A stretch of 64,000 bases of DNA from a virus. Of this stretch, positions 1 through 64,000 are shown piece by piece. Both the position numbers and the translations under genes were made by a program. How positions within the stretch are numbered: position 1 is the first letter of the stretch; each line of letters begins with the position of its first letter. The notes under the pieces were generated by a model. It searched no databases, had not been told where the DNA came from, and saw only the letters and a list, made by a program, of their open reading frames with translations. The stretch is from IMG/VR virus record IMGVR_UViG_3300028025_000090, one strand, 5' to 3'.

Positions 1-159
1 GTTCGGTCTTGGCATGGATAACAAGTGCAATTTCCTCTCTGCTCTTAGCAATCCATCGCAACGTGAGAAATTCATCAAGCGGGGAGATTTGGTTCTTAGC
101 AACTGATCCCTACGCTCCCCCCCCCCTCCCTAATTAAAAAACTAGAATAAAATAATCGC

Positions 160-552
160 ATGAACGAATCACGAATGTATTTCTTCGTTATGTATAACCT
201 TTCAGGGATTCAAAAAGGAATCCAAGCAGGTCACGCAGCAATCGAATATCAACTGGAACACGGTAATAAAAAAGTTTATAAGGACTTTGCAAAATATCAC
301 AAGACATTCATCATCTTGGATGGTGGTGGGTCAGAAGATATGAAATCGCGCCTGATTGAATTGGAATATTTCAAAGTTGATCATGCACCATTTTATGAGC
401 CTGATCTGAACAATTCTTTGAGCGCAATCGCTTTTATTGTTCCTGAAAATATCTATGGTATGGATATTAAAGCAATCGATGATCCTATCTTTGTTACCAG
501 AAATGAAGAATTCGCACGGTATCTCAAATCTTTCAAATTAGCAAGTAATTAA
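160..552 (+). CDS. Peptidyl-tRNA hydrolase (Pth2-like) family protein
   Basis: IQAGHAA...KTFIILDGG...FYEPDLNNSLSAIA matches the Pth2-like pattern; follows motif at 137. Confidence 0.6.
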   Translation: MNESRMYFFVMYNLSGIQKGIQAGHAAIEYQLEHGNKKVYKDFAKYHKTFIILDGGGSEDMKSRLIELEYFKVDHAPFYEPDLNNSLSAIAFIVPENIYGMDIKAIDDPIFVTRNEEFARYLKSFKLASN

Positions 553-560
553 AAAATAAA

Positions 561-827
561 ATGAACGTAAAAACAGAACTAAAAAAAATCGGTGGAGAAA
601 AATTTTTAAATGAAAAAGATTTAAAGGATTTTGGGAAAGCAGAGAAAAAAATATATGAATTGATGTGCGATCTTGAATGGCATTCTGCCACTGAAATAAT
701 CAATGTTAGTGGGCAAAGAGAAGGATTGAGAAGACTTCGAAATCTTAGAGATAAAGGATTGATCATAGAAACTAAAAGACAATCTGAAAGCAGAGACTTC
801 TCATACAAAATGTCCTCCAAACTTTAA
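561..827 (+). CDS. Small winged-helix-like DNA-binding protein
   Basis: WHSATEI...GLRRLRNLRDKGLIIE; coupled to upstream ORF. Confidence 0.45.
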   Translation: MNVKTELKKIGGEKFLNEKDLKDFGKAEKKIYELMCDLEWHSATEIINVSGQREGLRRLRNLRDKGLIIETKRQSESRDFSYKMSSKL

Positions 828-865
828 AATGAACTGTAATTAAAAAACTAGAATACACTAAACAC

Positions 866-1360
866 ATGTCCAATACAACCAAAACACAATCGCTGACTGC
901 TGAAGAATCTATTGATCGCATTCTCAATGCTACGGGTCAATTTGTAAAAGTAGTCTGGAAATCGAATCCGACTCCTGCTGCTGCTCACAAGAAAGCAGGT
1001 ATCGTTCTGGAGAAACATACAAGTGCGGTATGCCGTGCTGGTATCAACTTCGCCAATCTCTCATCGGTGCAACAAGGCATCGCAGAAGGTACCCGTGGTG
1101 AAGTGCAGGAACTTCCATGGGGTCAATGGAAAACATTCCCATATATCATTGAGCATAAAGATGCTGAATATGTGCGTCTTTATCCAACTGATTCTCGCTG
1201 TGAGACTATCTATTTTGTCAACTATGTGAAAGTTGATAAGGAAACTTATGCGAGCTATCTGACTCCATCGGAAGCGGCAAAAATGTCCTCTGGTGAAAAA
1301 CCTGAGTGCTTCACGATCAAGCGTGAAAACATTCTCTCCACTGAAGATTTCGGTGGCTAA
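866..1360 (+). CDS. Phage hypothetical protein
   Basis: 164-aa ORF directly after motif; RAGINFANL...LPWGQW...YVRLYP. Confidence 0.8.
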   Translation: MSNTTKTQSLTAEESIDRILNATGQFVKVVWKSNPTPAAAHKKAGIVLEKHTSAVCRAGINFANLSSVQQGIAEGTRGEVQELPWGQWKTFPYIIEHKDAEYVRLYPTDSRCETIYFVNYVKVDKETYASYLTPSEAAKMSSGEKPECFTIKRENILSTEDFGG

Positions 1361-1454
1361 TCTGTAGGTCTTGGCTTATTCCCTCTCTCCCATAGCCAAG
1401 GGGACTCATATCAGAGAGGGAATTACTTTTAAAAAACTAGAATAGACTCTTCAC

Positions 1455-1784
1455 ATGCACGTTGCCGAAGCTATCCAACACCTCAAAAAAGTTCTTCCTT
1501 ACATTCACACCATCGAGCCGATTGGTAAGAATCTATTCACTGTCAAGTATGCAGCGTGGGTGATTGATGAAGAGAATATGACTGCTCGCAAATTGATCAA
1601 ATGGGCGAAAGCACACAGTTCTGAAAACAATCAGAATACCAAAATCAGGAGCATCATCAAAAAGACAGACAAAAAGATGAATCGTAGGGAAACCAAAAAA
1701 GCTATCAAATCCGAAGACTTTGATAAGATTCCTCAACATGGCAAGGTTGCCATGGAAGACTCTGGATTGGCACAAGATTTATGA
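1455..1784 (+). CDS. Hypothetical basic protein
   Basis: ORF directly after motif. Confidence 0.75.
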   Translation: MHVAEAIQHLKKVLPYIHTIEPIGKNLFTVKYAAWVIDEENMTARKLIKWAKAHSSENNQNTKIRSIIKKTDKKMNRRETKKAIKSEDFDKIPQHGKVAMEDSGLAQDL

Positions 1785-1794
1785 AAACAAGATT

Positions 1795-2016
1795 ATGGAC
1801 AATGTAAAACACTACGACGAAATGAGCGATTGGCAACGTGCAAGCGCAATCCATTCTGCTCGTTACATTCTGGAAGATGTGAGCATGGAGAAATTGGCAG
1901 AAATTACTGGTCTTCCCATGGGTGTGATTTCAGCAGCATTCAAAATCATTTTCGTATCGAAAGATGCGGTGGATGAACCGAAGAGAACGACAAGACCAAT
2001 TAGAATTAAAAACTAG
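1795..2016 (+). CDS. Hypothetical protein (start revised from 1720)
   Basis: In-frame ATG after upstream stop; ends RIKN* inside the motif. Confidence 0.7.
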   Translation: MDNVKHYDEMSDWQRASAIHSARYILEDVSMEKLAEITGLPMGVISAAFKIIFVSKDAVDEPKRTTRPIRIKN

Positions 2017-2096
2017 AATACACTTGAGACATGACAGTGAAGAGGAAAGACCTTGGAGAATTTATCAGAAAGACAACCATTTAAAAATGCAACAAT

Positions 2097-2300
2097 ATGA
2101 TCAAATTTAAAATTATATACAGTATTAATAACGTTACTTACGATGAGTATGGTAGGTCAACAGGTAACACATTGGAACATGAATTGAATAAATTTTTATG
2201 TGATAAAAAAATACAGTTCCTTTCTATCAATCAGGTTGCGAGTGGAAGAAGTGATCACCACGTAACAACAACAATCGCGTATAATATAAACGATATTTAA
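2097..2300 (+). CDS. Hypothetical protein
   Basis: Follows degenerate motif TTAAAAATG at about 2080. Confidence 0.65.
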   Translation: MIKFKIIYSINNVTYDEYGRSTGNTLEHELNKFLCDKKIQFLSINQVASGRSDHHVTTTIAYNINDI

Positions 2301-2344
2301 CTTCTTTAAATACGACCATTTAAAAACTAAAATATACTAACGAC

Positions 2345-2566
2345 ATGAATGATCGGGACTACATTCTTAATGGTAATTATCAAAAGCTTGATGCGCTTTA
2401 TGAACGCTTGAAAAAAGCGGAAGATAAGCTTGAAGATGCTGAAAAAAATGTGATACACAAATATATCCATGTGACACCTGACTTGTGGTATGAAATTATT
2501 TCTTCGATTAGCGACAAGGATTTATTGACAAAGGTTGCGAAAGTGAAAACGAACCATATTAGATGA
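2345..2566 (+). CDS. Hypothetical protein
   Basis: ORF directly after motif. Confidence 0.75.
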   Translation: MNDRDYILNGNYQKLDALYERLKKAEDKLEDAEKNVIHKYIHVTPDLWYEIISSISDKDLLTKVAKVKTNHIR

Positions 2567-2625
2567 TCATCGAAGAGAAGAAAAATCATCTTTAACCGAT
2601 TAAAAAACTAGAATACAATTGAGAC

Positions 2626-3120
2626 ATGACAGACGAACAAAAAGAAAATTTGAATACCAAGATCGCAGCAATTCGTGATGAGAATTACAGCAATTATGGA
2701 CATTCCACTGTCTTCGATTATCATAGTGATACGATTGATAGTCGCGATATCCAAGAAAGGATCGACGAACTTCAATCCGAATTTGATTCTCATGTGGATG
2801 AATACGAAGAATCTGATGGTGAAGAAGATGCAGGAGAAGACCTCCTGAATTGGCTAGAAGAGAATGGTGACGAATTCGTGACACTTCTGGAAATCAAAGA
2901 AGAGGTGGAGCAATATACCAGTGAATGGGATAGCGGAGCTTTTATGATTGCTGATAATCACTTCGAATATTATGCGCAAGAATTTGCAGAAGATACAGGT
3001 GCAATTGATAGAAACGCAAAATGGCCTCTAACACATATTGATTGGGATGAAGCAGCAGAAGAATTGAAATGTGATTATTCGGAAGTTACTATTGCTGGTA
3101 AATCATATTGGATTCAATAA
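2626..3120 (+). CDS. Acidic antirestriction (ArdA-like) candidate
   Basis: Very D/E-rich; YAQEFAEDTG...HIDWDEAAEEL resembles the ArdA C-terminal pattern. Confidence 0.5.
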   Translation: MTDEQKENLNTKIAAIRDENYSNYGHSTVFDYHSDTIDSRDIQERIDELQSEFDSHVDEYEESDGEEDAGEDLLNWLEENGDEFVTLLEIKEEVEQYTSEWDSGAFMIADNHFEYYAQEFAEDTGAIDRNAKWPLTHIDWDEAAEELKCDYSEVTIAGKSYWIQ

Positions 3121-3142
3121 AAAACTAGAATACACTTGAGAC

Positions 3143-3901
3143 ATGACAAACAACCTTACTACCATCGCCAAAGCATTCCGTCACAACACTGGCAAGTCTT
3201 TTCTTGACTCTGGTGATCACTATGGTCGTCACTATGAAAAACCTCCCATTACTGATGAGACTCCATTGGTATCCATTGATACATGGAGAACGGAAATCAA
3301 TGCCACAATCGACACTGCTCGCTTTCTGGCTGAAACCTGTGAAGTCGATACTGAACTTCAAAATCAATTTGATAAGTGGGTTGAACTGGAAGAGAATTCT
3401 GAATTGAATTGGTTCGAAGCGGGAGAGACATTTGCTACAGAAGTGTTAGGTCTAACACAATTGGCGAGAGACAATACTTACAATGGTGAGAATGATTTAT
3501 CTCAAACGTATGTTTGGGAAGTCTATGCCGATGAGGATGACGGTGATTGGATTTACAATGACGATGCTCTGATGGTCGTTTATGCTCACACTGGTTGCGA
3601 TGTGCGCGGTGGTTATGCTTATCCTTTGTTCCTACGATGCCAAGGAGACTACGCTATTCCCATGGATTTGGTAGCTGAATTTTTCATCACCGATGCTCGT
3701 TTGAATGGTGAAGACTTGGAAGACGAAGCATGTCGATCATTGGATGAACAATGGCAATGTGGCTATACTTCCAATCCTGCTTACCATATGTCCAAGGACA
3801 TTGAGCGCATCTTCTCATTCACCAAGACAGTGAACACAGTGGTCGTGAAGCTGACAAGCGGTGAGATTGTCAGAATCATGGCAGGAGCAAGAACATATTA
3901 A
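3143..3901 (+). CDS. Acidic phage hypothetical protein
   Basis: 252-aa ORF after motif; FLDSGDHYGRHY...HTGCDVRGGY. Confidence 0.8.
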   Translation: MTNNLTTIAKAFRHNTGKSFLDSGDHYGRHYEKPPITDETPLVSIDTWRTEINATIDTARFLAETCEVDTELQNQFDKWVELEENSELNWFEAGETFATEVLGLTQLARDNTYNGENDLSQTYVWEVYADEDDGDWIYNDDALMVVYAHTGCDVRGGYAYPLFLRCQGDYAIPMDLVAEFFITDARLNGEDLEDEACRSLDEQWQCGYTSNPAYHMSKDIERIFSFTKTVNTVVVKLTSGEIVRIMAGARTY

Positions 3902-3923
3902 AAAACTAGAATACAATTACATT

Positions 3924-4253
3924 ATGGACATTCTACAAATCATTAAAAACCTTAGAGACAATCTCTGGGCTAAGTATGGCAATCCTCTTGCTAACTATAA
4001 AAAGACTCAAGACGATGTTCATATGACTTACTATGTTGGTAAGTTGATGGAAGAGCAAGGACACGAATATGTGATGCCAGCTGCTATCAAAGGCGAGAAC
4101 GAAGATCGTGTTTATTACTCTGAGCGCGCTCTACACGATGCGTTCCTTGCTGGTCGGCTCTTAGCTAGAGCAGACAGGAAAACACTGAAAGCTGAATTGA
4201 TCATAGAACTGAAAGCGCAATTGCGTGATGCGGTTGATGATATCGAACTCTGA
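3924..4253 (+). CDS. Hypothetical protein (start revised from 3861)
   Basis: ATG 6 nt after TACAAT of motif. Confidence 0.75.
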   Translation: MDILQIIKNLRDNLWAKYGNPLANYKKTQDDVHMTYYVGKLMEEQGHEYVMPAAIKGENEDRVYYSERALHDAFLAGRLLARADRKTLKAELIIELKAQLRDAVDDIEL

Positions 4254-4265
4254 TACAATTACAAT

Positions 4266-4436
4266 ATGCAAATAGGAACAATTGGTAATTATTATGGCTC
4301 TTTATATGTGACCACTGATGGTGGAAAATTTTTCTGGAGTATTGAAAATTATAGTGGAAATAATTGGGAAGAAATTCCTGAAAGTCTTTATAATGAGCTT
4401 GTGAAATTTCAAGAATCACTTAAAAAACTAGATTAA
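4266..4436 (+). CDS. Short hypothetical protein (56 aa)
   Basis: Translated by hand MQIGTIGNYYG...LKKLD*; fills gap between cassettes. Confidence 0.65.
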   Translation: MQIGTIGNYYGSLYVTTDGGKFFWSIENYSGNNWEEIPESLYNELVKFQESLKKLD

Positions 4437-4445
4437 AATTTGGAC

Positions 4446-4643
4446 ATGATGAAGATCGTCAAACTCGACATGGAGCATGTCAATAAAGGAACTCCCACAC
4501 ATGAACTTCCTGTTATCTTCAAAGGTAATAAGAAGCAATGTGAAGGTTTACTCAAACGCTATCAATTTGTAGAAGAAAGCAATCTCTATGGAGGTTACTG
4601 GAACGACGAAGAACAAAACAGTTATTTTATTATACCAGCATGA
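4446..4643 (+). CDS. Hypothetical protein
   Basis: ATG 6 nt after TAAAAT of motif. Confidence 0.7.
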   Translation: MMKIVKLDMEHVNKGTPTHELPVIFKGNKKQCEGLLKRYQFVEESNLYGGYWNDEEQNSYFIIPA

Positions 4644-4852
4644 AAAGACTCACTAAAGAAGAAATAGAACGATTCGCAACTGATTCCACAAACAAGGATG
4701 CTGTATGGAATTTCCTTGGCACTGCTCATCACTGTGGCAATTATGTCAATGCGGTTGCCAATCTGTTAGACGATGCGGCATTGTATGGTTGGAACAATTT
4801 GACTGTGATGGCAATCTATGAGGGATTGAAATACGCAAATTTAAAAAACTAG
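4640..4852 (+). CDS. Hypothetical protein
   Basis: ATGA overlap with upstream ORF; ends NLKN* in motif. Confidence 0.7.
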   Translation: MKRLTKEEIERFATDSTNKDAVWNFLGTAHHCGNYVNAVANLLDDAALYGWNNLTVMAIYEGLKYANLKN

Positions 4853-4866
4853 ACTACACTTGGGAC

Positions 4867-5412
4867 ATGACAACGACACGAAAAGTAATCGAATCAATCG
4901 ATCTTGAAAAACACGGGCAAGAAGTCCATGGAAATGAGGATCTTTGTAATGTATTTGGTATCTACGAATACTTATATTTTGATGAACGGATCAAAATGGT
5001 GTTTGTTCGCCCTCATCTTTGCACAGACTCTTGGGTTGGTGTTAGAGCATACTTTCTTGATGGAGAATTCGTAGCAATCTCCTCACAAGTTGGTCGAAAA
5101 TGGGATGAAGAATTTAAATTCGTCTCCAACGAAGCAGCAATGAAAGTTAAAGATTATGTATTGTCTTTCGTAGAACCTCGATACGATATTAGCATTGCTG
5201 ATGATCTGGATGCCGAAATTGATGATTTTTATACCGTTGAGTATGCTGAACAAATTCTACACAAGCATGGTATATATCAAGGAGAACGTGTTGCAATCAA
5301 ACGCAAGCATAGAAATTGGAATGATTTTTACACTGCAACGATTATGGTGAATGTAAAAGAATGCGATGTGGATTGTCGCGAAATTCAATTGGCTTACGTC
5401 GATCTTTCTTGA
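4867..5412 (+). CDS. Phage hypothetical protein
   Basis: 181-aa ORF after motif. Confidence 0.8.
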   Translation: MTTTRKVIESIDLEKHGQEVHGNEDLCNVFGIYEYLYFDERIKMVFVRPHLCTDSWVGVRAYFLDGEFVAISSQVGRKWDEEFKFVSNEAAMKVKDYVLSFVEPRYDISIADDLDAEIDDFYTVEYAEQILHKHGIYQGERVAIKRKHRNWNDFYTATIMVNVKECDVDCREIQLAYVDLS

Positions 5413-5434
5413 AAAACTAGAATACAATTGAGAT

Positions 5435-5581
5435 ATGACAGCGCAAAGAAATCCAATCAATGGTAGTATCACGATCACCACGATTAAATTCAAACGACTG
5501 ATCACAAGGACTTTCTACGATTATACGATGGACGAAGCATTGGAAGAATTCAAAAGCTATCTTAAATCTCTGAAAAAATGA
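5435..5581 (+). CDS. Short hypothetical protein (48 aa)
   Basis: ATG 6 nt after motif hexamer; translated by hand. Confidence 0.6.
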   Translation: MTAQRNPINGSITITTIKFKRLITRTFYDYTMDEALEEFKSYLKSLKK

Positions 5582-5817
5582 AAAACAAATTTACAACCCA
5601 AGAAGTGTGGCGATACGTGGAAGGATTCATGTCTAGCCAATCGAATAGTCAAGAGCTATCCATGAATGAAATCCTTTCCATGCTGAAAAATGCGTTGGCA
5701 TGTATCGAAGATGGTGATGATGGTCTTGTTGCTTATCTTGATCGCATGGAATACTACAGGAATATTCAGTTGGAACAGATGGTAAGAGTATCTTCTTCGA
5801 TAAAAACTAAAGCATAA
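5578..5817 (+). CDS. Hypothetical protein
   Basis: ATGA overlap with upstream ORF. Confidence 0.7.
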   Translation: MKNKFTTQEVWRYVEGFMSSQSNSQELSMNEILSMLKNALACIEDGDDGLVAYLDRMEYYRNIQLEQMVRVSSSIKTKA

Positions 5818-5824
5818 TCGGGAC

Positions 5825-6010
5825 ATGGAAAATTATTCAAAGATTGAAAAACCAATCGAAGCTACTTTATACAAGAAAAACAAACCACCAGTATCTTGTT
5901 GTGTCGTGGGAATCAAATTAACTAGTTTGGGTATTATGTTGGAAGTAATGTCGTCTTATGGATTAGAAATGGTTAATCCTGATGATGTCATTCAGAATTT
6001 TAAAAACTAA
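5825..6010 (+). CDS. Hypothetical protein
   Basis: After motif; ends NFKN*. Confidence 0.7.
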   Translation: MENYSKIEKPIEATLYKKNKPPVSCCVVGIKLTSLGIMLEVMSSYGLEMVNPDDVIQNFKN

Positions 6011-6024
6011 AGCATAATTAGGAT

Positions 6025-6234
6025 ATGATGACATACTCACTGAATCTTGAAAATTGGGGACATTATCCTCAAGCTGAAAATATGTTAGGTCGTTACATCG
6101 AAGAGCAATCCAATGGTCTTTACAACGAAGAACATCGTAAAGTATTTCATAACAAAAAAATTAGCAAGCTGAAACAAGAGAAGATACGCGCATTTTCTGA
6201 TGCATTGCATCGCACTCAATTTGGCGCACCTTAA
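6025..6234 (+). CDS. Hypothetical protein
   Basis: After motif. Confidence 0.7.
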   Translation: MMTYSLNLENWGHYPQAENMLGRYIEEQSNGLYNEEHRKVFHNKKISKLKQEKIRAFSDALHRTQFGAP

Positions 6235-6255
6235 AAACTAGAGCATAATCAACAC

Positions 6256-6474
6256 ATGACAATTAAAAGCGTTCTCATTTGGCCAGAAGAAATTTGTTTG
6301 GGGTGGCATTCATCCGCAGAAAACAAATCAGAAGATACCCACTATTCTCAATCAGCAGCAGAAGCAATCTGTATGATGCTAATCCGCAAAGGATTTGGTT
6401 GTGATGGTAAGGTGTTCCCTCTAAACGCCAGAGTCGAAATCGATGGCGAGGTCGCATGGCAGTGGAAAGATTAA
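6256..6474 (+). CDS. Hypothetical protein
   Basis: After motif. Confidence 0.7.
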   Translation: MTIKSVLIWPEEICLGWHSSAENKSEDTHYSQSAAEAICMMLIRKGFGCDGKVFPLNARVEIDGEVAWQWKD

Positions 6475-6495
6475 AAACTAGAATATACTTAGGAC

Positions 6496-6846
6496 ATGAC
6501 AGGACGGGACATGACAGGAGAACAAAATGAATTCATTAAAAATCATTTCTTCAGAAATTATGATGATCATGGTTGGGATAATATCGCACAGAAGCTTCTC
6601 AAAGATGGGAAATGTATTGTTGCGGGAAATAGCAAATTGTGGCATGGTGGTGTGGGTAACTTTATCAAATGCACCCCTGCTGAAGATGCTATTGGTTGTT
6701 CTTTACTAACATTCGATAAAGAATCTTTTTTACAATCGGTATGGGTCAAAGAGCAAGTTGAATACTATTTGAAAGAATTGACACATCAAATTGATTCTTT
6801 ACGAGATGAGCGATATGCAATCGAGAATCTACTATTAAAAAACTAG
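6496..6846 (+). CDS. Hypothetical protein
   Basis: After motif; ends LLKN*. Confidence 0.75.
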   Translation: MTGRDMTGEQNEFIKNHFFRNYDDHGWDNIAQKLLKDGKCIVAGNSKLWHGGVGNFIKCTPAEDAIGCSLLTFDKESFLQSVWVKEQVEYYLKELTHQIDSLRDERYAIENLLLKN

Positions 6847-6860
6847 AATATACTTGGGAC

Positions 6861-7031
6861 ATGACAAGAGACGAATTACTACCAATCATTGAAAAGATGG
6901 AACAATACGGTGGAAGCTTTGCGAAATCGCTGGCAGTTGCCATGCGTTATGCTGATTCAAACAATCTTCAGCGCATTGTGAATGCCTTCCCCGAAATGAT
7001 TGAAAGCTACTCAGAATTTTTAAAAAACTAA
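6861..7031 (+). CDS. Short hypothetical protein (56 aa)
   Basis: After motif; YGGSFAKSLAVAMRYADSNN; ends FLKN*. Confidence 0.7.
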   Translation: MTRDELLPIIEKMEQYGGSFAKSLAVAMRYADSNNLQRIVNAFPEMIESYSEFLKN

Positions 7032-7045
7032 ATTAGAATAATAAC

Positions 7046-7342
7046 ATGAACATCGACAACATCGAAAAAGCATTATTTATCAAACAAAGAATTGACAATA
7101 ACAACATCGCAATTAAAAAAATTGATTCTCTCCTCGCGAAATATCCTAATGGAAACTCCGATGGTAAGTCATTCAATGGAGATGGTAAAATTTACGGTCT
7201 TCATTTGGGAGAGTATAAAGATGGTAGTGGAATTTCGATTGAACTTACTGGTTCCTTGATTCAAACCCAATTATTGGAAAATGCGATGCGATTATTGGAA
7301 GCTCAAATCGAAAATGATATCAAAGTTATCGAATCTCTATAA
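7046..7342 (+). CDS. Hypothetical protein
   Basis: After motif. Confidence 0.75.
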   Translation: MNIDNIEKALFIKQRIDNNNIAIKKIDSLLAKYPNGNSDGKSFNGDGKIYGLHLGEYKDGSGISIELTGSLIQTQLLENAMRLLEAQIENDIKVIESL

Positions 7343-7365
7343 AAACTAGAATACACTAAAAGCAC

Positions 7366-7500
7366 ATGAAATACATCTATCGAATCTGGAACTTCTTTTC
7401 CCCACCTGCTACTCCCACCTATGGTTGGAAAATCCTTGAACAACGGTCTTGGCTAGATAAACAAGTCCAAGAACAATTATTGAAACAAAGAGAATATTGA
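7366..7500 (+). CDS. Short hypothetical protein (44 aa)
   Basis: After motif; translated by hand. Confidence 0.5.
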   Translation: MKYIYRIWNFFSPPATPTYGWKILEQRSWLDKQVQEQLLKQREY

Positions 7501-7501
7501 T

Positions 7502-7684
7502 ATGACAAATCAGGCAAAAATAAAACAATTGGTGAAGAATGTGGAAGAACGTTCTCGTGAATACAATGGTGGAGACATCTGTTATCCTTTCATTGTTGGT
7601 TGGTTGGAGAGTGCAATGACAAATATTCTGGAGTATAACAGATCACTTGATTCAGAACTGGAAAAATCAAAATTTAAAAACTAA
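7502..7684 (+). CDS. Hypothetical protein
   Basis: Coupled to upstream ORF; ends KFKN*. Confidence 0.7.
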   Translation: MTNQAKIKQLVKNVEERSREYNGGDICYPFIVGWLESAMTNILEYNRSLDSELEKSKFKN

Positions 7685-7698
7685 AATATAATTACATT

Positions 7699-8079
7699 AT
7701 GACAATTGCCAAACAATTAAAGATCAAAGAATTTCCATTTGAAATCAAAGATTCCAATGGTAAAGAGATTTACTGGGAGGACTCCAATGGATATTGGTCA
7801 AAGCGTGAATTCGATTCCAAGGGTAATCGGATTTACTTCGAGAACTCCTATGGATTCTGGGAAAAGCGTGAATACGATTCCAAGGGTAATAAGATTTACT
7901 TTGAGGACTCCGATGGATATTGGGTAAAACGTGAATTCGATTCCGAGGGTAAAGAGATTTACTACGAGGACTCCAAGGGAAAAATCATTGACAATCGTAC
8001 CAAAACGGAAATCCAAAAAGCCATCGAACTCTTGACAAAAGAAGGATTGCTGGTAGATGGAAAGATTCTTAAAAACTAA
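7699..8079 (+). CDS. 21-aa-repeat protein, paralogue 1 (3 units)
   Basis: MTIAKQLKIKEFPFEIKDS head, xxIYxExSxGxWxKRExDSxG units, KAIELLTKEGLLVDGKILKN tail. Confidence 0.9.
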   Translation: MTIAKQLKIKEFPFEIKDSNGKEIYWEDSNGYWSKREFDSKGNRIYFENSYGFWEKREYDSKGNKIYFEDSDGYWVKREFDSEGKEIYYEDSKGKIIDNRTKTEIQKAIELLTKEGLLVDGKILKN

Positions 8080-8093
8080 ATTACAATTACATT

Positions 8094-8474
8094 ATGACAA
8101 TTGCTAAACAATTAAAAATCAAAGAATTTCCATTTGAAATCAAAGATTCCGATGGTAATCAGATTTACTGGGAGAACTCCAGTGAATTCTGGGCAAAGCG
8201 TGAATTCGATTCCAAGGGTAAAGAGATTTACTGGGAGACATCCGATGGAGCTTGGATAAAGCGTGAATTCGATTCCGAGGGTAATCGGATTTACTACGAG
8301 AACTTCAAGGGATATTGGGAAAAACGGAAATACGATTCCAATGGTAAAGAGATTTACTGGGAGACTTCCAATGGAGTAATCATTGATAATCGTCCTAAAA
8401 CAGATGTGCAGAAAGCCATCGAACTCCTCACAAAAGAAGGATTGATCGTGGATGGAAAGATTCTTAAAAACTAG
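8094..8474 (+). CDS. 21-aa-repeat protein, paralogue 2 (3 units)
   Basis: Same head, tail and unit. Confidence 0.9.
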   Translation: MTIAKQLKIKEFPFEIKDSDGNQIYWENSSEFWAKREFDSKGKEIYWETSDGAWIKREFDSEGNRIYYENFKGYWEKRKYDSNGKEIYWETSNGVIIDNRPKTDVQKAIELLTKEGLIVDGKILKN

Positions 8475-8488
8475 CGTAATATAACGAC

Positions 8489-8722
8489 ATGGTAACTGAT
8501 AAACAGTTGATTCAATGGGCAAGACACAGATGTGCAAGCAAAAATAGCTCTCCTGAACACGAACTATTTGCTGAAATTACATCACGATACGAAGCGTCTC
8601 TATACATTTTGGATAATGTTTCTCGACATTGTTTGATGTTTAGCAATGATCGCAAGATTTTCATGGAAAATCTTATAATTTGGGCTAAAAAATATAATAA
8701 TATACCACATGCCCAAGATTAA
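8489..8722 (+). CDS. Hypothetical protein
   Basis: After motif. Confidence 0.65.
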   Translation: MVTDKQLIQWARHRCASKNSSPEHELFAEITSRYEASLYILDNVSRHCLMFSNDRKIFMENLIIWAKKYNNIPHAQD

Positions 8723-8832
8723 AATATATCTCGATACAAACCGAGCTAAGGGATTCCCAATCTCTGAAAAGAATCGTAAGCGGTCTTTTTTGTATAGACT
8801 TTTACGAAAGATTTGGTAAGTATCATAATAAC

Positions 8833-8927
8833 GAGGGTGTACCAGAACGCACTTCTAATGCGTGGACGTTTAAATATACTGTAATTGGATATGTCCTATG
8901 TAGGTTCGAATCCTATCATCCTCGCCA
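8833..8927 (+). ncRNA. tRNA-like RNA, anticodon UCU (Arg), no D-arm, enlarged extra arm
   Basis: Acceptor GAGGGTG/CATCCTC + G-CCA; anticodon arm ACGCA-CTTCTAA-TGCGT; T-arm GTAGG-TTCGAAT-CCTAT; only 7 nt between acceptor and anticodon stems. Confidence 0.75.
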
Positions 8928-8928
8928 T

Positions 8929-9846
8929 TTATTTCCTGATAAAATATCCTCTAGGTGGGTAATCTACAATACCATATGATCTACACCACTTTCTAATGGC
9001 ATTATCAGACACTTCATATTTTTTTCCTATTTTCGTGAATGGTAATTCCCATAGTAAATTCTCCAATTCTTCTTTACTAGGTTTTATTCGATGTGAATGT
9101 TGTTTGATTGCAGCACATTGATTACACCTACAAGCTGTTTTGGATATATCAATACCACAATCAATACAACATTTAACCTTCTTTGTTATTGGGATATAAT
9201 TAAAATAATCAAATTCAACTTTAACATTCGCATTTGATAACTTATCTATAAAATCACCCCACTTATCTAAATTGAAACATGCTGAATAATGAATCTCATA
9301 TACATCCCATCCATTAGCTTCTAACAAATCATGTCTTTCCTGATAGTAAGCTTTCAATGTTCCATCTCTTTCATAATGCTGATTACCATTGATTTCTAAT
9401 GCTATCATCTTATCAGGTAATGCTATATCAATAGAAAACGATCTACTATCAATTTCTGGTTGATACTCTTCTATATATGATATATTCAATTGTGTTAGAA
9501 ATTCTTTTACTTTCTCACAAGGTTTTGATTTGAACTTGTCTTTATTTCTCCATGGATGTTTATCAGGATTATCTTTTAACCATTGCTTTCTCTTCTCTGA
9601 TAGATTCCTTTTTGTTTCATCTGTATGTTTTTTTCTTATGTTGATATTTTCATTGACGATGAACAATTTTTGTTCTCTCGCATTTTTAAGTGCTGCATAT
9701 GGTAATTTATATTCTTTCCTTAATTTCGACATTGTAACGCCTCTATCGTGTAACTCTTGAATATGATTCCAGTCGTATCTATCTTCCAATTTACCCCATC
9801 GCAACTCATTCATGATTTTTGCTCTATCTTTATCAATCGAACTCAT
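8929..9846 (-). mobile_element. Free-standing homing endonuclease (NUMOD3-like motif + PD-(D/E)XK DUF559/Vsr-like domain + Zn ribbon + HTH); start revised from 9927
   Basis: RKKHTDETKRNLSEKR; FSIDIALPDKMIALEINGNQHY; CIDC...CNQC; TAAATA-N5-ATG upstream; opposite strand to array, between two tRNA-type genes. Confidence 0.75.
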
Positions 9847-9939
9847 ATTATTATTTATCTCCAATGTTAATATTTTCACTCTATCCAGTAAATAAAGATA
9901 TTGACATTCATAAAAACTAGAATACACTTTACATACAAT

Positions 9940-10011
9940 GCGCTTGAAGCATATCGGTCATGCAGCCGTCTCATAAACGGCAGAAAGCAGGTTCAACTCC
10001 TGTCGGGCGTA
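9940..10011 (+). tRNA. tRNA with CAU anticodon (Met or Ile2)
   Basis: D-stem GCAT/ATGC, anticodon arm GCCGT-CTCATAA-ACGGC, T-arm GCAGG-TTCAACT-CCTGT; weak acceptor with G-U pairs; no CCA; bounded by two array motifs. Confidence 0.8.
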
Positions 10012-10045
10012 CTAATTTATTAAAAAACTAGATTACAATCAGGAC

Positions 10046-10363
10046 ATGACAATTGCACAGCAACTTAAAATCAAAGAATTTCCATTTAAAATCAAAGATT
10101 CCGAGGGTAATCTGATTTACTCTGAGAACTTCAGTGGATATTGGGTAAAGAGTGAATACGACTCCGATGGTAATAAGATTTACTTTGAGAATTCCGATGG
10201 ATTCTGGGTAAAACGTGAATACAATTCCGAGGGTAATCGGATTTACTATGAATCTTCCTATGGAACAATCGTTGATAATCGCCCTAAAACGGAAATCCAA
10301 AAAGCCATTGAACTTCTCACGAAAGAGGGATTGATCGTAGATGGTAAGATTCTTAAAAACTAA
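10046..10363 (+). CDS. 21-aa-repeat protein, paralogue 3 (2 units)
   Basis: Same head, tail and unit. Confidence 0.9.
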   Translation: MTIAQQLKIKEFPFKIKDSEGNLIYSENFSGYWVKSEYDSDGNKIYFENSDGFWVKREYNSEGNRIYYESSYGTIVDNRPKTEIQKAIELLTKEGLIVDGKILKN

Positions 10364-10377
10364 AATATACTTGAGAC

Positions 10378-10557
10378 ATGACAACACAAGAAATTAACGA
10401 TCTGGAAAGCACATTTGATAATGTGGCAATTGAAATTTTCGATGCTCTACGTGATCATCCTGACTATCTTTCGATTAAAGTTAAATTCGATTCAATGCAA
10501 ACAATGATGCAGAAAGCTATCGGAGAAAAATTTCCTGATAGTTGGATGGCACAATAA
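10378..10557 (+). CDS. Short hypothetical protein (59 aa)
   Basis: After motif; translated by hand. Confidence 0.65.
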   Translation: MTTQEINDLESTFDNVAIEIFDALRDHPDYLSIKVKFDSMQTMMQKAIGEKFPDSWMAQ

Positions 10558-10571
10558 AAAACTAAAATACT

Positions 10572-10925
10572 ATGGGATTATTCAGTTGGAAAACACAAGA
10601 CACAGATCGCTCAATCCCCTGCGAGGGAGCAAGCAGACCTACTTTCAAAGTGGTGATGCACGACAACAACGGTAAAAAATGGATTGAAGATTGTTATGAG
10701 GGTTACGGTGTTTTTGGAGGAAAGGATTACTACGAACTTCTAGCAGAAATGAATGGAGAAGAACGGAGTGATTTAGAATCAAGAGAGGACGGTATCAACA
10801 TCGCATTTGGGAAAAAACCATTCATTGCGCCCAACCTAACAGAAACTGAGGATTGGGAATGGATCGACGAGAAACCTAAAAATTGTGAATACCAAGGGTA
10901 TTTCTACGACGACGAAGATTTTTAA
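10572..10925 (+). CDS. Acidic phage hypothetical protein
   Basis: MGLFSWKTQDT...YEGYGVFGGKDYYELLAEMN; after motif. Confidence 0.8.
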   Translation: MGLFSWKTQDTDRSIPCEGASRPTFKVVMHDNNGKKWIEDCYEGYGVFGGKDYYELLAEMNGEERSDLESREDGINIAFGKKPFIAPNLTETEDWEWIDEKPKNCEYQGYFYDDEDF

Positions 10926-10950
10926 TTAAAAACTAATATATCATAATAAC

Positions 10951-11112
10951 ATGCAATCTATCATCAAGCTTATTATAGCACCTTCAATTTATGGCGTATT
11001 GTCAATCATTCATGCGATTGTTGGCACTCCATACAATTTCCAAAATGTTGCGCTAACAATCATTCTATCAATCGTGGTGTTTTTGGCTATTGATAAAATC
11101 TTTGGGAATTAA
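10951..11112 (+). CDS. Short membrane protein (53 aa)
   Basis: After motif; two hydrophobic stretches. Confidence 0.55.
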   Translation: MQSIIKLIIAPSIYGVLSIIHAIVGTPYNFQNVALTIILSIVVFLAIDKIFGN

Positions 11113-11134
11113 AAAACTAGAATACAATTGAGAC

Positions 11135-11506
11135 ATGCGATTCAATAACACCGCAGAATTCCCTCAGTGGGTCAAGGATTACAAATTCTCACAGGATACC
11201 TATCCAACAGGGTATCAAGAGATTGCCAACGAATTGAAGGTCAAGGGTAACGAAATGGCTAAAAAATGGCGTGGTGTTGGCTTGAAAGAAATGCCTTTCA
11301 CACGATGTGAAATTGACAACAAGTTGGGATGTGATTACGATACGTATGAGACTTATCAAGTCTTTTGTGCATCCAAAGGTTCTCGCCCATCAGAGTGGGA
11401 TTATTTACATGATTCTGATGATCAGTATGACTTTTGCCGAACTGGTCATTTTGAAGAGGCACAAATAGGAGAATGGTATCTGGTAGTGGGATTTGATTTT
11501 GATTAA
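11135..11506 (+). CDS. Hypothetical protein
   Basis: After motif. Confidence 0.75.
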   Translation: MRFNNTAEFPQWVKDYKFSQDTYPTGYQEIANELKVKGNEMAKKWRGVGLKEMPFTRCEIDNKLGCDYDTYETYQVFCASKGSRPSEWDYLHDSDDQYDFCRTGHFEEAQIGEWYLVVGFDFD

Positions 11507-11529
11507 AAACTAGACTAATATAAACGCAT

Positions 11530-11817
11530 ATGGAATACGAATTTGTAGAAGAAGCTTTCGCAGCAAAAAAACGGATTGAAAAGAATTCAATATTACATTC
11601 TCTATTACTGGAGAGAGTCAACGAAAGTGAGAAATTCTCACCTATAGAAAGAAAATATCAATTTGGACAAGACTTTGGTTCTCTAACAATTAGCGATGGT
11701 CACGATTTTCATCTTGATTTGGGTCAAACAGGGTGTAATAAAACAATCATCGACGCAATTCTGGATATTCTGGAGAAGAAAGTGGTAGAAGACAAGGAAT
11801 TCATCGAAAATATTTAA
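11530..11817 (+). CDS. Hypothetical protein
   Basis: After motif. Confidence 0.75.
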   Translation: MEYEFVEEAFAAKKRIEKNSILHSLLLERVNESEKFSPIERKYQFGQDFGSLTISDGHDFHLDLGQTGCNKTIIDAILDILEKKVVEDKEFIENI

Positions 11818-11839
11818 AAAACTAGAATACAATTGAGCC

Positions 11840-12061
11840 ATGACATTACAAGAACATATCGCTTACCAAGAAGACAAGATTGATCGCCTTTATGAGCAGT
11901 ATTATCAGACTCAGGGTTATATTCACAAAGAAACAAGTATCAATTCTCATTTGAAAGCGGGAACTTTATTGGAATTGGTGAAACAACTCTATTCTTTAGA
12001 GATTGAGTTACGCTCTGCCATTGACACTCGCATGACACTTATCAATATTAAAAGCAAATAA
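11840..12061 (+). CDS. Hypothetical coiled-coil protein
   Basis: After motif. Confidence 0.7.
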   Translation: MTLQEHIAYQEDKIDRLYEQYYQTQGYIHKETSINSHLKAGTLLELVKQLYSLEIELRSAIDTRMTLINIKSK

Positions 12062-12085
12062 AAACTAGAATACAATTACACCATC

Positions 12086-12421
12086 ATGAAAGTTACTACA
12101 GAAAACGTTATCAATGCCATCGTTCACGAACAAATCAGCCATCGTGGAGGTGGAGTAGAGATTGATCTGAGCCAATTCGGATTCCCCGATGGTTCTCTCA
12201 TGTCTGCTTATCAAAATTACCTTGGTGGTGGTATGCTGGGAGCAATCCAAAGCGATCACAACATGTTCCGCATGGAATTCACCAAAGCACAAGAGAAAAA
12301 GATTGAGAACTTGTCAGAGATTCTCAAGCGTTATCTCCATGATCAAACGAATCATGAGGATGATGAATGGGAAAGCGCAACATATTTCCAAAATCAAATG
12401 CGACCAGCATCAGCTTATTAA
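12086..12421 (+). CDS. Phage hypothetical protein
   Basis: After motif; MSAYQNYLGGGMLGAI. Confidence 0.75.
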   Translation: MKVTTENVINAIVHEQISHRGGGVEIDLSQFGFPDGSLMSAYQNYLGGGMLGAIQSDHNMFRMEFTKAQEKKIENLSEILKRYLHDQTNHEDDEWESATYFQNQMRPASAY

Positions 12422-12445
12422 AAACTAGATTACAATTACACCATC

Positions 12446-12691
12446 ATGAAATACTTACCGACTATCGACCTCTGGAATCCCGCTGTGAATTATGCTGTTC
12501 GCACAGGACAATTGAAATTGCAGACAGGACAATGGGTAAAATGTGGCAATGAGAAGAAATCCCGCTTCGTTTGTGTAAAGCCTAAGAGCGGCACAATCTG
12601 GGCAAGCCATTGGCAGGGAGATAGCAAAAGCACCAATGAGCGTTTCAAAACGTTGTTGGAAGCGTCCAAAGGAATTAAAAAACTAGCTTAA
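12446..12691 (+). CDS. Hypothetical basic protein
   Basis: After motif; KLQTGQWVKCG...SRFV. Confidence 0.75.
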   Translation: MKYLPTIDLWNPAVNYAVRTGQLKLQTGQWVKCGNEKKSRFVCVKPKSGTIWASHWQGDSKSTNERFKTLLEASKGIKKLA

Positions 12692-12700
12692 TATTGAGGC

Positions 12701-12874
12701 ATGACAAAAGAATTAACTGAAAAATACCTTGAAACAGCAATCAGAAGAAAATCTTATCTTCTTGATCGTATCTCAAAAGTGAGAGATATTCTTGAAGAAT
12801 TGGAAAACGATCTGGAAGATGTGGAGAATGAAATCCAAGACTTGCAAAGCGTTTTAAAAACTAAATTAAAATAA
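12701..12874 (+). CDS. Short coiled-coil protein (57 aa)
   Basis: After motif; translated by hand MTKELTEKYLE... Confidence 0.6.
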   Translation: MTKELTEKYLETAIRRKSYLLDRISKVRDILEELENDLEDVENEIQDLQSVLKTKLK

Positions 12875-12878
12875 TCAC

Positions 12879-13163
12879 ATGGCAAACAAATACATCGTCG
12901 ATTTAGAATTGACAAATTGTGGAGTAGAGAAAGTCGCTACTAGACTGGTATCTGCTAAGGATGAAACGGAAGCATGTATGGAAGCATTGCTGAATGAAAT
13001 CCACAATGCCATTGGTAATGGAGCAGAATGGGATGAAGATGATGAAGGTGAACCAACATACGAAAAAATCCTTGATTTTAATGGTGAATGGGTTTATACT
13101 GTATATAAAGTGACTCACATCGAATCAGAAGAAGAATACAAGATTCTGGAAAAGTATCTGTAA
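12879..13163 (+). CDS. Acidic hypothetical protein
   Basis: After motif; D/E-rich. Confidence 0.75.
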   Translation: MANKYIVDLELTNCGVEKVATRLVSAKDETEACMEALLNEIHNAIGNGAEWDEDDEGEPTYEKILDFNGEWVYTVYKVTHIESEEEYKILEKYL

Positions 13164-13188
13164 TTAAAAACTAAATTACAATAATCAC

Positions 13189-13506
13189 ATGACAATCGCC
13201 AAACAATTAAAAATTAAAGAATTTCCATTTGAAATCAAAGATTCCAATGGTAATCGGATTTACTACGAGAACTCCGATGGATATTGGGTAAAGCGTGAAT
13301 ACGATTCCAAGGGTAATAAGATTTACTACGAGGATTCCAAGGGATATTGGGCAAAACGGAAATACGATTCCAAGGGTAAAGAGATTTACTTTGAGAACTC
13401 CTATGGAACAATCATTGACAATCGCCCCAAAACAGAAATCCAAAAAGCCATCGAACTTCTAACGAAAGAGGGATTGATTGTGGATGGTAAGATTCTTAAA
13501 AACTAA
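13189..13506 (+). CDS. 21-aa-repeat protein, paralogue 4 (2 units)
   Basis: Same head, tail and unit. Confidence 0.9.
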   Translation: MTIAKQLKIKEFPFEIKDSNGNRIYYENSDGYWVKREYDSKGNKIYYEDSKGYWAKRKYDSKGKEIYFENSYGTIIDNRPKTEIQKAIELLTKEGLIVDGKILKN

Positions 13507-13520
13507 ATTATAATTTACAC

Positions 13521-13670
13521 ATGGACACGCAAGATATTATTACACGACTGAGAGACATCTCATTGGATGCTGATTGTGCTACAGGTTCATTCAAAAATGA
13601 TTCTCTGGTAGAAGCATTGGAAGACATTGTTCTCTCTATCGAACTACTGATCAATGATATTAAAAACTAA
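13521..13670 (+). CDS. Short acidic protein (49 aa)
   Basis: After motif; ends DIKN*. Confidence 0.6.
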   Translation: MDTQDIITRLRDISLDADCATGSFKNDSLVEALEDIVLSIELLINDIKN

Positions 13671-13692
13671 ATTAAAATAACGACACACTATT

Positions 13693-14172
13693 ATGGGACT
13701 AGACATGTATATTAAACGCACGAATCGCACCGATCACACAATCGAAGAATTGGAGGCGATTGACGACAACTGGGACATCAATCCAGAAAGCGAGGAAGTT
13801 GCACCTTTCCTACCTCTTCGTGAATATGAATTCTCCAAGGGTGCTTTTAGTATCTTTCATGAGGAAGCATATTGGCGCAAATTCAATGCTCTCCACAACT
13901 GGTTTGTCGAGCGTGTGCAAGATGGTATTGATAAGTGTCAGACATCAGAACTTCATAAAGAAACCTTTGTCGAGTTGTTGAACGATATTCAATCCGTCTT
14001 GGGTGGTGAAGTTGTCGAGGATTTAGAGCCTGTCTCTGGCTTCTTCTTCGGTTCTACTGAGAAAGACGAATGGTATTTTGAGAGTATGCGTAAAGCAAAA
14101 GAGAAAATCGAAAGTCTCATCAAGAATACTGACTTCAAGAAGTATCGCTTATTCTACCATGCAAGTTGGTGA
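13693..14172 (+). CDS. Phage hypothetical protein (MGLDMY type)
   Basis: MGLDMY...YWRKFNALHNWFV...GFFFGST...YHASW. Confidence 0.8.
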   Translation: MGLDMYIKRTNRTDHTIEELEAIDDNWDINPESEEVAPFLPLREYEFSKGAFSIFHEEAYWRKFNALHNWFVERVQDGIDKCQTSELHKETFVELLNDIQSVLGGEVVEDLEPVSGFFFGSTEKDEWYFESMRKAKEKIESLIKNTDFKKYRLFYHASW

Positions 14173-14204
14173 TGCTCGATAAAAACTAGATTACAATTGA
14201 GCTT

Positions 14205-14414
14205 ATGAAAAAGCAATATATCATAATCCAATTGGAAACCAAAGAGAGTCAAGTTCCTGATGGTTATCACATGACTACGAGAACAGAGTATTTTGGTGTT
14301 ACTAATGGTTATCCTATCACTTTCGATACACTGGAAGAGGCGGAAAAAGAATTGGCAGCGTGGATTGGTAAATGGTCTAAATACACGATCATTCCCCTTT
14401 ACACTCAAGATTAA
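14205..14414 (+). CDS. Hypothetical protein
   Basis: After motif. Confidence 0.7.
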   Translation: MKKQYIIIQLETKESQVPDGYHMTTRTEYFGVTNGYPITFDTLEEAEKELAAWIGKWSKYTIIPLYTQD

Positions 14415-14435
14415 AAACTAGAATAGAATCAGGAC

Positions 14436-14822
14436 ATGCAAAAGATTAGCACAACACAATTCGGAGAAGTCAAAGTCACCATGTTTCTCTCCAACACCAA
14501 AAAACCTACATGGTCAAACGGTGATCATGATCATTATCGAGTGAAGATTGGACATGAAGGAAAATCCCACACTTTCGATTTTTGGGGTAGTATTGCCAAT
14601 AAAGAAAATAATCAATTGGAGAATGTAAAAAATGCTCTGAATTGCTTTGCCAGTGATTGCGATCTGGGAGAGGGAGAATTCAAAGACTTCATCTGGAAAA
14701 CAGGTGGATTCGAAGATTCGAAGAATTTGAAAATCTTCAAAGCTTGTCAGAAATCCCATAAAGCAATGAAACGCTTGAACATTCCCAACAATGTTTCCCT
14801 TGGATGGTTGGACGGAGAATAA
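14436..14822 (+). CDS. Phage hypothetical protein
   Basis: After motif. Confidence 0.75.
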   Translation: MQKISTTQFGEVKVTMFLSNTKKPTWSNGDHDHYRVKIGHEGKSHTFDFWGSIANKENNQLENVKNALNCFASDCDLGEGEFKDFIWKTGGFEDSKNLKIFKACQKSHKAMKRLNIPNNVSLGWLDGE

Positions 14823-14875
14823 AAACTAGATTAGAATTTGTATCACCGCAGGACACCAACAACGAAACATAAGAC

Positions 14876-15055
14876 ATGAACATCACCATTACATCGAATG
14901 CAATCAATGACGGCAAACAGCACGTTCTTAAAGTGCCTTTTCTTGGGACATTTACCGTCGATCAAAAAGACCGTAATCGCGCCATCGCTTACGTATTGAG
15001 TAATAATAAGAGTGATTCGCTTTACTTTTTACGTAAATTGAGTATTGAATGCTAA
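14876..15055 (+). CDS. Short hypothetical protein (59 aa) with a longer (about 35-nt) leader
   Basis: Translated by hand MNITITSN...IEC*. Confidence 0.55.
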   Translation: MNITITSNAINDGKQHVLKVPFLGTFTVDQKDRNRAIAYVLSNNKSDSLYFLRKLSIEC

Positions 15056-15095
15056 TAGAAAATAACCCAATTAAAAACTAAAATACAATAATCAC

Positions 15096-15539
15096 ATGAC
15101 AATAGCACAGCAACTTAAAATTAAAGAATTTCCATTTGAAATCAAAGATTCCATGGGTAATACGATTTACTTGGAGGACTCCAAGGGATATTGGTTTAAG
15201 TGTGAATACGATTCTAATGGTAAAGAGATTTACTATGAGCAATCTGATGGATATTGGGCAAAACGTGAATACGATTCCAAGGGTAATCGGATTTACTGGG
15301 AGAACTTTAGTGGAGCTTGGATTAAACATGAATACGATTCCGATGGTAACAATACTTACTACGAGAACTCCAATGGATATTGGGCAAAGCGTGAATACGA
15401 TTCTGATGGTAATCAGATTTACTGTGAGAACTCCGATGGAACAATCATTGACAATCGCCCCAAAACGGAAATCCAAAAAGCTATCGAACTTCTCACGAAA
15501 GAAGGATTGATCGTAGATGGAAAGATTCTTAAAAACTAA
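15096..15539 (+). CDS. 21-aa-repeat protein, paralogue 5 (4 units)
   Basis: 147 aa = 105 + 2x21. Confidence 0.9.
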   Translation: MTIAQQLKIKEFPFEIKDSMGNTIYLEDSKGYWFKCEYDSNGKEIYYEQSDGYWAKREYDSKGNRIYWENFSGAWIKHEYDSDGNNTYYENSNGYWAKREYDSDGNQIYCENSDGTIIDNRPKTEIQKAIELLTKEGLIVDGKILKN

Positions 15540-15553
15540 ATTACAATAATCAC

Positions 15554-15871
15554 ATGACAATAGCACAGCAACTTAAAATCAAAGAATTTCCTTTTGAAAT
15601 CAACGATTCCGAGGGTAATGAGATTTACTACGAGGACTCCGATGGATATTGGGTAAAACGTGAATACAATTCAAAGGGTAATCTGATTTACTTGGAGGAC
15701 TCCACTGGATATTGGGTAAAACGTGAATACGATTCCAATGGTAATGTGATTTACTACGAGAACTCCTATGGAACGATCCACGATAATCACCCCAAGACCG
15801 ATGTACAGAAAGCTATCGAACTCTTGACAAAAGAGGGATTGATCGTAGATGGTAAGATTCTTAAAAACTAA
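15554..15871 (+). CDS. 21-aa-repeat protein, paralogue 6 (2 units)
   Basis: Same head, tail and unit. Confidence 0.9.
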   Translation: MTIAQQLKIKEFPFEINDSEGNEIYYEDSDGYWVKREYNSKGNLIYLEDSTGYWVKREYDSNGNVIYYENSYGTIHDNHPKTDVQKAIELLTKEGLIVDGKILKN

Positions 15872-15885
15872 AATATAATTACATT

Positions 15886-16203
15886 ATGACAATAGCACAA
15901 CAACTGAAAATCAAACAGTTTCCTTTTGAAATCAAAGATTCCGAGGGTAATCGGATTTACTACGAGAACTCCTATGGATATTGGGCAAAACGTGAATACA
16001 ATTCAAAGGGTAATCTGATTTACTTGGAGGACTCCAAGGGATATTGGGTAAAACGTGAATACGATTCCAATGGTAATGTGATTTACTACGAGAACTCCGA
16101 TGGAACGATCCACGATAAACGTCCCAAAACAGATGTGCAAAAAGCCATTGAACTTCTCACGAAAGAAGGATTGCTGGTGGACGGTAAGATTCTTAAAAAC
16201 TAG
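15886..16203 (+). CDS. 21-aa-repeat protein, paralogue 7 (2 units)
   Basis: Same head, tail and unit. Confidence 0.9.
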   Translation: MTIAQQLKIKQFPFEIKDSEGNRIYYENSYGYWAKREYNSKGNLIYLEDSKGYWVKREYDSNGNVIYYENSDGTIHDKRPKTDVQKAIELLTKEGLLVDGKILKN

Positions 16204-16217
16204 AATACAATTAGGAC

Positions 16218-16490
16218 ATGGAAATTACATCCGATACAGATATTCTAACGGTCAAGAAAATCCTCAAATCAATGGGTTATAAAATGAAGACCAAAAGATT
16301 CTCATGGGGTAGAAATGTCATCTATCATCATATAGAATCGGGACAAGATAGAACTGGTAATGTATATACAAAAGAGACTATAGAAAAGTGGTTGCCATTG
16401 AATAGGTGGTTGACTGCGAACCAAGAAAATCTCCTTGTAATTGCTAGGAAAAATTGTCTTTATGGTATGTTAGAAGGTGCGACAAAATGA
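16218..16490 (+). CDS. Hypothetical protein
   Basis: After motif; flanked by a 30-bp direct repeat. Confidence 0.7.
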   Translation: MEITSDTDILTVKKILKSMGYKMKTKRFSWGRNVIYHHIESGQDRTGNVYTKETIEKWLPLNRWLTANQENLLVIARKNCLYGMLEGATK

Positions 16491-16532
16491 CACAGGTGGA
16501 ATCGAAATTAAAAACTAGAATACAATTAGGAC

Positions 16533-16709
16533 ATGGATACATTAGACTTTATTATGGCAGTAGAAGAAGGAAGCATGGACATGGACACTTTCGTGGAGAA
16601 TGTTCAGGACTTCGTGAACAGTGGAATCTGGAAATCTCTACAGGGATCATGGCAACGCATGGTTTATCAATGGGCTGAATCTGGATATTGTAATGTCGAT
16701 TCTCTCTAG
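16533..16709 (+). CDS. Short acidic protein (58 aa)
   Basis: After motif; SGIWKSLQGSWQR. Confidence 0.65.
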   Translation: MDTLDFIMAVEEGSMDMDTFVENVQDFVNSGIWKSLQGSWQRMVYQWAESGYCNVDSL

Positions 16710-16958
16710 CAGAAAATGCTTTAGCGGTGGTGAATCAACATGATTAAAAACATTGATAAATCAAGGAAAAATGGCGTGACAAAATGACGCACTTACTGCG
16801 ACAAAATGACACAGGGATAGACGGATATAGAAATAAAATAAAAAATAAATTAAACTTTTGGTAACATGGTAAAATCCTCTCCCTTGGTGGTTCTTGGGAG
16901 AGGTAAACCAATCCACGAAATAAAACACATTTAAAAACTAGCTTAAACTTTTGACATC

Positions 16959-17126
16959 ATGAAAAACATACTCACTATTTTAACATCTGCTGCTATCACA
17001 TTGTCTCCCACTTTTAGCCTTTGCGCGTTCTTCATCTATGGTGGAAGAAATGCAGTGTTCGATGCAATCTGCTTTCTGGTATTTGGAGCTACTTGCTACA
17101 CTCTCGCATTACTCCGACACAAGTGA
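16959..17126 (+). CDS. Short membrane protein (55 aa)
   Basis: After motif; hydrophobic. Confidence 0.55.
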   Translation: MKNILTILTSAAITLSPTFSLCAFFIYGGRNAVFDAICFLVFGATCYTLALLRHK

Positions 17127-17158
17127 AACGCATTTAAAAACTAGCTTAAACTGATACC

Positions 17159-17401
17159 ATGCTCAACATCACCATTGATCCGAAAGAAATCCGCGCTGAA
17201 TATCGTAAAGACCAAGGTGGTCGCGGATGGTTGTATATCTCAGTTCCTAACGGATGGGATGACGTATCGAAATTGTGCAAGAAAGTTCTCACGTATGATG
17301 GGCGAAAATTCCTTTACAGTGGATGGAATTCCGATAGAAACGATTGTTTCTTCAAGGAAGAACTGGTAGGAAGTTCCACGGTGGTAGCACGAATCAATTA
17401 A
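17159..17401 (+). CDS. Phage hypothetical protein
   Basis: After motif. Confidence 0.75.
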   Translation: MLNITIDPKEIRAEYRKDQGGRGWLYISVPNGWDDVSKLCKKVLTYDGRKFLYSGWNSDRNDCFFKEELVGSSTVVARIN

Positions 17402-17422
17402 AAACTAGAGTAAACTGATAAC

Positions 17423-17608
17423 ATGAAGACCTACATTATCACAGTAAAATCAATCGGATATGACACGATTGTCCTGCGAGTCAATGCATCAAATCTAACA
17501 TTTGCCAAATCCTATAAAACAGAAGCAATTCAAAAATTTGCAGAAGTGAATGACATTTGTTTTGCCGATGCTAAAATGTTAGGTTCCATCTCCATCCTTA
17601 AAAACTAG
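17423..17608 (+). CDS. Hypothetical protein
   Basis: After motif; ends ILKN*. Confidence 0.7.
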   Translation: MKTYIITVKSIGYDTIVLRVNASNLTFAKSYKTEAIQKFAEVNDICFADAKMLGSISILKN

Positions 17609-17622
17609 AATAAACTGATAAC

Positions 17623-17802
17623 ATGACAAGACAATACACCAATCAACTACTGGAAATGATCGACAACGGAATCCTTGATGCTGAAACGGTTCTCCGTTCG
17701 TGTCTCTCTTATATGTCCGAAGCAGAAGTGCAGGACATGGCAGAATCCGAGGGATTCATCGAAGAAGAGGAAGAGGACGAAGAAGAGGACGAAGAAGAGT
17801 AA
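17623..17802 (+). CDS. Short protein with poly-E/D tail (59 aa)
   Basis: After motif; ends EEEEEDEEEDEEE*. Confidence 0.7.
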   Translation: MTRQYTNQLLEMIDNGILDAETVLRSCLSYMSEAEVQDMAESEGFIEEEEEDEEEDEEE

Positions 17803-17811
17803 AATCCTCCC

Positions 17812-17902
17812 TCAGTCTCAATAAGGACATTTTCAGAATCCTTGTATCTACAATGAAAAAAGTCATTTTGCTCTAGGACTATTTGAATCTTATTGAGACT
17901 GA
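17812..17902. repeat. 91-bp element with 14-bp perfect terminal inverted repeats
   Basis: TCAGTCTCAATAAG (17812-17825) / CTTATTGAGACTGA (17889-17902). Confidence 0.75.
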
Positions 17903-17929
17903 AGTTAAAAACTAGCTTAAACTGATACC

Positions 17930-18100
17930 ATGACCACATCAGAACGCAACAGAGTCAAAATTCAATTGTATATTAAGAACAAAAAGATGTTTGCGTTGAC
18001 ATATGGAGGAGAAAAACTCTCTCCCATAATCGAAGAAATTCTTACGAATGAACTTGAAAAGGAAAATCCAAGAGACTTGGACACCTTATTATCCAATTAA
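17930..18100 (+). CDS. Short hypothetical protein (56 aa)
   Basis: After motif; translated by hand. Confidence 0.6.
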   Translation: MTTSERNRVKIQLYIKNKKMFALTYGGEKLSPIIEEILTNELEKENPRDLDTLLSN

Positions 18101-18119
18101 AAACTAGAATAAGATTTCA

Positions 18120-18222
18120 ACAGAGCGTCATCTAAATGCTAGGATTCTGGAACTGGGAGATATTCGTCTAAATTAGGACACCCGACATCAGACAATGAGA
18201 ATTTGCAACTCTCCGCTCTACC
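18120..18222 (+). ncRNA. Non-coding cassette, putative structured RNA
   Basis: Between two motifs, no ATG at the expected position; closed by AGAGCG/CGCTCT; contains tRNA D-arm-like CGTCTAAATTAGGACA. Confidence 0.45.
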
Positions 18223-18249
18223 TTTTAAAAACTAGAATAAACTGATACC

Positions 18250-18582
18250 ATGACCAACACCGACCTACAACAACCAAACGATCTATCAGACAAAGGCAAA
18301 CAAGCACATGCTGCAATCGTGGCATTTCTTGAGAAGCACAAGCTCACATACACAGGAGGATGCAAAGCGTTCTATTCCCCCAAAGAGTGGGAGGAAAGGA
18401 AAGAGGACTACGGATGCGATAGTGTGCTTGTCGTGGTGCATGATGGCGGCGATCACGGAGATGCTTTCTCTTATGATCGTGGGAATTACAAGATTCTTGA
18501 TAAGATGTATGAACTTCTGAAACCACTGGGATTTTACAGCGAACAATGCACCTGCTGGTATAGCGCAATCTACCTTGCTTAA
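18250..18582 (+). CDS. Phage hypothetical protein
   Basis: After motif; LVVVHDGGDH...CWYSAIY. Confidence 0.8.
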   Translation: MTNTDLQQPNDLSDKGKQAHAAIVAFLEKHKLTYTGGCKAFYSPKEWEERKEDYGCDSVLVVVHDGGDHGDAFSYDRGNYKILDKMYELLKPLGFYSEQCTCWYSAIYLA

Positions 18583-18606
18583 AAACTAAAATAAAATCAT
18601 AACGTC

Positions 18607-18888
18607 ATGAAAACAATCACATTACGCGAAGCATTTGAAATTCTTGAAAACGCCGCAGCAGTCATCATTGATGACACTGTAACATACCCAACACTTGATG
18701 ATTTAATTGGATCAGATGAAAACGAGTTCCTTCACATTGGCTGGGAGGTTGATGACTTAGGATACACCGCAATTTTTCAAGAAGGGGATAACCAATTCGT
18801 CAAAGTATCAGGATCGAGCCTTTTCATGGTAGATGATAGGGGGGAAGAAACACAAGTTTCTATTTTAATTCCTGCAAATCTTGCTTAA
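18607..18888 (+). CDS. Acidic hypothetical protein
   Basis: After motif. Confidence 0.75.
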   Translation: MKTITLREAFEILENAAAVIIDDTVTYPTLDDLIGSDENEFLHIGWEVDDLGYTAIFQEGDNQFVKVSGSSLFMVDDRGEETQVSILIPANLA

Positions 18889-18909
18889 AAACTAGACTAA
18901 CATTGAGCC

Positions 18910-19107
18910 ATGAAAGTTCGACCACTTGAAAATTACCGCCTGTATGGGACTGCTATTGTCCTTGACAACACGAAAGTTTACTCTGCTTCTCGTGCGGAGA
19001 ATCAGCCCAACTGGAAAGAAAAGGGATTGATTTTTGTGCATGAGTCAGATGATGATGATTGCGTAGGTATTCTTCTCTGTGCAGGGGAATACGAAGTTAA
19101 AAACTAG
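18910..19107 (+). CDS. Hypothetical protein
   Basis: After motif; ends EVKN*. Confidence 0.7.
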   Translation: MKVRPLENYRLYGTAIVLDNTKVYSASRAENQPNWKEKGLIFVHESDDDDCVGILLCAGEYEVKN

Positions 19108-19121
19108 ACTAACATTGAGCC

Positions 19122-19292
19122 ATGACAAAAGAACTACAAGAAAAACTAGAGGCTGCTCGCGCTGCTCGTGCTGCTGCTTATGCTGCTTATGTTGCTGCTC
19201 GCACTGATGCTGATGCTGCTCTTGATGCTTGGGCTGCTGCTGATGCTGCTTATGATGCTGCTCTTGCTGCTGCTGATGCTGTTAAAAACTAG
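19122..19292 (+). CDS. Ala-rich low-complexity protein, copy 1 (56 aa)
   Basis: MTKELQEKLEAARAARAAAYAAY...AVKN*; paralogue of 22721..22924. Confidence 0.7.
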   Translation: MTKELQEKLEAARAARAAAYAAYVAARTDADAALDAWAAADAAYDAALAAADAVKN

Positions 19293-19306
19293 ACTAACAT
19301 TGGGAC

Positions 19307-19465
19307 ATGAACCACCTCGTATTTATTATCCACAAAGGATTCGTAGCATATCGCATGAATGGTCAACAAGGTTCTCACCCTATCGGTGACGACACAGCGC
19401 AAAGCGTCATTGACTATCTCAAGAAAATGATCAAATTCAAAACATTCGAAATCATCAACCATTAA
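19307..19465 (+). CDS. Short hypothetical protein (52 aa)
   Basis: After motif; translated by hand. Confidence 0.6.
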   Translation: MNHLVFIIHKGFVAYRMNGQQGSHPIGDDTAQSVIDYLKKMIKFKTFEIINH

Positions 19466-19486
19466 AAACTAGATTAAACTTTAAAC

Positions 19487-19600
19487 ATGCAGGAATTATT
19501 TATACCATCACTCATTATGTCTTTCATAGCAATCGGTTCACGCCATATCTTGATCTATGCCATCGCAGCAATCATGTGGTATCTGACAATCATCGGGTAA
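19487..19600 (+). CDS. Short membrane peptide (37 aa)
   Basis: After motif; hydrophobic; ends TIIG*. Confidence 0.55.
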   Translation: MQELFIPSLIMSFIAIGSRHILIYAIAAIMWYLTIIG

Positions 19601-19647
19601 TTAAAAACTAGACTAAACTGATAACGTAACCAACACCAACATACAAT

Positions 19648-19869
19648 ATGAAATACATCGTCGCTCGCATTCACAATAACTCACTAGGTAGTGTTATTGA
19701 AGTTTCTTCTCAAGAAGAAGGAAAAGACATCATTCGCGGTATGGCTGAAGAACAATTCAATCGCCCTCTTACGGATGATGAAATTGACCACTTGGAAAAC
19801 AATCTGGAAATTTACAACGAAGAAGATTCTGATAATATCTTTTGTTTCTCACTCGGCATCATCGGGTAA
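19648..19869 (+). CDS. Acidic hypothetical protein
   Basis: Flanked by 52-bp direct repeat; ends GIIG*. Confidence 0.75.
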   Translation: MKYIVARIHNNSLGSVIEVSSQEEGKDIIRGMAEEQFNRPLTDDEIDHLENNLEIYNEEDSDNIFCFSLGIIG

Positions 19870-19920
19870 TTAAAAACTAGAATAGACTGATAACGTAACC
19901 AACACCAACTACTGACCACC

Positions 19921-20163
19921 ATGACAAACCAACAAATCATTACAAAATTCGTAAATGGAGCAACCACTGGCAAGAACTCCAATCGCTCTCTCTTTATTGA
20001 GGGTGATACCATCTACTCATATGGGTATCACTTCCCCCTCGCTCGTCGGAATAGCGATGGCACTTTCTGGGTAAATCCCGACAAGTATAGCGTCACCACC
20101 AGCAAGCAACAAGGCATGGTGCGCTACACAATCACCCGAAACGGGTCAAAATTTTCGGTGTAG
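19921..20163 (+). CDS. Phage hypothetical protein
   Basis: IYSYGYHFPLA...YSVTTSKQQ. Confidence 0.75.
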   Translation: MTNQQIITKFVNGATTGKNSNRSLFIEGDTIYSYGYHFPLARRNSDGTFWVNPDKYSVTTSKQQGMVRYTITRNGSKFSV

Positions 20164-20237
20164 TCATGGCAAGTCCCCTCTCTTTCGTGGTAGGAAGAGA
20201 GGGGCAACCTTTTTAAAAACTAGACTAGAATAACACC

Positions 20238-20546
20238 ATGACGCTAGAAGAACTTACCAAAAAACGAGATGATTTATATGTCAAAATCGCAGATGCTAAA
20301 GGCGATGAGTTGGATGGTTATTTCGATGAAGTGTGGAAAATTGAAGATCAGATCGAAGAGATCGAAAATCCCCCAATCCCCCCCTTGTCGATTGAATCTT
20401 TCGAGAGTGCATACAATGTCGAGCGAGAGTATGAACGTTTTCGGGATGAATATGGTGATGCCGCTGCACTTTATAGCGGGTATTTACGATATCATTACGA
20501 CACCTATTGCTTATTCCACAAGAAAGGCACTCGGTTCAGCTTTTAA
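20238..20546 (+). CDS. Acidic hypothetical protein
   Basis: After motif. Confidence 0.75.
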   Translation: MTLEELTKKRDDLYVKIADAKGDELDGYFDEVWKIEDQIEEIENPPIPPLSIESFESAYNVEREYERFRDEYGDAAALYSGYLRYHYDTYCLFHKKGTRFSF

Positions 20547-20567
20547 AAACTAGACTAAACTGTTACC

Positions 20568-20642
20568 ATGCCTGACATCACTGACCTATCCGACAACGAC
20601 ATCCAAGACCTGATTGACTTCATGCAAGGTGTGACAAAATGA
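20568..20642 (+). CDS. 24-aa peptide
   Basis: After motif; stop supplied by the 17-bp GACAAAATGAC site. Confidence 0.4.
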   Translation: MPDITDLSDNDIQDLIDFMQGVTK

Positions 20643-20692
20643 CGCACCTGAAAAAGCAATCCATTTAAAAACTAGCTTAAACTCTTACTACC

Positions 20693-21016
20693 ATGAAAAA
20701 CAATTGGAAACCAGTAATTAAATCGTTCTTCGCAATCGCTCTCAACCGTGGGTTCACTCTCCATACAGTGGACAATGGCGGGGGAGAGGATGTTCTCATG
20801 AACAGCATCAAAGAAGCTGTGGAAGAAGTCACTGCCACAGATGAGTCTCACGTGGTTCTAAAAGACCCTACTGGCAAGCGTGTGTGGTTCTATCTGGTTC
20901 TCGGCAATGAGCCATATGAAACGATCTGCAACTATTCCGTGCATGATCTAGCAGACAAGGTGCAAGAAGAGTTCTCAGACAAGTGGGAAGACAAACGATG
21001 CCCCCAGATCGCTTAA
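20693..21016 (+). CDS. Phage hypothetical protein
   Basis: After motif; YLVLGNEPYETICNYS. Confidence 0.8.
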   Translation: MKNNWKPVIKSFFAIALNRGFTLHTVDNGGGEDVLMNSIKEAVEEVTATDESHVVLKDPTGKRVWFYLVLGNEPYETICNYSVHDLADKVQEEFSDKWEDKRCPQIA

Positions 21017-21040
21017 AAACTAGACTAAAATCTTACTACC

Positions 21041-21244
21041 ATGACAGAACACACACAAGCAGTTGACAAAGCAATGGCTAAGTATCCAAAGGCAAAACGC
21101 ATCGCGGTGGAGAACTTCACCTTTGGGCAACAAGGGAAGGGGATGCCTTTCGGGGTCGCCATGAATCTGGATGCGGATGCCCGTTGCTATGGGTGGAAGC
21201 CCGACACCGTGAAAGCCATCAAGATGGTCTTGAATGGTCGATAA
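21041..21244 (+). CDS. Hypothetical protein
   Basis: After motif. Confidence 0.75.
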   Translation: MTEHTQAVDKAMAKYPKAKRIAVENFTFGQQGKGMPFGVAMNLDADARCYGWKPDTVKAIKMVLNGR

Positions 21245-21268
21245 AAACTAGACTAAACTGATTGCACC

Positions 21269-21433
21269 ATGACAAACCAATCACGCTACTCAATCCAAGT
21301 CACCTATCCAAGTGGAGTAATTGCCTACATGTCCTTTCGTGGACGAACGGAATGGTGCTATTCACAAGCCCGTCACCATCTGAAAACTTGGGTACATGTT
21401 CACGGGATCACCCCAAAGATTGTTAAAAACTAG
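21269..21433 (+). CDS. Short hypothetical protein (54 aa)
   Basis: After motif; ends IVKN*. Confidence 0.65.
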   Translation: MTNQSRYSIQVTYPSGVIAYMSFRGRTEWCYSQARHHLKTWVHVHGITPKIVKN

Positions 21434-21450
21434 AATAAACTGTTACTACC

Positions 21451-21738
21451 ATGACCACTAAAAAAGAAATCAAATTAAAAGACGGTTCAACGCTCGCCAA
21501 AGGCTTGCCAGTATCATTCATCGCTGGCAAGGATAGCCGTTGCCTAGTGCATTCTCCCGCTCATCCTGAGCCATTGCAAGTGCGCATCACAAGCGCATTC
21601 AAAGCACCTTCCATGGCTTCTCTGGAACGCTGGGGAATGGATGGCGTGTGCAAGACTCCCACGGGTAAGCGTGTCGAGCCTGATGGATATGGCAGCGATG
21701 GTAGCCCATCATGGCTGCTGGTTTTCGGACTCATCTAA
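21451..21738 (+). CDS. Phage hypothetical protein
   Basis: After motif; CKTPTGKRVEPDG...PSWLL. Confidence 0.8.
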   Translation: MTTKKEIKLKDGSTLAKGLPVSFIAGKDSRCLVHSPAHPEPLQVRITSAFKAPSMASLERWGMDGVCKTPTGKRVEPDGYGSDGSPSWLLVFGLI

Positions 21739-21798
21739 AAACTAGGGGGGAGCGCATCCCACACGCTCATTTAAAAACTAGAGTAAGCTGTTACTACC

Positions 21799-21963
21799 AT
21801 GAAATACAACGTAACTAACATTCAATGGGATACTGATGGTATCCCTAACAAATCCCTTCCGACAAGCATCACCATTGAAGTGGAAGATGAAGATGATGTG
21901 ATAGATGATCTTTCCGATGAATATGGCTTCTGCATATTCTCTGCTGACATTGAAGAAGCGTAA
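21799..21963 (+). CDS. Short acidic protein (54 aa)
   Basis: After motif; D/E-rich. Confidence 0.65.
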   Translation: MKYNVTNIQWDTDGIPNKSLPTSITIEVEDEDDVIDDLSDEYGFCIFSADIEEA

Positions 21964-21991
21964 TTAAAAACTAGACTAGACTGTTACTACC

Positions 21992-22264
21992 ATGACAACC
22001 ACACTTATTACTGGCAATACATATCCCGTCAAAGACCAAATCAAAGCTCTGGGAGGGCGATGGAACTCAGTCCGCAAAGGCTGGGAAGTCCCCTCAGATA
22101 ACGCTGGGGAAGCGCAAGCACTGGTCGATGGCGCACCACGCTCCAGCCGTAGCAGTGGCAACCGCTACGTGTCATACGAAGTCCGCACCAGCGGTGGCAC
22201 GTTCTATCGCAATTACAACGGACGTTGCGAGGATGCACCGTGCTGCGGATGCTGCACCTTTTAA
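21992..22264 (+). CDS. Phage hypothetical protein with Cys-rich tail
   Basis: TYPVKDQIKALGGRW...RCEDAPCCGCCTF. Confidence 0.8.
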   Translation: MTTTLITGNTYPVKDQIKALGGRWNSVRKGWEVPSDNAGEAQALVDGAPRSSRSSGNRYVSYEVRTSGGTFYRNYNGRCEDAPCCGCCTF

Positions 22265-22288
22265 AAACTAGACTAGACTGATCGTGTT

Positions 22289-22498
22289 ATGAAAATTCAC
22301 CTCGTTAAAAAAAGACATTGCTGGTTGGAATATCCACTTTTTGCTTTACAAGGTCTTTTCACTATTTTAGATGGTTTGATTATGTTGTTCTCTATGGGTT
22401 TTTTAATTTCCTCGTTTGCTCTCACTATCTGCAAAGTAAGAACTGAATTTCATTTCAAGCGACTGAAAAAGGAAAGGAAATTCCTTTCAAAACATTGA
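22289..22498 (+). CDS. Membrane protein, AT-rich inserted cassette
   Basis: Hydrophobic core; flanked by 23-bp direct repeat. Confidence 0.65.
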   Translation: MKIHLVKKRHCWLEYPLFALQGLFTILDGLIMLFSMGFLISSFALTICKVRTEFHFKRLKKERKFLSKH

Positions 22499-22720
22499 AC
22501 TGCGACTGATACACACTGCTGCACCTTTTAAAAACTAGAATAGACTGATACCATGACCACTAACACTTTATTCACTGTGGGCGGGATGGTTCTCGCCTAC
22601 GCAGTCACGCGAGACGCTGCCATTGCGATCTGCACCTTCGCTCGTCGCCCCGTTCGCTGGGGCGATGAATTGATCGGGGGAGAATACGCCATTTAAAAAC
22701 TAGCTTAAACTGATTACGTT

Positions 22721-22924
22721 ATGAAAAAAGAACTACAAGAAAAACTAGAGGCTGCTGCTTATGCTGCTTGGGCTGATGCTCTTGCTACTTATGATGCTGC
22801 TGATGATGATGCTGCTGATGCTGCTCGTGCTGCTCGTGCCGCTTATGCTGCTTCTCGTGCTGCTTCTCTTGCTGCTCTTGCTGCTGCTCGTGATGCTGCT
22901 GATGCTGCTCTTGCTGCGGTCTAA
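22721..22924 (+). CDS. Ala-rich low-complexity protein, copy 2
   Basis: MKKELQEKLEAAAYAAW...; after motif. Confidence 0.7.
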   Translation: MKKELQEKLEAAAYAAWADALATYDAADDDAADAARAARAAYAASRAASLAALAAARDAADAALAAV

Positions 22925-23086
22925 CAGATCGTGGGCTTTTAAAAACTAGCTTAAACTGATACTACCATGACACTTGATACCAACAAATGCAAGGGACTTC
23001 CGATGGGAGTCCGCAACCGCAAGCGCACAATCCTAACCAAGATCATCCGCTGGTTCGTTTAAAAACTAGACTAAACTGTTACTACC

Positions 23087-23293
23087 ATGAGACTTCAAAC
23101 CATCATCAATCAATTCAGTCTTCTCACGCGCATCTCCACCAGCGGCTGCACCATCGTGGAAGCACCTATCGGCACGGAGTATCGCCGCTATCTGTTTAAC
23201 CTTCAGGACTACGTGGTGACAGGCTGCGCTGGAGATATGGTGTGGCTTAGTCCGCGCCAAGGTTTCGGTGGTGGTGTCCCATATGGCAATTAA
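23087..23293 (+). CDS. Hypothetical protein
   Basis: After motif. Confidence 0.7.
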   Translation: MRLQTIINQFSLLTRISTSGCTIVEAPIGTEYRRYLFNLQDYVVTGCAGDMVWLSPRQGFGGGVPYGN

Positions 23294-23510
23294 AAACTAG
23301 CTTAAACTGTTACTACCATGAAAGTATATATTGCTTATGTCTGTGGCTACGCTTCCATCCGCGAGATGGGAACTGATAGCATTCTCCACACCTTCAATGG
23401 CAAGCGTTCTTTTGAACAGCATCTTGCCGAAGCGAAAAACATTGCCAGTTCCCGCCAGTGGGAACTGGTTTAAAAACTAGCTTAAACTGATTACGCAACC
23501 AATACCAATT

Positions 23511-23747
23511 ATGAGAAAAGGATACGGACCAACACACGTCAGCTACCACCTCCCCCTTGAGAGATTCACCGAGATGGTGAAGAACGGCATCAACATCGCT
23601 CAGGGAGTTGATGACAACAACAAGGTGCTTTACACCGCACTGCCAAAGAATTTATCGGAAAATTCAATTAAAAGAATTTTCGACGATGCGGATTGCGTCT
23701 GCTACCACGGAGGTGTTCAGATGATCATCCCCCGTCATCTTGCTTAA
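23511..23747 (+). CDS. Hypothetical protein
   Basis: After motif with slightly longer leader. Confidence 0.7.
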   Translation: MRKGYGPTHVSYHLPLERFTEMVKNGINIAQGVDDNNKVLYTALPKNLSENSIKRIFDDADCVCYHGGVQMIIPRHLA

Positions 23748-23807
23748 AGACTAGGGGGGAGCGCATCCTACACGCTCATTTAAAAACTAGAGTAAACTGT
23801 TACTACC

Positions 23808-24020
23808 ATGATTACTGTATTGACCATCGAAGACCTTAAAGCAATCGTCGCCAAAACATCCCCGCGCCTTAGTGCGCTCGGAATCGTGTACGCAATCATC
23901 AATGATGATACTGATGAAGAAGTCACAAGCCGATATCCCACAATTGAAGAAGCGTGGGATGAGTTCAAAAAAACTTGGGTTGTCGGGACGTTCACCGTTC
24001 TCACAATCTATAGATCCTGA
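23808..24020 (+). CDS. Hypothetical protein
   Basis: After motif. Confidence 0.7.
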   Translation: MITVLTIEDLKAIVAKTSPRLSALGIVYAIINDDTDEEVTSRYPTIEEAWDEFKKTWVVGTFTVLTIYRS

Positions 24021-24049
24021 TTAAAAAACTAGACTAAACTGTTACTACC

Positions 24050-24289
24050 ATGAATACCATGACACACACCGCCACCACCGCCGACAAGAACTTCATCGTT
24101 GCCTTCCACGACTGGCAAGGCAATCGCCATACAGTGCAAGTCAAAGCTTCCGATAAAACGTCCGCATACGATGCGGCGTGGAAATGGATTGAGGAAAATC
24201 GCGGCGACCAACTCGAAATTGAGTTTGCGGGTGTTAAAGAGATTTTCTATCTCAAGGACATCATCGCAGAAGCACTGGCTGCAAATTAA
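24050..24289 (+). CDS. Hypothetical protein
   Basis: After motif. Confidence 0.75.
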   Translation: MNTMTHTATTADKNFIVAFHDWQGNRHTVQVKASDKTSAYDAAWKWIEENRGDQLEIEFAGVKEIFYLKDIIAEALAAN

Positions 24290-24309
24290 AAAACTAGAGT
24301 AAACTAGCT

Positions 24310-24405
24310 CTGTCAACCCCTTCCAACTATCGCGAAGGGTCAACCTGAACCATCAACTACCCCGTCTCTCCCGACTACAGGGAGGGGCGGGGCAACCAAT
24401 CTGCT
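24310..24405 (+). ncRNA. Non-coding cassette with two GC-rich hairpins
   Basis: Between two motifs, no ATG; CCCTTC/GAAGGG and CCCCGTCTCTCCC/GGGAGGGGCGGGG stems. Confidence 0.5.
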
Positions 24406-24435
24406 TTTAAAAAACTAGAGTAGACTGCTACTACC

Positions 24436-24654
24436 ATGAATTACATCACTCCAGAATACGACTTCACAGGACGCTGCACTCCATCGGAGGAAGCACAACG
24501 CAAGGAAGCGCAAGCGTTCGCCGCCTATCGCGAAAAGGAAGAAGCTAAAAAATTCAAGGTGCGCGATGCCTTCGGGTTCTCCCGCTACGCCACCTTGGAA
24601 GAAGCGCAAGCGTTCGCCGCCACCCTCAAGAATGCAGAGATCATCATCCTATAA
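24436..24654 (+). CDS. Hypothetical protein with internal EAQAFAA duplication
   Basis: After motif; 21-bp GAAGCGCAAGCGTTCGCCGCC occurs twice. Confidence 0.7.
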   Translation: MNYITPEYDFTGRCTPSEEAQRKEAQAFAAYREKEEAKKFKVRDAFGFSRYATLEEAQAFAATLKNAEIIIL

Positions 24655-24683
24655 TTAAAAAACTAGACTAAACTCTTACTACC

Positions 24684-24929
24684 ATGACCACCATGAACAC
24701 CACCTGCCTTATCAATCGTGCCGTTCTCGACGGATCATCAGGGTATCAAACTCAAGAAGTGATTGCCGAAGTCAATCATCTCGGACATCTTGTAGAGATT
24801 GTCTTCGAGTCGGGATGCTTCACTCGACTTCTGCCTGATGAAGTTTATGACCTTATTGATGACGGTGAAGTTCACTTCACTGATGCGAACCACGGTGGTT
24901 CGCGAGTCATCACACTCGGTTGGATCTAA
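24684..24929 (+). CDS. Hypothetical protein (last cassette)
   Basis: After motif. Confidence 0.75.
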   Translation: MTTMNTTCLINRAVLDGSSGYQTQEVIAEVNHLGHLVEIVFESGCFTRLLPDEVYDLIDDGEVHFTDANHGGSRVITLGWI

Positions 24930-24941
24930 CATCTAACATCT

Positions 24942-24978
24942 AACGCCCACGGTCTAACAGATCGTGGGCGTTTTTTTT
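24942..24978 (+). terminator. Intrinsic terminator closing the array
   Basis: AACGCCCACG-GTCT-AAC-AGAT-CGTGGGCGTT followed by T-run; preceded by (ATCTAAC)3 at 24924-24944. Confidence 0.85.
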
Positions 24979-24991
24979 GCGTACTGATAGT

Positions 24992-25073
24992 CTAGTTTTT
25001 TAATTAAACTTTTTAAAAACTAGGGGGGTCTGTTTGGATTTGCTTTAGTTTTTAAAAACTAGGGTAGGGGGGG
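24992..25073. repeat. Inverted and palindromic copies of the array motif with G-runs
   Basis: CTAGTTTTT (24992) ...AAAAACTAG (25015-25023); perfect palindrome TAGTTTTTAAAAACTA (25046-25061); G6 and GGGTAGGGGGGG runs. Confidence 0.9.
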
Positions 25074-25212
25074 TGTATGCCATGGCTAAATAATTTTTTA
25101 TATAATTCTTGGAAATTCGCCCATTGAAAAAAATTTTTTTTATATGAAATTTTCCAATTTTCCTATATTCGCGCCCTCCTCAAAAAATTTTTTTTGGGTA
25201 TTTTTTAGCGAA

Positions 25213-26067
25213 TCACATAATGGACATTGTTCTCATATGCTTACCAATCATGACATTGAACATTTCATCTAGAGCATATTTGAATTGATTAATATATTCC
25301 CTAGCTTCGTCTTCATCTTCCAATCGATAATTACGTGCTGTCGATTTACCCCATGCTTGTTTGTTACTGTCTTGTAGAATTTTTGGGGGATCATTGAAGT
25401 CCAATTCTCCATCATGTAGTAACCAATAGGCAAATGCTTCGTGATAGAATTCTGCGGGTCTTACGAGCTTACCCATTCTTGCGCTACGGAACTTACCGAT
25501 CTTTTGGAAGAAGTCTCTTACATAATAATCAGATGAATAGCGTAAATCTCTGGAATTACTTGTGTTTATATTATAAGCTTGTTCAAAAAGATTTTTGAGG
25601 ATGTTTGATATGTTTCTATTAATATAATTTAAATCATTATTCCTTCTAAATGTCGCTGCAAAGCTATGACCGATTCTATGAGCGATTGTCCATGGTGTCA
25701 GAGGGACTTTTTCTGCTGCTGCGTTATTGGTGAAGAATACTGTGATTTGGTCGTTCTGTGGTTCGGGGAAATCTTTACCTACTTCCAGACCCAAATGTTC
25801 TTTTACAAATTCGGGAGTCACTAGACCTTTTTCTGCTTCTTTCCATGCATTGGGTAACTTTACGAAATATAAATTAAAATCCCAATTACCAATTCGATTG
25901 AAAGTATTTTCCAATTTCTTCAGACCAGCAGGAGATGACAAAATACCAATGGATGCTTTGTCATAACCGTGTCTGTTCTTTCTGTCCTCCCACTTACCAA
26001 TCTTTTGGAGATTGGTCAGAGCCATTTCTTGGTAGATTTGTTGTAGGGAGATTTCGTCTCTATTCAT
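25213..26067 (-). CDS. Hypothetical late protein (HRxGH, degenerate zincin-like)
   Basis: 284-aa ORF; TAAATA-N5-ATG; PWTIAHRIGH...EFYHEAFAYWL. Confidence 0.7.
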   Translation of the reverse strand: MNRDEISLQQIYQEMALTNLQKIGKWEDRKNRHGYDKASIGILSSPAGLKKLENTFNRIGNWDFNLYFVKLPNAWKEAEKGLVTPEFVKEHLGLEVGKDFPEPQNDQITVFFTNNAAAEKVPLTPWTIAHRIGHSFAATFRRNNDLNYINRNISNILKNLFEQAYNINTSNSRDLRYSSDYYVRDFFQKIGKFRSARMGKLVRPAEFYHEAFAYWLLHDGELDFNDPPKILQDSNKQAWGKSTARNYRLEDEDEAREYINQFKYALDEMFNVMIGKHMRTMSIM

Positions 26068-26106
26068 TCTATTATTTAATCAATAGACCATTCATCTTCT
26101 TTCATT

Positions 26107-27210
26107 TTAAGGGAATAGCTGTTCTTGGTGGAAAAAATAATAAAGCCCAACCTGTGAAATAGTCAAAATGATGAATGCTGCAATGACCCATCCCGTAGGA
26201 ATCAGGAAATCTGTGTCTTTATACATTGTCCATTCATGGGATTGGAAGTCTTTGCGAACAATCGCTTTCAATTCTTTTAGGATATCATCGTTTACGGGAT
26301 TTGTTAAGAACAGGGTTTGGATATTTTGTTTCACCAATTCACTCTTCGACCAACCAAAGACATAGCACCAATCAGCGGAAGCGTTTTTAGTTCCTCCATG
26401 ACAGATCACCAGATCATTCTTTTTACCGTTTTGCCAGTGAGCCTGAATATATTTTGCTTTTTCAATACTATCTGTCTTTACTAGAATGAGGTTGACATGT
26501 TTCTGCGGTCCGAGCGCACTGTTCATTTTGTCCCAATTCCAGATATCAATGGCAGTGTCACCAATGATTCTTGATGAACTGAATGTGGCATTGTCGGGAT
26601 AATTTGGTAGTCCCATTTTTTGAGCCTCTTCTTTGGAGATCTTTTGATAATTGTGTAGTGTTTTACTATTTTTCAGAGGGTTCATCCATGTTCTGATTTC
26701 CGTCACAGGGTAATCACAAAATTCAGGATCATCATTCACATAAGAAATATAATCGTTTCTATCACCGCTATCATAATCAGGACGATAACCCTTTTCCACG
26801 GAGATTCCGTGCTTTTTAGAAATCTGATCAAAGAACCAAGGCTCGATATCATACCTACCCAAAGTCGTTTCCACCCACCATTTGGGGTAATGTGTCTCCC
26901 GTTTTGTTTCAGGGACTGTGTATGATGTGGTGTTGCCTTTGCTGTCAGTAGAATAATGTGTTACCAATTCTATCCACTCTGCTTCCCACTTGGGAATATG
27001 AACTGCTTTTTCAACCTTTCCTGAATGAGTCTCTGTATCTCTTTGATTGGAACACTTTGACAAACCCAAGACCATCGAAATTGTCACCAGAGCAGCGGCG
27101 ATTCCCACACCGCTTTCTCTGATATCAATCGTATGGAATTTAATCCATGCGAAAACCCCCGCCGCAACGGGGATAATCATCAATAAGAATAACCAATATC
27201 CGAATGTCAT
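26107..27210 (-). CDS. Membrane protein (N- and C-terminal TM segments)
   Basis: 367 aa; hydrophobic ends; coupled to LemA-like gene. Confidence 0.75.
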   Translation of the reverse strand: MTFGYWLFLLMIIPVAAGVFAWIKFHTIDIRESGVGIAAALVTISMVLGLSKCSNQRDTETHSGKVEKAVHIPKWEAEWIELVTHYSTDSKGNTTSYTVPETKRETHYPKWWVETTLGRYDIEPWFFDQISKKHGISVEKGYRPDYDSGDRNDYISYVNDDPEFCDYPVTEIRTWMNPLKNSKTLHNYQKISKEEAQKMGLPNYPDNATFSSSRIIGDTAIDIWNWDKMNSALGPQKHVNLILVKTDSIEKAKYIQAHWQNGKKNDLVICHGGTKNASADWCYVFGWSKSELVKQNIQTLFLTNPVNDDILKELKAIVRKDFQSHEWTMYKDTDFLIPTGWVIAAFIILTISQVGLYYFFHQEQLFP

Positions 27211-27770
27211 TACTTGATCCAGTTGGAGTTATCTTCCCCTGTTTGGAAATTCTCTTTGGTTTCCGCACTTGTCACGATCACGACTTGGATTTCCTGTTTA
27301 CCAAACATCTTGAGAATGATGCCTGATGGGAATTGAGTGATCATATCGTCTCCTTGTCTTTTGATTTCCAAAAGACGGGTTTGAGAGAATTGCCAATCCT
27401 TACGACCAGCCACAATGATATTCTGTAGATTAGTCAAAGTCTTGACTTCCGTAATCGTCGGAACCGCTTCTTGAACCATACCCACAGTCACCAATTGACC
27501 TTCTCCTGCTGTGTTACCCCCTCTTGCCTTAGCGTAACCAGTAATAATATTCGTCAGAGCTTCCACTTCCTTATCGGATACAGATGCTGCTTCTCGAATC
27601 GCCTTTCGTGTATTATCCAACACGTTCTTATTATCTTCCTGTGTAGCTTTCGCCAAATTCTCCAATTTCGTGTAGCCATTGAAGCTACCGATAGCGGAGA
27701 ACAAGAAGATAAGACCAAGGAAGACAACGCTTCCACCTACGACCAATGATGTAATTAATGTTTTATTCAT
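27210..27770 (-). CDS. LemA-like membrane-anchored protein
   Basis: N-terminal TM, helical body, ITQFPSGIILKMFG C-terminal pattern. Confidence 0.5.
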   Translation of the reverse strand: MNKTLITSLVVGGSVVFLGLIFLFSAIGSFNGYTKLENLAKATQEDNKNVLDNTRKAIREAASVSDKEVEALTNIITGYAKARGGNTAGEGQLVTVGMVQEAVPTITEVKTLTNLQNIIVAGRKDWQFSQTRLLEIKRQGDDMITQFPSGIILKMFGKQEIQVVIVTSAETKENFQTGEDNSNWIK

Positions 27771-27779
27771 TTCGCAAGT

Positions 27780-27807
27780 ATCTTACCCTAGTTTTTTATT
27801 TTGTCAA
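27780..27807 (-). promoter_or_regulatory. Sigma70-type promoter containing the array motif in its spacer
   Basis: Minus strand TTGACA-aaataAAAAACTAGgg-TAAGAT (16-nt spacer) 9 nt before ATG 27770. Confidence 0.7.
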
Positions 27808-27812
27808 TAGGG

Positions 27813-27841
27813 TTGACAAATCAGAATCTTGTGGTTAAATA
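27813..27841 (+). promoter_or_regulatory. Promoter of tRNA cluster
   Basis: TTGACA (27813)-N16/17-TTAAAT/TAAATA just upstream of first tRNA. Confidence 0.65.
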
Positions 27842-27851
27842 CTTACTCAAT

Positions 27852-27923
27852 TGCGGGGTAGAGCAGTGGTAGCTCGTCTGGCTCATAACCAGAAGGTCGT
27901 CAGTTCAATCCTGACCCCCGCTA
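27852..27923 (+). tRNA. tRNA-Met(CAU), initiator-like
   Basis: Cloverleaf; loop CTCATAA; 1:72 mismatch; no CCA. Confidence 0.9.
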
Positions 27924-27929
27924 CAGAAA

Positions 27930-28000
27930 GCGTCTTTGATGTAATGGTAACATGCCTTCCTTCCAAGTAGGTTACGTGGGTTCGAGTCCCACAAGACGCT
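27930..28000 (+). tRNA. tRNA-Gly(UCC)
   Basis: Cloverleaf; loop CTTCCAA; no CCA. Confidence 0.9.
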
Positions 28001-28055
28001 CATTTAATAAAAAAACTTGAAAAAGTTGAACTAAATGCTAAATACTAATAACAAC

Positions 28056-28118
28056 ATGAAATACGAACAATATAATCAAGAGAAGGCAGCGACACCGAAT
28101 AGGTGGCGGCGTGAATGA
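28056..28118 (+). CDS. 20-aa leader peptide MKYEQYNQEKAATPNRWRRE
   Basis: Translated by hand; preceded by TTGAAA(28017)-N16-TAAATA(28039); followed by terminator. Confidence 0.6.
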   Translation: MKYEQYNQEKAATPNRWRRE

Positions 28119-28148
28119 TTATGTTTTAAATACATATTGGATTTCGCG

Positions 28149-28174
28149 CCTCATCTGAAAAGATGAGGTTTTTT
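28149..28174 (+). terminator. Intrinsic terminator/attenuator inside the tRNA cluster
   Basis: CCTCATCT-GAAA-AGATGAGG-TTTTTT. Confidence 0.85.
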
Positions 28175-28250
28175 ATTTTAGAGGTGAACGAAGCAACCTG
28201 AATGGCTAGAGAGTGGTGAAAGACTAATAGAAAATGAAATATATTTTAAT

Positions 28251-28323
28251 TCCCAAGTAGCTCAGTTGGTAGAGCGCGTGACTGTTAATCACGTTGTCGT
28301 AGGTTCGATCCCTACCTTGGGAG
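28251..28323 (+). tRNA. tRNA-Asn(GUU)
   Basis: Cloverleaf; loop CTGTTAA; no CCA. Confidence 0.93.
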
Positions 28324-28328
28324 CAGAA

Positions 28329-28404
28329 GGGTGTGTAGCTCAGTTGGTAGAGCAAGAAGCTTTTAACTTCGTGGTCATAGGTTCAAATCCTGTCACACCC
28401 ACCA
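28329..28404 (+). tRNA. tRNA-Lys(UUU)
   Basis: Cloverleaf; loop CTTTTAA; CCA encoded. Confidence 0.93.
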
Positions 28405-28405
28405 T

Positions 28406-28480
28406 GCTTCTATCGTCTAATGGTTAGGACAGGTGGTTTTCATCCACCAAATAAGGGTTCGATTCCCTTTAGAAGTGCCA
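28406..28480 (+). tRNA. tRNA-Glu(UUC)
   Basis: Cloverleaf; loop TTTTCAT; CCA encoded. Confidence 0.93.
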
Positions 28481-28482
28481 AT

Positions 28483-28553
28483 GCCTCCATAGTTCAATGG
28501 TAGAACCCCCGATTTGTAATCGGGAGATACAGATTCGAATTCTGTTGGAGGCT
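28483..28553 (+). tRNA. tRNA-Thr(UGU)
   Basis: Cloverleaf; loop TTTGTAA; no CCA. Confidence 0.9.
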
Positions 28554-28586
28554 CTTGACAAAATAATTTTTATGATAAGATTGGGC

Positions 28587-29114
28587 ATGAAGAAAACAAA
28601 TTTGATATTATTACATGCATATGAGATTGGATATAGATGTGATGAACAGGGGAACGTTAGTTCAAAAAAAGGAATCATAAATCCTTATATCAATAGTAAT
28701 GGATACTTATCTTTTTCAGTGAAAGTGAGTCCACCAATCCATCACAAATTGGCATCTAAAGCTGTGCCTGTTCACAGACTACAAGCATATCAAAAACATG
28801 GTGATGAAATTTTCGGTGAAAACATTCATGTGAGACATCTGAATGGGAATCCTCTAGACAATTCATACGATAATATTTTAATTGGTAGTGTATCAGAAAA
28901 TTCTTTGGACAGACCAAAACATTCAAGAATAAAAAACGCTATCAATGCATCCAATAAAATTAGAAGATTCACAGATTCTGAGATATTGGAAATCAAAAAA
29001 TTTCATAAAGAAAACAAATCAACGTATAAAGAAACGATGAGTAAATTTAATATTAGCAGTAAAGGATCATTACATTACATATTGAATACTGAATACGTAA
29101 CAAACAAAGGGTAG
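28587..29114 (+). mobile_element. HNH homing endonuclease (start revised from 28497)
   Basis: VHRLQAY...VRHLNGNPLDNSYDNI; own TTGACA-N15-TAAGAT-N5-ATG promoter; inserted between tRNA-Thr and tRNA-Tyr. Confidence 0.85.
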
Positions 29115-29193
29115 GTAAAGCCAGTGGCTCTGGCAGTCAGACTGTAAATCTGATCTCTTCTGAGGGGTGGATCGATACCACACCTGCCCACCA
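29109..29193 (+). tRNA. tRNA-Tyr(GUA)
   Basis: Loop CTGTAAA; long variable arm; CCA encoded. Confidence 0.92.
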
Positions 29194-29196
29194 TAT

Positions 29197-29272
29197 CGGG
29201 AGTTGATGTAACTTGGTAGCATGAGGCATTTGGATTGCTTTCGTCAGAGTTCAAATCTCTGGCTCCCGACCA
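29197..29272 (+). tRNA. tRNA-Pro(UGG)
   Basis: Loop TTTGGAT; CCA encoded. Confidence 0.88.
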
Positions 29273-29281
29273 TTTTTCAAA

Positions 29282-29355
29282 GGGTCATTAGCTCAATTGG
29301 TAGAGCGGCTGTTTTGCAAACAGCGGGTTGTGGGTTCGAGTCCCACATGTATCCA
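29282..29355 (+). tRNA. tRNA-Ala(UGC)
   Basis: Loop TTTGCAA; G3-U70 present; 1-nt bulge in acceptor stem; no CCA. Confidence 0.85.
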
Positions 29356-29364
29356 CATTTTAAT

Positions 29365-29438
29365 TGGGCGTTAGTGTAATGGTAGCACCGCAGATTTTGA
29401 TTCTGTTAGTAGAGGTTCGAGTCCTCTACGCCCTACCA
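29365..29438 (+). tRNA. tRNA-Gln(UUG)
   Basis: Loop TTTTGAT; CCA encoded. Confidence 0.9.
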
Positions 29439-29479
29439 CAATAACTCCAATTTCTCAAGTCAATAGATTAAATAATATT

Positions 29480-29854
29480 ATGATAACATTTTCAAAATTT
29501 TTCGAATTGTTTTTAGAAAATTACAATGAAGTTCGAATATATAATAGTATGGTTCGTCTCCCTATGGATAAACCTTATGGCTTTTGGATGGATAAGCACG
29601 GTAATTTCGCAGTCGTTAAAGGTGGAATGGGATCACATGAAAAAATTGGTAAATTGATTTTGGATCAACTTGATATAGATTCAGGGGGGAGTGTATATGA
29701 AACATTATTCGAAAATGGTTGGGTTCGTGTCATGTTAGACAGGAATAAAACATATTATGAAAAATCTCACATGAGATCATTAACTCCTATTCAAAAACGT
29801 AATTTATCTTTTATTAACGAATTCTACGAATTAAAAGGAGTGGAAGAAGGTTAA
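29480..29854 (+). CDS. Hypothetical late protein
   Basis: TAAATA-N5-ATG; GFWMDKHGNF. Confidence 0.8.
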   Translation: MITFSKFFELFLENYNEVRIYNSMVRLPMDKPYGFWMDKHGNFAVVKGGMGSHEKIGKLILDQLDIDSGGSVYETLFENGWVRVMLDRNKTYYEKSHMRSLTPIQKRNLSFINEFYELKGVEEG

Positions 29855-29861
29855 TATTTTT

Positions 29862-30335
29862 ATGAGAACATTCTTAGAATCCTTTTATGATATCCAAGAG
29901 CTATCTCCGAATAGTAAGCTACAGGATATCTTGAATACTCACTATCTCAAAGTCTATCGTTCATCGGCTCGTCCCAATAAGAGTGATTATACTTCAGGTT
30001 CTCATGCAGGAACTAAACAACAAGCTCTAATTCGTGCCGATTATATGATCAATGATGAAGGGAAATACGACAAGTATTATCTTTATGAATTGACGATTCG
30101 AATTGATAAAGTGTATCCCAAGTTACTATCTGATGATGGAACAGATCATGGATATGATTATGTAAAAGATTTAGGTGATTATGATATTGCTTTCTATAAA
30201 AATACAGGAGAAGGTGATATCAGAAACGAAAATCTTTCCATTATCATCATCAATCCTGATAGCGTGGTTGAATCTAAAATGGTCGAAGAGATCGATGGAG
30301 AGTATTTAACAGCAATGCAAGACGAATTATATTAA
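29862..30335 (+). CDS. Hypothetical protein (weak ADP-ribosyltransferase-like pattern)
   Basis: KVYRSS...GSHAGTKQQA...LYELTI; resemblance only. Confidence 0.3.
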   Translation: MRTFLESFYDIQELSPNSKLQDILNTHYLKVYRSSARPNKSDYTSGSHAGTKQQALIRADYMINDEGKYDKYYLYELTIRIDKVYPKLLSDDGTDHGYDYVKDLGDYDIAFYKNTGEGDIRNENLSIIIINPDSVVESKMVEEIDGEYLTAMQDELY

Positions 30336-31451
30336 TTATTTAAATTTTATTCTGGATTTAGCTTCTTTATCACCCAACTCATAACCCATTTTAGGAAGTG
30401 CTAAGTGTTCTTTACCAATTTCATAACCACCATAAGGATCGACACCATCTTTACTAACGCTTCTTAAATGTTCCGCATACTCTTTATCTTTGTTGGTCGC
30501 ATTTGTATATGTCGGCATCATAACGCTTCTACCGTCAACTAAAACAAATCTTATTCTCTTACCTTTAAAAATAGCTTTGGCTGCTGCTAATTGCACCCAA
30601 TCATCCCATAGTCTTTGAGACGCATCTGTTTTAGTAAACTCGCCAATTTCTTTAATAAAATTAATATAATCTTTCAATATCTGTTCGCCTTTTGGTGTTA
30701 AAATATCAGTTTTAACTTTCTTTATATTTCTGAAACCAGGGGATTCTACTTGTTTTCCACTTTTATTAGTTATAGATAATGGGAATCCATAAACATCTGC
30801 GTTGATATTATCAATACATCCTATTTTTCCTGCCAATAGTTGAACTGAGAATCCAGCTTTAATGGTGGCAGCACCTTGAAAATATCTATTTAAAAATCTA
30901 TACAATTCAAATTCATCATTGATGAGTCCTTCGCCATATATTTTTTTGTATAAAAATTCTCTATTTCTCCATAAAGCTCTGATATGATTAGCTGCTCCTC
31001 TATAAAACCAAGCTTTTACTGGTTCTTTTTTACCATCTAATCCAACTATAAATTCAATATCTTTTTCAGAAGCATCTGTAGCTTTCACATAAGCAGCATA
31101 AACAGGGTATAAATTTCTAAATCTCGGCCAACTTGAACCTATCGTCCCAACAACAAGTCCCAAAACATAAAACATGTTTTCTGGACTCTCACTTGCAAAT
31201 TTTTTAATACCAGGAATTATATTACAAAATGAAGAATCCGCCAACATTAAATCTGATTGATTAATTGTTATAGTGTCTTCTTCACTTTTATCAGTGTTTT
31301 TTTTATTGATTGGTATAACAACATCAACACCCGCGACTTTAGTAACCATGTGATTCGGGTTTTTTTCAGCAGCGACAGCAGGGTCAAATGCTTCTAAAAC
31401 AATTTTATATTTTTTATTTCTTTTTTCGAAGAATTGACTAAAATTTATCAT
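30336..31451 (-). CDS. Hypothetical protein with HhH glycosylase-like motif
   Basis: FQGAATIKAGFSVQLLAGKIGCID (Lys...Asp spacing as in HhH-GPD/OGG); TAAATA-N5-ATG. Confidence 0.3.
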   Translation of the reverse strand: MINFSQFFEKRNKKYKIVLEAFDPAVAAEKNPNHMVTKVAGVDVVIPINKKNTDKSEEDTITINQSDLMLADSSFCNIIPGIKKFASESPENMFYVLGLVVGTIGSSWPRFRNLYPVYAAYVKATDASEKDIEFIVGLDGKKEPVKAWFYRGAANHIRALWRNREFLYKKIYGEGLINDEFELYRFLNRYFQGAATIKAGFSVQLLAGKIGCIDNINADVYGFPLSITNKSGKQVESPGFRNIKKVKTDILTPKGEQILKDYINFIKEIGEFTKTDASQRLWDDWVQLAAAKAIFKGKRIRFVLVDGRSVMMPTYTNATNKDKEYAEHLRSVSKDGVDPYGGYEIGKEHLALPKMGYELGDKEAKSRIKFK

Positions 31452-31482
31452 ATCATTATTTAACCTTTTATTAAATATTCAC

Positions 31483-33003
31483 ATGGAAAAATTTCATAAA
31501 TTATATCGTCAACTCATGCGCGAGTATGTGGAAGACTTCGATCAGAAATGGGATAAAGCTGTTTCCGAATCGGAGGAGCTTCAGGTAGCTCTTGATTTGA
31601 TGAAAAATATCAAAGCAAAATTAAAAGGTGAAATTTATATCGTCGGTGGTGTTCCTCGTGATTTGCTCATGGGTAACGCAATTGATGATGTGGATTTGGC
31701 TACCAATATTCCTGTAGAACAATTGGAGAAACATTTTGAATTGAGAAATATTTCTAAGAACGATTCTCAACCAGTCTATGCTATCCTATGGAAAGGATAT
31801 GTTTATGATTTGGCAAAATTTAGAACTGATTCTGGTGATATTGGTAGGCAAGCGAATGTCTCAACTGAGACTGATTCCTTTCAAGCTGATACAGAACGCA
31901 GAGATTTAACAATCAATTCTTTCGGGTTGGATGAGAATGGTAAGATCGTAGATTATCAAGGTGGTCTGGATGATTTGAAAAACAAAATCGTTCGTGCTGT
32001 AGGTGATGCCAAGAAGAGATTCATGGAAGATGCTACAAGGATTCTTCGCGTTTTCCGATTCGCTGCCAAGATGGATTTTGAAATTGAAGACGATACTAAA
32101 AAAGCAGCAATCGAATTGAAATATTTGCTTCAAGATCCGAAAGCTATTTCCAAAGAAAGTATCTCGAAAGAATTTTATAAGTCTGCCAAGACTGGTAGAA
32201 CTCTTGCCAACTTCTTGAAAAAATTACAAGACACCAAAATTCTCCATGACATTCTTCCTGAATTTACAGAGATGGAAGGTTTCGATCACGATCCTCAACA
32301 TCACCCTGAAGGAGATTCTCAAGTATTGGGACACATCTATGAGTGTCTGAATGCTTCTCCCTACAAAGATCCTATTATTAATCTTGCTGTATTATTCCAT
32401 GACTTTGGGAAAGCTACGACTAGAGGGAAAAAAGATAATGGATTTAGTAGCTATCATGGTCACGAAGCTGCTGGTGTTCCCATTGTCGAAGGGATATTTG
32501 AGAGACTAAGATTCAATGAATTGTCTCAACAAGATAAAAAGAATATCTTAGCGGCAGTGGATAAACACATGCTCGTTCATAATCTAGACAAACTCAATAT
32601 TAAAACACTGACTAGACTGATCCAAAATCCTGCATGGGAAACCATCAAAGCAGTTGGTTATTGCGATGAAGCATCGAGAGGCTCTGGTCTTTTCAATGAA
32701 AAAGAATTTTGGGATAAAGTTAAAAGAGCAGAAGAAAAAGTATCCAACATCGGTGGATCGGAAGATGAAACAAGAAAACGTCTCAAGCAATATTTCAGTG
32801 GAAATAAATTGATGGAATGGTTTCCAGTTCTCATCAAAGACAAATCCAAGTTCAAAGATATTACAGCAGCACTGCAAGAATATACTCTTGAAGAGTTGAA
32901 TGCTGGTAGGGAACCAGATGATTCGGAAATGAAGACAATCGTTGCTGGTATTCTAAAGAAGAATCAATTTAATGAATGGTATAATTATTACCAGAAAAAT
33001 TAA
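31483..33003 (+). CDS. cca: tRNA nucleotidyltransferase (CCA-adding) with HD domain
   Basis: IVGGVPRD...DVDLAT, RRDLTINS, EDATRILRVFRFA, HHPEGD, LFHDFGK. Confidence 0.92.
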   Translation: MEKFHKLYRQLMREYVEDFDQKWDKAVSESEELQVALDLMKNIKAKLKGEIYIVGGVPRDLLMGNAIDDVDLATNIPVEQLEKHFELRNISKNDSQPVYAILWKGYVYDLAKFRTDSGDIGRQANVSTETDSFQADTERRDLTINSFGLDENGKIVDYQGGLDDLKNKIVRAVGDAKKRFMEDATRILRVFRFAAKMDFEIEDDTKKAAIELKYLLQDPKAISKESISKEFYKSAKTGRTLANFLKKLQDTKILHDILPEFTEMEGFDHDPQHHPEGDSQVLGHIYECLNASPYKDPIINLAVLFHDFGKATTRGKKDNGFSSYHGHEAAGVPIVEGIFERLRFNELSQQDKKNILAAVDKHMLVHNLDKLNIKTLTRLIQNPAWETIKAVGYCDEASRGSGLFNEKEFWDKVKRAEEKVSNIGGSEDETRKRLKQYFSGNKLMEWFPVLIKDKSKFKDITAALQEYTLEELNAGREPDDSEMKTIVAGILKKNQFNEWYNYYQKN

Positions 33004-33224
33004 TCTTTGTGCCATTTCTCCATCTTGGAGTAATATTCTGGATCTTCTTCCACATGTTGTTTAGCAATCGTTTTTGCTAACTTCTTTCCTAACTTTGTTT
33101 TTCTCTTAGAAGGATTGATATGCTCTTGTTCTACTTCTTCCCCTTTGGAAACCTCTGGTTTAGGGAGATCTTTTTTCTTAACTTTTTTGAAGTAGTCATT
33201 AAAGAAATCTTGGAATTTTTTCAT
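33000..33224 (-). CDS. Small phage protein (DUF5661-like)
   Basis: EQEH...KTIAKQHVEEDPEYYSKM. Confidence 0.45.
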   Translation of the reverse strand: MKKFQDFFNDYFKKVKKKDLPKPEVSKGEEVEQEHINPSKRKTKLGKKLAKTIAKQHVEEDPEYYSKMEKWHKD

Positions 33225-33228
33225 ATTA

Positions 33229-34056
33229 TTAGTGTTCAGTGTTCTCGCTTAATTTTTTACGATATCCATATTCAGCAACAGATGGGTATCCACCTGTAAC
33301 GTGTTTAACTTCTAATGGATCAACTCCTCTAAATTCCCACACCACTTTTTTCTCAAATGGTGTCATGTTGAATCCAGTATGCGCTCTCATTAGAATATCA
33401 ACAATCTCATCATGTGACAATTCTGGATAGATTCTACTCTTCAATTCTTTAATTTCACCAGAAGAAGAATCTCTATAGGTGTCTCCATCATAATTAAATT
33501 TGGAAGAATCGGAAGCAACCCAAAAAAGATCAGTTGCTTTAAAACATTTTTTTAATTCTTGGATATATTCAGGGGTGATATCTTTTTCTCTACACCAGAA
33601 AGCAATGACTGAGACATTTTTTTTAAGTGTTTCACTTTCAATACTTTTCCAGATTCTCCCTGATTGACTTTTTATTCTCGTTTCTCCCATCGCTTGAGAA
33701 CGTTGGTTCTGATTGTAGAAATCTAAATCAGACTTATTCATTTTGCCACACACTTTAACATCATAAGACTTCAACACATTTTTAGTATTATCAGGATATT
33801 GAAGTGCTTCTTTCAACCCATTGAAAATGAATAAGTGAGTTGCTCCAGTGTGTAGGATAACATTTCCAATTTTAGAAAAGGCATAACCATCGGAATGATC
33901 ATAAACACCACCGTCAAATTTCAAAGAATCGGGATTGGATTTGTTCGATGGAATTGTGACATTTTCAAATAATACAACACCTCTGGTAGCTGCACGTTCC
34001 TCCAGAATTTTATTATAAAGTTCTCTGATGTTTAATTCGTCTCTCATGTCAACCAA
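33229..34056 (-). CDS. Hypothetical protein
   Basis: 275-aa ORF in a minus-strand gene run. Confidence 0.75.
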   Translation of the reverse strand: MVDMRDELNIRELYNKILEERAATRGVVLFENVTIPSNKSNPDSLKFDGGVYDHSDGYAFSKIGNVILHTGATHLFIFNGLKEALQYPDNTKNVLKSYDVKVCGKMNKSDLDFYNQNQRSQAMGETRIKSQSGRIWKSIESETLKKNVSVIAFWCREKDITPEYIQELKKCFKATDLFWVASDSSKFNYDGDTYRDSSSGEIKELKSRIYPELSHDEIVDILMRAHTGFNMTPFEKKVVWEFRGVDPLEVKHVTGGYPSVAEYGYRKKLSENTEH

Positions 34057-34331
34057 ATTTCTTCTGTTTGTTTAAATTTATCTATCAATAATTCCAAATT
34101 TTTAGATTGAAAATTACAATCAATCATGGTCTTTACAGTGTGCCTATTGTTGTTATTACAGAATGATAATTTGTAATTCAAATCAGCCATTTTAGGCTCG
34201 TGTTCAACGATCATCAGGAATGTATCATACATTCCTGATGGAAGGGGAATTGGATCGCCTGTAAAAATAACTTCCACTCCATCACTATTTGGAGCATTAC
34301 TCATATATTCTTTAGGATAAATTACTATCAT
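34044..34331 (-). CDS. Hypothetical protein
   Basis: Coupled ORF. Confidence 0.7.
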   Translation of the reverse strand: MIVIYPKEYMSNAPNSDGVEVIFTGDPIPLPSGMYDTFLMIVEHEPKMADLNYKLSFCNNNNRHTVKTMIDCNFQSKNLELLIDKFKQTEEIWLT

Positions 34332-34942
34332 CGTGCTAATTTCATGTAAACAACCACTGTTTCAGCATTTCGGTCAATGTTGCCATCGTCGTCAAGAGAA
34401 TAGGAAATACCATTGAACACTGGATAAGGCATTGTATCATCGTTTTTATCTTTGTCAATAACAAAACCATTTCGACTGTAGAGTCTGAATAATTTTTTTG
34501 GTATGATATTGCCATCACCATCTTGTTCCGCAAAACAATCCAAACGTCTAGCACCATTTTTAATAGCACTTTTTACTGCCGCATCTCCCGAAGATTCTAT
34601 GCCAGAAAAAACCGAAACCAATTCATCACCCTTTTTGATGCAATATCCGCTGGTATTGTTTGGTCCGATAAAACATTTCATCTCTGCGTATTCTTCGGGA
34701 TCATAAATGGTGATGTTATTTTTAATATCTTTAAACCATTCATGTTCTTTATGTTCGGGGTCAGCACGTTTAGTATCCGATTCCATGTAAGCATTGATGA
34801 TTTTATAAAATGATCTCCAATCAACTTTTTTAAATTTTTCAGAATCTTCAGGTGTTAGTTTTCTACTGATTTTTAATTGTTCAGGAGATAATTTACCAAT
34901 GTCTGAGAATGCTTCCCAGAAAAAATTATAGAATGTCTTCAT
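34328..34942 (-). CDS. Hypothetical protein, GNAT-like pattern
   Basis: ELVSVFS...AIKNGARRLDCF...LYSRNGF; TAAATA-N5-ATG. Confidence 0.35.
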   Translation of the reverse strand: MKTFYNFFWEAFSDIGKLSPEQLKISRKLTPEDSEKFKKVDWRSFYKIINAYMESDTKRADPEHKEHEWFKDIKNNITIYDPEEYAEMKCFIGPNNTSGYCIKKGDELVSVFSGIESSGDAAVKSAIKNGARRLDCFAEQDGDGNIIPKKLFRLYSRNGFVIDKDKNDDTMPYPVFNGISYSLDDDGNIDRNAETVVVYMKLAR

Positions 34943-34963
34943 TTTATTATTTAATAAAAATTT

Positions 34964-35242
34964 TCAACTATCTAGGTATTTGTCAATCACCATGGTGAAA
35001 TAATCCGCAAACCAACAAATAGATGATGCGTAAAATCCCCAAAGAGGGATTAGGAAAGGTGTGCCTGACCAGAACATCCCGAAGAAACATCCTACCCAAA
35101 AACCGAGACACATGCAACACTTAAATAATTTTTCAAAGAAATCATTTTTAGATAAATGCTCACGAATAGGATTTAGAATTGATCCGTATTTCAGGATCAG
35201 ACAAGCACCAATTAATACAAAAGATTGAAACCAAAGACTCAT
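34964..35242 (-). CDS. DUF1360-like membrane protein
   Basis: KLFKCCMCLGFWVG between TM segments. Confidence 0.55.
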   Translation of the reverse strand: MSLWFQSFVLIGACLILKYGSILNPIREHLSKNDFFEKLFKCCMCLGFWVGCFFGMFWSGTPFLIPLWGFYASSICWFADYFTMVIDKYLDS

Positions 35243-35439
35243 CCTAGAATAAGTTTTTGGTCATCAATCGTTTTCACACCATCTGAAATCAGGAGTGCTT
35301 CTTCTTTTCTCACGATAATTTTGTTTCCAAAATCATCTGTGATTTCTACCATGCCGTCTGTAAGTTCAGTTACTACTGGGCAACCTTGCTTTTGTTTGCA
35401 GCACAACTTAACACTATTATTTGTTAATACTTTAATCAT
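35239..35439 (-). CDS. Small hypothetical protein
   Basis: CCKQKQGCP; TAAATA upstream. Confidence 0.7.
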   Translation of the reverse strand: MIKVLTNNSVKLCCKQKQGCPVVTELTDGMVEITDDFGNKIIVRKEEALLISDGVKTIDDQKLILG

Positions 35440-35517
35440 AACAAAATTATTTATCCAAAGATTTGAGAAATCAATGATTTTTTATCTTTCAAATTATAAA
35501 CAAATACTTTTTTCATA

Positions 35518-36198
35518 TTAATAGCCCCATGCTTTCAGAGTATGTTCGAATGGATTACCGTCGATGTTTTTCACAAGCTGTAGCATTTCGTCAGCAATAT
35601 CGCGAATTTCTTTTTGAGCATGTTCGCTGCGACGAAGCTTGATGAAGTTGGCGAAAGAACGCATGTTGAACATAACGTCTCCTTCAATTTGACTGTTGTA
35701 AGTCTTGAAGAAACGAGCGGATTCTTTTGCGCGTTTGCGTCCAAGAACAGGCTCAAGGTCTTTTAGACAAGAATGATAGAGCTTATTACCTAATTCCGTA
35801 TACCCTTCGAGAATTTGCTTCCACGTTTCATAACCACCAATAAATTCTTCAACATCTTTAGGTTGAGATAGAGACGCATTGATACCAATCCAGTCATCAG
35901 GAAGATAAAATTTATCTTCTTTTAGTTCTTTGTATCGAGCGGACTCAGCATTGATGGATGCAATACGATGTTTAAGCAAATGAATGTGACTAGCGATTTC
36001 CGTATCAACTAGGAAGTGAACCACTCCCTTTTCAAACGGTGTCTCATGACCATTGTTCCATAGCATGTCAATTAGTTTTGGGATTCGAGATTTCTTATCC
36101 TCTGTCAAATCGCGACTCGTAGATGTCCATGCACTGCAAGCAATAATTTCGTCGCTTCCATAATGCCCTAGTAAGGTTACTTTATTTTTATTATTCAT
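35518..36198 (-). CDS. thyX: FAD-dependent thymidylate synthase
   Basis: GHETPFE, KHRIASINAESARY, HAQKEIR. Confidence 0.95.
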   Translation of the reverse strand: MNNKNKVTLLGHYGSDEIIACSAWTSTSRDLTEDKKSRIPKLIDMLWNNGHETPFEKGVVHFLVDTEIASHIHLLKHRIASINAESARYKELKEDKFYLPDDWIGINASLSQPKDVEEFIGGYETWKQILEGYTELGNKLYHSCLKDLEPVLGRKRAKESARFFKTYNSQIEGDVMFNMRSFANFIKLRRSEHAQKEIRDIADEMLQLVKNIDGNPFEHTLKAWGY

Positions 36199-36201
36199 AT
36201 T

Positions 36202-36579
36202 TTATTTTTTCTCAACAATAACTTTCATAAACATTGGATAATTCTTGATCCGTTGTTGTGCGATTTTGAAATTAGCACAAAAAACATCGATTACAATATT
36301 ATTTTTACCTAATTTTTTAGAAGCAGATCTAGCTTTCACTGAACTACCAGTATCAATAGCAGTTGTAGTTAGACCCATTTGTGGTATTTTTACTTTACTA
36401 CCATATGAAATAATTCTAGGATCAACTGCCACTGTTTTACCACAGATCGGTTTTTTTCCAGTAGCGGTTTGATAACCAACTTGACCACCATTGTTTGGCC
36501 AATAGTATGTAATTCTCGCCATATATTCTTCTGAATAGCAGAATGTGGTTAATAATGATGCGATAATTATTTTCAACAT
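36202..36579 (-). CDS. 3D-domain cell-wall protein with signal peptide
   Basis: VAVDP...AIDTG...IDVF; TTGACA-N16-TAAGTT-N6-ATG promoter. Confidence 0.8.
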   Translation of the reverse strand: MLKIIIASLLTTFCYSEEYMARITYYWPNNGGQVGYQTATGKKPICGKTVAVDPRIISYGSKVKIPQMGLTTTAIDTGSSVKARSASKKLGKNNIVIDVFCANFKIAQQRIKNYPMFMKVIVEKK

Positions 36580-36628
36580 GTTTCCAACTTAACATATTTT
36601 TTTAATTTGTCAAGTACTAAATAATAAT

Positions 36629-37036
36629 ATGGGTGAATTAAATAAAAATGTTTTTCCAGATACCATTAAATTAGAAGATTTGGGCATCATTAAAGGAACG
36701 AGAAAATTTCGTCTTTTGGCAGATTTTCGTTGTTATTTTAAAGGTAAATTACTTACTATCCCTAAAGGATTTATCACAGATGGAATTTCCGCTCCTAAAT
36801 TTGCATGGCCTATTATCGGACCTTACGGACCTGCTTTCCCCGCTGCTTTGATTCACGATTGGTGTTTCTCTCCATTTAATAAAGAATATAATTGGAAAGA
36901 ATCGAATTGGCTCTTTTTAGAATTGATGAAGGAAGCTGGTGTCGGTTTTACTATGAGATGGACTATCTATTCTGCTGTTGTGGCAGGATCATATCCCATA
37001 TGGTTAAAACGGATTGAAAGTTACGGTGATAAGTAA
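36629..37036 (+). CDS. DUF1353 family protein
   Basis: IPKGFITDGISAP...AALIHDW; TAAATA-N5-ATG. Confidence 0.8.
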   Translation: MGELNKNVFPDTIKLEDLGIIKGTRKFRLLADFRCYFKGKLLTIPKGFITDGISAPKFAWPIIGPYGPAFPAALIHDWCFSPFNKEYNWKESNWLFLELMKEAGVGFTMRWTIYSAVVAGSYPIWLKRIESYGDK

Positions 37037-37040
37037 TAAT

Positions 37041-37616
37041 ATGAATAGCGAAGAAATTAAAAAAATGCAGAAAAAAATCGGTGTTGTTGCTGATGGATTC
37101 TGGGGTCCGAAATCGCAAGATGCTTGTAAAAAATATTTGCGTTCATTGATGCCTAAAAACAATCCATGGCCAAAAAGCGATCAAGCATCTCTAAGAAAAT
37201 TTTACGGAAATCCAGGAGATGAATCAAATCTTGTAACGGTCACTTTACCATATCCTATGTATTACGATGGCAAATTAGTCACCAAAACTCGCGTCAATAA
37301 AAAATGTGCTGATTCTTTATTGAGAATACTCACTAATATTAAAAATATAATCCCAAAATATCCTGATATTAAAAATGAAGCTGAAGATTATGGTGGCATT
37401 TACAATTTTCGTTTGAAGCGTGGTGGTTCTTCTTATTCCCTACATGCTTACGGTGCTGCCATCGATTTAGATGCTGATGAAAATACTTTCCGCGATAGTT
37501 GGCCGATGAAAGCGGATATGCCGCTGGAAATCATGGAAGAATTTGCAAAAGAAGGTTGGATATCTGCTGGTGCGTTTTGGGGATATGATGCTATGCATTT
37601 CCAGGGGACTCAATGA
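37041..37616 (+). CDS. Endolysin, M15-family peptidase with peptidoglycan-binding N-terminus (start revised from 37014)
   Basis: ADGFWGPKS; SLHAYGAAIDL; DAMHFQ. Confidence 0.88.
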   Translation: MNSEEIKKMQKKIGVVADGFWGPKSQDACKKYLRSLMPKNNPWPKSDQASLRKFYGNPGDESNLVTVTLPYPMYYDGKLVTKTRVNKKCADSLLRILTNIKNIIPKYPDIKNEAEDYGGIYNFRLKRGGSSYSLHAYGAAIDLDADENTFRDSWPMKADMPLEIMEEFAKEGWISAGAFWGYDAMHFQGTQ

Positions 37617-37619
37617 TAT

Positions 37620-38297
37620 TCATTTATCTTTGGGATACCAATTGATATCAGGACTTAACACACTATCAACTCGTAATCCTTCTGCGTATTCTTCATCCCA
37701 CGCTTCTCTATTCATACAAGAATCATCGTCATCATGATCCCAATGATGAGGTGGTTTAAATTTACCTTCAACTGGAACAATCCACATGTAGAAAGGATTC
37801 ACGCTCACTCTTTTAACTATTGCTGGTTCTCCATTGTATTCAATTTTTCTACCCTCGATTTCTTCTCGCCAAAATCTAGAATGAAAATTAATCGGTCCTT
37901 CTGTGAATTCGATTAGAGATGCTTTAGCTTTATGGTAAGCATAATCTTCCGATCCTCCAAATTCGAAAAAGGGGACACCGTTTCTACTAATCACAGTATT
38001 ACAAGTAAATCTAACACTGGTTTCATCCCATTTGGTTTTAGTCCACGCCTTTTTTGTTTGTGAAATTTCCCAATTTGGAGCATTCCCCCTTACACCATAA
38101 CAATTAATGACTTCGATATCTAAATCATCGGGAACGAAATAATCCTTTATTTTTTTGTAGCGTGGTTTAATTTCATAACAAGCATAATTCTCATTATTAT
38201 AACCATCATATCTTACGATTTGATACGGTTTGTCATACAATTCAAAATCCCAATCGATGTAGCTTGGATTTTTTTCCAATAGTTCTCTATAAGTCAT
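37620..38297 (-). CDS. Phage hypothetical protein (start revised from 38330)
   Basis: TTGACA-N16-TAAGTT-N5-ATG points to MTYRELL start. Confidence 0.75.
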   Translation of the reverse strand: MTYRELLEKNPSYIDWDFELYDKPYQIVRYDGYNNENYACYEIKPRYKKIKDYFVPDDLDIEVINCYGVRGNAPNWEISQTKKAWTKTKWDETSVRFTCNTVISRNGVPFFEFGGSEDYAYHKAKASLIEFTEGPINFHSRFWREEIEGRKIEYNGEPAIVKRVSVNPFYMWIVPVEGKFKPPHHWDHDDDDSCMNREAWDEEYAEGLRVDSVLSPDINWYPKDK

Positions 38298-38366
38298 GAA
38301 TGAACTTACTACGGAAGTATCATTTGTCAATTATTTATCATCAATCACCATTGGTGCTAAATTATA

Positions 38367-38411
38367 AAAAATACCCGCCAAAGTGTGCTTACAAGTAGAG
38401 GCATGGCGGGT
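38367..38411 (-). terminator. Probable intrinsic terminator
   Basis: ACCCGCCA/TGGCGGGT stem followed by T-run on minus strand. Confidence 0.6.
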
Positions 38412-38419
38412 CTGCTAAA

Positions 38420-38737
38420 TTATTTAGTTGGGTTTAATCTTTCCTTTAATTTTGCAAATGCGTTTCTTATGGCATTATCAATATTATCGGAATTTCCCGT
38501 GCATTCATCTTCAACATCTTGGATGATTTTTAAAATTCCTTCCAATTCTTCTTCTTGTTCACCATAAACGTGGGAAGTCACCATTGGAGGTGCTATTCCA
38601 ATTATTTGTTTATTATAAGATAATTTATTACCAGCTTCTTGGGGGACTTCTTGCTTCGGAACTCTTTGAGGTGGATTGAAACCACTTTGATATTCCAGAA
38701 TCAAATCAGCATAGACTTGTTGTAAAAATTTATCCAT
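38420..38737 (-). CDS. Hypothetical late protein (start revised from 38770)
   Basis: TAAATA-N5-ATG. Confidence 0.7.
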   Translation of the reverse strand: MDKFLQQVYADLILEYQSGFNPPQRVPKQEVPQEAGNKLSYNKQIIGIAPPMVTSHVYGEQEEELEGILKIIQDVEDECTGNSDNIDNAIRNAFAKLKERLNPTK

Positions 38738-38785
38738 GATATTATTTAATTTGATAACATAGATTTCCATGTTAAATAATGATAT

Positions 38786-39424
38786 ATGAAAAGATGGGGA
38801 TATCGAAACGAGGAGGAGAAAGAGGAAAACAACTCAAATATACCGAATATCATCATAACATCTGCGAATGAAGAGCAAACCGTTGTTAATAGTGGTATTC
38901 GAGTCATTAATAATAAAATTTTGTTTTATGCTGATATTGATGAAGGGTCTGTTTTGGAATTGAACCGTGTTTTGCTTGAACTGGATTGTAAATTACAGAG
39001 CATTAAAAGCTTTGATGATAATTATGAACCTATTATCCATCTCCACCTTAATACCTTTGGAGGTGTTATTTTTGCAGCATTTTCTACTGTCGATACAATC
39101 CGTAGATTGAAATCCAAAGTCTATACGTATGTTGATGGTAACACCGCATCTGCTGGAACTCTGATTAGTCTGAGTGGTTCTAAAAGATATATGGGACAAC
39201 ATGCTCATTTCCTCATTCACCAATTAAGTTCTGGTGTCTATGGTAAGTTTTCGGAAATGGAGGATGAAATCGCCACATGTACCAAATTGATGAAGGTTCT
39301 GAAAGATTTTTATAAAAAACACACCAAAGTTCCAATGAAAAAATTGGATGAGCTTATGAAGCGAGATATTTGGTTGGATGCTCAAGAATGTCTTGATTAT
39401 GGAATCATCGATGAAATTCTCTAA
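38786..39424 (+). CDS. clpP: ClpP-like protease
   Basis: LHLNTFGG, TASAG (Ser), FLIHQ (His), RDIWLDAQECLDYGIIDEI. Confidence 0.88.
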   Translation: MKRWGYRNEEEKEENNSNIPNIIITSANEEQTVVNSGIRVINNKILFYADIDEGSVLELNRVLLELDCKLQSIKSFDDNYEPIIHLHLNTFGGVIFAAFSTVDTIRRLKSKVYTYVDGNTASAGTLISLSGSKRYMGQHAHFLIHQLSSGVYGKFSEMEDEIATCTKLMKVLKDFYKKHTKVPMKKLDELMKRDIWLDAQECLDYGIIDEIL

Positions 39425-39528
39425 AAAAGGGGGTTGATTTTTTATCGGCTCGTGGCATATTTAGCGAAACGAACGATAAAAAAATAAAAGAAAAACGAGG
39501 AAAAGTAGAGGATAAGTAATAGACGATT

Positions 39529-40503
39529 ATGAGCATTTTTGACGAGCAAGTTAGTAGAAAACCGAACAAATATCCATGGACAACACAATTTATTGAGGCT
39601 ATGCATCAAGGATTTTGGACTGATAAGGAATTTAGTTTTAAAGCAGATTACCATCAATTCAAAACGATTTTGGATGATAAAGAACGAGAAATTATTGTCC
39701 GCACACTGTCGGCAATCGGACAGATTGAAGTAGCAGTGAAAACATTCTGGTCAAAGCTTGGGGAAAATCTTCCCCATCCATCTTTGTCTGATTTGGGATT
39801 TGTCATGGCAAATGTTGAAGTGATCCACAATAATGCCTATGAGCGTCTTTTGGATGAACTCAACATGGAAGATATTTTTGAAGAAAACCTTAAACTTGAA
39901 TGGATTCAAGGTCGTGTGAAGTATCTCAAGAAATATACGCATCGTTTTTATAAAGATTCCAAGAAACAATATCTTTATGCTTTGATTCTTTTCACTTTAT
40001 TTGTCGAGAATGTTTCCCTGTTTAGCCAATTTTATGTGATCAATTGGTTTGCTAAAAATAAAAATGTTCTCAAAGACACTGATCAACAAGTCCGTTATAC
40101 ACGGAATGAAGAAGCAATTCATGCAATGGTCGGTATGAAAATTATCGATACAATTCGCGAAGAGCATCCAGAATTATTTGACAAAGAGCTAGAAGAGCGT
40201 ATACTACACGAAGCAGAACAAGCTTTCATTGCTGAAAGTAAGATCATTGACTGGATGGTTAATGGTATTGAAGAAAAAGGTCTGTCAGCACCAATTTTGA
40301 AAGAATTTATCAAGAACAGAATAAATGAATCTTTGGTTGGAATTGGATTCCCTAAAGTATTTGAAATTGATACTGATCTTCTCGATGAGACATTTTGGTT
40401 CGATGAGCAAGTTCTCGCTCCAAACATGACAGACTTTTTCCACTCAAGACCTGTTGAATACGCTAAAAACACACAATCTTACGACGAAGACGATTTATTT
40501 TAA
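39529..40503 (+). CDS. nrdB: Ribonucleotide reductase class Ia beta subunit
   Basis: EVIHNNAY, VENVSLFSQF, RNEEAIH, DFFHSRPVEY. Confidence 0.95.
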   Translation: MSIFDEQVSRKPNKYPWTTQFIEAMHQGFWTDKEFSFKADYHQFKTILDDKEREIIVRTLSAIGQIEVAVKTFWSKLGENLPHPSLSDLGFVMANVEVIHNNAYERLLDELNMEDIFEENLKLEWIQGRVKYLKKYTHRFYKDSKKQYLYALILFTLFVENVSLFSQFYVINWFAKNKNVLKDTDQQVRYTRNEEAIHAMVGMKIIDTIREEHPELFDKELEERILHEAEQAFIAESKIIDWMVNGIEEKGLSAPILKEFIKNRINESLVGIGFPKVFEIDTDLLDETFWFDEQVLAPNMTDFFHSRPVEYAKNTQSYDEDDLF

Positions 40504-40506
40504 TAT

Positions 40507-42159
40507 ATGACAAGAGAAAAATACTACTGGTTAAACGAGGATTCCATTAAATTCTTGGAACAAGGTTATCTCCGCGAGGGACAATCTCCATTTGAGAGAA
40601 TTCAAGAAATTGCTAATACTGCACAAAAAATACTCGGTATTGACGGGTTCGCTGATAAATTTATTGATTACATGTCTCGTGGCTTTTATAGCCTTTCTAC
40701 CCCTGTATGGATGAATTTTGGTAACGAAAGAGGTAATCCTATTTCTTGTTTCAATTCTCATATTGGTGATAGTGTTGAAGATTTCCTAATTAAACAAGCT
40801 GAAGTGGGAATGATGACTAAAGTTGGCGGTGGAACGTCTGGATATTTTGGAGACATTCGCCCAAGAGGATCTAAAATTTCTACTGGTGGCGTTGCAGAGG
40901 GTTCAATTCGATGCATGGAACTATTTGATAATGTGGCTAAGATCATTAGCCAAGGGAGCGCACGTAGAGGCAGTTTTGCGGCATACTTGCCGATTGACCA
41001 TGGAGACTTCGATGAGTTGATGAAGATTCGCTCTGAGGGGCATTCTATTCAAGAGATGTCTATTGGTGTTACGATTCCAGAAGGATGGATGCAATCCATG
41101 GTTGATGGTGATAAAGAGAAAAGACGCAGATGGGCTTCAGTAATTAAGAAACGTTCTGAGACTGGTTATCCTTATGTGTTCTTCACTGATAATGCCAATA
41201 ATCAAGCTCCACAGGTTTACAAAGATAAAAAATATAAAATCAATGCAAGTAACCTTTGTTCAGAGATTTTTCTACCATCGACTAAAGACGAATCTTTTGT
41301 TTGTTGCCTTTCCTCTTTGAATTTGCTGTGGTGGGATGAAATTGAAAAGACAGATGCTGTTGAAACAATGGTGATGTTTTTGGATGCCGTTATGACGGAA
41401 TTCATCGAAAAAACAAAAGGCAATCGCTTGATGGAAGCTGCTCATAATTTCGCTAAGAATCATCGTGCATTGGGCATGGGTGTTTTGGGTTATCATAGCT
41501 ATCTTCAATCTAAAATGATTGCATGGGAAAGTATGGACGCTCATTTCGAGAATATCGACATCTTCCACAAAATCCGCTTACGTGCTGATGAAGCAACGAA
41601 AGAACTCGCTACGATGTTTGGTGAGCCTGAAGTATTGAAAGGTTATGGTCGTCGTAATACAACGACTATCGCTATTGCTCCTACTACAAGCTCCAGCTTT
41701 ATTCTTGGTCAAGTGAGTCCTAGCATTGAACCTCTTAACAGTAATTACTTCGTCAAGAATCTTGCCAAAGGTCAATTCACTTATCGCAATCCAAAACTCG
41801 AAGAATTATTGAAATCTAAAGGTAAAGATGATAAAGAAATTTGGAAGAGTATTTTGATTCATGGTGGTAGCGTTCAACATCTCGACTTCCTCACAGAACA
41901 TGAAAAGGATGTTTTCAAAACATTTGCAGAACTTTCCCAGAAAGAAGTTGTAACCCATGCTGCTCAAAGACAACCACATATCGATCAAGGGCAATCTCTC
42001 AATTTGATGATTCCTGCTGGCACAAAACCAAAAGAAATTAATGAATTGATGATCTTCGCATGGGAGCAAGGAATCAAATCTTTGTATTACCAACGTTCAT
42101 CAAATCCTTCACAGGAATTATCTAGATCGATTATGACATGTAAATCTTGCGAGGGTTAA
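40507..42159 (+). CDS. nrdA: Ribonucleotide reductase class Ia alpha subunit (no N-terminal ATP cone)
   Basis: PISCF, GGGTS, SNLCSEI, VCCLSSLN, AIAPTTSSS, C-terminal CKSCEG. Confidence 0.95.
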   Translation: MTREKYYWLNEDSIKFLEQGYLREGQSPFERIQEIANTAQKILGIDGFADKFIDYMSRGFYSLSTPVWMNFGNERGNPISCFNSHIGDSVEDFLIKQAEVGMMTKVGGGTSGYFGDIRPRGSKISTGGVAEGSIRCMELFDNVAKIISQGSARRGSFAAYLPIDHGDFDELMKIRSEGHSIQEMSIGVTIPEGWMQSMVDGDKEKRRRWASVIKKRSETGYPYVFFTDNANNQAPQVYKDKKYKINASNLCSEIFLPSTKDESFVCCLSSLNLLWWDEIEKTDAVETMVMFLDAVMTEFIEKTKGNRLMEAAHNFAKNHRALGMGVLGYHSYLQSKMIAWESMDAHFENIDIFHKIRLRADEATKELATMFGEPEVLKGYGRRNTTTIAIAPTTSSSFILGQVSPSIEPLNSNYFVKNLAKGQFTYRNPKLEELLKSKGKDDKEIWKSILIHGGSVQHLDFLTEHEKDVFKTFAELSQKEVVTHAAQRQPHIDQGQSLNLMIPAGTKPKEINELMIFAWEQGIKSLYYQRSSNPSQELSRSIMTCKSCEG

Positions 42160-43749
42160 TTAACCCTTGACAGGTGTTTTCTTCTCATGTAATTGCGCAT
42201 AGGACTGAGCAACAGTGTTATGCGCATTTATTTTATTTTTATGAGCATCTTTACGAACGTCTTCGTTTGATTCCATGAGTTTAAGAGGAATATTATTGAA
42301 ATGGTGACTATGTGGATAAGTCACGATCAAATCATGAGTTGCTTTAGCATAGACTGGATAAAATTCTCCAGCGATGTTACATTCACCGATTACCAATTGT
42401 CTGTCTTGATCGATAGCAAATTTACCAAACACTACTGTATTTTCAGTTTGCTGCACTTCTAATGGCGCAGTAACGTGTTGAAGGTATGTTTCACCCTCTA
42501 CTGCCAACCCACCCCCTACAATTAAATTATTTTTAATTCCCATGGAAGATTCGACATACACTTGTCTATTTGTCCGAAGAATGATTGTCTTGAGGGATTG
42601 TATCTCGACATTACTCTCCGATGCAAGATGAACACCATGGGAAGCATTCAAATTAATTTGTTTGAAACCACCTCGTAAAACAGTTCCTCCCATTTCAAAA
42701 GAACCAGTGGTTTTCATAGAAATACCACCAGAACCCACGATTCTATTGAAAGAATTTCCGACAATTACGTGATCCTTACCACAAGGAAAATTAGAAGAAT
42801 TATCAACTTCTTCGACTAGAGGAACATAATCATGATTTTTATAAATCCCTTTATCGGATACTAACATTTCAAATGGTTGACTTCTACCCTTTTCATCAAT
42901 ACGAACTGATGGGAAATCATTGAAGACTGCTCCAATTGTTTCAAATTTATTTCTTTTGGTGATAAGATGTTCATCCCCACCATCACCCATTTTTTCTTCA
43001 ATCTTGGTTAATTGTTCCTGAGCATCTAAAAATTGTTTATCGATGTCCAATGCATCTTGATCTTTATCCCATTCGCCATTTTCCGTTGCAGCAGATTTGG
43101 AAGCACCAAATTCTAAAACACCTGGAGCTTGAGATCCAGCACCACCAGCACTCTTTTCGATATTTTCAAGAGTAATTGATTCTTCTTTTGCTGATTTTCC
43201 ACTTCGCTCAGTAACAGGAACATACGTAGCCACTTCATCAAATTTTGATGTTCTATAAGGTGTTTTGGTATATCCTTTGAATTTATTCTCTACTACAAAT
43301 ACCTTGGAACCGATGACAGGGTTATCATCGCGACTTCCCGATGGAGAATTGGACACACCATTAGGCAATGATAAACCACCTCTTTTTATTTTAAATTTTG
43401 AATTGTTATCAGCAATAGGTTTAACCAAATCTTTCCACTCTTGGAATGCTTGAATTTCTGATTCATCTATAAATCCTTTGTAATTATAAACCGTGCCACC
43501 AACTCTTTCATTTTTTCCACCTACTACGAATTCACTGGAATCTCCTTTTATGGTATCAAATTTATCATTCAATACTAAAGTTTGTTTATTATTTGTCGCA
43601 AATTCAGAATTCGATACATTGTTCAGCAGAATATTACTACCCGATCTTTGAGAAATATGTAGAGATTCATTATCAGTTGTATTGTTGATAACAATCGCTC
43701 CACCTCTTTGGTTTAATACTGTGCGGTTTCTATATTTCTTTTTAGACAT
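42160..43749 (-). CDS. Baseplate hub/spike protein, gp5 C-terminal-like
   Basis: Beta-repeat-like segments, C-terminal HSHHF metal-binding-type motif, directly after gp5 OB-fold gene. Confidence 0.55.
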   Translation of the reverse strand: MSKKKYRNRTVLNQRGGAIVINNTTDNESLHISQRSGSNILLNNVSNSEFATNNKQTLVLNDKFDTIKGDSSEFVVGGKNERVGGTVYNYKGFIDESEIQAFQEWKDLVKPIADNNSKFKIKRGGLSLPNGVSNSPSGSRDDNPVIGSKVFVVENKFKGYTKTPYRTSKFDEVATYVPVTERSGKSAKEESITLENIEKSAGGAGSQAPGVLEFGASKSAATENGEWDKDQDALDIDKQFLDAQEQLTKIEEKMGDGGDEHLITKRNKFETIGAVFNDFPSVRIDEKGRSQPFEMLVSDKGIYKNHDYVPLVEEVDNSSNFPCGKDHVIVGNSFNRIVGSGGISMKTTGSFEMGGTVLRGGFKQINLNASHGVHLASESNVEIQSLKTIILRTNRQVYVESSMGIKNNLIVGGGLAVEGETYLQHVTAPLEVQQTENTVVFGKFAIDQDRQLVIGECNIAGEFYPVYAKATHDLIVTYPHSHHFNNIPLKLMESNEDVRKDAHKNKINAHNTVAQSYAQLHEKKTPVKG

Positions 43750-43751
43750 AA

Positions 43752-44477
43752 TTAATTTTCAAAATCGGAAGGGTAGTAAGGGGAGATGTTGGATTCGTTA
43801 TCGGTTCTATTGATAAGTGTAAGGCTTCTATAATCTTGAATAACTCCGAAATAAACGGGGAAATTCAAATCACCCATATAATGGAAAACCCATACTTTAG
43901 AACCAACTTCAGGAACGCCCATTAGTCCTTTTGTTTTATTACTAAATTTTTGTGATTTGTAACCAAATGAATATGTATTACACTTCACAGAAAATACATC
44001 AATTGGTTTGTTGAAAGCGTCTCCCATGATAGTATCTTTGTTTTCATAGATAAATGCTGGTGAGAATGATCCTGTTTGTAATGTTGGGGGTTCTTCATCA
44101 TTCACTTGAAATCCTTCTTCATAATTACAATCAGAAATAGTTGAAATACTATCTTCGTCGTTTTGGTAATATCGAGCATTTCCCGATTCACCGATTATTG
44201 GATAACATGGTTCTGCCCATGGGATAGTATTGGCTATTTCTTTGAATATTGCAATGTCATTCCAATTATCAGTTGGATTATTGACACCTGCAATTTTAAC
44301 ATTGATCTCATCGTATTCTTCAAACCAATTATCAAAAGGTTGGTTGGATAATTCGGGAATATAAATTTTTACTCTATTCAATTTCAAAGGGTCATCGTTC
44401 TTTACGACAATACCACTATAAAATGATTCATCAGTTCTTTTAGATTCTACACCAGAACCACTACCCCTATTAAACAT
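43752..44477 (-). CDS. gp5: Baseplate hub gp5/VgrG N-terminal OB-fold protein
   Basis: GIVVKNDDPLKLNRVKIYIP, PWAEP, VPEVGSKVWVF...DLNFPVYFG. Confidence 0.75.
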   Translation of the reverse strand: MFNRGSGSGVESKRTDESFYSGIVVKNDDPLKLNRVKIYIPELSNQPFDNWFEEYDEINVKIAGVNNPTDNWNDIAIFKEIANTIPWAEPCYPIIGESGNARYYQNDEDSISTISDCNYEEGFQVNDEEPPTLQTGSFSPAFIYENKDTIMGDAFNKPIDVFSVKCNTYSFGYKSQKFSNKTKGLMGVPEVGSKVWVFHYMGDLNFPVYFGVIQDYRSLTLINRTDNESNISPYYPSDFEN

Positions 44478-44493
44478 ATTATTATTTAAGAGA

Positions 44494-44520
44494 AAAGCAC
44501 ACGAATCAACCGTGTGCTTT
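44494..44520 (-). terminator. Intrinsic terminator
   Basis: AAAGCACACG/CGTGTGCTTT stem with T-run. Confidence 0.7.
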
Positions 44521-44552
44521 CATATATAAATAAAGAATAAGAGTGCTTATTA

Positions 44553-45005
44553 TTAATATCCTAACAATCTCTTTCTACGAGTATCAGGAGTAGATACAGA
44601 GAATGTTTCAGAGAATGATGCTGTTGGAACATTTGTAACGGTACTCAAGAACGTGAACACAGAATATGAATTATCAGTATTCACGATAGCCATTTGAGTA
44701 TTGTGAAGCGATGCTGGAATATTAAATCTCGAACCGAGAACATTCACTGTGACATTTGGATAAGCAGCAAGTGAGAATGCAGATGCAGTGTTAATGGTAG
44801 AACCTACTGAAAATTCAACAGGATCGAATGCAATACCCACATCAGTAGTGGACAGAGAAACCACACCTAATTGTCTAGTGGCGACGACCACATTAGCACC
44901 AGAGAGGAATGTAACACCTGTTGCAGAGAGTATTGTGTTGGTAAGATTAGGATTACCAGTTTTTGCAGCGGACAGAAGGTTTTGTTGGAACGTAAAAATG
45001 CTCAT
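44553..45005 (-). CDS. Hypothetical structural protein (start revised from 45020)
   Basis: TAAATA-N5-ATG; S/T/A/V-rich. Confidence 0.7.
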   Translation of the reverse strand: MSIFTFQQNLLSAAKTGNPNLTNTILSATGVTFLSGANVVVATRQLGVVSLSTTDVGIAFDPVEFSVGSTINTASAFSLAAYPNVTVNVLGSRFNIPASLHNTQMAIVNTDNSYSVFTFLSTVTNVPTASFSETFSVSTPDTRRKRLLGY

Positions 45006-45033
45006 GTTATTATTTAGCAAAATTGATCAAATT

Positions 45034-45558
45034 TTAGAAATTACGTTGAAGATGGATTTCCGTTTCATCACCATTTTTCTGTTCATCAGATATTTCAAAA
45101 TTTTCAATTCGGGGAACTAGATATTTTTTATAAAGAGATGTTCGGTTATTACCTTTAGATGAAAAGGTTAAATTTTGAACTTCATAATTATCTCCATCAT
45201 ATTCCACGAAATAATTTGTAATTTCAATTACTGTAGCGAATACGCGAAATGCATTACCTGTTCCCGTTTTTTCAATATTTGTCTCGTAGCCACCATCTCC
45301 TTTATCTTTTTCAACAACCCCGAATGCAATTTCCCAGTATTTGTCATTGTATCTGTTTTGCTTTGCATACCAAATGTATGGAACACCTTCATCTGTTTTG
45401 AAATGTATTATTTGAGTTGGTGTAAGAACATCTTTGGGATATTCATCTCCACTATCATCCCAATCATCTACGACTTCTTCGGTTTTGAACGTATTCTTCC
45501 AAGGGTATGGATTATCAAGACTTTCGTGGATTTGGAAAAATTGATTGAATAATTGCAT
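45034..45558 (-). CDS. Phage hypothetical protein
   Basis: TAAATA-N6-ATG; TGTGNAFRVFATVIE. Confidence 0.75.
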   Translation of the reverse strand: MQLFNQFFQIHESLDNPYPWKNTFKTEEVVDDWDDSGDEYPKDVLTPTQIIHFKTDEGVPYIWYAKQNRYNDKYWEIAFGVVEKDKGDGGYETNIEKTGTGNAFRVFATVIEITNYFVEYDGDNYEVQNLTFSSKGNNRTSLYKKYLVPRIENFEISDEQKNGDETEIHLQRNF

Positions 45559-45583
45559 TGATATTATTTAACGTATAAACGAG

Positions 45584-45615
45584 GAAACCCGATGCTCTTC
45601 GGTGCATCGGGTTTC
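45584..45615 (-). terminator. Terminator after major capsid gene
   Basis: 12-bp stem GAAACCCGATGC/GCATCGGGTTTC. Confidence 0.75.
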
Positions 45616-45650
45616 ATAAATTTGATTAGCGTGTCTGCTAAGAGTTAGAC

Positions 45651-47120
45651 TTACAGGTAAGTGCTAACAGAACCAGGAGTAAACGCAGTACCAAGACCTT
45701 TGACAATGATCAGGTGATAATAAAGATTAGCACCGAAGATATTGTTTACGATACCATAACGGGTCATGAGTCCAACGCGAGGAGCGAAATCATTCGGTCC
45801 AATTGTGCGTTGCACCATAATCGGGATGTATGGGCAGTAAATAATACCTGTGTCATAGTATTCAGAACCTTTGTAACCCAACAGAGCATACTCAACACCG
45901 CCACCACCGTTAGGAGGATTGGTGTAGTAGTTATTATCTCTATAGAGTGAAGTGTTCTGAACTTCAGTCCGAGTATCACGATAAACCGTCCAGCGGCTAC
46001 CAACCGTACCAACTTTAGCAATACCTACACCAGCCGTGGAAACAGTTCCATTAACTTCAAAAACTTTGAAGTCAGGAAGCATTTCGAGGATGCTGCAAAC
46101 ACGAGGAGTTGCGATAACAAAGTTAGCAGCACCTCTACGGTTACGAGCAGCCATACGACCACTTTCGATAAGCAAACGTTGATAGAAGGTAAGGTTTCTT
46201 TCAGCAGTCCAACGACCATCCGCACTAACAGGACTCCAGATGGAGAAACCTGCGCCAGCACCAGCATTGAAAGCAGTTTGGATCATACGCATCACAACTT
46301 CACGGTCGATCTCAGCTTGGATCTCATACGACATTGCATTCGTAAGTTCTCCATCGATATCGATACCGTTCATGTTTTTGATGTCTTGTTCCAACTCTAC
46401 ACTCCAACGAGTTGCAAGTCTACGTGTTCCAGCTTCAACAGCAGTTTTGTCAAACTTGAGTTCGATTTGAGGGATTTTACCCGTCAATTCGTAGTTGCTC
46501 AAGAGTTCAGCAATACCACGGTCTTGATCTGCGAATGTCCATTCGGCATGACCCGAAAGGAAACCAGCAGATGTGCCAGTGAAACGTGTGTCCAGAAGTT
46601 GATAACCAAGTTCGTCGTTCGGAAGACCAGTGCTACCTTCGTAGGCACTAGAACCGTTTGAACGGTAGTTAGTTCCGTTCGATCCTGCACTCTTACCGTC
46701 GATATCCATATTGCTAAGGGTATCGCCTTGATAAGCGTAACGAAGAGCGAAAGCAAGACCAACAGGACCGCCCATAGGCTGAACGCCTACGATCTCATTG
46801 GAAATCAATTCAGGGAAAGTGCGTCGAATCATAGGAATCAGAATCTTTGGAAGACGAGCATCACCAGTAGCATAGGAGTCGCTGTTAGCGATACCATTGC
46901 CAATGTTAGTCGTTGCACCAAACACACCACCGCTAGCGGCAGTATTGGATTCTTGAAAGCACCACTGTTCTTGGTTCTCAAGCAGCATAGCGGTAGTCTT
47001 GTAAACGTGTTCGTTCTGGATAGCAGGAATCGAGTTCGAGCTATAGTCCAGCACTTTACGCCATTTAGCGACTGCGCGTTGCATTTTTGAGCCATTTAAA
47101 TCAGTTTGTGGGATATTCAT
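45651..47120 (-). CDS. gp23: Major capsid protein (T4 gp23-like)
   Basis: TAMLLENQ, IVGVQPMGGPVGLAFALR, ELEQD, EIQAEIDREV, YCPYIP, GLMTRYG. Confidence 0.97.
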   Translation of the reverse strand: MNIPQTDLNGSKMQRAVAKWRKVLDYSSNSIPAIQNEHVYKTTAMLLENQEQWCFQESNTAASGGVFGATTNIGNGIANSDSYATGDARLPKILIPMIRRTFPELISNEIVGVQPMGGPVGLAFALRYAYQGDTLSNMDIDGKSAGSNGTNYRSNGSSAYEGSTGLPNDELGYQLLDTRFTGTSAGFLSGHAEWTFADQDRGIAELLSNYELTGKIPQIELKFDKTAVEAGTRRLATRWSVELEQDIKNMNGIDIDGELTNAMSYEIQAEIDREVVMRMIQTAFNAGAGAGFSIWSPVSADGRWTAERNLTFYQRLLIESGRMAARNRRGAANFVIATPRVCSILEMLPDFKVFEVNGTVSTAGVGIAKVGTVGSRWTVYRDTRTEVQNTSLYRDNNYYTNPPNGGGGVEYALLGYKGSEYYDTGIIYCPYIPIMVQRTIGPNDFAPRVGLMTRYGIVNNIFGANLYYHLIIVKGLGTAFTPGSVSTYL

Positions 47121-47182
47121 ATATATTTGACTTTCTATTCACATTTGTTCAGGAATTAATTCCTCATAGTGCGGGGTGGAAA

Positions 47183-48067
47183 TTATCTTCTGAATTCCAT
47201 CGTTTGAAGGATACTCAGATAAGGATCATTCTCCTCTACATCATTACTTACCTTTTCCGTGATAATTTTTTGATTTTTCACGAAATCTGGCTTATGTTTA
47301 CGGTTTTGGAGAGCTTCTTCCTTGATTACTTCAAGTTGTTTCTTCTCTTGTTTTTCAAAAAGACGCACTGTGTAATCGAAATTTTCTTTGATAAAGGTAA
47401 GAGACTTGTCACCAAGAGCTTTCTTAATGAAGTTCTTTTTAGATTCAGGATACTTGGAAGTCTTACCTTCGAGGAAGAGTTTAACTTGTGTGTTATTTTT
47501 CTCTTCAGTGATAACTTTGAGATTGCTCTTCAAAGAAGCGTTCTCATTACGAAGTTTGTCCAATTCAGTTTTACCTTGAAGAATTGCATCGGAAACGGAT
47601 TCTTTCATGACAGCAGAATCAATTGCAAACACTTTGCGAAGATTCTCCAACACATTCATAGCGGTTTTATTCTTAACTGCTTGCTCAATATCTTTAGCAG
47701 GAATGGATTCATTCAAAAATTCTTCCAAATATGCACTAACAGACTCAGTGAGTTGTTTTTTGAATCTAATCAAATCACCTTGTTGTTCTCTTTCGTATTT
47801 CTTAACAACTTTAACCAATTTGGTGGTCTTATCTCTGTCAAAAGCTTCCATCAATTTTTTCATTTTGATGGTGCGATCTTTATCAAGCGATTCCATGACC
47901 GATCCCAATTTAGCAGCATACACTTCATCCTGTTCAACCAATGCAGCTTCAACTGCAAGATCTACTTTAGCTTCCAATGCTTTTTGGATAGCACTAACGG
48001 ATTCGTCGGAAAGACCGAGACTTTTTTGAACGTCTTCAGAGAAAAGATTCTGTTTGTTTTTCTTCAT
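47183..48067 (-). CDS. gp22: Prohead core scaffold (gp22-like)
   Basis: Coiled-coil, E/K-rich, directly upstream of gp23; TAAATA-N5-ATG. Confidence 0.8.
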   Translation of the reverse strand: MKKNKQNLFSEDVQKSLGLSDESVSAIQKALEAKVDLAVEAALVEQDEVYAAKLGSVMESLDKDRTIKMKKLMEAFDRDKTTKLVKVVKKYEREQQGDLIRFKKQLTESVSAYLEEFLNESIPAKDIEQAVKNKTAMNVLENLRKVFAIDSAVMKESVSDAILQGKTELDKLRNENASLKSNLKVITEEKNNTQVKLFLEGKTSKYPESKKNFIKKALGDKSLTFIKENFDYTVRLFEKQEKKQLEVIKEEALQNRKHKPDFVKNQKIITEKVSNDVEENDPYLSILQTMEFRR

Positions 48068-48104
48068 AATATTATTTAGAGATTTGATATAACTTTTTTA
48101 TGTT

Positions 48105-48557
48105 TTAGAACAAAGGTTTTTCAATTTCTTGAGAAATTTTCTCTTGAATCTTGTTATTGATGGTATCTTTCAGATATTTATGAGCGTTTGCATGATCATC
48201 AGTCATGATAGCTTCGATAAATTTGATGATAGATGCGGACTCGTTGAGTCCTTCGGGTTTTTTACGATCATAAGAACCTTTACCTTTTTTGGGTTTCTCA
48301 ACTTTAGTTGCTGGTGCAAATCGTTTACGGTCTTCCACTTTAGGTCCTTCGAAAACAGTTTTGCCACCTCCCTGTTTCATTTTTTTAGTCACAGATTGTT
48401 CATCTTCTTCTTTTTCAGTCTTGAGGAATTTTTTAATTTCTTTTTTTGGCATTTCTTTGGCTACTTTTTTAGCTTCACCTGATACACCTTTTTGTCCTTT
48501 TTTGGCTCCCATTACAGCACCAAAAAATTTTTTTTGTTTTTCCGTTTTAGATGGCAT
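48105..48557 (-). CDS. Prohead-core-region protein: DUF3008-like N-terminus, ArfA-like motif, gp67/68-like C-terminus
   Basis: MPSKTEKQKKFFGAV; VEKPKKGKGSYDRK; position between gp21 and gp22. Confidence 0.45.
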   Translation of the reverse strand: MPSKTEKQKKFFGAVMGAKKGQKGVSGEAKKVAKEMPKKEIKKFLKTEKEEDEQSVTKKMKQGGGKTVFEGPKVEDRKRFAPATKVEKPKKGKGSYDRKKPEGLNESASIIKFIEAIMTDDHANAHKYLKDTINNKIQEKISQEIEKPLF

Positions 48558-48565
48558 ATTATTAT

Positions 48566-49231
48566 TTAGATACTATTGATAAATTTTATGATTTGTTGAC
48601 GGAGATACGACTCGATATCATGTTTCGGGAGAGTTTTAATGGTCTTTTCAAAATTTTCATATACTTCTTCAAAAGAACCGTCTTGTTCAACAACGTATGT
48701 TTTACTTTCCAAAATACCATTAACGAATGCTTTTGGATAAGATGGATCTGCAACAGCATCAATAGCTACCAAGTGCATATTTTGAACTAGATTGTAATCA
48801 TTATTTTCCATCAATTGTCCCAATGCACGAGTGGACATACCGACTTTAACGCCATCATTGATAAGCGCACGGAGGATCTGACCAGTAGGTGTTGACAAGA
48901 CTTTCGCTTTACCAACAAAATAATCATTAACTTCAGTCAATTCTGTTACCAAATGGCAAGCTCTCTCCAGATTAACATCAGCACTAGTAGGGTGATTCAA
49001 CTCACCCATCGCTCTACCTGGAAGAACCATCTCATTGATATATCTTTGAACTTCAGTTCTCGTATCATCAAGTTTATACATTCTTTTATTTTTATTCACG
49101 CTATTGCAACCGATGAACGGTCCTTTAACATAAAGATTGGATGTACTGTTTCGATTGGATTGTTCTTCGATAACTTCAAAGTTATCAAACACATCAGGAT
49201 TCTCAGCAATTAATTTAAGTTTCAACGCCAT
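48566..49231 (-). CDS. gp21: Prohead protease (gp21-like)
   Basis: NKNKRMY, GELNHP, KVGMSTRALG, DAVADPS. Confidence 0.93.
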   Translation of the reverse strand: MALKLKLIAENPDVFDNFEVIEEQSNRNSTSNLYVKGPFIGCNSVNKNKRMYKLDDTRTEVQRYINEMVLPGRAMGELNHPTSADVNLERACHLVTELTEVNDYFVGKAKVLSTPTGQILRALINDGVKVGMSTRALGQLMENNDYNLVQNMHLVAIDAVADPSYPKAFVNGILESKTYVVEQDGSFEEVYENFEKTIKTLPKHDIESYLRQQIIKFINSI

Positions 49232-49264
49232 GATATTATTTATGTTTAGTGATTGTAAATTCTA

Positions 49265-49726
49265 TTAATTTAATTCTTTTTCTGTAATAATAATAAAATC
49301 CATGCCATGCTTCTTCGCGAATTCTTTGGCAAATGCCCATTTATCACAATTATTCTTCCATGCTACTTGTTCATAAAGCAGATTGGATTTCTTTTTATTT
49401 TTAGTAGCTTTTGGTTCTTGGGTCTGTTTCCAAGGTTTAACCTCTATGAGATATTTTTTAATTTTATCGCCTTCTTTTATTTTTACATAAGCATCAATAA
49501 AATACTTACGATTTTTCCTTTGAACACTATCGAAATAAGGAATAGTAATTTCTTCGCTATTCCATTCCAAAACATTCACATTATTATCTGCCCATCGAAA
49601 CAATTTCAATTCTAAACCAGATCGAAAAATTATATTATCTAATTTACCAATATACTTTTGAGGATTTTTAGGGGCAAAAAATCCTTGTTTAAATCTCGAA
49701 TCTTTTTTTAAAGGTAGATTACCCAT
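49265..49726 (-). CDS. gp4: Head completion nuclease (gp4-like)
   Basis: PKNPQKYIG, FRSGLE, EWNSEE, YFID, LIEVKP. Confidence 0.9.
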   Translation of the reverse strand: MGNLPLKKDSRFKQGFFAPKNPQKYIGKLDNIIFRSGLELKLFRWADNNVNVLEWNSEEITIPYFDSVQRKNRKYFIDAYVKIKEGDKIKKYLIEVKPWKQTQEPKATKNKKKSNLLYEQVAWKNNCDKWAFAKEFAKKHGMDFIIITEKELN

Positions 49727-50076
49727 TATACCATATGATCAGGCTCCACAATCTGAGGCAACAAAGCAATAAGCTCTTCCTGTGTCAATTCTTGAACATC
49801 AGGAAATAATCCTTGTCCGATTGCCTCAAGTAGTCTTAATGACCATAGAGCGGTATATGCCTTTCTTCCGTCAGCGAGATCAGTAAGAGAAGCTGTTTCA
49901 GGAAATCTCAAAGCTCTTAATCTTGTATGCTCAGAGTCATCCCAACCACATGCTATAGTCGTTACTGTTAAAAGTCCATCTGTTGCTTGTTCACCATACT
50001 GCTCATTGAGTGTTGGTAATTGTGCTACTAGTGCTTCCTGAAAAGCGAATGTTTTGAATTCTGTTGAGTATTTCAT
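49726..50076 (-). CDS. Hypothetical protein
   Basis: Coupled ORF. Confidence 0.7.
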   Translation of the reverse strand: MKYSTEFKTFAFQEALVAQLPTLNEQYGEQATDGLLTVTTIACGWDDSEHTRLRALRFPETASLTDLADGRKAYTALWSLRLLEAIGQGLFPDVQELTQEELIALLPQIVEPDHMV

Positions 50077-50106
50077 AATGTTATTTTAGCTTATTAATTG
50101 GATATG

Positions 50107-50895
50107 TCAATATACCCACTGAAACAATCTATCTTCGAATAGTGTATTTCTCAATAAAGTTTCTATCGTTTTATAATCAGATTGCTGAAAAATATTGTTA
50201 TTTATATGCATCAAAAATGAATTTATACCACCAGCCATATAAGAAGAACTGGAATTTGATGTTAGCCCTGTAAGTGTTTGTGTTGTTGTGCTATAATTTA
50301 ATCCGATTGTATTTGGGTTTGAAATGTAGGCTGTTGTAGCACCAGCAACGTTTCTGGAAAATCCAGTAAATGCTACGAAATCTCTGTTATTAAAAGTTCC
50401 TATGTTACCTCTAAAAGCGGTAGTACCCTTACCTACATCGAAATAATCAAACCAAGTAGTGTTAGTTGATACAGTTCCGATTAACCAGCCACCAGCATCG
50501 ACATTGTGACCAATTAAACGTTGATTTGATGTAGAAAATAAACCACCGACACAACACATAGTGCCAGAAAAATTATTAGGCACATAAGTCAAACTTGTAA
50601 AATCGACACGAGTGGTTATACCATTCTGTGTCCACCCTAAAGCATTTGAAACAGACCCATTATAAACACCTAAACCTCCAAGACCGTATATAACATTACC
50701 TTTACCAGCATTATGAATGCTTCTCATAGGATAACACACCATTGAATTCCATAGACCAATCTTTTTAATTTCAACGACAAACTTATTAATCTGCTTTAAA
50801 TTTTCAGGTAAAATAGTAACTCCACTACCTGCCTTAACTCTAGCAGCATAAGCAATAGTATCTTTATCTAATCCATATGTTCTTGTTTTTGGCAT
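50107..50895 (-). CDS. Virion lectin/LamG-like protein, paralogue 1
   Basis: Shared N-terminal module (INKFVVEIKKIGLWNSMVCYPMRSIHNAG) + beta-rich domain. Confidence 0.55.
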   Translation of the reverse strand: MPKTRTYGLDKDTIAYAARVKAGSGVTILPENLKQINKFVVEIKKIGLWNSMVCYPMRSIHNAGKGNVIYGLGGLGVYNGSVSNALGWTQNGITTRVDFTSLTYVPNNFSGTMCCVGGLFSTSNQRLIGHNVDAGGWLIGTVSTNTTWFDYFDVGKGTTAFRGNIGTFNNRDFVAFTGFSRNVAGATTAYISNPNTIGLNYSTTTQTLTGLTSNSSSSYMAGGINSFLMHINNNIFQQSDYKTIETLLRNTLFEDRLFQWVY

Positions 50896-50896
50896 A

Positions 50897-51739
50897 TTAT
50901 GGCAATCCTAATCCTTTCCCAATTGTTGTTTTAATTAAACGATACAAGTTAGCATCCTGTATATCTGAAACTAGACTATTTGTTAAAAATGCAAAAGAAG
51001 CTGTTAAGTTTAGAGGTGTATTATATCCTCCAAATCTTACAAAACTTGGAGTGGAGGTATTCCAATCGTTGCTCGCTGATCCCTGACTTACTTGATTGGT
51101 ATTAAGCGTGAAACGACCTGTTGTACCCGAGGTAAGTCTTATAGAAAAGTAATGCCGCCCTGTTCTAGTAAATGGAGTAGATGCACCACCGCCAACATTT
51201 TGCACACTTACTGAAGCTTGAAACCATGTTCCTATATATGTGCTTATGTTTTGAGCAGACGGAACTGACGATGTGCCAATAGCAAACTGCCTTCCATTAA
51301 TAGAGGTTTGAGCAGTAGCCCAATACCCAGCATTATTACCTATATCGGTATCGAGTTTTAATACTGCTCCATGAGCAACAGGAGCTACACCAATATCTCT
51401 TATAGGGGTACTAAACAACGGATTACCTGCTGTTGATCTAACAATGCCGTCTACACTCCAAGTAGCAGCATTTAATAGGGTAGCATCAGCACCTACTTGC
51501 TGACCTCCACCTAAACTTAGAGCATTAGCTCCTGATCCTATATTATGAATGGATCTAAAAAGGTAGCATACCATAGTATGCCATAGCCCTAAATCTTTTA
51601 ATCCGATAATAAAATTATCAATATCTACAGCATCACTATTAGTTATTGGACTCAATCCAATAAGTGATCTATATGTATCAACTTTATTGAGATAACGTTT
51701 GGTATCTATATCAAATGTATATTTTCTTTCTGTTGGCAT
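50897..51739 (-). CDS. Virion lectin/LamG-like protein, paralogue 2
   Basis: IDNFIIGLKDLGLWHTMVCYLFRSIHNIG; ends TTIGKGLGLP. Confidence 0.55.
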   Translation of the reverse strand: MPTERKYTFDIDTKRYLNKVDTYRSLIGLSPITNSDAVDIDNFIIGLKDLGLWHTMVCYLFRSIHNIGSGANALSLGGGQQVGADATLLNAATWSVDGIVRSTAGNPLFSTPIRDIGVAPVAHGAVLKLDTDIGNNAGYWATAQTSINGRQFAIGTSSVPSAQNISTYIGTWFQASVSVQNVGGGASTPFTRTGRHYFSIRLTSGTTGRFTLNTNQVSQGSASNDWNTSTPSFVRFGGYNTPLNLTASFAFLTNSLVSDIQDANLYRLIKTTIGKGLGLP

Positions 51740-51740
51740 A

Positions 51741-52619
51741 TTATGGCAATCCTAATCCTTTCCCAATTGTCGTTTTAATTAAATTGTAGACACCTGAATA
51801 TTCTGTTGTAGTAATAGCTCTATTAGCTAAAATCATGAGACTCATAGTCCCTTGAAAATAGTCGCCTGAACCTGTCTGTCCGTTTCTAGCACCTATTCCC
51901 ATAGTAGGAAAAGTTGTATTATTAAAAAACGGTAAAGTCTTATTACTGATTGTAGTACTTGCATTAAGAGAAGTTGCTAATCCAGATGTTGTAGCTTGAC
52001 CAAATGCGAGGTAATTAACATGCATTTGTGCTGTATTGTAAGTTAAAAGTGTTCCAGCCGCTGCATCACCTGTAGCACTTGTAGGCGACGAATTAAAAGT
52101 AAAATAATACCTCTCAGCAACGCCAGTACCAGTCAAATAAGAATGGTTTTGTACATTAATGCGCAAACCTCTTGTAGACACAGTAGCTCCATCATTACCG
52201 AGTAACGCTCTACCTGTGGTTGTGAAATCTGGTTGGTGTAAGCAGATCATGCTAAATCCTGTAACTACAGGACTATTTAAAAAGTTGGGAATTCTTATAT
52301 ATTGAGAACTAGCAGCAGTGAAGCTTATACCAGATAGCCCCCATGTAGGGCTATTCTGCGCGATCCCATCAAACTTACCTATACCGCCTAAACTTAATAC
52401 ATTTGATGTGCTTCCTATATTATGCTGACTACGTAAGGGATAAGCAATAATGTTTTGCCATAAATTTAACTGCTTTAATCCCTTAACAAAATTGTCTACA
52501 TCTGCTACATCAGTAGGAGCTAATTCTCTACCATAGGTGTATAACTTTTGAAGGTATTGCTTTGTCTCATTTTGTAACCCATATGATCTTTTCTCTGTAT
52601 TATAATATCTTTTTGCCAT
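51741..52619 (-). CDS. Virion lectin/LamG-like protein, paralogue 3
   Basis: VDNFVKGLKQLNLWQNIIAYPLRSQHNIG; YFQGTMS; ends TTIGKGLGLP. Confidence 0.55.
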   Translation of the reverse strand: MAKRYYNTEKRSYGLQNETKQYLQKLYTYGRELAPTDVADVDNFVKGLKQLNLWQNIIAYPLRSQHNIGSTSNVLSLGGIGKFDGIAQNSPTWGLSGISFTAASSQYIRIPNFLNSPVVTGFSMICLHQPDFTTTGRALLGNDGATVSTRGLRINVQNHSYLTGTGVAERYYFTFNSSPTSATGDAAAGTLLTYNTAQMHVNYLAFGQATTSGLATSLNASTTISNKTLPFFNNTTFPTMGIGARNGQTGSGDYFQGTMSLMILANRAITTTEYSGVYNLIKTTIGKGLGLP

Positions 52620-52622
52620 ATA

Positions 52623-53567
52623 TTAGGGTAGTCCGAGGTTTGAGCCGAGGGTTGATTTGTATAAGGAGAAAAATAAGATTTGATCTGAAATTGTTATTCT
52701 CTTAGTTATTAGACCATTAAATGATATGTTACCATAATAGGGTACAGTATTTGATCCTCTATTTCCAATTTTATATGCGCCTGTTGGGAATGGTCTAGGA
52801 CCAGCACCTGGTGTGACAGTCAAATTGACTCCGTTTAAATTGATAATGGTGTCAGTATTATCTGTAGATGTTCCAATATAATAATAATTGCTACTAGATA
52901 ATGTTGCTCCAGCAGTAGTATATCCAGTAACATAATTAGTAGCACCTCCGTCATCCCCTAGTGAAGTATACCACGTTATAATCTCATTTGTTAATCCTGC
53001 CGTACTCGATCCTAATGTTATTCCTGAGAACGACTTACACCCAACAACTGATTGAGCATTACTCGAAGCAGTTATTGTAGACAATGGAGAAATGATAGTC
53101 AATGTCGTGGCGATTGAAGGTAATGTACCAACATCAATAACACCTGTAGTAGAAGTATTTGGAAATGTTATACTATTTGCTCCCCATGTTGGACCATTAG
53201 CTATTGTACCATTATAAGTTCCCAATCCACCTAAACTATATACGGTTGATCCAGTTCCAATATTCTGGTAATTTCTCAGCGACCAGCAGACCATATCTTT
53301 CCATAGATTAAGAGATTTTACACCTCTTGTAAACCAAAGCACTTCACATCTTCCTAAAGGATCAGTTACTCCTGCTCTTGTAAGATAAGCATCACCATCA
53401 GTATCATTAAATCCTAGACTAAATCTTGACCAAACACCAGATCTCTTCAAGCTCTCTACTCTATCATTGATAGTTTTTATAGTAGAAGGAGATACATTGA
53501 TACCATTCTCAGCCTGAAGACGGTTGATATATGCTTTAACTTCATTTTGTATCCCGTAGTATTTCAT
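52623..53567 (-). CDS. Virion lectin/LamG-like protein, paralogue 4
   Basis: N-terminal module present twice; KIGNRG...YYGNIS; ends STLGSNLGLP. Confidence 0.55.
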   Translation of the reverse strand: MKYYGIQNEVKAYINRLQAENGINVSPSTIKTINDRVESLKRSGVWSRFSLGFNDTDGDAYLTRAGVTDPLGRCEVLWFTRGVKSLNLWKDMVCWSLRNYQNIGTGSTVYSLGGLGTYNGTIANGPTWGANSITFPNTSTTGVIDVGTLPSIATTLTIISPLSTITASSNAQSVVGCKSFSGITLGSSTAGLTNEIITWYTSLGDDGGATNYVTGYTTAGATLSSSNYYYIGTSTDNTDTIINLNGVNLTVTPGAGPRPFPTGAYKIGNRGSNTVPYYGNISFNGLITKRITISDQILFFSLYKSTLGSNLGLP

Positions 53568-54103
53568 TAATTAATCTTATATACTTCGACTTTAGACCAA
53601 GCACCATCAGGTGTACCAACGATTACTTGCGCGGAATTAGACGAATACGCTTGAAAGGTGAGATAATCAGTGGAACCATTTAAGTATACAATAGCATTAG
53701 CGTTTAAAAATGTATTGACCGATGCCGTGCCATTGATTGGCTGTTGAGTCAAAGCAACCGCTGATCCCGTTCTTAAAATTTGTATATTATTTTGATTGCC
53801 GCTACCTGCTGTACCTGATTGCCAAGCTATTTGATAACTAATAAAATAATAACCTGGCACTGTCGGTGTTATTCTTGTTGCAGATAATCCAAACACTGAT
53901 ACCCATAAATTAGGGTCGTTTTTAATATAATCAAATAGTATAGGAGTATCTGAAGCGTTATTAGCAGTTTTATTAGCTGATAACGATGCTGTTACAACAT
54001 AGTCTGTATTTGATGCTATATCACCTGAAACATTAAGCGATCCATTGACACTTAAACTTGTAGTTCTAGTAATACTTGGTGAACCTGAAAAGTTAATAGG
54101 CAT
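53567..54103 (-). CDS. C1q/TNF-like fibre-tip domain protein (start revised from 54121)
   Basis: ITPTVPGYYFISYQI...IVYLNGSTDYLTFQAY. Confidence 0.6.
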   Translation of the reverse strand: MPINFSGSPSITRTTSLSVNGSLNVSGDIASNTDYVVTASLSANKTANNASDTPILFDYIKNDPNLWVSVFGLSATRITPTVPGYYFISYQIAWQSGTAGSGNQNNIQILRTGSAVALTQQPINGTASVNTFLNANAIVYLNGSTDYLTFQAYSSNSAQVIVGTPDGAWSKVEVYKIN

Positions 54104-54105
54104 AA

Positions 54106-54846
54106 TTAAACTCCCTCCCAAAAAATGTATTGATTCGATAATCCAGATAATGTATTAACTGAAATATCCCCTTTGTATCTATCATCAGAAAACTTCTCTC
54201 CTCTACCATCAAATGCTGCTGATCCTGGATATAGTATAAAGTTAAATGAGTTTTGGTTACATCCTAGACCATATTTAACATATAGTGGTTGTGTTCCTAG
54301 ATTTTGTCCGAATAGTGTGATTCTATTTGAGTTTGCTGAAAGAACCTGAGTACCTACTCCTGTTAGAGCAGTCCCTAGAGTCGCACCACTAAGATAGTTG
54401 GAAACTGAACCATAGCCAATATCAAATGTAGTAACACTATCAATATCTTTATCTAAGTCTCCTTGTAGTGCCATTGCCCCACCTGTCTGCGCATCAATAG
54501 TAATAAATGCATTTGTGCCTGTTAATGCTGGTATAGCAGATACAGAAGTGACAGGTGAGTATGAAGTTGCATCAAAATATTTTGCATAGACTGGTGATGT
54601 TAAATCATCGATAAATATCTGAAGTCTATCAGTACTCAACATTGAGGTTGTTGTAGCACTGAGAGTGAGAACATTACCTGTTAGATATCCACCCTTGGTT
54701 GGATCTGCAAAATTATAAATTATAGTATTACGTGTTACATTGGTGATCAACAAAATTTGATCTAATGTAATATTTGGATAGCTAGTAATCTGCACTCTTC
54801 CTATTGGAGATGCTGAAAAGGCATATGTTGTTGTTAAGGTCTTCAT
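54106..54846 (-). CDS. Virion structural protein
   Basis: ILLITNVTRNTIIYNFADP; in fibre gene block. Confidence 0.6.
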   Translation of the reverse strand: MKTLTTTYAFSASPIGRVQITSYPNITLDQILLITNVTRNTIIYNFADPTKGGYLTGNVLTLSATTTSMLSTDRLQIFIDDLTSPVYAKYFDATSYSPVTSVSAIPALTGTNAFITIDAQTGGAMALQGDLDKDIDSVTTFDIGYGSVSNYLSGATLGTALTGVGTQVLSANSNRITLFGQNLGTQPLYVKYGLGCNQNSFNFILYPGSAAFDGRGEKFSDDRYKGDISVNTLSGLSNQYIFWEGV

Positions 54847-54870
54847 TATCTTTCGTTATTTAGTATGATA

Positions 54871-56859
54871 TTATCCAACTGCAATAGCCATTGCAATAGC
54901 AAATGTTTCAGCAGCAAGTTTCGCCCCATTCGAGTATACATTACCACTGGCACTAATATTTCCAGATACAGTAAATCTCTCATTAGGTGTAGATGTATGT
55001 ACTCCAACATTAGGAAAATTTGAATTGACCCCTCCTACATGTAAAACTTCTATGTTTTGGTCAATATCGTAAAACGATGCAATATCGCCTGTTCCGCTAT
55101 TACCTACCCACATAGCTGGACCAGCACCTATATGAACAACACTTAATGCGCTGGTTACAGAGAATATAGTATTGTTAAAGGTAGTTGTTCCAGTTGCAGT
55201 TAGATTACCTTGAATAGTAACGTTGTTGTTGAATATCGTAGAACCTGTTACAGTTCCGCCAGATAGAGGAAAGAACTTAGAATTTGTGAAATTTACAGTA
55301 GCGTAGTTTGCGCTGTTAGACTGATATATAACACTGGTGTTATAAGCATCATCCCAGTTAGCACTATTAGATCTTACTAAAGTATTAACATAAGTATCAT
55401 CACCACCACCGCCGCTTGAAAATATCGTTAAAAGATCTACACCAGCAGACAAATACTGACCAGTCACATTTAGATCACCATTTATCGTGCCGCCATCTTG
55501 GTATTGAGTAGCATTTGTTCCACCACCAGAAGCATAAACCGCTACATATTTTCTTAAATCGGTTTTATAATTTTCAAATTTATCGTGAATTTTTTTATTC
55601 CAATCCTTTTCAATAGAGTCCCAATCTTTAACAATTGGTTCACCTTTTTTGGATTCTAAAATATATTCAACTGGTTTTTCATTTTTGATTTTACGAATCT
55701 CAGAAAGCAATCCATTTCTACTTTCTTGAATAAGATCTTGAAAATATTTTCTCGCTTCATCTGTAATATCTAAAGTTTCTTCCTTTACTAAGGATAATTT
55801 TTCATTGAAATATTGTGTGATTTCTTGTTCTGTTTCTGAGATTTTATTATCAAATTTCTCAGAAATCTCTAAAATTTTCTTATCGACATTTCCTACACGA
55901 GAAAGAGCTTTTTGGACACCTTTGTTCAAGGAATTATTAAGTTCAATATTGGCATCACGAATTGCATCCAATTCCTTATTAACACCTTCAATTAAAGAAA
56001 CATCAGCTTTTTCATTCAATTTATTGTTGAGATTTTTATCAATTTCTGATACCTTTTCAACAATTTCTTCTGCAATATCTTTTAATTCTTTATCAACTTT
56101 CGGGTTGATATTACTTTCGTATAATTCTTTGACTAATTTTTTAACAGACTTATCGATCAGCTTGGAAGAATTTTGAAAGTTCTTGCCAAGAGATTCATTT
56201 AGATTGTCAGCAATATCTTGAATTTTAAGATCAATACTTTCACGAATCTCATCAAATTTATAATCATTATCTGAAATTAATTCATTTTTAATTTTTCCAG
56301 AAATGATAGTAAATTCATCTACAAGATTTTCTCTTGCCGATTCCAAATATTCCTTGAGAGCTTTTTCTTTTTTTCTACTCTCATTTTTAATATCTTGAAT
56401 ATTTTTCGCTTTATTATGTTCCAAAATTTCAAGAGATTTCTTTACAGCATTTCTCTTTACTCTTTTTATTTCTTCAAGAATTTCTTGTTTTTTATCTTCG
56501 ATAATTTCAGAATTATCAAAATTTTCTTCGATAAGCTCTTTGACATCTAAATCTTCATCTTCTTCATTCTCAATATTTGATTCAAAGATTTCAACTGGTT
56601 CGCTTTCTGAATTAAAATAAATTTCTTGTTTCCCTTTCAGAAGTAAGAAAGGATATTGTGCTTTTTCGTTTCCTTCCTCTACAAGAATAGATACGATTGG
56701 ATTTCCGTTTTCTTCGGAAATCTTTTCAGCCACATATTTATTTTCGTTTATCTGCACCTCAAAAACACCGAAAAAGACTTCTTGAAAATCTTTAACTTGA
56801 AGGATGTTCAGAGGAGAGTTAGACGAGGTAATTTTTACCTCTTCGCTAAACAGTCTCAT
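54871..56859 (-). CDS. Long coiled-coil protein with fibre-like C-terminus
   Basis: E/K-rich central coil then SGGG...GGTINGDLNVTG repeats; TAAATA-N6-ATG. Confidence 0.6.
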   Translation of the reverse strand: MRLFSEEVKITSSNSPLNILQVKDFQEVFFGVFEVQINENKYVAEKISEENGNPIVSILVEEGNEKAQYPFLLLKGKQEIYFNSESEPVEIFESNIENEEDEDLDVKELIEENFDNSEIIEDKKQEILEEIKRVKRNAVKKSLEILEHNKAKNIQDIKNESRKKEKALKEYLESARENLVDEFTIISGKIKNELISDNDYKFDEIRESIDLKIQDIADNLNESLGKNFQNSSKLIDKSVKKLVKELYESNINPKVDKELKDIAEEIVEKVSEIDKNLNNKLNEKADVSLIEGVNKELDAIRDANIELNNSLNKGVQKALSRVGNVDKKILEISEKFDNKISETEQEITQYFNEKLSLVKEETLDITDEARKYFQDLIQESRNGLLSEIRKIKNEKPVEYILESKKGEPIVKDWDSIEKDWNKKIHDKFENYKTDLRKYVAVYASGGGTNATQYQDGGTINGDLNVTGQYLSAGVDLLTIFSSGGGGDDTYVNTLVRSNSANWDDAYNTSVIYQSNSANYATVNFTNSKFFPLSGGTVTGSTIFNNNVTIQGNLTATGTTTFNNTIFSVTSALSVVHIGAGPAMWVGNSGTGDIASFYDIDQNIEVLHVGGVNSNFPNVGVHTSTPNERFTVSGNISASGNVYSNGAKLAAETFAIAMAIAVG

Positions 56860-56901
56860 CTTTTATATTTAGTCAAATGATTATTATGTCAATTATAATT
56901 A

Positions 56902-58044
56902 TTAAAAAACTGAAAAACCAACAGGATCGAAATCTCCGTAACCACCTTCGATTAAGAACTGTTCCAATTCTTTCTTTTCTGCGACACCTTCTGACAAAAT
57001 GGAATCACCATTGATAGAACCACCACCAGGTAAATTCACACCATTAATTTTAGTGAGAATCCTTCCCCACATGACTTTACACAAAGCAGTGGAGTATTCC
57101 AATACCCATTTTTCTTTTACCAAATCTCGAAGCGGTTTTTCCACATAACATTCCAATAAACCATAGAATGTGGTGTTTTTCGGCTGTGGTATCAAGCGTA
57201 AATATTGTGTTCTAGGATCGAAATGAATATCTCTTCTTGTGGCAAACATTTTTTCTCTGGTATCGATCCAATCTTTGACAGTATGCCAAGAAAGAATATC
57301 GAAACCATAATTCCCAAGAGAATATGCGTGATATGATTGTTGTGCCATAGTTTGCTCCACGGAGAACAATGTATTCACACCAGTCGTAGAACCTTCTTCA
57401 AACGATACGACATCAACAACTTTTCGATAATCCATGATGTCATAATCGAACATATTGTTGTATGTGCGAACATCTGCTTGTGGTTCACATTGAATAGTGA
57501 AAGGTTTTTGATAAGATTGTTGAAACAAGGAACTTAAAGAAGGATTGAATCCAACGAATAAGTCATAGGTAGCTTTATCAATAATTTGCATGGATGTAAT
57601 ACCATCGGATGGAACTACAGCACTCAAAGACGATGAAGAAGCAAAATAAGAATTTGGTATGGTAGACAAGGAAACATACAACACATCAGGAATTTTCACT
57701 TCATAATCAGGATTAGGTCCGAGTTTCTTATCATTTAATTTTTCCGATGGTGTGTATCCAGAATTTGCCACGGTGAAGAGAGTGTCCAATCTGATTCCTT
57801 TACCACTTTCATACAAGTTACTATCAAAAATTATATATTCTTTTGAATATCCAGCGTATTTCGTATAAAAATCTGTTGCCATTGAAATCGCTTCATGAAG
57901 TTGGTCATAATGCAATTCAACATTGATCATCGGATGTCCTAATAATCTCAAGATTCTTTCTCCCAAACGTTGATAACACTCGATCTTTGAATTAAGATTA
58001 GTGGACATGAAAGCTGAAATCGGTTCTATTTGACAGAGACTCAT
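56902..58044 (-). CDS. gp13: Neck protein (gp13-like; start revised from 58089)
   Basis: LGHPMINVEL, WVLEYSTALCKVMWG...LPGGGSING; TAAATA-N5-ATG. Confidence 0.88.
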   Translation of the reverse strand: MSLCQIEPISAFMSTNLNSKIECYQRLGERILRLLGHPMINVELHYDQLHEAISMATDFYTKYAGYSKEYIIFDSNLYESGKGIRLDTLFTVANSGYTPSEKLNDKKLGPNPDYEVKIPDVLYVSLSTIPNSYFASSSSLSAVVPSDGITSMQIIDKATYDLFVGFNPSLSSLFQQSYQKPFTIQCEPQADVRTYNNMFDYDIMDYRKVVDVVSFEEGSTTGVNTLFSVEQTMAQQSYHAYSLGNYGFDILSWHTVKDWIDTREKMFATRRDIHFDPRTQYLRLIPQPKNTTFYGLLECYVEKPLRDLVKEKWVLEYSTALCKVMWGRILTKINGVNLPGGGSINGDSILSEGVAEKKELEQFLIEGGYGDFDPVGFSVF

Positions 58045-58072
58045 ATTATTATTTAATAAGCTAAATAATATT

Positions 58073-58369
58073 ATGTCATTTGAATCCAATAATGGTTCTA
58101 TTTATTATCAACTTTCTTGCGGTGTCCCCACTGTTTCAGGGTGGAACGCTAATACTAATGATGGTTCCAAATATTATTACCTATCTTCCAACGATTTCAT
58201 ACTTTGGGGTCAAAGCACTGTTTTCACTCATCCATCAGCTAATAATGGTAGTCAATATTATTTTTATGTGTGTAATAAATCGACTGATACTGGTTGGTCT
58301 GCATTGTCTAACAATGGGACTAAATTTTATTATAATTCAGCATTTAATTGTGTCAGCTTTTGCGAATAA
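58073..58369 (+). CDS. Small late protein with two-fold internal repeat
   Basis: NNGSxYY...GW...NxGxKyYY twice; TAAATA-N5-ATG back-to-back with gp13 promoter. Confidence 0.7.
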   Translation: MSFESNNGSIYYQLSCGVPTVSGWNANTNDGSKYYYLSSNDFILWGQSTVFTHPSANNGSQYYFYVCNKSTDTGWSALSNNGTKFYYNSAFNCVSFCE

Positions 58370-58377
58370 ATAATATC

Positions 58378-59052
58378 ATGGATTTATGGATTTTCCTAAT
58401 GCAGAACGCGCAAACTATTTCAATTGTTATTGGATTGGTAAGCACCTTTTTGGTTTTTTTCAAAAAAATTAAAAAATTTATTATTAAAAAATATGAACAA
58501 CATAAAATTTATAGTAAATCTAAACATGAAATACCAGAAATTTTACAAGAAATTAAATTAGGAATCGGTAATTTAGATACTCGAATGAAGAATGTTGAAT
58601 ATGAAATCTCCCCTAATGGTGGTGGTTCCATGAAAGATTCTCTGAAAATTATCAAAGCAGAAATAGAAGCAATGTTTTGGTTGAACCCAAAACCATCTTT
58701 CCGAACTACTTCCAAAGCAATGAATATTCAAGTTAATGAAGCATATTGTCATTTGTGTGCGACATCATCGGAAGAATTACTTCGTTTGAATTGGAAAAAT
58801 TTCATAGAAGATGAAAGTCAATTGGACGATTACATGCGTAGATGGGAAGAATCTACCGATGCCTTTTCACAATTTGCTGGTAAATTAAAATTTAAAAATT
58901 CTCGTGGAGAATCTATGGGGGAATGGCTAGTAAAAGTTCGCCCTCTCGGATCAATAGAAGAAGGACGGGATTATTTGTGGAACGGTTCAATTTATCCGTT
59001 TGATCAGAAATCAAAAGAATGTGCTAGGAATTTTAATATTCCTCTGAATTAA
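58378..59052 (+). CDS. Membrane protein (holin-like NGG motif) fused to PAS-like domain (start revised from 58348)
   Basis: N-terminal TM, PNGGGSMKD, then FRTT...QVNEAYCHLCATSSEELLRLNWKNFI. Confidence 0.5.
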   Translation: MDLWIFLMQNAQTISIVIGLVSTFLVFFKKIKKFIIKKYEQHKIYSKSKHEIPEILQEIKLGIGNLDTRMKNVEYEISPNGGGSMKDSLKIIKAEIEAMFWLNPKPSFRTTSKAMNIQVNEAYCHLCATSSEELLRLNWKNFIEDESQLDDYMRRWEESTDAFSQFAGKLKFKNSRGESMGEWLVKVRPLGSIEEGRDYLWNGSIYPFDQKSKECARNFNIPLN

Positions 59053-60872
59053 ACTGGTGGTGCTTCTTCTGCTGGAGGTGCTTCTTCTGCTGGAGGTGCT
59101 TCTCCACCGCCCAAATCAGCTTCTTCGCCACCTCCTATAGCGGCTCCACCACCTCCGAAGTCTGGAGGCATACCGCCTCCACCGCCTCCACCGCCACCTA
59201 AGTCGCCGCCTTCTCCTCCCGCAGCACCTTCAGCTTGTTGCGCTGCAAGTTCTTTCCAGTTAGGCCCGTTAGCTTTAATTTGTTCAATTTCGTATAGGAA
59301 CTCTGCTTCGTTTCTCAAGAAGTGACGATTAGCAAGAATATCTGAATCTTTCCAATCCAAATATTTTTTCATGGCAAAGGTTTTGGAAACGAATTCACTG
59401 TTTGTAATACTGGTAAAGGTGTTAATTTTTAGTTCAAGCTTTTGACTTTCTCTCATGTCATAGAAATTCGTCGGAACATTAAATTCCACTTGAATATTAT
59501 CTTCGAAAAGATCGTATTCTTCGAACATTTCTTTAAATTTGAGATGAGTGACAAATGCTCTTTTGATACCTTGAGCAAATCTTTGTTGTTGACGAATGAT
59601 CATCTTCGCAAATTTGAGTTCTTCACGAAGCATTTCTGTTCCATCATTATATCCTGTTTCACTATTCAAACGAGAAGTAGGAGTCTTCAGAGAACGATAA
59701 AGTTTCTTGATGAACCAATCTAGAGGCTCCATATTACCATCTGATTGTTGACCACCAAATGTTTCAACAGTTGTTGCTTCTTGTCCTTGTCTTTTAGCAA
59801 ACCAGAAAGAATCCAAAGTAGATTGTGGTGCATATTTTTTAACGACATCACTTTGATCCAAATCGAAAGTCTTAGTAGACCAATATTGAGATTGTAATTT
59901 TCTCAGATATGCTTCAGCTTGAGGAACTGGCAATCTACCAACATCAACATTGAAAAGGAAACGAAGAGGGGCATGAACCATTCTATGGATAACCACAGAA
60001 TCTTCGATCATCGAAAGCTGTCTGTAAGCTCTACGGCAATTCTCAATGAAAGGAATAATAAAATCTTTTGTTTCATTATATTGTCCACTATTCACATAAA
60101 GAACTTGGTTCTGTTCAAATGGAATATATTCATACCGTTCAACTTTTTTATTATCGATGCTAGAAAAAATAGGCTTCTTGTAAATAAATGCTTTGACTAA
60201 CATCGTCTGGATGTTGTCATAAACAGGATCGAATTGATCAGCAGGAAGATTTTTAATGGCAACGACACCTTGTTTGATGTAATCATCTTTTAGAATAAGT
60301 TCAAAAAAGAGTTCACCTTCAACGAGAAATTGTCGGAAATAATGCCATCCATTATCATCCAAATCCAACATGGAACAGAATTTAGAAAATTCTTTTTGTA
60401 ATTCTTCTTTTTTCTCTGATTCCAAATCAGCATTACGGAAATTAAGAGTTACGATCTCTCCATCTTCATCGACGTTAATAGTTTCGTCACAAATTTCATC
60501 CAAAGCATCTGCCACTTCGGAGTAAGCAGCAATCATACGGTAGTCTCTAAGACGACCTGGTTTTTCCTCTGATGCTTGGGAATACATCAAATCCGTAAAG
60601 GATTTGTCTTGGTAAATAGCAGAAAACGCTGTGTTATTCCAGTCGTTATTAAGAGCTACAGAGTTCTTAGCAATCGCTTCAGGTCTGCGTAACCCGATTT
60701 TTTGGAAATATTTATATTTTGTATTCTTTGCTTCATCAGGAGTTTGCTGAAGAAAATTCCCACGATTCTTCAAATAGGATTGCATATTCCTATCGAAAGT
60801 GGAACCCTTGCCGTCACTTCCTTGGTATTGATTATTTGATGATGGGGTTGTTGAACTTCCGACTCCTGCCAT
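59049..60872 (-). CDS. gp20: Portal protein (gp20-like)
   Basis: EVADALDEI, IEDSVVIHR...APLRFLFNVDVGRLP, FIKKLYRSLKTPTSRL; Gly-rich tail. Confidence 0.95.
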   Translation of the reverse strand: MAGVGSSTTPSSNNQYQGSDGKGSTFDRNMQSYLKNRGNFLQQTPDEAKNTKYKYFQKIGLRRPEAIAKNSVALNNDWNNTAFSAIYQDKSFTDLMYSQASEEKPGRLRDYRMIAAYSEVADALDEICDETINVDEDGEIVTLNFRNADLESEKKEELQKEFSKFCSMLDLDDNGWHYFRQFLVEGELFFELILKDDYIKQGVVAIKNLPADQFDPVYDNIQTMLVKAFIYKKPIFSSIDNKKVERYEYIPFEQNQVLYVNSGQYNETKDFIIPFIENCRRAYRQLSMIEDSVVIHRMVHAPLRFLFNVDVGRLPVPQAEAYLRKLQSQYWSTKTFDLDQSDVVKKYAPQSTLDSFWFAKRQGQEATTVETFGGQQSDGNMEPLDWFIKKLYRSLKTPTSRLNSETGYNDGTEMLREELKFAKMIIRQQQRFAQGIKRAFVTHLKFKEMFEEYDLFEDNIQVEFNVPTNFYDMRESQKLELKINTFTSITNSEFVSKTFAMKKYLDWKDSDILANRHFLRNEAEFLYEIEQIKANGPNWKELAAQQAEGAAGGEGGDLGGGGGGGGGMPPDFGGGGAAIGGGEEADLGGGEAPPAEEAPPAEEAPPV

Positions 60873-60902
60873 ACTTATTATTTAGGGGGATTTGTCAATT
60901 AT

Positions 60903-61982
60903 TCAATGAGAACTTACCCATCCTGCATCATTAGCAGTGATAAATATCGCATTTCCATTAAAATTATTAAAATAATCAGAACTTAAAGAAATTGTAGCGA
61001 TATTATCATTCACCACCGTAATCACATTCTCTGGTAATTGATAAGCAGAAATCGTGGGAAACTTGGCAGTATCGATCTCCTTATAAATCAATTCAGGAAT
61101 ATTTGTGTTTGCTGACAGATACCAAGTGTTATTGTAACCGAATCGCTTCCCATAGAATTGGAAATTTCTTTCATTCAACTCAGTTACAATCAAAGAATCT
61201 TCTTGATGGATACCATTGATGAAATAATTGGTGAATTCTGGATACGCACTAATCGATACGCTTTCTGTTTGAACACCTTCTGCACTGATAGCATCGAAGA
61301 GATTGTAATCACAAAATCTATTACTGACAGCTAGAGCATGGAAATCTGCATTAACCACATAGATCGGTGCTTGAGTTTGGTTATAATCTTTGAACAACCA
61401 ACCTTTGACTGTGAATGATGTGGATGCAGAAATTCTCCATTTTGTATCAGGTGACAAATCTTTGGGATTTTCATAGGAAATATCACCTGACCATTGAATT
61501 TCCGAACGAATCTCATCAATAAATGGTAGATTAAATTTCTCAGGAATTTTCCAAGAAACGATAATATATGGATTGCAATTTACGACGAAATTCTGGATGA
61601 TCTGATCCAGATCTTCTTTGAAGTAACAAATGATGTTCACATCCAGAGTGAGATTTACTGGAATTGGTGTTGGAATTTTAGCAAGTCTATTGCTAGAATC
61701 CAACTGTTTTCTATACAGAAATTGATCTTTATTTGAAATCCTAGAAGGATCACGAGCTAAACTTGTCTGCTCAATCGTTACTACTGGCAGTGTCAGTGTC
61801 TTAGCTCTATCAGAAAGATCATGAAGGACACGGTGTTTAGGTCCGTTTACATACCGAACTTCAATTTTCTCCTTCGATTGTCTGGTTTTCGCATCGTAAC
61901 GATACACGAAAGCATCGTCAAATGCTGCAACAAACATATTGAGGAGTTGGGAATTTTCGAAAAAGTAATTATAGTCCTTCAC
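60903..61982 (-). CDS. gp15: Tail terminator/sheath stabiliser (gp15-like)
   Basis: FVAAFDD...EVRYVNGPK, LPVVT...RDPSR, PIPVNL...DLDQIIQNF. Confidence 0.85.
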   Translation of the reverse strand: MKDYNYFFENSQLLNMFVAAFDDAFVYRYDAKTRQSKEKIEVRYVNGPKHRVLHDLSDRAKTLTLPVVTIEQTSLARDPSRISNKDQFLYRKQLDSSNRLAKIPTPIPVNLTLDVNIICYFKEDLDQIIQNFVVNCNPYIIVSWKIPEKFNLPFIDEIRSEIQWSGDISYENPKDLSPDTKWRISASTSFTVKGWLFKDYNQTQAPIYVVNADFHALAVSNRFCDYNLFDAISAEGVQTESVSISAYPEFTNYFINGIHQEDSLIVTELNERNFQFYGKRFGYNNTWYLSANTNIPELIYKEIDTAKFPTISAYQLPENVITVVNDNIATISLSSDYFNNFNGNAIFITANDAGWVSSH

Positions 61983-61991
61983 TCATAATAC

Positions 61992-62216
61992 TTAATCAAC
62001 ATCAATGTATTTAGCTTTAATCACATTATCGGCAATATCAGATAAAAGTTCAGATGCATAGATTTGGGGGTCGTCTGATTGACAAATAATCTCTCCACTG
62101 AAACAATTATATTCTTTGAAAAAATCTATTACTTTATCAAAAACGATATTGCGAATTTCTTCGGAATCTTCATATTCCACGATAGTATCTGTATATAGGT
62201 TGTATTGTTTTCTCAT
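61992..62216 (-). CDS. Hypothetical acidic protein
   Basis: Short ORF between AAA ATPase and gp15. Confidence 0.65.
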   Translation of the reverse strand: MRKQYNLYTDTIVEYEDSEEIRNIVFDKVIDFFKEYNCFSGEIICQSDDPQIYASELLSDIADNVIKAKYIDVD

Positions 62217-62220
62217 ATTA

Positions 62221-63363
62221 TTAAAAATTTCCAAATCCAATCGCTCTTTCTTGTTGCTTCAAAGGTGAGTCAAATTCTTCAACATTGAAGACATCACACA
62301 GAGCAATTTCATCATCAAAAATATGGCTGATACCGCAATGTTCTCCCAAACGATTGGCATCTTTTACTGAAAGTTTACCAAAATGGTGAGAGATGTGGAG
62401 TCTTCCTTTTCTCAATAAAGCTGAATCAATTGCTTTGATATCAGCATTCATCGTGGCAACCACTTTGATTTTCAGTGAGTCCTTGAGGAAACCATCAGTC
62501 AAGTTCAACAAATTTGTTGTTGCTGAATTTCTATCACCACAAAGAATTTGTTCTGCGTCTTCCACGATCAAAGTGCATCCTTGATTCTGTAACATGAAAG
62601 AAACGAAGCTTGGTTCTGATATAATACTAACCATCGAAGGTGGAACATAGATAACATCATTCTCACATTTCGTGATCATGTTCTTGATGAAGTTCGTCTT
62701 ACCACATCCAGGAGGTCCGTAAAATACCATGAGATTATTTGATTTATCGTCAAAGAATTTCATGATCTTTTCATATGGAAATTCGTCTCCATAATACAAA
62801 GGATACTCCCCGTCTTTAATTTCAATATTATTGAAAGTGGTCTTTTGTTTATACAAACCTTGAGCATTCTGAGCGATCATGTAAAAGTTCTTCTCCGAAT
62901 CGGGAACGAAAAGAACGTTCATATCAATTAACTCCCCTAACAATTGTTCGATAGCATTTTTATTTTTAAGAAGAGGGCAAAATGATATGGAAACAACTCC
63001 GCTTTCCAAGCCAACAAATTCCACATCTTCATCATCCTCTTTATCAATTTTGTTTTCAGGTAAACCGAAATTACAACGAACCATCAAATATAAAAATTCG
63101 TTGAAATAATATCCAGCTTTGAAATCATTGATTTTATATTGATGGGTGACATCAAATTTCCATTTTCTGAAAAGATCATGGATATCATTAAGTCTTCGAG
63201 CATCTACTAGATAATCATCGAGAATAATAGTGTTCAGAGAAATATTTCCAAACTTCTGTTCAAATTCTTGAGGATAGTCAGAAGGATTCTTAAATTCACC
63301 AACTGAATTCACCCAATAGGTTCTCTCCAGTGCTTTTTTGATTGTTTCTTTTAATTTGCTCAT
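62221..63363 (-). CDS. AAA+ ATPase
   Basis: GPPGCGKT, LIVEDAE, LLNLTDG, DSALLRKGRL. Confidence 0.9.
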   Translation of the reverse strand: MSKLKETIKKALERTYWVNSVGEFKNPSDYPQEFEQKFGNISLNTIILDDYLVDARRLNDIHDLFRKWKFDVTHQYKINDFKAGYYFNEFLYLMVRCNFGLPENKIDKEDDEDVEFVGLESGVVSISFCPLLKNKNAIEQLLGELIDMNVLFVPDSEKNFYMIAQNAQGLYKQKTTFNNIEIKDGEYPLYYGDEFPYEKIMKFFDDKSNNLMVFYGPPGCGKTNFIKNMITKCENDVIYVPPSMVSIISEPSFVSFMLQNQGCTLIVEDAEQILCGDRNSATTNLLNLTDGFLKDSLKIKVVATMNADIKAIDSALLRKGRLHISHHFGKLSVKDANRLGEHCGISHIFDDEIALCDVFNVEEFDSPLKQQERAIGFGNF

Positions 63364-63364
63364 A

Positions 63365-64000
63365 TCAGTTAAATCTGTCTAGGAAGAACTTGGGAAGCTT
63401 CTTCTTGTTTCTATTAATAGCATCAAAAATGCTCCCGTCAAGTATATATGTTTCACACCAGTCATCATGGGCGCGAACACTACGACCACAAGCCTGAAGC
63501 AGAGTCTTGAGCATAGCATTACCATACCAATCCTTATCAATTTTCATCAGCTTCTCTACTCGAACATCTTTTGTAGGGAGCCATGGTGCTTTCAGAATGA
63601 TTTGGAAGCGAGACAAATCACCTTTCAAATCCACGCCATATGTCATTGACGGAGATACCAAAATGGTCGGTTCGCTGGACGATTCATGGATTTCCAAAAG
63701 CTGTTCATTATTCACTCCCGCTTCTCTACAAAGCAAACGATCTGATTTTATATTTTCTCGAATATAATCTGCCAAATATTGGGTGTGTGTATGAATGATA
63801 CCCTTTTCATCTTTATGATGTTCCATAATACCTTTGATCTGTTTCACCAAAGTTGGAAGCATGGATTTTAGATTTTGGAAATTTAATTTCTGTTTCGCCA
63901 TGATGTGAATTGGTGACTTCTCTGGATTGAAGTCTGTTCCAATATGGATATATTCATGATCTTTAATACCAAGAGCTTTACAATAAGCATCAGGATCAAT
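63365..64000 (-). CDS. DinG/XPD-like helicase, C-terminal part (5' end outside window)
   Basis: ILVSPSMTYGVDLKGD, KAPW, LLQACGRSVRAHDD; frame open to window edge. Confidence 0.85.
   Translation of the reverse strand: MDPDAYCKALGIKDHEYIHIGTDFNPEKSPIHIMAKQKLNFQNLKSMLPTLVKQIKGIMEHHKDEKGIIHTHTQYLADYIRENIKSDRLLCREAGVNNEQLLEIHESSSEPTILVSPSMTYGVDLKGDLSRFQIILKAPWLPTKDVRVEKLMKIDKDWYGNAMLKTLLQACGRSVRAHDDWCETYILDGSIFDAINRNKKKLPKFFLDRFN

Follow-up and report, generated by a model that had tools for sequence, protein, structure and literature searches.

Integron cassettes are promoterless and expressed from one Pc promoter, and are characterized by attC hairpins and the IntI integrase. Leaderless transcripts are known for lambda cI, for middle and late genes of the Thermus phages phiYS40 and P23-45, and for actinobacterial genes. 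T4 late promoters, TATAAATA, are gp55-dependent, and the late mRNAs have leaders with Shine-Dalgarno sequences. Leaderless genes have been described in mycobacteria (PMC4633059); the T4 middle promoters and the PmSLs of phage nt-1 consist of a MotA box plus a -10 element (PMC4122927); and the promoter-early stem-loops (PeSLs) have been reported for RB49/phi1, T4/PST and KVP40/nt-1 (PMC2839356, PMC4122927). Here we analyse a locus of an uncultured lake phage for which the best joint explanation, one that we consider probable, is that the leaderless box promoters of a T4-like phage are also sites of cassette recombination.

The window, as we call the whole stretch of 64,000 nt that was analysed (IMGVR_UViG_3300028025_000090), is that of a distant T4-like phage, judging from its predicted proteins. 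These include a gp23-like capsid protein with about 32% identity to cyanophage gp23, a gp20-like portal, an adaptor and a ribonucleotide reductase, along with a tRNA cluster; the capsid and portal proteins are only 28-33% identical to those of known T4-like phages, and the genome of this distant relative of T4 would be roughly 200 kb. Megablast against 50,697 phage records gave no match for the array and a single tRNA as the sole match for the rest of the window. The exact motif had 7 single matches in 185,579 species genomes, about the chance expectation, so that no host was indicated, and no paper with the motif string was found in the phage literature. The lineage is nevertheless widespread among lake phages, with more than 60 IMG/VR contigs.

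The full pattern of the repeat, TTAAAAACTA-R-NN-TAnnnT, occurs in the whole window 75 times on the plus strand, from 135 to 24656, and once on the minus strand, at 27798; with up to one mismatch allowed, the 10-mer is found 93 times vs. 13.3 +/- 3.7 in shuffles, and the co-oriented array reported in the first-pass annotation is thus real. A 19-base promoter, in near-identical repeats of 19-28 bp, recurs once per roughly 330 bp over 25 kb; the motif is not palindromic and has no hairpin. Its box, AAAAACTA, is invariant, flanked by TT and G, and lies at about -25 or -23 to -16, 3 bp before a -10 hexamer of the sigma-70-type form TAnAMT. Across the family set (658 distinct copies from about 120 related loci) the hexamer is conserved at the A and T positions typical of a -10 element, and in the complete relative G002 its first base often varies, with the A and T kept. 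The annotation had placed an ATG 5-9 nt after the hexamer; a close ATG is indeed usual, but the spacing is quantised, at 6 nt in 44 of the 75 copies and 9 nt in 20 (61% and 17%, respectively, family-wide), with 7-8 nt in three copies, 14 nt in one and no nearby ATG in seven. When the gap between box and hexamer is 4 nt instead of 3, the 6-nt distance from hexamer to ATG is unchanged. A gap of 6 or 9 nt leaves no room for a Shine-Dalgarno sequence, and no use of one is seen anywhere in the window or at the late genes; nothing is conserved upstream of the motif, from -30 to -1 in the window or from -40 to -1 in the 658 copies, and there is therefore no -35 element. On both of these absences the annotation was correct. 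The sequence TTGAC[AT] is present at a spacer of exactly 16 bp in 19 of the 658 copies, vs. 0.3 expected (about 60-fold enrichment) and 0-3 copies at other spacings. An overlapping upstream hexamer, TARNNT, which starts in the box, was weighed as the actual -10 and rejected: in G002 its last T is often lost while A and T persist in the second hexamer, and it is the second hexamer that the ATG spacing tracks.

Features of the cassette array and its surroundings, with positions in the window
Feature	Position	Strand	Details
Box-promoter cassette array, 75 co-oriented	135..24990	+	69 promoter-headed ORFs of at least 20 aa, 1 tRNA
Sub-block A	135..16930	+	mostly GAA/AAT-TAYAAT/TACACT, ATG 6 nt after hexamer, GC about 0.34-0.39
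Sub-block B	16931..24990	+	Gnn-TAAACT/TAGACT, GC up to 0.47; often a 9-nt ...YACC spacer before ATG, predicted 3-nt leader
Representative promoter	11110..11137	+	box, GAA, TACAAT, 6 nt, ATG of 123-aa ORF; stop codon of upstream ORF sits in box
Composite promoter and tRNA-Met	9901..10012	+	TTGACA at 16-bp spacer, box, TACACT; drives tRNA-Met (9940-10012), which begins 11 nt after hexamer
Homing-endonuclease-like gene	8929..9927	-	within array, opposite strand; own TAAATA-N5-ATG late-type start signal at 9857
tRNA-like element	8833..8924	+	adjoins endonuclease gene; Rfam tRNA model 35 bits, not called by ARAGORN
Seven promoter-headed paralogues starting MTIA(K/Q)QLKI	7699..16203	+	tandem or dispersed duplicates
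ORF-less cassette with hairpin	24312..24410	+	13-bp GC-rich hairpin then T run, z = -4.2
Array end	24946..25212	.	terminator hairpin, 4 box copies, then G runs and A/T tracts
Sole window copy outside array	27770..27807	-	composite TTGACA + box + TAAGAT; 9 nt before ATG of 186-aa virion-protein-like gene (27210-27770)

The layout of the array is given in the table. Neighbouring promoters are more alike than distant ones, the observed value being reached in 0 of 2000 shuffles, and the seven MTIA(K/Q)QLKI paralogues flank a block whose order differs in the relative G007. Some cassettes had been taken as non-coding or empty; four of them, at 14819, 19601, 19870 and 23470, have 27-50-nt CA-rich leaders and then ORFs of 59-80 aa, and only two short ones without an ORF stand, at 18097-18224 and 24287-24407. 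The former, folded as 18122-18226, does no better than shuffles, and an Rfam search of 1-30000 found tRNAs only; the strong hairpin of the latter (24360-24407) is, from its sequence, likely an internal terminator. A similar hairpin directly upstream of promoter 20213 was seen by eye only. Terminator-like sites in 1-20000 show no excess (15 vs. 10.4 expected, few of them on the plus strand), so that long read-through transcripts probably coexist with short ones. At the array end, the box copies at 24993-, 25013+, 25046- and 25052+ lack a usable -10 and include an inverted pair, and the core of this region is conserved in G002. The earlier statement that no recombinase is visible in the window overlooks the homing-endonuclease-like gene on the minus strand, and the claim of a single copy outside the array holds for the window (on the minus strand) but not for the relatives, in which the motif heads larger genes across about 60 kb. 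G002 carries about 105 co-oriented box-plus-hexamer copies over 66 kb, between 7.5 and 73.6 kb, heading a denV-like gene and a RecA/KaiC-like ATPase gene in addition to small ORFs. The early region, about 60 kb long, runs one way, and the 25-kb array forms its dense, hyperplastic end.

The cassette genes are real, as their divergence from a relative indicates, because the differences concentrate at the third codon position (196, vs. 75 at the first and 51 at the second) and 58% of the changed codons are synonymous. A Pfam scan of 19 plus-strand array proteins gave none above the cut-off; six of the first nine array proteins had PHROG matches, almost all of them to families without a known function, and about half of the proteins from the cassettes lack a homologue in four relatives. 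These scans lend no support to the library of host-takeover/anti-defence genes that the first-pass annotation proposed. The array represents a natural set of about 70 self-contained expression units for small genes, nearly all of unknown function.

Most likely, from its sequence features, the repeat is the main non-late promoter of this phage family. It would be transcribed by host RNA polymerase, with the box AAAAACTA taking the place of the -35 element, and we infer that the box is read by the holoenzyme itself or by a putative phage factor. On sequence geometry only, the predicted transcription start lies 7 nt past the hexamer, so that messages of the 6-nt class would begin with the A of the ATG and those of the 9-nt class 3 nt ahead of it. 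Transcription starts are usually marked by a pyrimidine followed by a purine, and such a pair stands 7 nt past the hexamer here: a pyrimidine precedes the predicted start in 81 of 81 window copies (94% family-wide) and the start base is a purine in 78 of 81 (95% family-wide), a pattern that holds in the 9-nt class too. With a start at the AUG, or 3 nt before it, the messages would be leaderless and a Shine-Dalgarno sequence unneeded; and since a leaderless message needs a 5'-terminal AUG, almost every gene must have its own promoter. The late genes have the same leaderless geometry, with TAAATA-N5-ATG found 17 times vs. 0-4 at other spacings, independently of the array motif, which explains why nearly every gene needs a promoter of its own; a search of the literature on leaderless T4-like late promoters found nothing relevant. 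Genes without their own promoter overlap the upstream stop codon (ATGA), which suggests that their translation is coupled. Genes abut one another, which leaves the promoter as the entire intergenic space, also supplying the stop codon of the upstream gene; an element that holds this stop codon is therefore the gene boundary.

When the window is aligned with its close relative G007, the cassettes that both carry match over their full length at 83-99% identity. The relative lacks about 30 of the 78 cassettes in the window, and the comparison yields 10 indels that run exactly from motif to motif, 6 replacements and 1 block move. All eight of the indel junctions inspected lie within the motif, at varying points, and such differing crossover points within the repeat indicate homology-driven exchange. 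A gene for a RecA/UvsX-type recombinase is present in the complete relatives; the integrase family PF00589 had no match in G002, G003, G007 and G009, and no integrase was found among the selected window ORFs scanned against Pfam or PHROGs. The near-identical repeats of 19-28 bp would offer short stretches of homology to the recombination system of the phage itself, leading to the exact gain, loss, duplication or replacement of single-gene cassettes. The exactness of the junctions could partly reflect selection, because only gene-sparing indels survive and the motif is the sole intergenic DNA. Divergence also changes along the shared cassettes at motifs in some blocks and not in others, so that ordinary homologous exchange takes place inside genes as well. 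The proposal in the first-pass annotation that one element is promoter, gene boundary and recombination point is supported in all three parts, by the -10 hexamer with its box, by the upstream stop codon within and by the inspected junctions, and cassette order, expected there to differ between relatives, is not identical. A single unit of 19-28 bp would combine stop codon, promoter, transcription start, translation start and crossover site.

It seems to us very improbable that the repeat instead acts on RNA, as a processing site or a Shine-Dalgarno-independent initiation signal on a few long polycistronic RNAs, even though the lack of terminator excess, the abutting genes with stop codons inside the motif, the A-rich character of the motif and the lack of Shine-Dalgarno sequences in the window would all fit. 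In relatives, moreover, only 0-1 nt separate the hexamer from the start of three tRNA genes, like an RNA end made there, and 5 nt separate it from that of a fourth; a start 7 nt downstream would fall inside those tRNAs, which must therefore come from upstream read-through, or else the start is not fixed. Against action on RNA, the hexamer is conserved like a -10 element, the -35 sequence is enriched at one exact spacer, the pyrimidine-purine pair stands at the predicted start, tRNA genes, which are not translated, also lie behind the motif at variable distances, and the late genes join an element like the T4 late promoter to the same leaderless geometry. The same three tRNAs, and a contiguous block of about 19 bp without a -35, as in promoters of single-subunit polymerases, would suit a phage-encoded RNA polymerase or a novel sigma-like factor starting directly after the hexamer, which would yield 6-9-nt leaders and tRNAs with mature 5' ends. 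This we regard as very improbable, since purines are not preferred directly after the hexamer (A15, C10, G25, T31 in the window), the -35 enrichment favours the sigma-70 holoenzyme, and two complete relatives have no gene for a T7-type or multisubunit RNA polymerase, the T7-type negative being the weaker in that no control genome carries that family. The one weak sigma region-2-like match per genome is a gp55-like ORF, probably the late factor, and no second sigma factor was found in the complete relatives.

Least probable of all, in our judgement, is an att-like site of a dedicated, integron-like site-specific recombination system, with promoter activity secondary. Close relatives do differ by cassette indels that run exactly from one motif to another, and some box copies lack a -10, including the inverted pair at the array end, as such a site might predict; but crossover points vary by junction, the repeat has no hairpin, each cassette has a promoter-like -10 at a fixed distance from its ATG, and the relatives (two complete and two partial) show no tyrosine or serine recombinase, the RecA/UvsX type being present. 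Repeated promoters are, besides, known to shuffle genes in T4-type phages (PMC2839356, PMC4122927).

If the repeats are leaderless box promoters that double as recombination sites, one lead to what reads the box is a conserved, family-restricted basic protein of 84 aa, encoded with its own canonical TTGACA promoter in several relatives and its own terminator in all relatives checked. It has no sequence match in Pfam or PDB, and its model (44 sequences, pLDDT 75) no significant Foldseek match in PDB; it may be an immediate-early factor. That the box binds a phage protein replacing -35 recognition beside the -10, with early and late genes nearly all leaderless, is a speculative and rather unlikely proposition. 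If true, it would mean a mode of polymerase redirection other than MotA/AsiA and an almost fully leaderless programme, possibly favouring phage messages over host mRNAs. What reads a box abutting the -10, and whether a leaderless programme aids the takeover of translation, can now be tested. The lineage is unusual in having a main promoter with an invariant spacer element and no -35, and in genes apparently expressed almost wholly from leaderless mRNAs, whatever the norm of the host.

The array shares with integrons a one-way arrangement of single-gene cassettes parted by a repeated element. The integron-like logic suggested earlier does not extend further: each cassette has its own promoter in place of Pc-driven expression, there are no attC-type imperfect inverted repeats bounding promoterless cassettes, and a RecA/UvsX-type recombinase is found in the complete relatives instead of an IntI integrase or other tyrosine or serine recombinase. 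As in known leaderless transcripts, the start codon follows the -10 by 6-7 nt and a ribosome-binding site is absent, and the genes fit the usual description of leaderless genes (-10 6-8 nt before the start codon, no Shine-Dalgarno); unlike those, the arrangement here takes in nearly all genes of a T4-like phage and comes together with a fixed upstream box and with the shuffling of cassettes. The late genes of the source phage bear TAAATA, as in T4 late promoters, and leaderless placement is common to both promoter classes, but the late element is separate from the array motif. The T4 middle promoters and PmSLs likewise combine a TAnnnT-type -10 with a phage-specific upstream box replacing the -35, and they too are numerous in a T4-like phage's early region. 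They differ in that their MotA box is TGCTT, centred at -30, whereas the array box is AAAAACTA, 3 bp from the -10; 19 of 658 array-type boxes coexist with a TTGACA -35, and the complete relatives G002 and G003 gave no match to MotA or AsiA (PF09114, PF09010).

The comparison with PeSLs, already drawn in the first-pass annotation, is apt. Both are repeated early-promoter elements between small, variable ORFs, clustered in hyperplastic regions; where close relatives differ by an insertion, deletion or replacement, the junctions in either system coincide with the repeats, and the repeat probably acts as short recombination homology. PeSL cassettes are further characterized by the excision of mini-circles between tandem elements. 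A PeSL, however, has a -35 plus a -10, a stem-loop directly upstream of the promoter, and a Shine-Dalgarno sequence with a start codon at the 3' end, whereas the array element, only 19-28 bp long, has the -10 only (TTGAC[AT] in 19 of 658), no stem-loop/terminator part (hairpins being few, e.g. 24360-24407) and the start codon alone as part of the unit, and its copies are packed far more densely, one per roughly 330 bp over 25 kb. Promoter-based gene shuffling is thus already known in T4-type phages, and the array extends it to a very compact form.

The repeat that heads the cassettes of the array is an invariant box, TTAAAAACTA, followed by R, two free positions and a hexamer, TAnnnT. Matches to the box with no more than one mismatch number 93 in the window against 13.3 +/- 3.7 in shuffled sequence, and 82 of them lie on the plus strand before 24700. 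The first-pass annotation had reported about 80 promoter-like copies and a single outside copy on the minus strand, and both observations stand: the complete pattern, box-R-NN-TAnnnT, has 75 plus-strand copies between 135 and 24656 and, on the minus strand of the window, a single one at 27798. The position matrix of the window copies gives the consensus T-T-A5-C-T-A-G-A-n-T-A-n-A-(A/C)-T and holds no information at -30 to -1 before the motif, in agreement with the earlier remark that a conserved -35 is absent. An ATG follows the hexamer at 6 nt in 44 window copies, at 9 nt in 20, at 7-8 nt in three and at 14 nt in one; seven copies have no nearby ATG. Stop codons of upstream ORFs fall within the motif, either as TAA at positions 1-4 or as TAG/TAA arising from CTA-R, and the 69 promoter-headed ORFs of at least 20 aa account for 73% of the array length. 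Several genes that have no motif overlap the stop codon of the preceding gene (ATGA), which would fit coupled translation. Substitutions relative to the partial relative G007 number 196 at codon position 3, 75 at position 1 and 51 at position 2, with 58% of the changed codons synonymous, so the array genes are real. In-frame copies of AAAAACTA that have no hexamer occur in the coding sequence of two paralogous small proteins rich in alanine repeats (19122-19292 and 22721-22924); these are chance coding copies of the box.

Across the family, represented by 658 distinct motif copies from about 120 related loci, there is no conservation from -40 to -1, and the hexamer retains the A and T that define the sigma-70 -10 element; in the complete relative G002 the first base of the hexamer varies (CATAAT, GATACT) with the A and T kept. 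TTGAC[AT] stands before the hexamer at a spacer of exactly 16 bp in 19 of the 658 copies, where 0.3 would be expected, and in 0-3 copies at other spacings. Box-less canonical promoters, TTGACA-N16-TAnnnT, are also present in the phage, for example at 36613 on the minus strand; canonical promoters at 36613, 38330 and 50110, all on the minus strand, lie 5-6 nt before an ATG, and a near-canonical TTGACA-N16-TTAAAT is found at 27852, ahead of the tRNA cluster. Where the gap between box and hexamer widens from 3 to 4 nt, as it does in three window copies, the ATG still lies 6 nt from the hexamer, which links the position of the start codon to the hexamer. In the complete relatives, searches for a T7-type or multisubunit RNA polymerase, AsiA and MotA were negative, and the one sigma-like match is a weak region-2-like ORF, probably the counterpart of gp55. 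From the sequence we conclude that the hexamer would be used as the -10 by the host holoenzyme, with the box (about -25 to -16) substituting for the -35 and being read either by the polymerase itself or by a phage protein.

A possible immediate-early regulator is a conserved, basic protein of about 80 aa that occurs in this phage family only (63 clusters, all hypothetical) and has homologues in G002, G003, G004, G005 and G007. In several relatives its gene is preceded by a canonical TTGACA promoter of its own, whose spacer contains a near-box, AAAAACAA; no clear canonical promoter was seen at the G002 copy, and every copy checked has its own hairpin terminator. The protein gave no Pfam, PDB or fold match.

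Of 81 window copies, 78 have a purine 7 nt after the hexamer (95% family-wide) and all 81 have a pyrimidine just before that position (94% family-wide). In the 6-nt class the purine coincides with the A of the ATG; in the 9-nt class (...YACC-ATG) it lies 3 nt upstream of the ATG. As had been noted earlier, no Shine-Dalgarno is visible, here at any gene inspected. A leaderless message would require an AUG at its 5' end, and this would be the reason why nearly every gene has a promoter of its own and the motif forms the entire intergenic space. Independently of the array, late genes supply 17 cases of TAAATA-N5-ATG in the window (16 past 25 kb, on both strands) against 0-4 for other spacings, a placement that would put the T4-type late start on the ATG too, so that the late genes also look leaderless. 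Four exception cassettes, three of which are paralogues, depart from the leaderless layout with CA-rich leaders of 27-50 nt; folding of one, at 14844-14880, showed it to be unstructured, and these leaders may be Shine-Dalgarno-independent translation enhancers.

The motif extends well beyond the window array in two relatives. In G002 the co-oriented box-plus-hexamer copies number about 105 and span 7.5 to 73.6 kb. Up to 42 kb they are thinly spread, heading a denV-like gene and a RecA/KaiC-like ATPase gene and lying near RNA ligase genes, and from 42 to 67.5 kb they are dense; the region closes with the same terminator and G-run structure as the window array. The partial relative G009 overlaps window positions 1-4063, is 96-99% identical to them for most of the overlap, and adds 33 copies in the 35 kb that lie left of the window. 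The one-way early region thus measures about 60 kb, and the 25-kb array forms its dense end. Its non-coding end is conserved (window 24946-25212; L105:7420-7690 in G002) and holds a terminator, a box with G runs in place of the -10, a conserved TGCCATGGCTAAA stretch and long A/T tracts. Such a promoter-like site leading into a G-rich stretch beside an easily melted region could be an R-loop-type replication origin. At three sites (window 21735-21770 and 23744-23779; G002 65581) a normal promoter is preceded, 36 nt upstream, by a box that runs into G6 and a conserved AGCGCATCC(C/T)ACACGCTCA stretch; this may represent either a promoter copy in decay or an element in its own right.

Genes in the right half of the window specify a major capsid protein of the gp23 type (about 32% identical to cyanophage gp23), a gp20-like portal and a head-tail adaptor, together with ribonucleotide reductase, ThyX, an endolysin, a CCA-adding enzyme and nine tRNAs. 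An exact search of IMG/VR with one promoter variant returned 96 stretches on more than 60 contigs, including two complete genomes with terminal repeats, G002 (207 kb) and G003 (198 kb), and no close cultured phage was found; this is therefore a distinct, widespread and uncultured lineage of T4-like phages. The nearest of the records compared, G001 (a 28.8-kb IMG/VR contig sharing 29% of 31-mers), spans the late region and stops right at the array border; the repetitive array may be a place where assemblies often break. The phage tRNAs found at 27852-29438 and in the arrays of relatives all read A- or U-ending codons (anticodons such as UUU, UUC, UGU, UGG, UGC, UUG, UAA, UAU and UCU), which suggests a host of higher GC content than the phage.

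Some tRNA genes of the relatives are fitted exactly between two motif copies, the CCA end overlapping the next motif. Three begin 0-1 nt after the hexamer and one begins 5 nt after it. With a start 7 nt past the hexamer these tRNAs would be truncated, and they may be made by read-through from the preceding promoter or from a different start. The homing-endonuclease-like gene of the window runs against the array and has its own TAAATA-N5-ATG signal at 9857; its position between a tRNA-like element and tRNA-Met resembles the layout of the seg genes in the T4 tRNA region. A Pfam scan of 19 plus-strand array proteins gave no match above the cut-off, so a host-takeover or anti-defence role for the array genes is only a guess.

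Coordinates of features in the window array and in related phages
Feature	Location	Strand	Remarks
~80-aa basic protein gene	L121:7540-7791 in G009, ~23 kb left of window start	-	
CA-rich leaders, variants of ACCAACACCAAC	window 14844-14880, 19620-19650, 19890-19920, 23490-23510		array cassettes
tRNA-like element	window 8833-8924	+	adjoins homing-endonuclease-like gene
Homing-endonuclease-like gene	window 8929-9927	-	PHROG HNH/homing endonuclease families; weak Vsr-type nuclease domain match
tRNA-Met cassette	window 9940-10012	+	other side of homing-endonuclease-like gene
tRNAs between motif copies	L104:19626-19835 (G002); L108:2250-2324; L114:1397-1727		start 0-1 nt after hexamer; tRNAs abutting it in G002 at L104:19643 and L104:19738

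The first-pass annotation had proposed that the motif is also a recombination substrate and had named cassette order in related genomes as a check. When the window array and that of G007 (40.8 kb) were cut at the motifs and compared cassette by cassette, shared cassettes aligned from first to last base at 83-99% identity, and about 30 of the 78 window cassettes had no G007 counterpart. Order and content differ by 10 exact motif-to-motif indels, six replacements and one block move (13496-15070 against 10021-13163, with paralogous genes on the flanks). At all eight indel junctions inspected the switch falls within the motif, as proposed: on its left side the relative matches the flank of one copy, on its right side that of the following copy, with one motif separating them, and the switch point inside the repeat varies among the eight. 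Selection could account for part of this precision, because the motif is the sole non-coding DNA. Changes in divergence along shared blocks are not confined to motifs, and general recombination therefore acts inside genes as well. Neighbouring promoter flavours are more alike than distant ones (none of 2000 order shuffles reached the observed value), which fits local duplication or conversion. The integron-like logic suggested earlier does not hold: tyrosine and serine recombinases are absent from the two complete and two partial relatives, a recombinase of the RecA/UvsX type is present in relatives, and the array is not an integron.

The closest known systems occur in T4-type phages: PeSLs and PmSLs, repeated stem-loop-bearing promoters of the early or middle class that sit at indel and replacement junctions in hyperplastic regions, and for which mini-circle excision has been shown (PMC2839356, PMC4122927). 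The element described here acts alike in evolution. It differs from them in having no stem-loop, -35 or Shine-Dalgarno, and in adding a spacer box and a predicted leaderless fusion of promoter to start codon.

Follow-up and report, generated by a model that had tools for sequence, protein, structure and literature searches.

Seven paralogous genes of an uncultured T4-like phage encode proteins that, judged from structural models, are stand-alone mini YD-repeat proteins, YD-type in the structural sense, with fixed ends and with side chains that vary at fixed places in each repeat. On our explanation of the whole, which we regard as probable rather than established, the paralogues are members of a mini YD-repeat family that diversified by ordinary germline evolution and serves as an early cytoplasmic repertoire of binders. 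The family is large, has no name and is mainly phage-borne, and no description of it was found in the literature searched.

Results

The window, which is the whole stretch of DNA that was analysed, covers 64 kb of a 194-kb genome. All seven open reading frames that an earlier sequence-only reading had singled out are present on the + strand, and they share a single plan: a 14-aa head, three to five units of 21 aa (each a YD hairpin pair) and a 28-aa tail. Paralogues 1 (7699..8079) and 2 (8094..8474, starting 14 nt past paralogue 1) have 126 aa and four units each; paralogue 5 (15096..15539) has 147 aa and five units; and paralogues 3 (10046..10363, directly after a tRNA-Met gene), 4 (13189..13506), 6 (15554..15871) and 7 (15886..16203) have 105 aa and three units, so that lengths step by exactly 63 bp. 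The translations match the tail KAIELLTKEGL(L/I)VDGKILKN as that reading gave it, and its head stands with one addition, an E/Q variation that makes it MTIA(K/Q)QLKIK(E/Q)FPF (Q at residue 11 in paralogue 7). Its count of two, three or four units (18 in total) holds for complete Trp-containing units; with the degenerate first and last hairpins added, the counts become three, four and five, or 25 in total, and nhmmer found exactly 25 units in the 64-kb window, every one within the seven genes. Isoelectric points range from pI 4.7 to 9.1, and none of the seven proteins has a signal peptide.

Immediately before the ATG of each paralogue (7/7) lies the motif TTAAAAACTA[AG]AWTAYAAT-N6, with an AAAACTA core and the ATG exactly 22 nt further downstream. 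It occupies, on the + strand, 7674..7698, 8069..8093, 10021..10045, 13164..13188, 15071..15095, 15529..15553 and 15861..15885 for paralogues 1 to 7, respectively, and before paralogues 2, 6 and 7 it also encodes the L-K-N-stop of the preceding copy (paralogues 1, 5 and 6). The paralogues belong to a one-directional array of ~55 small cassettes with a common promoter-like motif before each; a simple scan for canonical -35/-10 promoters found no excess. The T4-like character of the phage is seen in Gp23, Portal_T4 and gp15, and its structural genes lie at 42-64 kb.

The 25 units share the consensus xEYDSxGNxIYxExSxGxWxK, which also describes 120 metagenomic homologues. D4, S5, G7, I10, Y11, E13, S15 and G17 are fixed in 21-25 of the 25 units, and W19 and K21 are kept in 18, the seven terminal units carrying I and D instead. 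About eight positions per unit (1, 6, 9, 12, 14, 16, 18 and 20) vary between paralogues, and it is these positions that also differ among the 120 homologues. The two codon lists drawn up from the sequence alone were recovered: GAG/CGG/AAG/CTG/CAG/GTG/ACG, plus one AAT, at position 9 (position 2 of that numbering), and TAC/TGG/TTT/TTG/TAT/TTC/TCT/TGT at position 12 (its position 5). Codons of position 9 retain a third-base G and are saturated in their first two bases, position 16 is mostly NNT, and position 12 is limited to aromatic residues or Leu in the 25 units and the 120 homologues. From strand alternation in the models, the variable positions would lie on both sheet faces and on both turn edges, with no single obvious binding face.

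AlphaFold2 modelled paralogue 4 (pLDDT 92.8) as an N-helix, seven strands and a C-helix with a mini hairpin, and paralogue 5 (pLDDT 93.5) with 11 strands. As modelled, each 21-aa unit gives two strands of a one-sheet strip of Rhs-type beta-hairpins, opened by the 14-aa head peptide, closed by the helix and mini hairpin, and changing in length by single 63-bp units. The best Foldseek matches were RhsA 7q97 (rmsd 1.7 Å across 61 columns), further Rhs cores, teneurins and Tc BC. VIA-align, which is independent of Foldseek, superposed paralogue 4 on the Rhs core 8qjb (Z 10.0, rmsd 1.5 Å, 66 residues) and residues 13-120 of paralogue 5 on 8qjb 663-770 (Z 13.8, 108 contiguous residues), and the two fold searches thus bear out the YD-like beta-hairpin scaffold first proposed from the sequence. 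The sequence link to Rhs is weak: 7q97 was reached at E 6.5e-4, NCBIfam RHS_core at E 6e-5 and below threshold (20.9 bits vs a cut-off of 2000), and PF05593 (Pfam RHS_repeat) had no match at E<=1 in the seven proteins, its best score in a related genome being 11.2 bits; PF05593 is found on 52% of members in a neighbouring viral Atlas cluster.

A Rhs polymorphic toxin or Tc BC cocoon was rejected as an identity for these proteins. With only three to five repeats in 105-147 aa and 7-11 strands, the paralogues form no closed shell, and a Rhs core, an aspartyl autoprotease, a C-terminal toxin or any other domain is absent from them. The MORN label that had been offered alongside the YD one gained no support: Pfam MORN and MORN_2 have no match to the window proteins (MORN at E<=1) and solved MORN1 chains reached only E 4.6-10; MORN chains are absent from the best-ranked structural matches but may stand further down. 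Cell-wall or glucan-binding hairpin repeats (CW_binding_1, TIGR04035) were also tried and rejected, TIGR04035 scoring 20-21.5 bits vs a cut-off of 147.7; glucansucrase chains matched the paralogues at E 0.04-0.7. Two homologues, P0013 and P0048, carry a PF27963 annotation, and PF27963 has no mention in the literature searched.

The search returned 3,040 homologous proteins at E<=1e-3 (90% clusters), or 2,820 clusters at 50% identity, every one annotated 'hypothetical' and carried almost exclusively by viral contigs. This phage has seven copies and relatives have 13 or more, and a single natural chain may string together as many as five head-repeat-tail modules (P0121, P0124). Two phage contigs have a family gene inside a repair cluster of Pnk-like kinase, Rnl1 RNA ligase and HAD_SAK, and in one natural protein HAD_SAK_1 is joined to two family modules. 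The link to Rnl1 is not general, because a homologue occurs at just 2 of 114 further family loci.

Recombination between units is only weakly visible in the window. Paralogues 6 and 7 are 89% identical and share 61-62 of 63 nt in each of their units 2-3, which marks them as a recent tandem duplicate, and near-identical units are confined to this pair; the shuffling of units that had been described is clear in relatives. There, one relative with 13 copies has near-identical units at differing positions or in different genes, P0002 and P0003 are identical to paralogue 1 through residue 78 and divergent afterwards (mosaic alleles), and gene blocks are swapped with junctions at family copies. Together with unit duplication and with homologue lengths that fall into 21-aa classes on ~100 viral contigs, these cases uphold the suggestion that unit recombination has aided diversification. 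Unit position 5 has changed lineage-wide, and one relative carries a frameshifted family copy (L005 8078). Once arisen, a paralogue holds its residues across samples: ten more orthologues of paralogue 3 are 93-100% identical to it, and the residues at its variable positions are invariant in 11/11 orthologues from different records.

Most variation between paralogues is, as had been anticipated, non-synonymous, and it is restricted to certain codons (codon alignment, dN/dS and the 120 homologues). Purifying selection on the head and tail is strong (dN/dS 0.04 and 0.08, dS 0.7-1.1), and the variable codons have dN 0.62-0.77 and dN/dS 1.3-1.8, values that are inflated because the positions were partly chosen for varying. 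In the comparison with a close relative (L002), flanking genes have 90-100% DNA identity vs 73-85% in the unit regions, and pN of the units is 0.195 vs 0.00-0.07 in the immediate neighbours. The conserved unit codons behave unexpectedly, with a dS of merely 0.19-0.27, and most other contigs show a like contrast with the ends. Among amino-acid-invariant columns, those of the head and tail have a mean pairwise codon difference of 0.319 and those of the units one of 0.121 (Mann-Whitney p 0.003). This low synonymous divergence, only partly explained, may reflect concerted evolution or a nucleotide-level constraint; pairwise dS in the family is hard to interpret because of recombination.

Discussion

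The paralogues would be made early in infection, stay cytoplasmic and serve as a binder repertoire, a role suggested by the cassette array, the promoter-like motif, the T4-like phage and the lack of a signal peptide; the early timing is proposed by analogy and from the motif. Each paralogue would recognise its own partner through its variable side chains, with the constant ends sharing one role, for example capping or docking. Diversity comes from point substitution under diversifying selection and from homologous recombination between units and copies, that is, from ordinary germline evolution, with recombination yielding unit gain and loss, mosaic alleles and gene-block swaps. The likeliest partners would be host factors or defence proteins, and the proposal of the sequence-only reading, that the paralogues bind or sponge up host defence proteins, is a reasonable inference. 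A more specific version seems to us rather unlikely; it holds that the paralogues are a recombination-shuffled germline library of single-sheet binders that serve as immunity-like inhibitors of diverse host effectors (e.g., RNA-cleaving defence toxins), with one target per paralogue and the ends docking to a common partner. The repair-cluster loci and the HAD_SAK_1 fusion are leads towards this version, and the rarity of Rnl1 homologues at the further family loci counts against it.

The same variability could have arisen in other ways. A repeat cassette that spreads and drifts neutrally, with variable residues that are simply exposed and unconstrained and with any job residing in the constant ends, is unlikely; in its favour are the ease with which copy number and unit number change, the frameshifted copy in a relative, and the placement that the models suggest for variable positions, on both faces and in turns. 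Drift would not be expected to raise the dN of variable codons (0.62-0.77) above the dS of the same units (0.3-0.6), to keep the third base G at position 9 next to two saturated bases, or to confine position 12 to aromatics or Leu, and the strict conservation of the variable residues of paralogue 3 across its orthologues points to purifying selection after divergence. Targeted hypermutation, in which a template repeat is reverse-transcribed into the units with adenine-specific errors, had been raised from the NNG/TNN codon pattern, and the conserved third bases (NNG at position 9, mostly NNT at position 16) and the unusually conserved synonymous sites beside some saturated codons do recall such a diversity-generating (DGR) system. 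That idea is largely refuted, diversification is not targeted mutagenesis, and we give it almost no probability. RVT_1 was found neither among the 28 large ORFs of the window, in agreement with the earlier remark that no reverse transcriptase is present there, nor in six records of related viruses, of which three are at least 90% complete, and there is no template repeat, with zero unit-like copies beyond the seven genes in 64 kb. Columns of high entropy occur about equally often at each consensus base (A 11/23, C 4/10, G 6/14, T 7/16), and invariant adenines are numerous (GAA, AAT, ATT, TAC, GGA). Moreover, the 25 would-be target units are spread over seven genes of unequal length, the fold differs from both C-type lectin and Ig, and the variable residues are unchanged among the 11 orthologues of paralogue 3.

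A structural role is also conceivable, in which the ends would link strips along their edges to build a bigger YD sheet or shell that forms part of a container, virion or scaffold. Every solved relative has its YD repeats arranged as a closed shell, the strip leaves two edge strands free, family copies are often adjacent, and the natural multi-module chains (P0121, P0124) would suit such an assembly, which we nevertheless hold to be improbable: the modelled ends are capped by an N-helix and by a C-helix and hairpin (pLDDT 82-97), the genes are part of the small-cassette region, away from the structural genes at 42-64 kb, and relatives sit in the replication module of a 33-kb siphovirus. Finally, repeats of 63 bp are difficult for short-read assemblers, and the exact sequence of paralogue 5 is absent from the protein collection, so that mis-assembly might have inflated or scrambled fewer real copies. 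We find this scarcely credible, because every copy has unique flanks, units differ at no fewer than 5 of 63 nt (copies 6 vs 7 excepted), the exact proteins of the other six paralogues, paralogue 1 on three contigs among them, recur on 3-4 contigs, and syntenic copies are found in independent contigs and orthologues in other records. The binder repertoire remains our preferred reading.

YD repeats are familiar from large toxin-carrying shells, whose wall they form. Here the YD repeat makes, as modelled, a free-standing strip of adjustable length, in a family of thousands. If the strips bind, they would add a new natural scaffold to those used in molecular recognition and would mark a widespread, unread part of the dealings of aquatic phages with their hosts. 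Within one viral gene, the ends are synonymously saturated, the repeat scaffold is homogenised, which concerted evolution may explain, and the surface codons change fast under diversifying selection.

The closest known systems are the Rhs/YD shells (8QJB, 8UXT, 8QJA, 7Q97; TcB-TcC 4IGL; teneurins), with which the paralogues share a hairpin period of ~21 residues, the xYDxxGNxIY motif and a backbone that superposes over 66-108 contiguous residues (Z 10.0-13.8). Unlike these shells, they have no Rhs core, plug, autoproteolysis motif or toxin domain, and they are phage cassette genes in many diverged copies, predicted to be cytoplasmic. The sole relative in an isolated phage, gp42 of Verrucomicrobia phage P8625 (YP_009221585.1, 'hypothetical protein'; 46% identity, E 5e-22), likewise has small genes around it, in a non-structural (replication/recombination) module, but has 152 aa, belongs to a 33-kb siphovirus and has two matching places in the record. 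The variable proteins of DGR systems, such as Mtd of Bordetella phage BPP-1, also combine a fixed scaffold with a few highly variable codons and conserved third bases; the paralogues differ in fold, in the absence of a reverse transcriptase and template repeat from the window and of an adenine bias, and in variation that is fixed in the germline and stable from sample to sample. Single-layer beta-sheets such as the central sheet of Borrelia OspA (2FKG, 6KK9) are likewise made of one hairpin after another and expose both faces, and OspA variants are weaker structural matches to our models, but OspA is a lipoprotein with globular ends, without sequence relation or fixed-period repeats. Germline repertoires of repeat-protein binders are found in ankyrin, LRR and MORN-variant families and in YwqK-type immunity proteins. 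Although their folds differ from that of the paralogues, the analogy extends to modular repeats, variable surface positions, many paralogues and a repeat number altered by recombination.

Seven paralogues built from a 21-residue unit

The open reading frames of the seven plus-strand paralogues (7699-16203) match exactly those of the sequence-only reading, which had placed seven genes of 105, 126 or 147 aa in this interval. The proteins are mutually 73-89% identical and modular in length, each consisting of a 14-aa head, MTIA(K/Q)QLKIK(E/Q)FPF, a middle of three, four or five 21-aa units with the consensus xEYDSxGNxIYxExSxGxWxK, and a 28-aa tail, NRPKTEIQKAIELLTKEGLIVDGKILKN. The end units are degenerate, the first opening with EIKDS and the last closing with GTIID. 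A DNA profile of the unit detected 25 units, all within the seven genes and none elsewhere in the 64 kb. No match above the curated threshold was obtained for the seven proteins in Pfam, PHROGs or NCBIfam. The antisense and overlapping ORFs that run through the repeats are by-products of the repeat, and copies 6 and 7 have none because TCA codons yield antisense stops.

Variation is focal within the unit. All 25 units have G7, Y11, E13 and S5; I10, G17, S15 and D4 are near-invariant, and W19 and K21 hold in each of the 18 units other than the last of a gene. The variable positions are 9, 20, 16, 12, 14, 6, 18 and 1, and a set of 120 metagenomic homologues varies at these positions too, with 13-17 residue types at positions 20 and 9. 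The variation is also mostly non-synonymous, in keeping with the earlier remark that particular codons vary widely between nearly fixed residues: by the Nei-Gojobori method dN at the variable codons is 0.62-0.77 and dN/dS 1.3-1.8, values subject to ascertainment bias since these codons were chosen as variable, whereas head and tail are under strong constraint (dN/dS 0.04 with dS 1.08, and 0.08 with dS 0.68, respectively).

Synonymous divergence follows a different pattern. The conserved unit codons have a dS of just 0.19-0.27, and the mean pairwise codon difference in amino-acid-invariant columns is 0.319 in head and tail versus 0.121 in the units (Mann-Whitney p 0.003, Fisher p 0.035). Codon choice depends on position (GGT in 25/25 cases at position 7, GGA in 24/24 at 17, TAC in 25/25 at 11 and TAT in 13/13 at 18), and these choices recur in most related contigs, though not in the two most distant. 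Since a unit cannot be younger than its gene, and the units are nonetheless less diverged at synonymous sites, the comparison of sequences points to concerted evolution among units, by homogenisation, or to a constraint at the nucleotide level. Codon bias through translational selection is unlikely to be the cause, because the unit codons run counter to phage usage (TCC makes up 78% of Ser codons versus 14-16%, TAC 71% versus 24-35%, and CGG 38% of Arg codons versus 2-4%). Neither does mRNA structure explain it, with non-significant z-scores of -0.5 and -1.7; an inverted repeat between head and tail in the mRNA folds showed no covariation when read from the sequences.

Recombination and turnover among relatives

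A close syntenic relative, contig IMGVR_UViG_3300020042_007317 (loci L002 and L004), shares 90-100% DNA identity with the window in neighbouring genes and 73-85% inside the units. The positional counterpart of copy 3 has a unit pN of 0.195 versus 0.00-0.07 in its immediate neighbours. A single family copy takes the place of copies 1 and 2, and blocks 10378-13163 and 13693-15055 of the window occur in the opposite order in the relative (L002 6695-9973), family copies lying at the junctions. The paralogues seem to serve as substrates for recombination through which the early cassettes are reshuffled. Two other ORFs, 866-1360 and 18250-18582, have 56% and 79% amino acid identity to their L002 counterparts (pN 0.29 and 0.12); they are far more diverged than their neighbours, so that the YD family is not the sole fast-evolving cassette.

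That units are shuffled between copies, as had been supposed from their appearance, is borne out by a relative with 13 family copies in 28 kb, IMGVR_UViG_3300021247_000425, in which near-identical units (61/63, 60/63, 59/63) lie at differing positions of one gene or of several, and by mosaic proteins in other records: P0002 and P0003 equal copy 1 through residue 78 and diverge after it, and P0018 combines the first unit of copy 1 with a unit resembling unit 2 of copy 2. Unit position 5 in the 13-copy virus is A, T, S or I, lineage-wide and always with NCC codons, compared with S in 25/25 units of the window. At another related locus (L005, 8078-8347), a 90-aa family copy continues from its last unit into a tail of unrelated sequence (…GQSLTIVLRLMSNKQLRS). 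The copy has probably suffered a frameshift and is decaying, which fits birth-and-death turnover.

A small-cassette array in a T4-like phage

The window comes from the genome, about 194 kb long, of a T4-like myovirus that has not been cultured. Among the genes of the window are those for Gp23 (E 3e-83), a T4-type portal (E 1e-90) and a gp15-like tail sheath stabiliser; both chains of ribonucleotide reductase, ThyX and ten tRNAs are encoded there too. The major capsid protein is no more than about 32% identical to those of the nearest isolates, which are cyanophages, and no DNA match to the region was found among isolated phages. Positions 1-20 kb hold about 55 small ORFs, all in one direction. 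Ten neighbouring ORFs of the window matched no Pfam family. The array is interrupted between paralogues 2 and 3 by a minus-strand gene for an HNH-type homing endonuclease (8929-9927) and a tRNA-Met gene (9940-10012), an insert (8929-10012) that is missing from the corresponding place in L002.

Each of the seven copies, and most other cassettes, are preceded by the motif TTAAAAACTA[AG]AWTAYAAT-N6-ATG, with 41 matches observed against 0.7 expected. On the plus strand of window positions 1-20000 the AAAACTA core occurs 59 times, and in 44 cases an ATG follows exactly 22 nt downstream. The final L-K-N-stop of the copies, three codons and the stop, is encoded within this conserved intergenic motif, and the extreme C-terminus is therefore partly set by DNA common to unrelated neighbours. 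The motif likewise supplies the stop codon, often together with K-N, of the upstream ORF. It contains no Shine-Dalgarno sequence (window 1-20000), and its -10-like hexamer ends 6 nt upstream of the start codon, a placement that would suit leaderless transcripts. Canonical sigma-70 -35/-10 promoters were not enriched in a simple scan (41 found, 39.3 expected).

A large family, with RNA-repair neighbours at two loci

A word-index search retrieved 3,040 proteins at E<=1e-3, and an exhaustive search gave 2,820 clusters at 50% identity, of which 154 reach E<=1e-30. At source they are named 'hypothetical protein' or bear labels that are evidently spurious; the Pfam accession PF27963 is attached to two homologues, and no paper on the family or on this accession was found in the literature searched. 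Among isolated phages a relative is known solely from Verrucomicrobia phage P8625, which has a Puniceicoccales host; the relative is 46% identical, and its gene lies within a replication module. Hits labelled bacterial (L028-L035) are on short contigs, from two Marinimicrobia (SAR406) and one alphaproteobacterial single-cell genomes and from Saprospirales and Bacteroidetes MAGs; these contigs probably represent phage DNA that was co-sorted or binned, and may hint at hosts of the relatives. On 114 further viral loci, with up to 15 family ORFs each, lengths step by 21 aa (about 83, 104, 126, 147 and 168 aa). The same repeats occur joined to different tail types. Five proteins of 233-1026 aa (P0121, P0124, P0126, P0171 and P0246) contain up to five complete head-repeat-tail modules, joined in some by the recurring linkers INESRINL and NENID; they may be genuine polyproteins or arise from fused gene calls.

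Two unrelated viral contigs carry the family gene within a cluster of RNA-repair type. At L016 (4938-9662) its neighbours are an Rnl1-type RNA ligase on one side and a metallophosphoesterase on the other, with HAD_SAK_2 and a Pnk-like AAA_33 kinase upstream; at L022 (3005-6543) it lies one gene after Rnl1, in a cluster that also includes a DNA ligase. P0246 is a natural fusion of HAD_SAK_1 to two family modules. An Rnl1 homologue occurs in just 2 of the 114 further loci and is absent from the window. The association is thus real at these two loci and not general, and a link of the family to RNA repair may be entertained purely as a hypothesis.

Possible function and alternative explanations

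The cassette array and its motif suggest that the paralogues would be expressed early, and the absence of a signal peptide that they would act in the cytoplasm. Most likely they would form a repertoire of binders whose specificity resides in variable side chains; the pI of the seven proteins spans 4.7 to 9.1. Judging from strand alternation, one face would carry positions 1, 9 and 20 together with Y3, Y11 and E13, the other would carry positions 12 and 14 together with E2, I10, W19 and K21, and positions 6, 16 and 18 would be in turns. Variable positions would then occur on both faces and in turns, leaving no single obvious binding face.

The pattern of codon variation had also raised the possibility of template-directed mutagenesis by a diversity-generating retroelement (DGR), which we reject. 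No reverse transcriptase was found in the 28 large ORFs of the window, nor in six records of related viruses, three of which are 90% complete or more, and no template copy of the unit in the 64 kb outside the seven genes. The variation is not adenine-specific: variable columns fall evenly on all four bases of the consensus, and about half of its adenines are conserved. Moreover, in 11 orthologues of copy 3 (93-100% identical) every 'hypervariable' position is invariant; the differences are confined to a few other sites, which are found in all four combinations, a sign of recombination. Each paralogue is therefore stable: diversity is fixed between paralogues and conserved within each, rather than regenerated each generation.

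The other rivals to a binder repertoire are a neutral accordion, a role in edge-joined assembly, and mis-assembly. The ready change in unit and copy number would fit the first of these; against it stands position 9, whose first two bases are saturated and whose third is fixed, a pattern hard to explain by drift despite the ascertainment bias. Against mis-assembly, six of the seven exact proteins are present in a 15-billion-protein collection, each on 3-4 contigs; that of paralogue 5 (15096-15539) is absent from it, perhaps owing to a different gene call or a sequence difference.

Relation to Rhs and other YD-repeat proteins

AlphaFold2 models on family alignments are confident (pLDDT 92.8 for a 3-unit and 93.5 for the 5-unit copy). 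In them a short helix at the N-terminus leads into 7 or 11 beta-strands, each unit contributing two, and a helix and mini hairpin close the chain. Foldseek gives its best matches to Rhs effectors, teneurins and Tc BC, and an independent search of 48,161 chains agrees (Rhs core 8qjb, Z 10.0, rmsd 1.5 Å over 66 residues). The predicted scaffold is therefore YD-like, one of the two likenesses suggested from sequence; the other, MORN, is not supported, the proteins having no match to Pfam MORN. They do not match Pfam RHS_repeat either. Sequence profiles concur weakly (RhsA E 6.5e-4, RHS_core E 6e-5, both far under curated cut-offs), and PF05593 is found on 52% of the members of a neighbouring viral ESM Atlas cluster. 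Compared with Rhs shells, the phage proteins are too small for shell closure and have neither Rhs core nor toxin domain. Residues 13-120 of the modelled 5-unit copy can be superposed on an unbroken stretch of 108 residues in 8qjb (Z 13.8), so that added units simply lengthen a YD-type sheet with the same period as in Rhs shells.

What the first reader, a model, noticed from the sequence alone, without database searches (positions are those of the whole stretch)
8833..8927. D-armless tRNA-Arg(UCU)-like RNA with an oversized extra arm
Seen: intact acceptor stem with G73-CCA, canonical anticodon loop CU-UCU-AA and canonical T-arm. The D-arm is replaced by TACCAGA, and a 33-nt insert closed by GGACGT/ATGTCC sits at the variable position. 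A possible promoter (TTTACG-N17-CATAAT) lies just upstream. Established: bacterial ArgRS uses A20 in the D-loop as a major identity element, and D-armless tRNAs are known mainly from mitochondria. Inference: the retained stems and CCA suggest selection, for example as a decoy for anticodon nucleases or tRNA-sensing defences, rather than decay.
Basis: partly seen in the sequence, partly recalled or inferred. Interest (0 to 1): 0.7.

Follow-up and report, generated by a model that had tools for sequence, protein, structure and literature searches.

The report
Rewired phage arginine tRNA, expanded variant
This 95-base gene in an uncultured T4-like phage is very probably an arginine tRNA (reading AGA) whose D-stem strand and D-loop lie after the anticodon arm instead of before it. 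It belongs to a large phage family that gene finders miss, and this copy carries the longest inserts seen in the family.

Summary
Rfam calls it tRNA (35 bits, cut-off 29) and ARAGORN does not. It is not truly D-armless. I collected 52 distinct relatives from viral contigs and cultured phages. In all of them, three bases of the "D-replacement" (CAG here) pair with three bases just before a conserved UAA..GGA motif behind the anticodon arm (CUG here). This short helix covaries strongly.

The motif matches the D-loop of a related phage's normal tRNA-Arg. In all 50 members with an Arg anticodon an A follows the GG, where ArgRS's main identity base A20 would sit.

Four complete related genomes each hold exactly one Arg(UCU) gene: canonical in one, rewired in three. 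AGA is the window's commonest Arg codon (47%). A working tRNA-Arg is therefore the best reading. A decoy role is not excluded.

The "oversized extra arm" is specific to this lineage. The 6-bp stem is predicted by folding, but a run that long arises in 10-20% of shuffles, and the three copies found are identical, so it is unproven. The promoter match is no better than chance.

This scan has noted the family before on other DNA. I found no paper that describes it.

The parts
8833..8839 (+). Acceptor stem 5' strand GAGGGUG. Pairs with 8917-8923.
   Evidence: The helix covaries across the family.
8840..8842 (+). Connector U8-A9-C10. UA is invariant in alignment A3.
   Evidence: invariant T8, A9.
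8843..8845 (+). Helix X 5' strand CAG, a D-stem-like strand. Pairs with CUG at 8879-8881 and encloses the anticodon arm.
   Evidence: Covariation: the pairs are seen as GC, CG, UA and AU.
8847..8863 (+). Anticodon arm ACGCA-CUUCUAA-UGCGU. The anticodon UCU is at 8854-8856, with U33 and A37 present.
   Evidence: All five stem pairs covary.
8864..8878 (+). Linker of 15 nt, against 3-11 nt in the other members.
   Evidence: The stem is not above chance.
8879..8881 (+). Helix X 3' strand CUG.
8882..8890 (+). Relocated D-loop-like segment UAAUUGGAU. A8883 is A14-like and A8884 is R15-like. G8887 and G8888 are G18/G19-like. A8889 is A20-like.
   Evidence: the canonical relative's D-loop is AACUGGAUA. 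GG is followed by A in 50 of 50 members with an Arg anticodon.
8891..8896 (+). AUGUCC, the 3' strand of the lineage-specific extra stem. If both form, it crosses helix X and makes a pseudoknot.
   Evidence: -6.4 kcal/mol; P about 0.1-0.2. No covariation data exist.
8897..8899 (+). UAU spacer. U8899 is the Y48-like partner of A8884 in a Levitt-type pair.
   Evidence: the pair is AU in 49 sequences and GC in 2.
8900..8916 (+). T arm GUAGG-UUCGAAU-CCUAU.
8917..8927 (+). Acceptor 3' strand CAUCCUC, discriminator G73 and encoded CCA.
8801..8829 (+). Promoter-like TTTACG-N17-CATAAT. It is not above chance and lies too close to the tRNA's 5' end.
8929..9927 (-). Free-standing putative homing endonuclease of 332 aa. 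It fills the gap between this gene and tRNA-Met (9940-10012).
   Evidence: PHROG HNH and homing-endonuclease families; weak PD-(D/E)XK-type matches. It is absent at the orthologous locus of G004.

Best explanation
Window 8833-8927 encodes a tRNA-Arg(UCU) of a 'rewired' design found in many phages.

The chain order is: acceptor strand, U8-A9, one D-stem-like strand (CAG), the anticodon arm, a linker, the other D-stem-like strand (CUG), a D-loop-like UAAUUGGA, the T arm, the acceptor strand, then G73-CCA. The 3-bp helix encloses the anticodon arm and can stack on it as the D stem does. The GG can reach the T loop, and the A after it sits where A20 would be.

Inferred, not shown: the RNA keeps an L-shape, is charged by the host ArgRS (via G73, the A20-like base, C35 and U36), and decodes AGA, the phage's commonest Arg codon.

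This lineage's copy has the longest linker (15 nt) and tail (18 nt) in the family. The two can pair (GGACGU/AUGUCC), which gives the appearance of an oversized extra arm. Whether that stem forms is open.
For: Family and structure: 19 distinct relatives in a structure-blind MAFFT alignment form standard pairs in 97.6% of cells, against 68.6% when shuffled. For the new helix, pair 12-48 occurs as GC10/UA5/AU3/CG1 and pair 13-47 as GC10/CG6/AU2. With 52 members the result is the same, and a Levitt-type pair appears as AU49/GC2. A covariance model of the family scores the window element at 71.6 bits, while ordinary tRNAs score 35.5 bits or less.

Identity elements: G73, C35 and U36 are present, and an A follows GG in all 50 Arg-anticodon members (UCU 33, ACG 8, UCG 5, CCU 4). 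The one Ile(UAU) member has U there. These agree with the bacterial Arg and Ile identity sets listed in PMC9976931. The canonical tRNA-Arg(UCU) of relative G003 has the D-loop AACUGGAUA, which is the same motif.

Substitution: of four complete related genomes, G003 has only a canonical Arg(UCU), and G004, G005 and G006 have only a rewired one. G004 carries a 79-nt rewired copy at the orthologous locus.

Demand: AGA makes up 47% of Arg codons in the window, 18.3 per 1000 codons. The window holds no other Arg tRNA.
Against: There are no expression, processing or charging data for any family member. The 3-bp helix is unfavourable on its own (+2.1 kcal/mol), so it would need tertiary support. This copy's inserts lie outside the family's length range, and its 6-bp stem would cross the conserved helix, so this particular allele could be impaired. 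Only three identical copies exist, so selection on this allele cannot be measured: it has 0 changes in 95 nt while flanks differ by 2.5-5%, which is not significant. Some phages carry a rewired and a canonical Arg(UCU) side by side (L138 and L142), which hints at a non-redundant role. The window's whole genome is not held, so a canonical Arg tRNA elsewhere in it cannot be excluded.
Confidence: 0.62

Rival explanations
1. The RNA is a decoy or shield rather than a decoder. It is made and folds like a tRNA, but its main job is to absorb or evade host tRNA-directed defences such as anticodon nucleases that cut tRNA-Arg. The odd core would make it resistant or non-productive.
For: The architecture is conserved in many unrelated phages and is largely confined to Arg anticodons. 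In L138 and L142 a rewired and a canonical Arg(UCU) sit side by side, so the two need not be redundant. Phage tRNAs that evade tRNA-targeting defences are an established theme (PMC10264068, listed; I did not read it in detail).
Against: A decoy would not need the full Arg identity set, the 12-bp acceptor/T branch, the Levitt-type pair or an encoded CCA. Three complete relatives have the rewired gene as their only Arg(UCU) tRNA, and a fourth has a canonical one instead, which looks like substitution. The anticodon loop is fully canonical, so it shows no sign of evading a nuclease.
Confidence: 0.13
2. This allele is a decaying copy. The family is functional, but here two expansions (about 11 nt in the linker and about 5 nt in the tail), perhaps linked to the endonuclease gene inserted next door, have disabled it.
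For: The window has the longest linker and tail among 52 members. The extra stem competes topologically with the conserved helix. The stem's complementarity is no better than chance. Only one lineage carries this form, even after a metagenome-wide scan.
Against: Every other feature is intact: all four family helices, UAA..GGA, the Levitt-type pair, the anticodon loop, the T loop and G73-CCA. The family model scores it at 71.6 bits. The sequence is identical in three assemblies whose flanks differ. Linker and tail lengths vary widely in the family (3-11 and 11-18 nt), so this region tolerates insertions.
Confidence: 0.18
3. The RNA is truly D-armless, built like a mitochondrial tRNA plus an independent long variable arm. 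The CAG/CUG pairing and the GG motif are irrelevant, and the 33-nt hairpin simply replaces the D arm.
For: Pseudoknot-free folding prefers the 6-bp extra stem (-23.5 kcal/mol) over the 3-bp helix (-15.0 kcal/mol).
Against: No other family member has the extra stem, yet all have the CAG/CUG-type helix with compensatory changes and the UAA..GGA motif. The window keeps both elements exactly (CAG/CUG and UAAUUGGAU, the latter as in L138).
Confidence: 0.05

Closest known systems
Canonical class I bacterial and phage tRNA-Arg(UCU) (Rfam RF00005), for example the gene at G003:59738 in a related phage
   Same: 7-bp acceptor stem, 5-bp anticodon stem with the CUUCUAA loop, 5-bp T stem with the UUCGAAU loop, G/A73, CCA, a D-loop motif AAYUGGAU with A20, and position inside phage tRNA clusters.
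   Different: There is no D hairpin between positions 10 and 25. One D-stem strand and the D-loop lie 3' of the anticodon arm, so the textbook cloverleaf cannot be drawn. ARAGORN misses the gene, and GenBank phage records leave family members unannotated.
Rewired phage tRNA-Arg family as noted earlier in this scan on other DNA, with short 78-82-nt members such as those in Pseudomonas phage PAK_P2, Limnohabitans phage DC31, Listeria phage LPML1 and Salmonella phage SSBI34
   Same: All defining features are shared: the UA connector, the 3-bp covarying helix around the anticodon arm, UAA..GGA, the Levitt-type pair and an Arg anticodon.
   Different: The window copy is 95 nt. Its linker is 15 nt (others 3-11) and its tail 18 nt, and the two can form a 6-bp stem that would cross the family helix. 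No other member has this stem.
Mitochondrial D-armless tRNAs, for example bovine mt-tRNA-Ser(AGY) (PMC9976931)
   Same: No D hairpin, a short connector after the acceptor stem, and extra pairs that extend the anticodon helix.
   Different: The phage RNAs keep G18/G19-like bases, a canonical T loop and a Levitt-type pair, which is a complete elbow. They occur in bacterial viruses and are no shorter than normal tRNAs.
Allo-tRNAs and other 8/4 or 9/3 tRNAs (Mukai et al., PMC5389517)
   Same: Non-standard tRNA geometries found in bacteria and phages by metagenome mining.
   Different: Those change how the acceptor/T branch is split but keep a D arm in the normal place. This element has the normal 7/5 split and a relocated D-arm half.

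Membership tests
Canonical cloverleaf tRNA (Rfam RF00005) | Score at or above the family's gathering cut-off | tested here: met
   35 bits against 29, but only with the D arm deleted and a 33-nt insert.
Canonical cloverleaf tRNA (Rfam RF00005) | D hairpin (stem 10-13/22-25 with a D-loop) between the acceptor and anticodon stems | tested here: not met
   Only 7 nt (UACCAGA) lie between the two stems. ARAGORN makes no call.
Canonical cloverleaf tRNA (Rfam RF00005) | 7-bp acceptor stem, 5-bp anticodon stem with a 7-nt loop containing U33, and 5-bp T stem with a UUCGAAU-type loop | tested here: met
   Covariation across the family.
Rewired phage tRNA-Arg family | A 3-bp helix between connector bases 11-13 and the three bases preceding UAA, enclosing the anticodon arm | tested here: met
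   CAG 8843-8845 pairs with CUG 8879-8881. Family covariation.
Rewired phage tRNA-Arg family | A D-loop-like UAA..GGA after the helix, and an A-U (or G-C) Levitt-type pair with the base before the T stem | tested here: met
   UAAUUGGAU at 8882-8890, and A8884 with U8899.
Rewired phage tRNA-Arg family | High score with a family covariance model, well separated from ordinary tRNAs | tested here: met
   71.6 bits against 35.5 or less for ordinary tRNAs. The element was one of the 19 training sequences.
Rewired phage tRNA-Arg family | Compact size: 76-85 nt, linker 3-11 nt, tail 11-18 nt | tested here: not met
   95 nt with a 15-nt linker, which is outside the range, and an 18-nt tail, which is at the maximum.
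Functional tRNA-Arg (bacterial identity set) | A/G73, A20, C35 and U/G36 (PMC9976931) | tested here: inconclusive
   G73, C35 and U36 are present. An A follows GG where A20 would be, but the spatial equivalence is inferred.
Functional tRNA-Arg (bacterial identity set) | Expressed, processed, aminoacylated with Arg and used on the ribosome | not testable with these tools
   No RNA or biochemical data are available.
Mitochondrial-type D-armless tRNA | Loss of D-loop/T-loop elbow contacts, a reduced T loop and an organellar setting | tested here: not met
   The GG and the canonical UUCGAAU are kept, and the host is a phage genome. ARAGORN -mt finds nothing.
Class II tRNA (long variable arm) | A variable hairpin with a small loop, in addition to a normal D arm | tested here: not met
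   The 6-bp stem closes a 21-nt loop that holds the conserved CUG and GG, and there is no D arm.

The most novel reading that the evidence does not exclude
The 95-nt RNA is a working arginine tRNA whose core is not a cloverleaf, and in this lineage both the conserved 3-bp helix and the 6-bp extra stem form. That would give a five-helix, pseudoknotted elongator tRNA. The rewired design may persist in phages because it changes how host tRNA-directed enzymes or defences see the molecule.
Probability: 0.25. Interest if true: 0.85.

Novelty: new variant of a known kind. Interest (0 to 1): 0.66.

Why it matters
Outside mitochondria, elongator tRNAs are taken to share a single cloverleaf topology. 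A large, covarying family of phage tRNAs would show that the L-shape can be built with a different chain order. In this family half of the D arm lies behind the anticodon arm, yet the Arg identity bases and the elbow contacts are kept. It would also mean that phage tRNA inventories are systematically undercounted: GenBank records of PAK_P2, LPML1, SSBI34 and DC31 annotate nothing at these sites. The family offers natural test cases for how ArgRS, RNase P, EF-Tu and the ribosome tolerate a rewired core. The window's copy adds the most expanded form yet seen in the family.

Tried and rejected
Searches for relatives of this allele:
- BLAST of the locus against cultured phages, in near and distant modes, found nothing.
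- The upstream 77-aa protein led only to the near-identical contig.
- A metagenome-wide scan for other long-insert members returned only an identical copy plus chance hits upstream of normal tRNAs. No covariation test of the extra stem was therefore possible.

Ideas considered and dropped:
- I wondered whether the extra-arm loop (ACUGUAA) is a second, Tyr-type anticodon loop, or whether the gene is a chimera with a tRNA-Tyr that shares its T arm. The family alignment explains these bases as the CUG strand plus UAA.
- The promoter reading was rejected as no better than chance and badly placed.
- Conservation of the element relative to its flanks in the three copies is not significant.

Literature:
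- Seven full-text searches and two papers checked gave no description of this architecture.
- One candidate preprint could not be opened.
I could not learn which part.

Full report
**Observation.** They comprise:
- a 7-bp acceptor stem with G73-CCA;
- the 7-nt UACCAGA;
- an anticodon arm ACGCA-CUUCUAA-UGCGU;
- a 33-nt stretch closed by GGACGU/AUGUCC, followed by UAU;
- a T arm GUAGG-UUCGAAU-CCUAU.

The minimum-free-energy fold is this four-arm shape (-24.4 kcal/mol, z = -1.5). Rfam's tRNA model matches at 35 bits (cut-off 29), but only by deleting the D arm and inserting 33 nt. ARAGORN does not call it in bacterial or mitochondrial mode. The promoter-like TTTACG-N17-CATAAT is present, but such matches are as common in shuffled sequence. 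Its -10 box also ends 3 nt before the tRNA's first base.

**Setting.** The window comes from an uncultured, distant T4-like phage. Its major head protein is about 32% identical to those of cyanomyoviruses. It encodes a portal protein, a ribonucleotide reductase and a CCA-adding enzyme, and ten ordinary tRNAs. The element lies 19 kb from the main tRNA cluster. A 332-aa putative homing endonuclease on the opposite strand (8929-9927) fills the gap to tRNA-Met at 9940. Identical 95-nt copies lie in IMG/VR contig 3300020042_007317 and in metagenome contig Ga0181343_1059797, whose flanks differ from the window by 2.5-5%. This is therefore not an assembly artefact.

**Relatives.** A covariance model of the element, searched in 36 viral records that share the head protein, found 78-80-nt RNAs with the same layout and UCU or ACG anticodons. 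A degenerate pattern scan of IMG/VR raised this to 19 distinct sequences. A second scan plus cultured-phage hits gave 52. The cultured carriers are Limnohabitans phage DC31, Pseudomonas phages of the PAK_P2 group, Listeria phage LPML1 and Salmonella phage SSBI34. None of these records annotates anything at the site.

**Structure.** In every member, bases 11-13 after the acceptor stem are complementary to the three bases just before a conserved UAA that follows the anticodon arm. The observed pairs are CGG/CCG, CUC/GAG, CGA/UCG, CAC/GUG, CCC/GGG and, in the window, CAG/CUG.

On the structure-blind MAFFT alignment, 97.6% of cells pair (68.6% when shuffled, about 40% when the partner is slid). 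The two variable pairs of the new helix appear as GC10/UA5/AU3/CG1 and GC10/CG6/AU2. The 52-sequence alignment gives the same picture.

Downstream of this helix comes UAA, then one to three bases, then GGA. The A two bases after the helix pairs with the base before the T stem as A-U in 49 sequences and G-C in 2, which is the pattern of the canonical 15-48 Levitt pair. The normal tRNA-Arg(UCU) of relative G003 has the D-loop AACUGGAUA, which is the same motif.

The RNA is therefore not D-armless. One D-stem strand and the D-loop have moved behind the anticodon arm, and the short helix encloses that arm. That the helix stacks on the anticodon stem and the GG reaches the T loop is inference from these patterns and from known tRNA geometry.

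**Function.** Bacterial arginine identity rests on A/G73, A20, C35 and U/G36 (PMC9976931). The window RNA has G73, C35 and U36. All 50 members with Arg anticodons (UCU 33, ACG 8, UCG 5, CCU 4) have an A right after GG. The one Ile(UAU) member has U there, matching the U20 listed for bacterial Ile identity.

Four complete genomes of the same phage group were scanned:

| Genome | Canonical Arg(UCU) | Rewired Arg(UCU) |
|---|---|---|
| G003 | yes | no |
| G004 | no | yes |
| G005 | no | yes |
| G006 | no (has a canonical Arg(ACG)) | yes |

G004's 79-nt copy sits at the orthologous locus, downstream of a homologue of the window's 7502-7684 gene and upstream of tRNA-Leu and tRNA-Met. AGA makes up 47% of Arg codons in the window's 52 long ORFs, and the window has no other Arg tRNA. 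Taken together, this reads as a working tRNA-Arg that replaces the canonical gene. No expression or charging data exist, so I put this at about 0.6 for the window's copy.

**The extra arm.** Compared with its nearest short relative (L138, which has CAG/CUG and UAAUUGGAU), the window has a 15-nt linker instead of 4 and an 18-nt tail instead of 13. These are the longest in the family, where linkers run 3-11 nt and tails 11-18 nt.

The pairing GGACGU/AUGUCC adds -6.4 kcal/mol. It would cross the conserved helix and form a pseudoknot. A 6-bp run between the two segments arises in 10-20% of shuffles. A metagenome-wide scan for other long members found only an identical copy, so no covariation test is possible. 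The stem is plausible but unproven. The inserts may simply be tolerated, or they may have impaired this allele.

Selection rather than decay holds at the family level. The loss of A20 does not hold. The decoy idea gains nothing specific, but it is not excluded, because rewired and canonical Arg(UCU) genes sit side by side in L138 and L142.

**Novelty.** Earlier agents of this scan noted the same family on other DNA many times and found no paper. One note says part of the claim fell elsewhere, without saying which part. My own seven literature searches found nothing either. I rate it a new variant of a known kind, namely tRNA. The window copy is a new and unusually expanded member.

Noticed in passing
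window 29109-29193 (+), with ORF 28587-29114 (+): An 85-nt tRNA-Tyr(GUA)-like gene that neither ARAGORN nor Rfam (E up to 1) detects. It folds as a cloverleaf with an 8-bp acceptor stem, a 4-bp T stem with loop AUCGAUA, and a long variable arm (-34.5 kcal/mol, z = -2.8). An HNH_3 endonuclease ORF sits directly upstream, and its stop codon overlaps the tRNA's 5' end. In relative G001 the same slot, between tRNA-Thr and tRNA-Pro, holds an ordinary 7/5 tRNA-Tyr and no HNH gene.
   Followed up: partly
window 8929-9927 (-); L189 689-1054; L191 703-1062: Endonuclease genes lie immediately 3' of rewired tRNA-Arg genes in three unrelated phages: the window, Pseudomonas phage PAK_P2 and Salmonella phage SSBI34. 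This may be the usual clustering of homing endonucleases in tRNA regions, or it may be linked to allele replacement.
   Followed up: no
L202:1156-1240, L269:463-547, L269:34-115, L210:5442-5524, L194:3917-3999: A sub-class of the family has an 8-nt connector and a longer tail. Connector bases 9-11 pair with three bases right after GGA (AGC/GCU or AAC/GUU). This adds a second covarying 3-bp helix, and the D-loop-like segment becomes a bulge.
   Followed up: partly
L209:5506-5585: A rewired member with anticodon UAU (Ile) has GGU instead of GGA, matching the U20 of bacterial Ile identity. The design is therefore not strictly limited to Arg.
   Followed up: partly
L138:2572-2650 with 2658-2731; L142:1983-2061 with 2069-2142: A rewired Arg(UCU) lacking an encoded CCA is followed 8 nt later by a canonical tRNA-Arg(UCU). 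The two forms coexist in one phage.
   Followed up: no
G030:21979-22063 (L108) and G017:63183-63267 (L110): A Tyr(GUA)-like gene whose GGG after the acceptor stem is complementary to a CCC after the anticodon arm, followed by UUUAUUGGAUU. This may be a rewired tRNA-Tyr with an extra hairpin before the anticodon arm.
   Followed up: no
window 31483-33003 (+): The phage encodes its own tRNA nucleotidyltransferase (CCA-adding enzyme; PHROG 2244, E = 1e-61), close to the main tRNA cluster. This is relevant because several family members lack an encoded CCA.
   Followed up: no
window 7699-8079, 8094-8474, 10046-10363 (+): Paralogous repeat proteins (units such as YWEDSNGYWSKREFDSKGN) with constant ends flank the tRNA-Arg/endonuclease/tRNA-Met island.
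   Followed up: no
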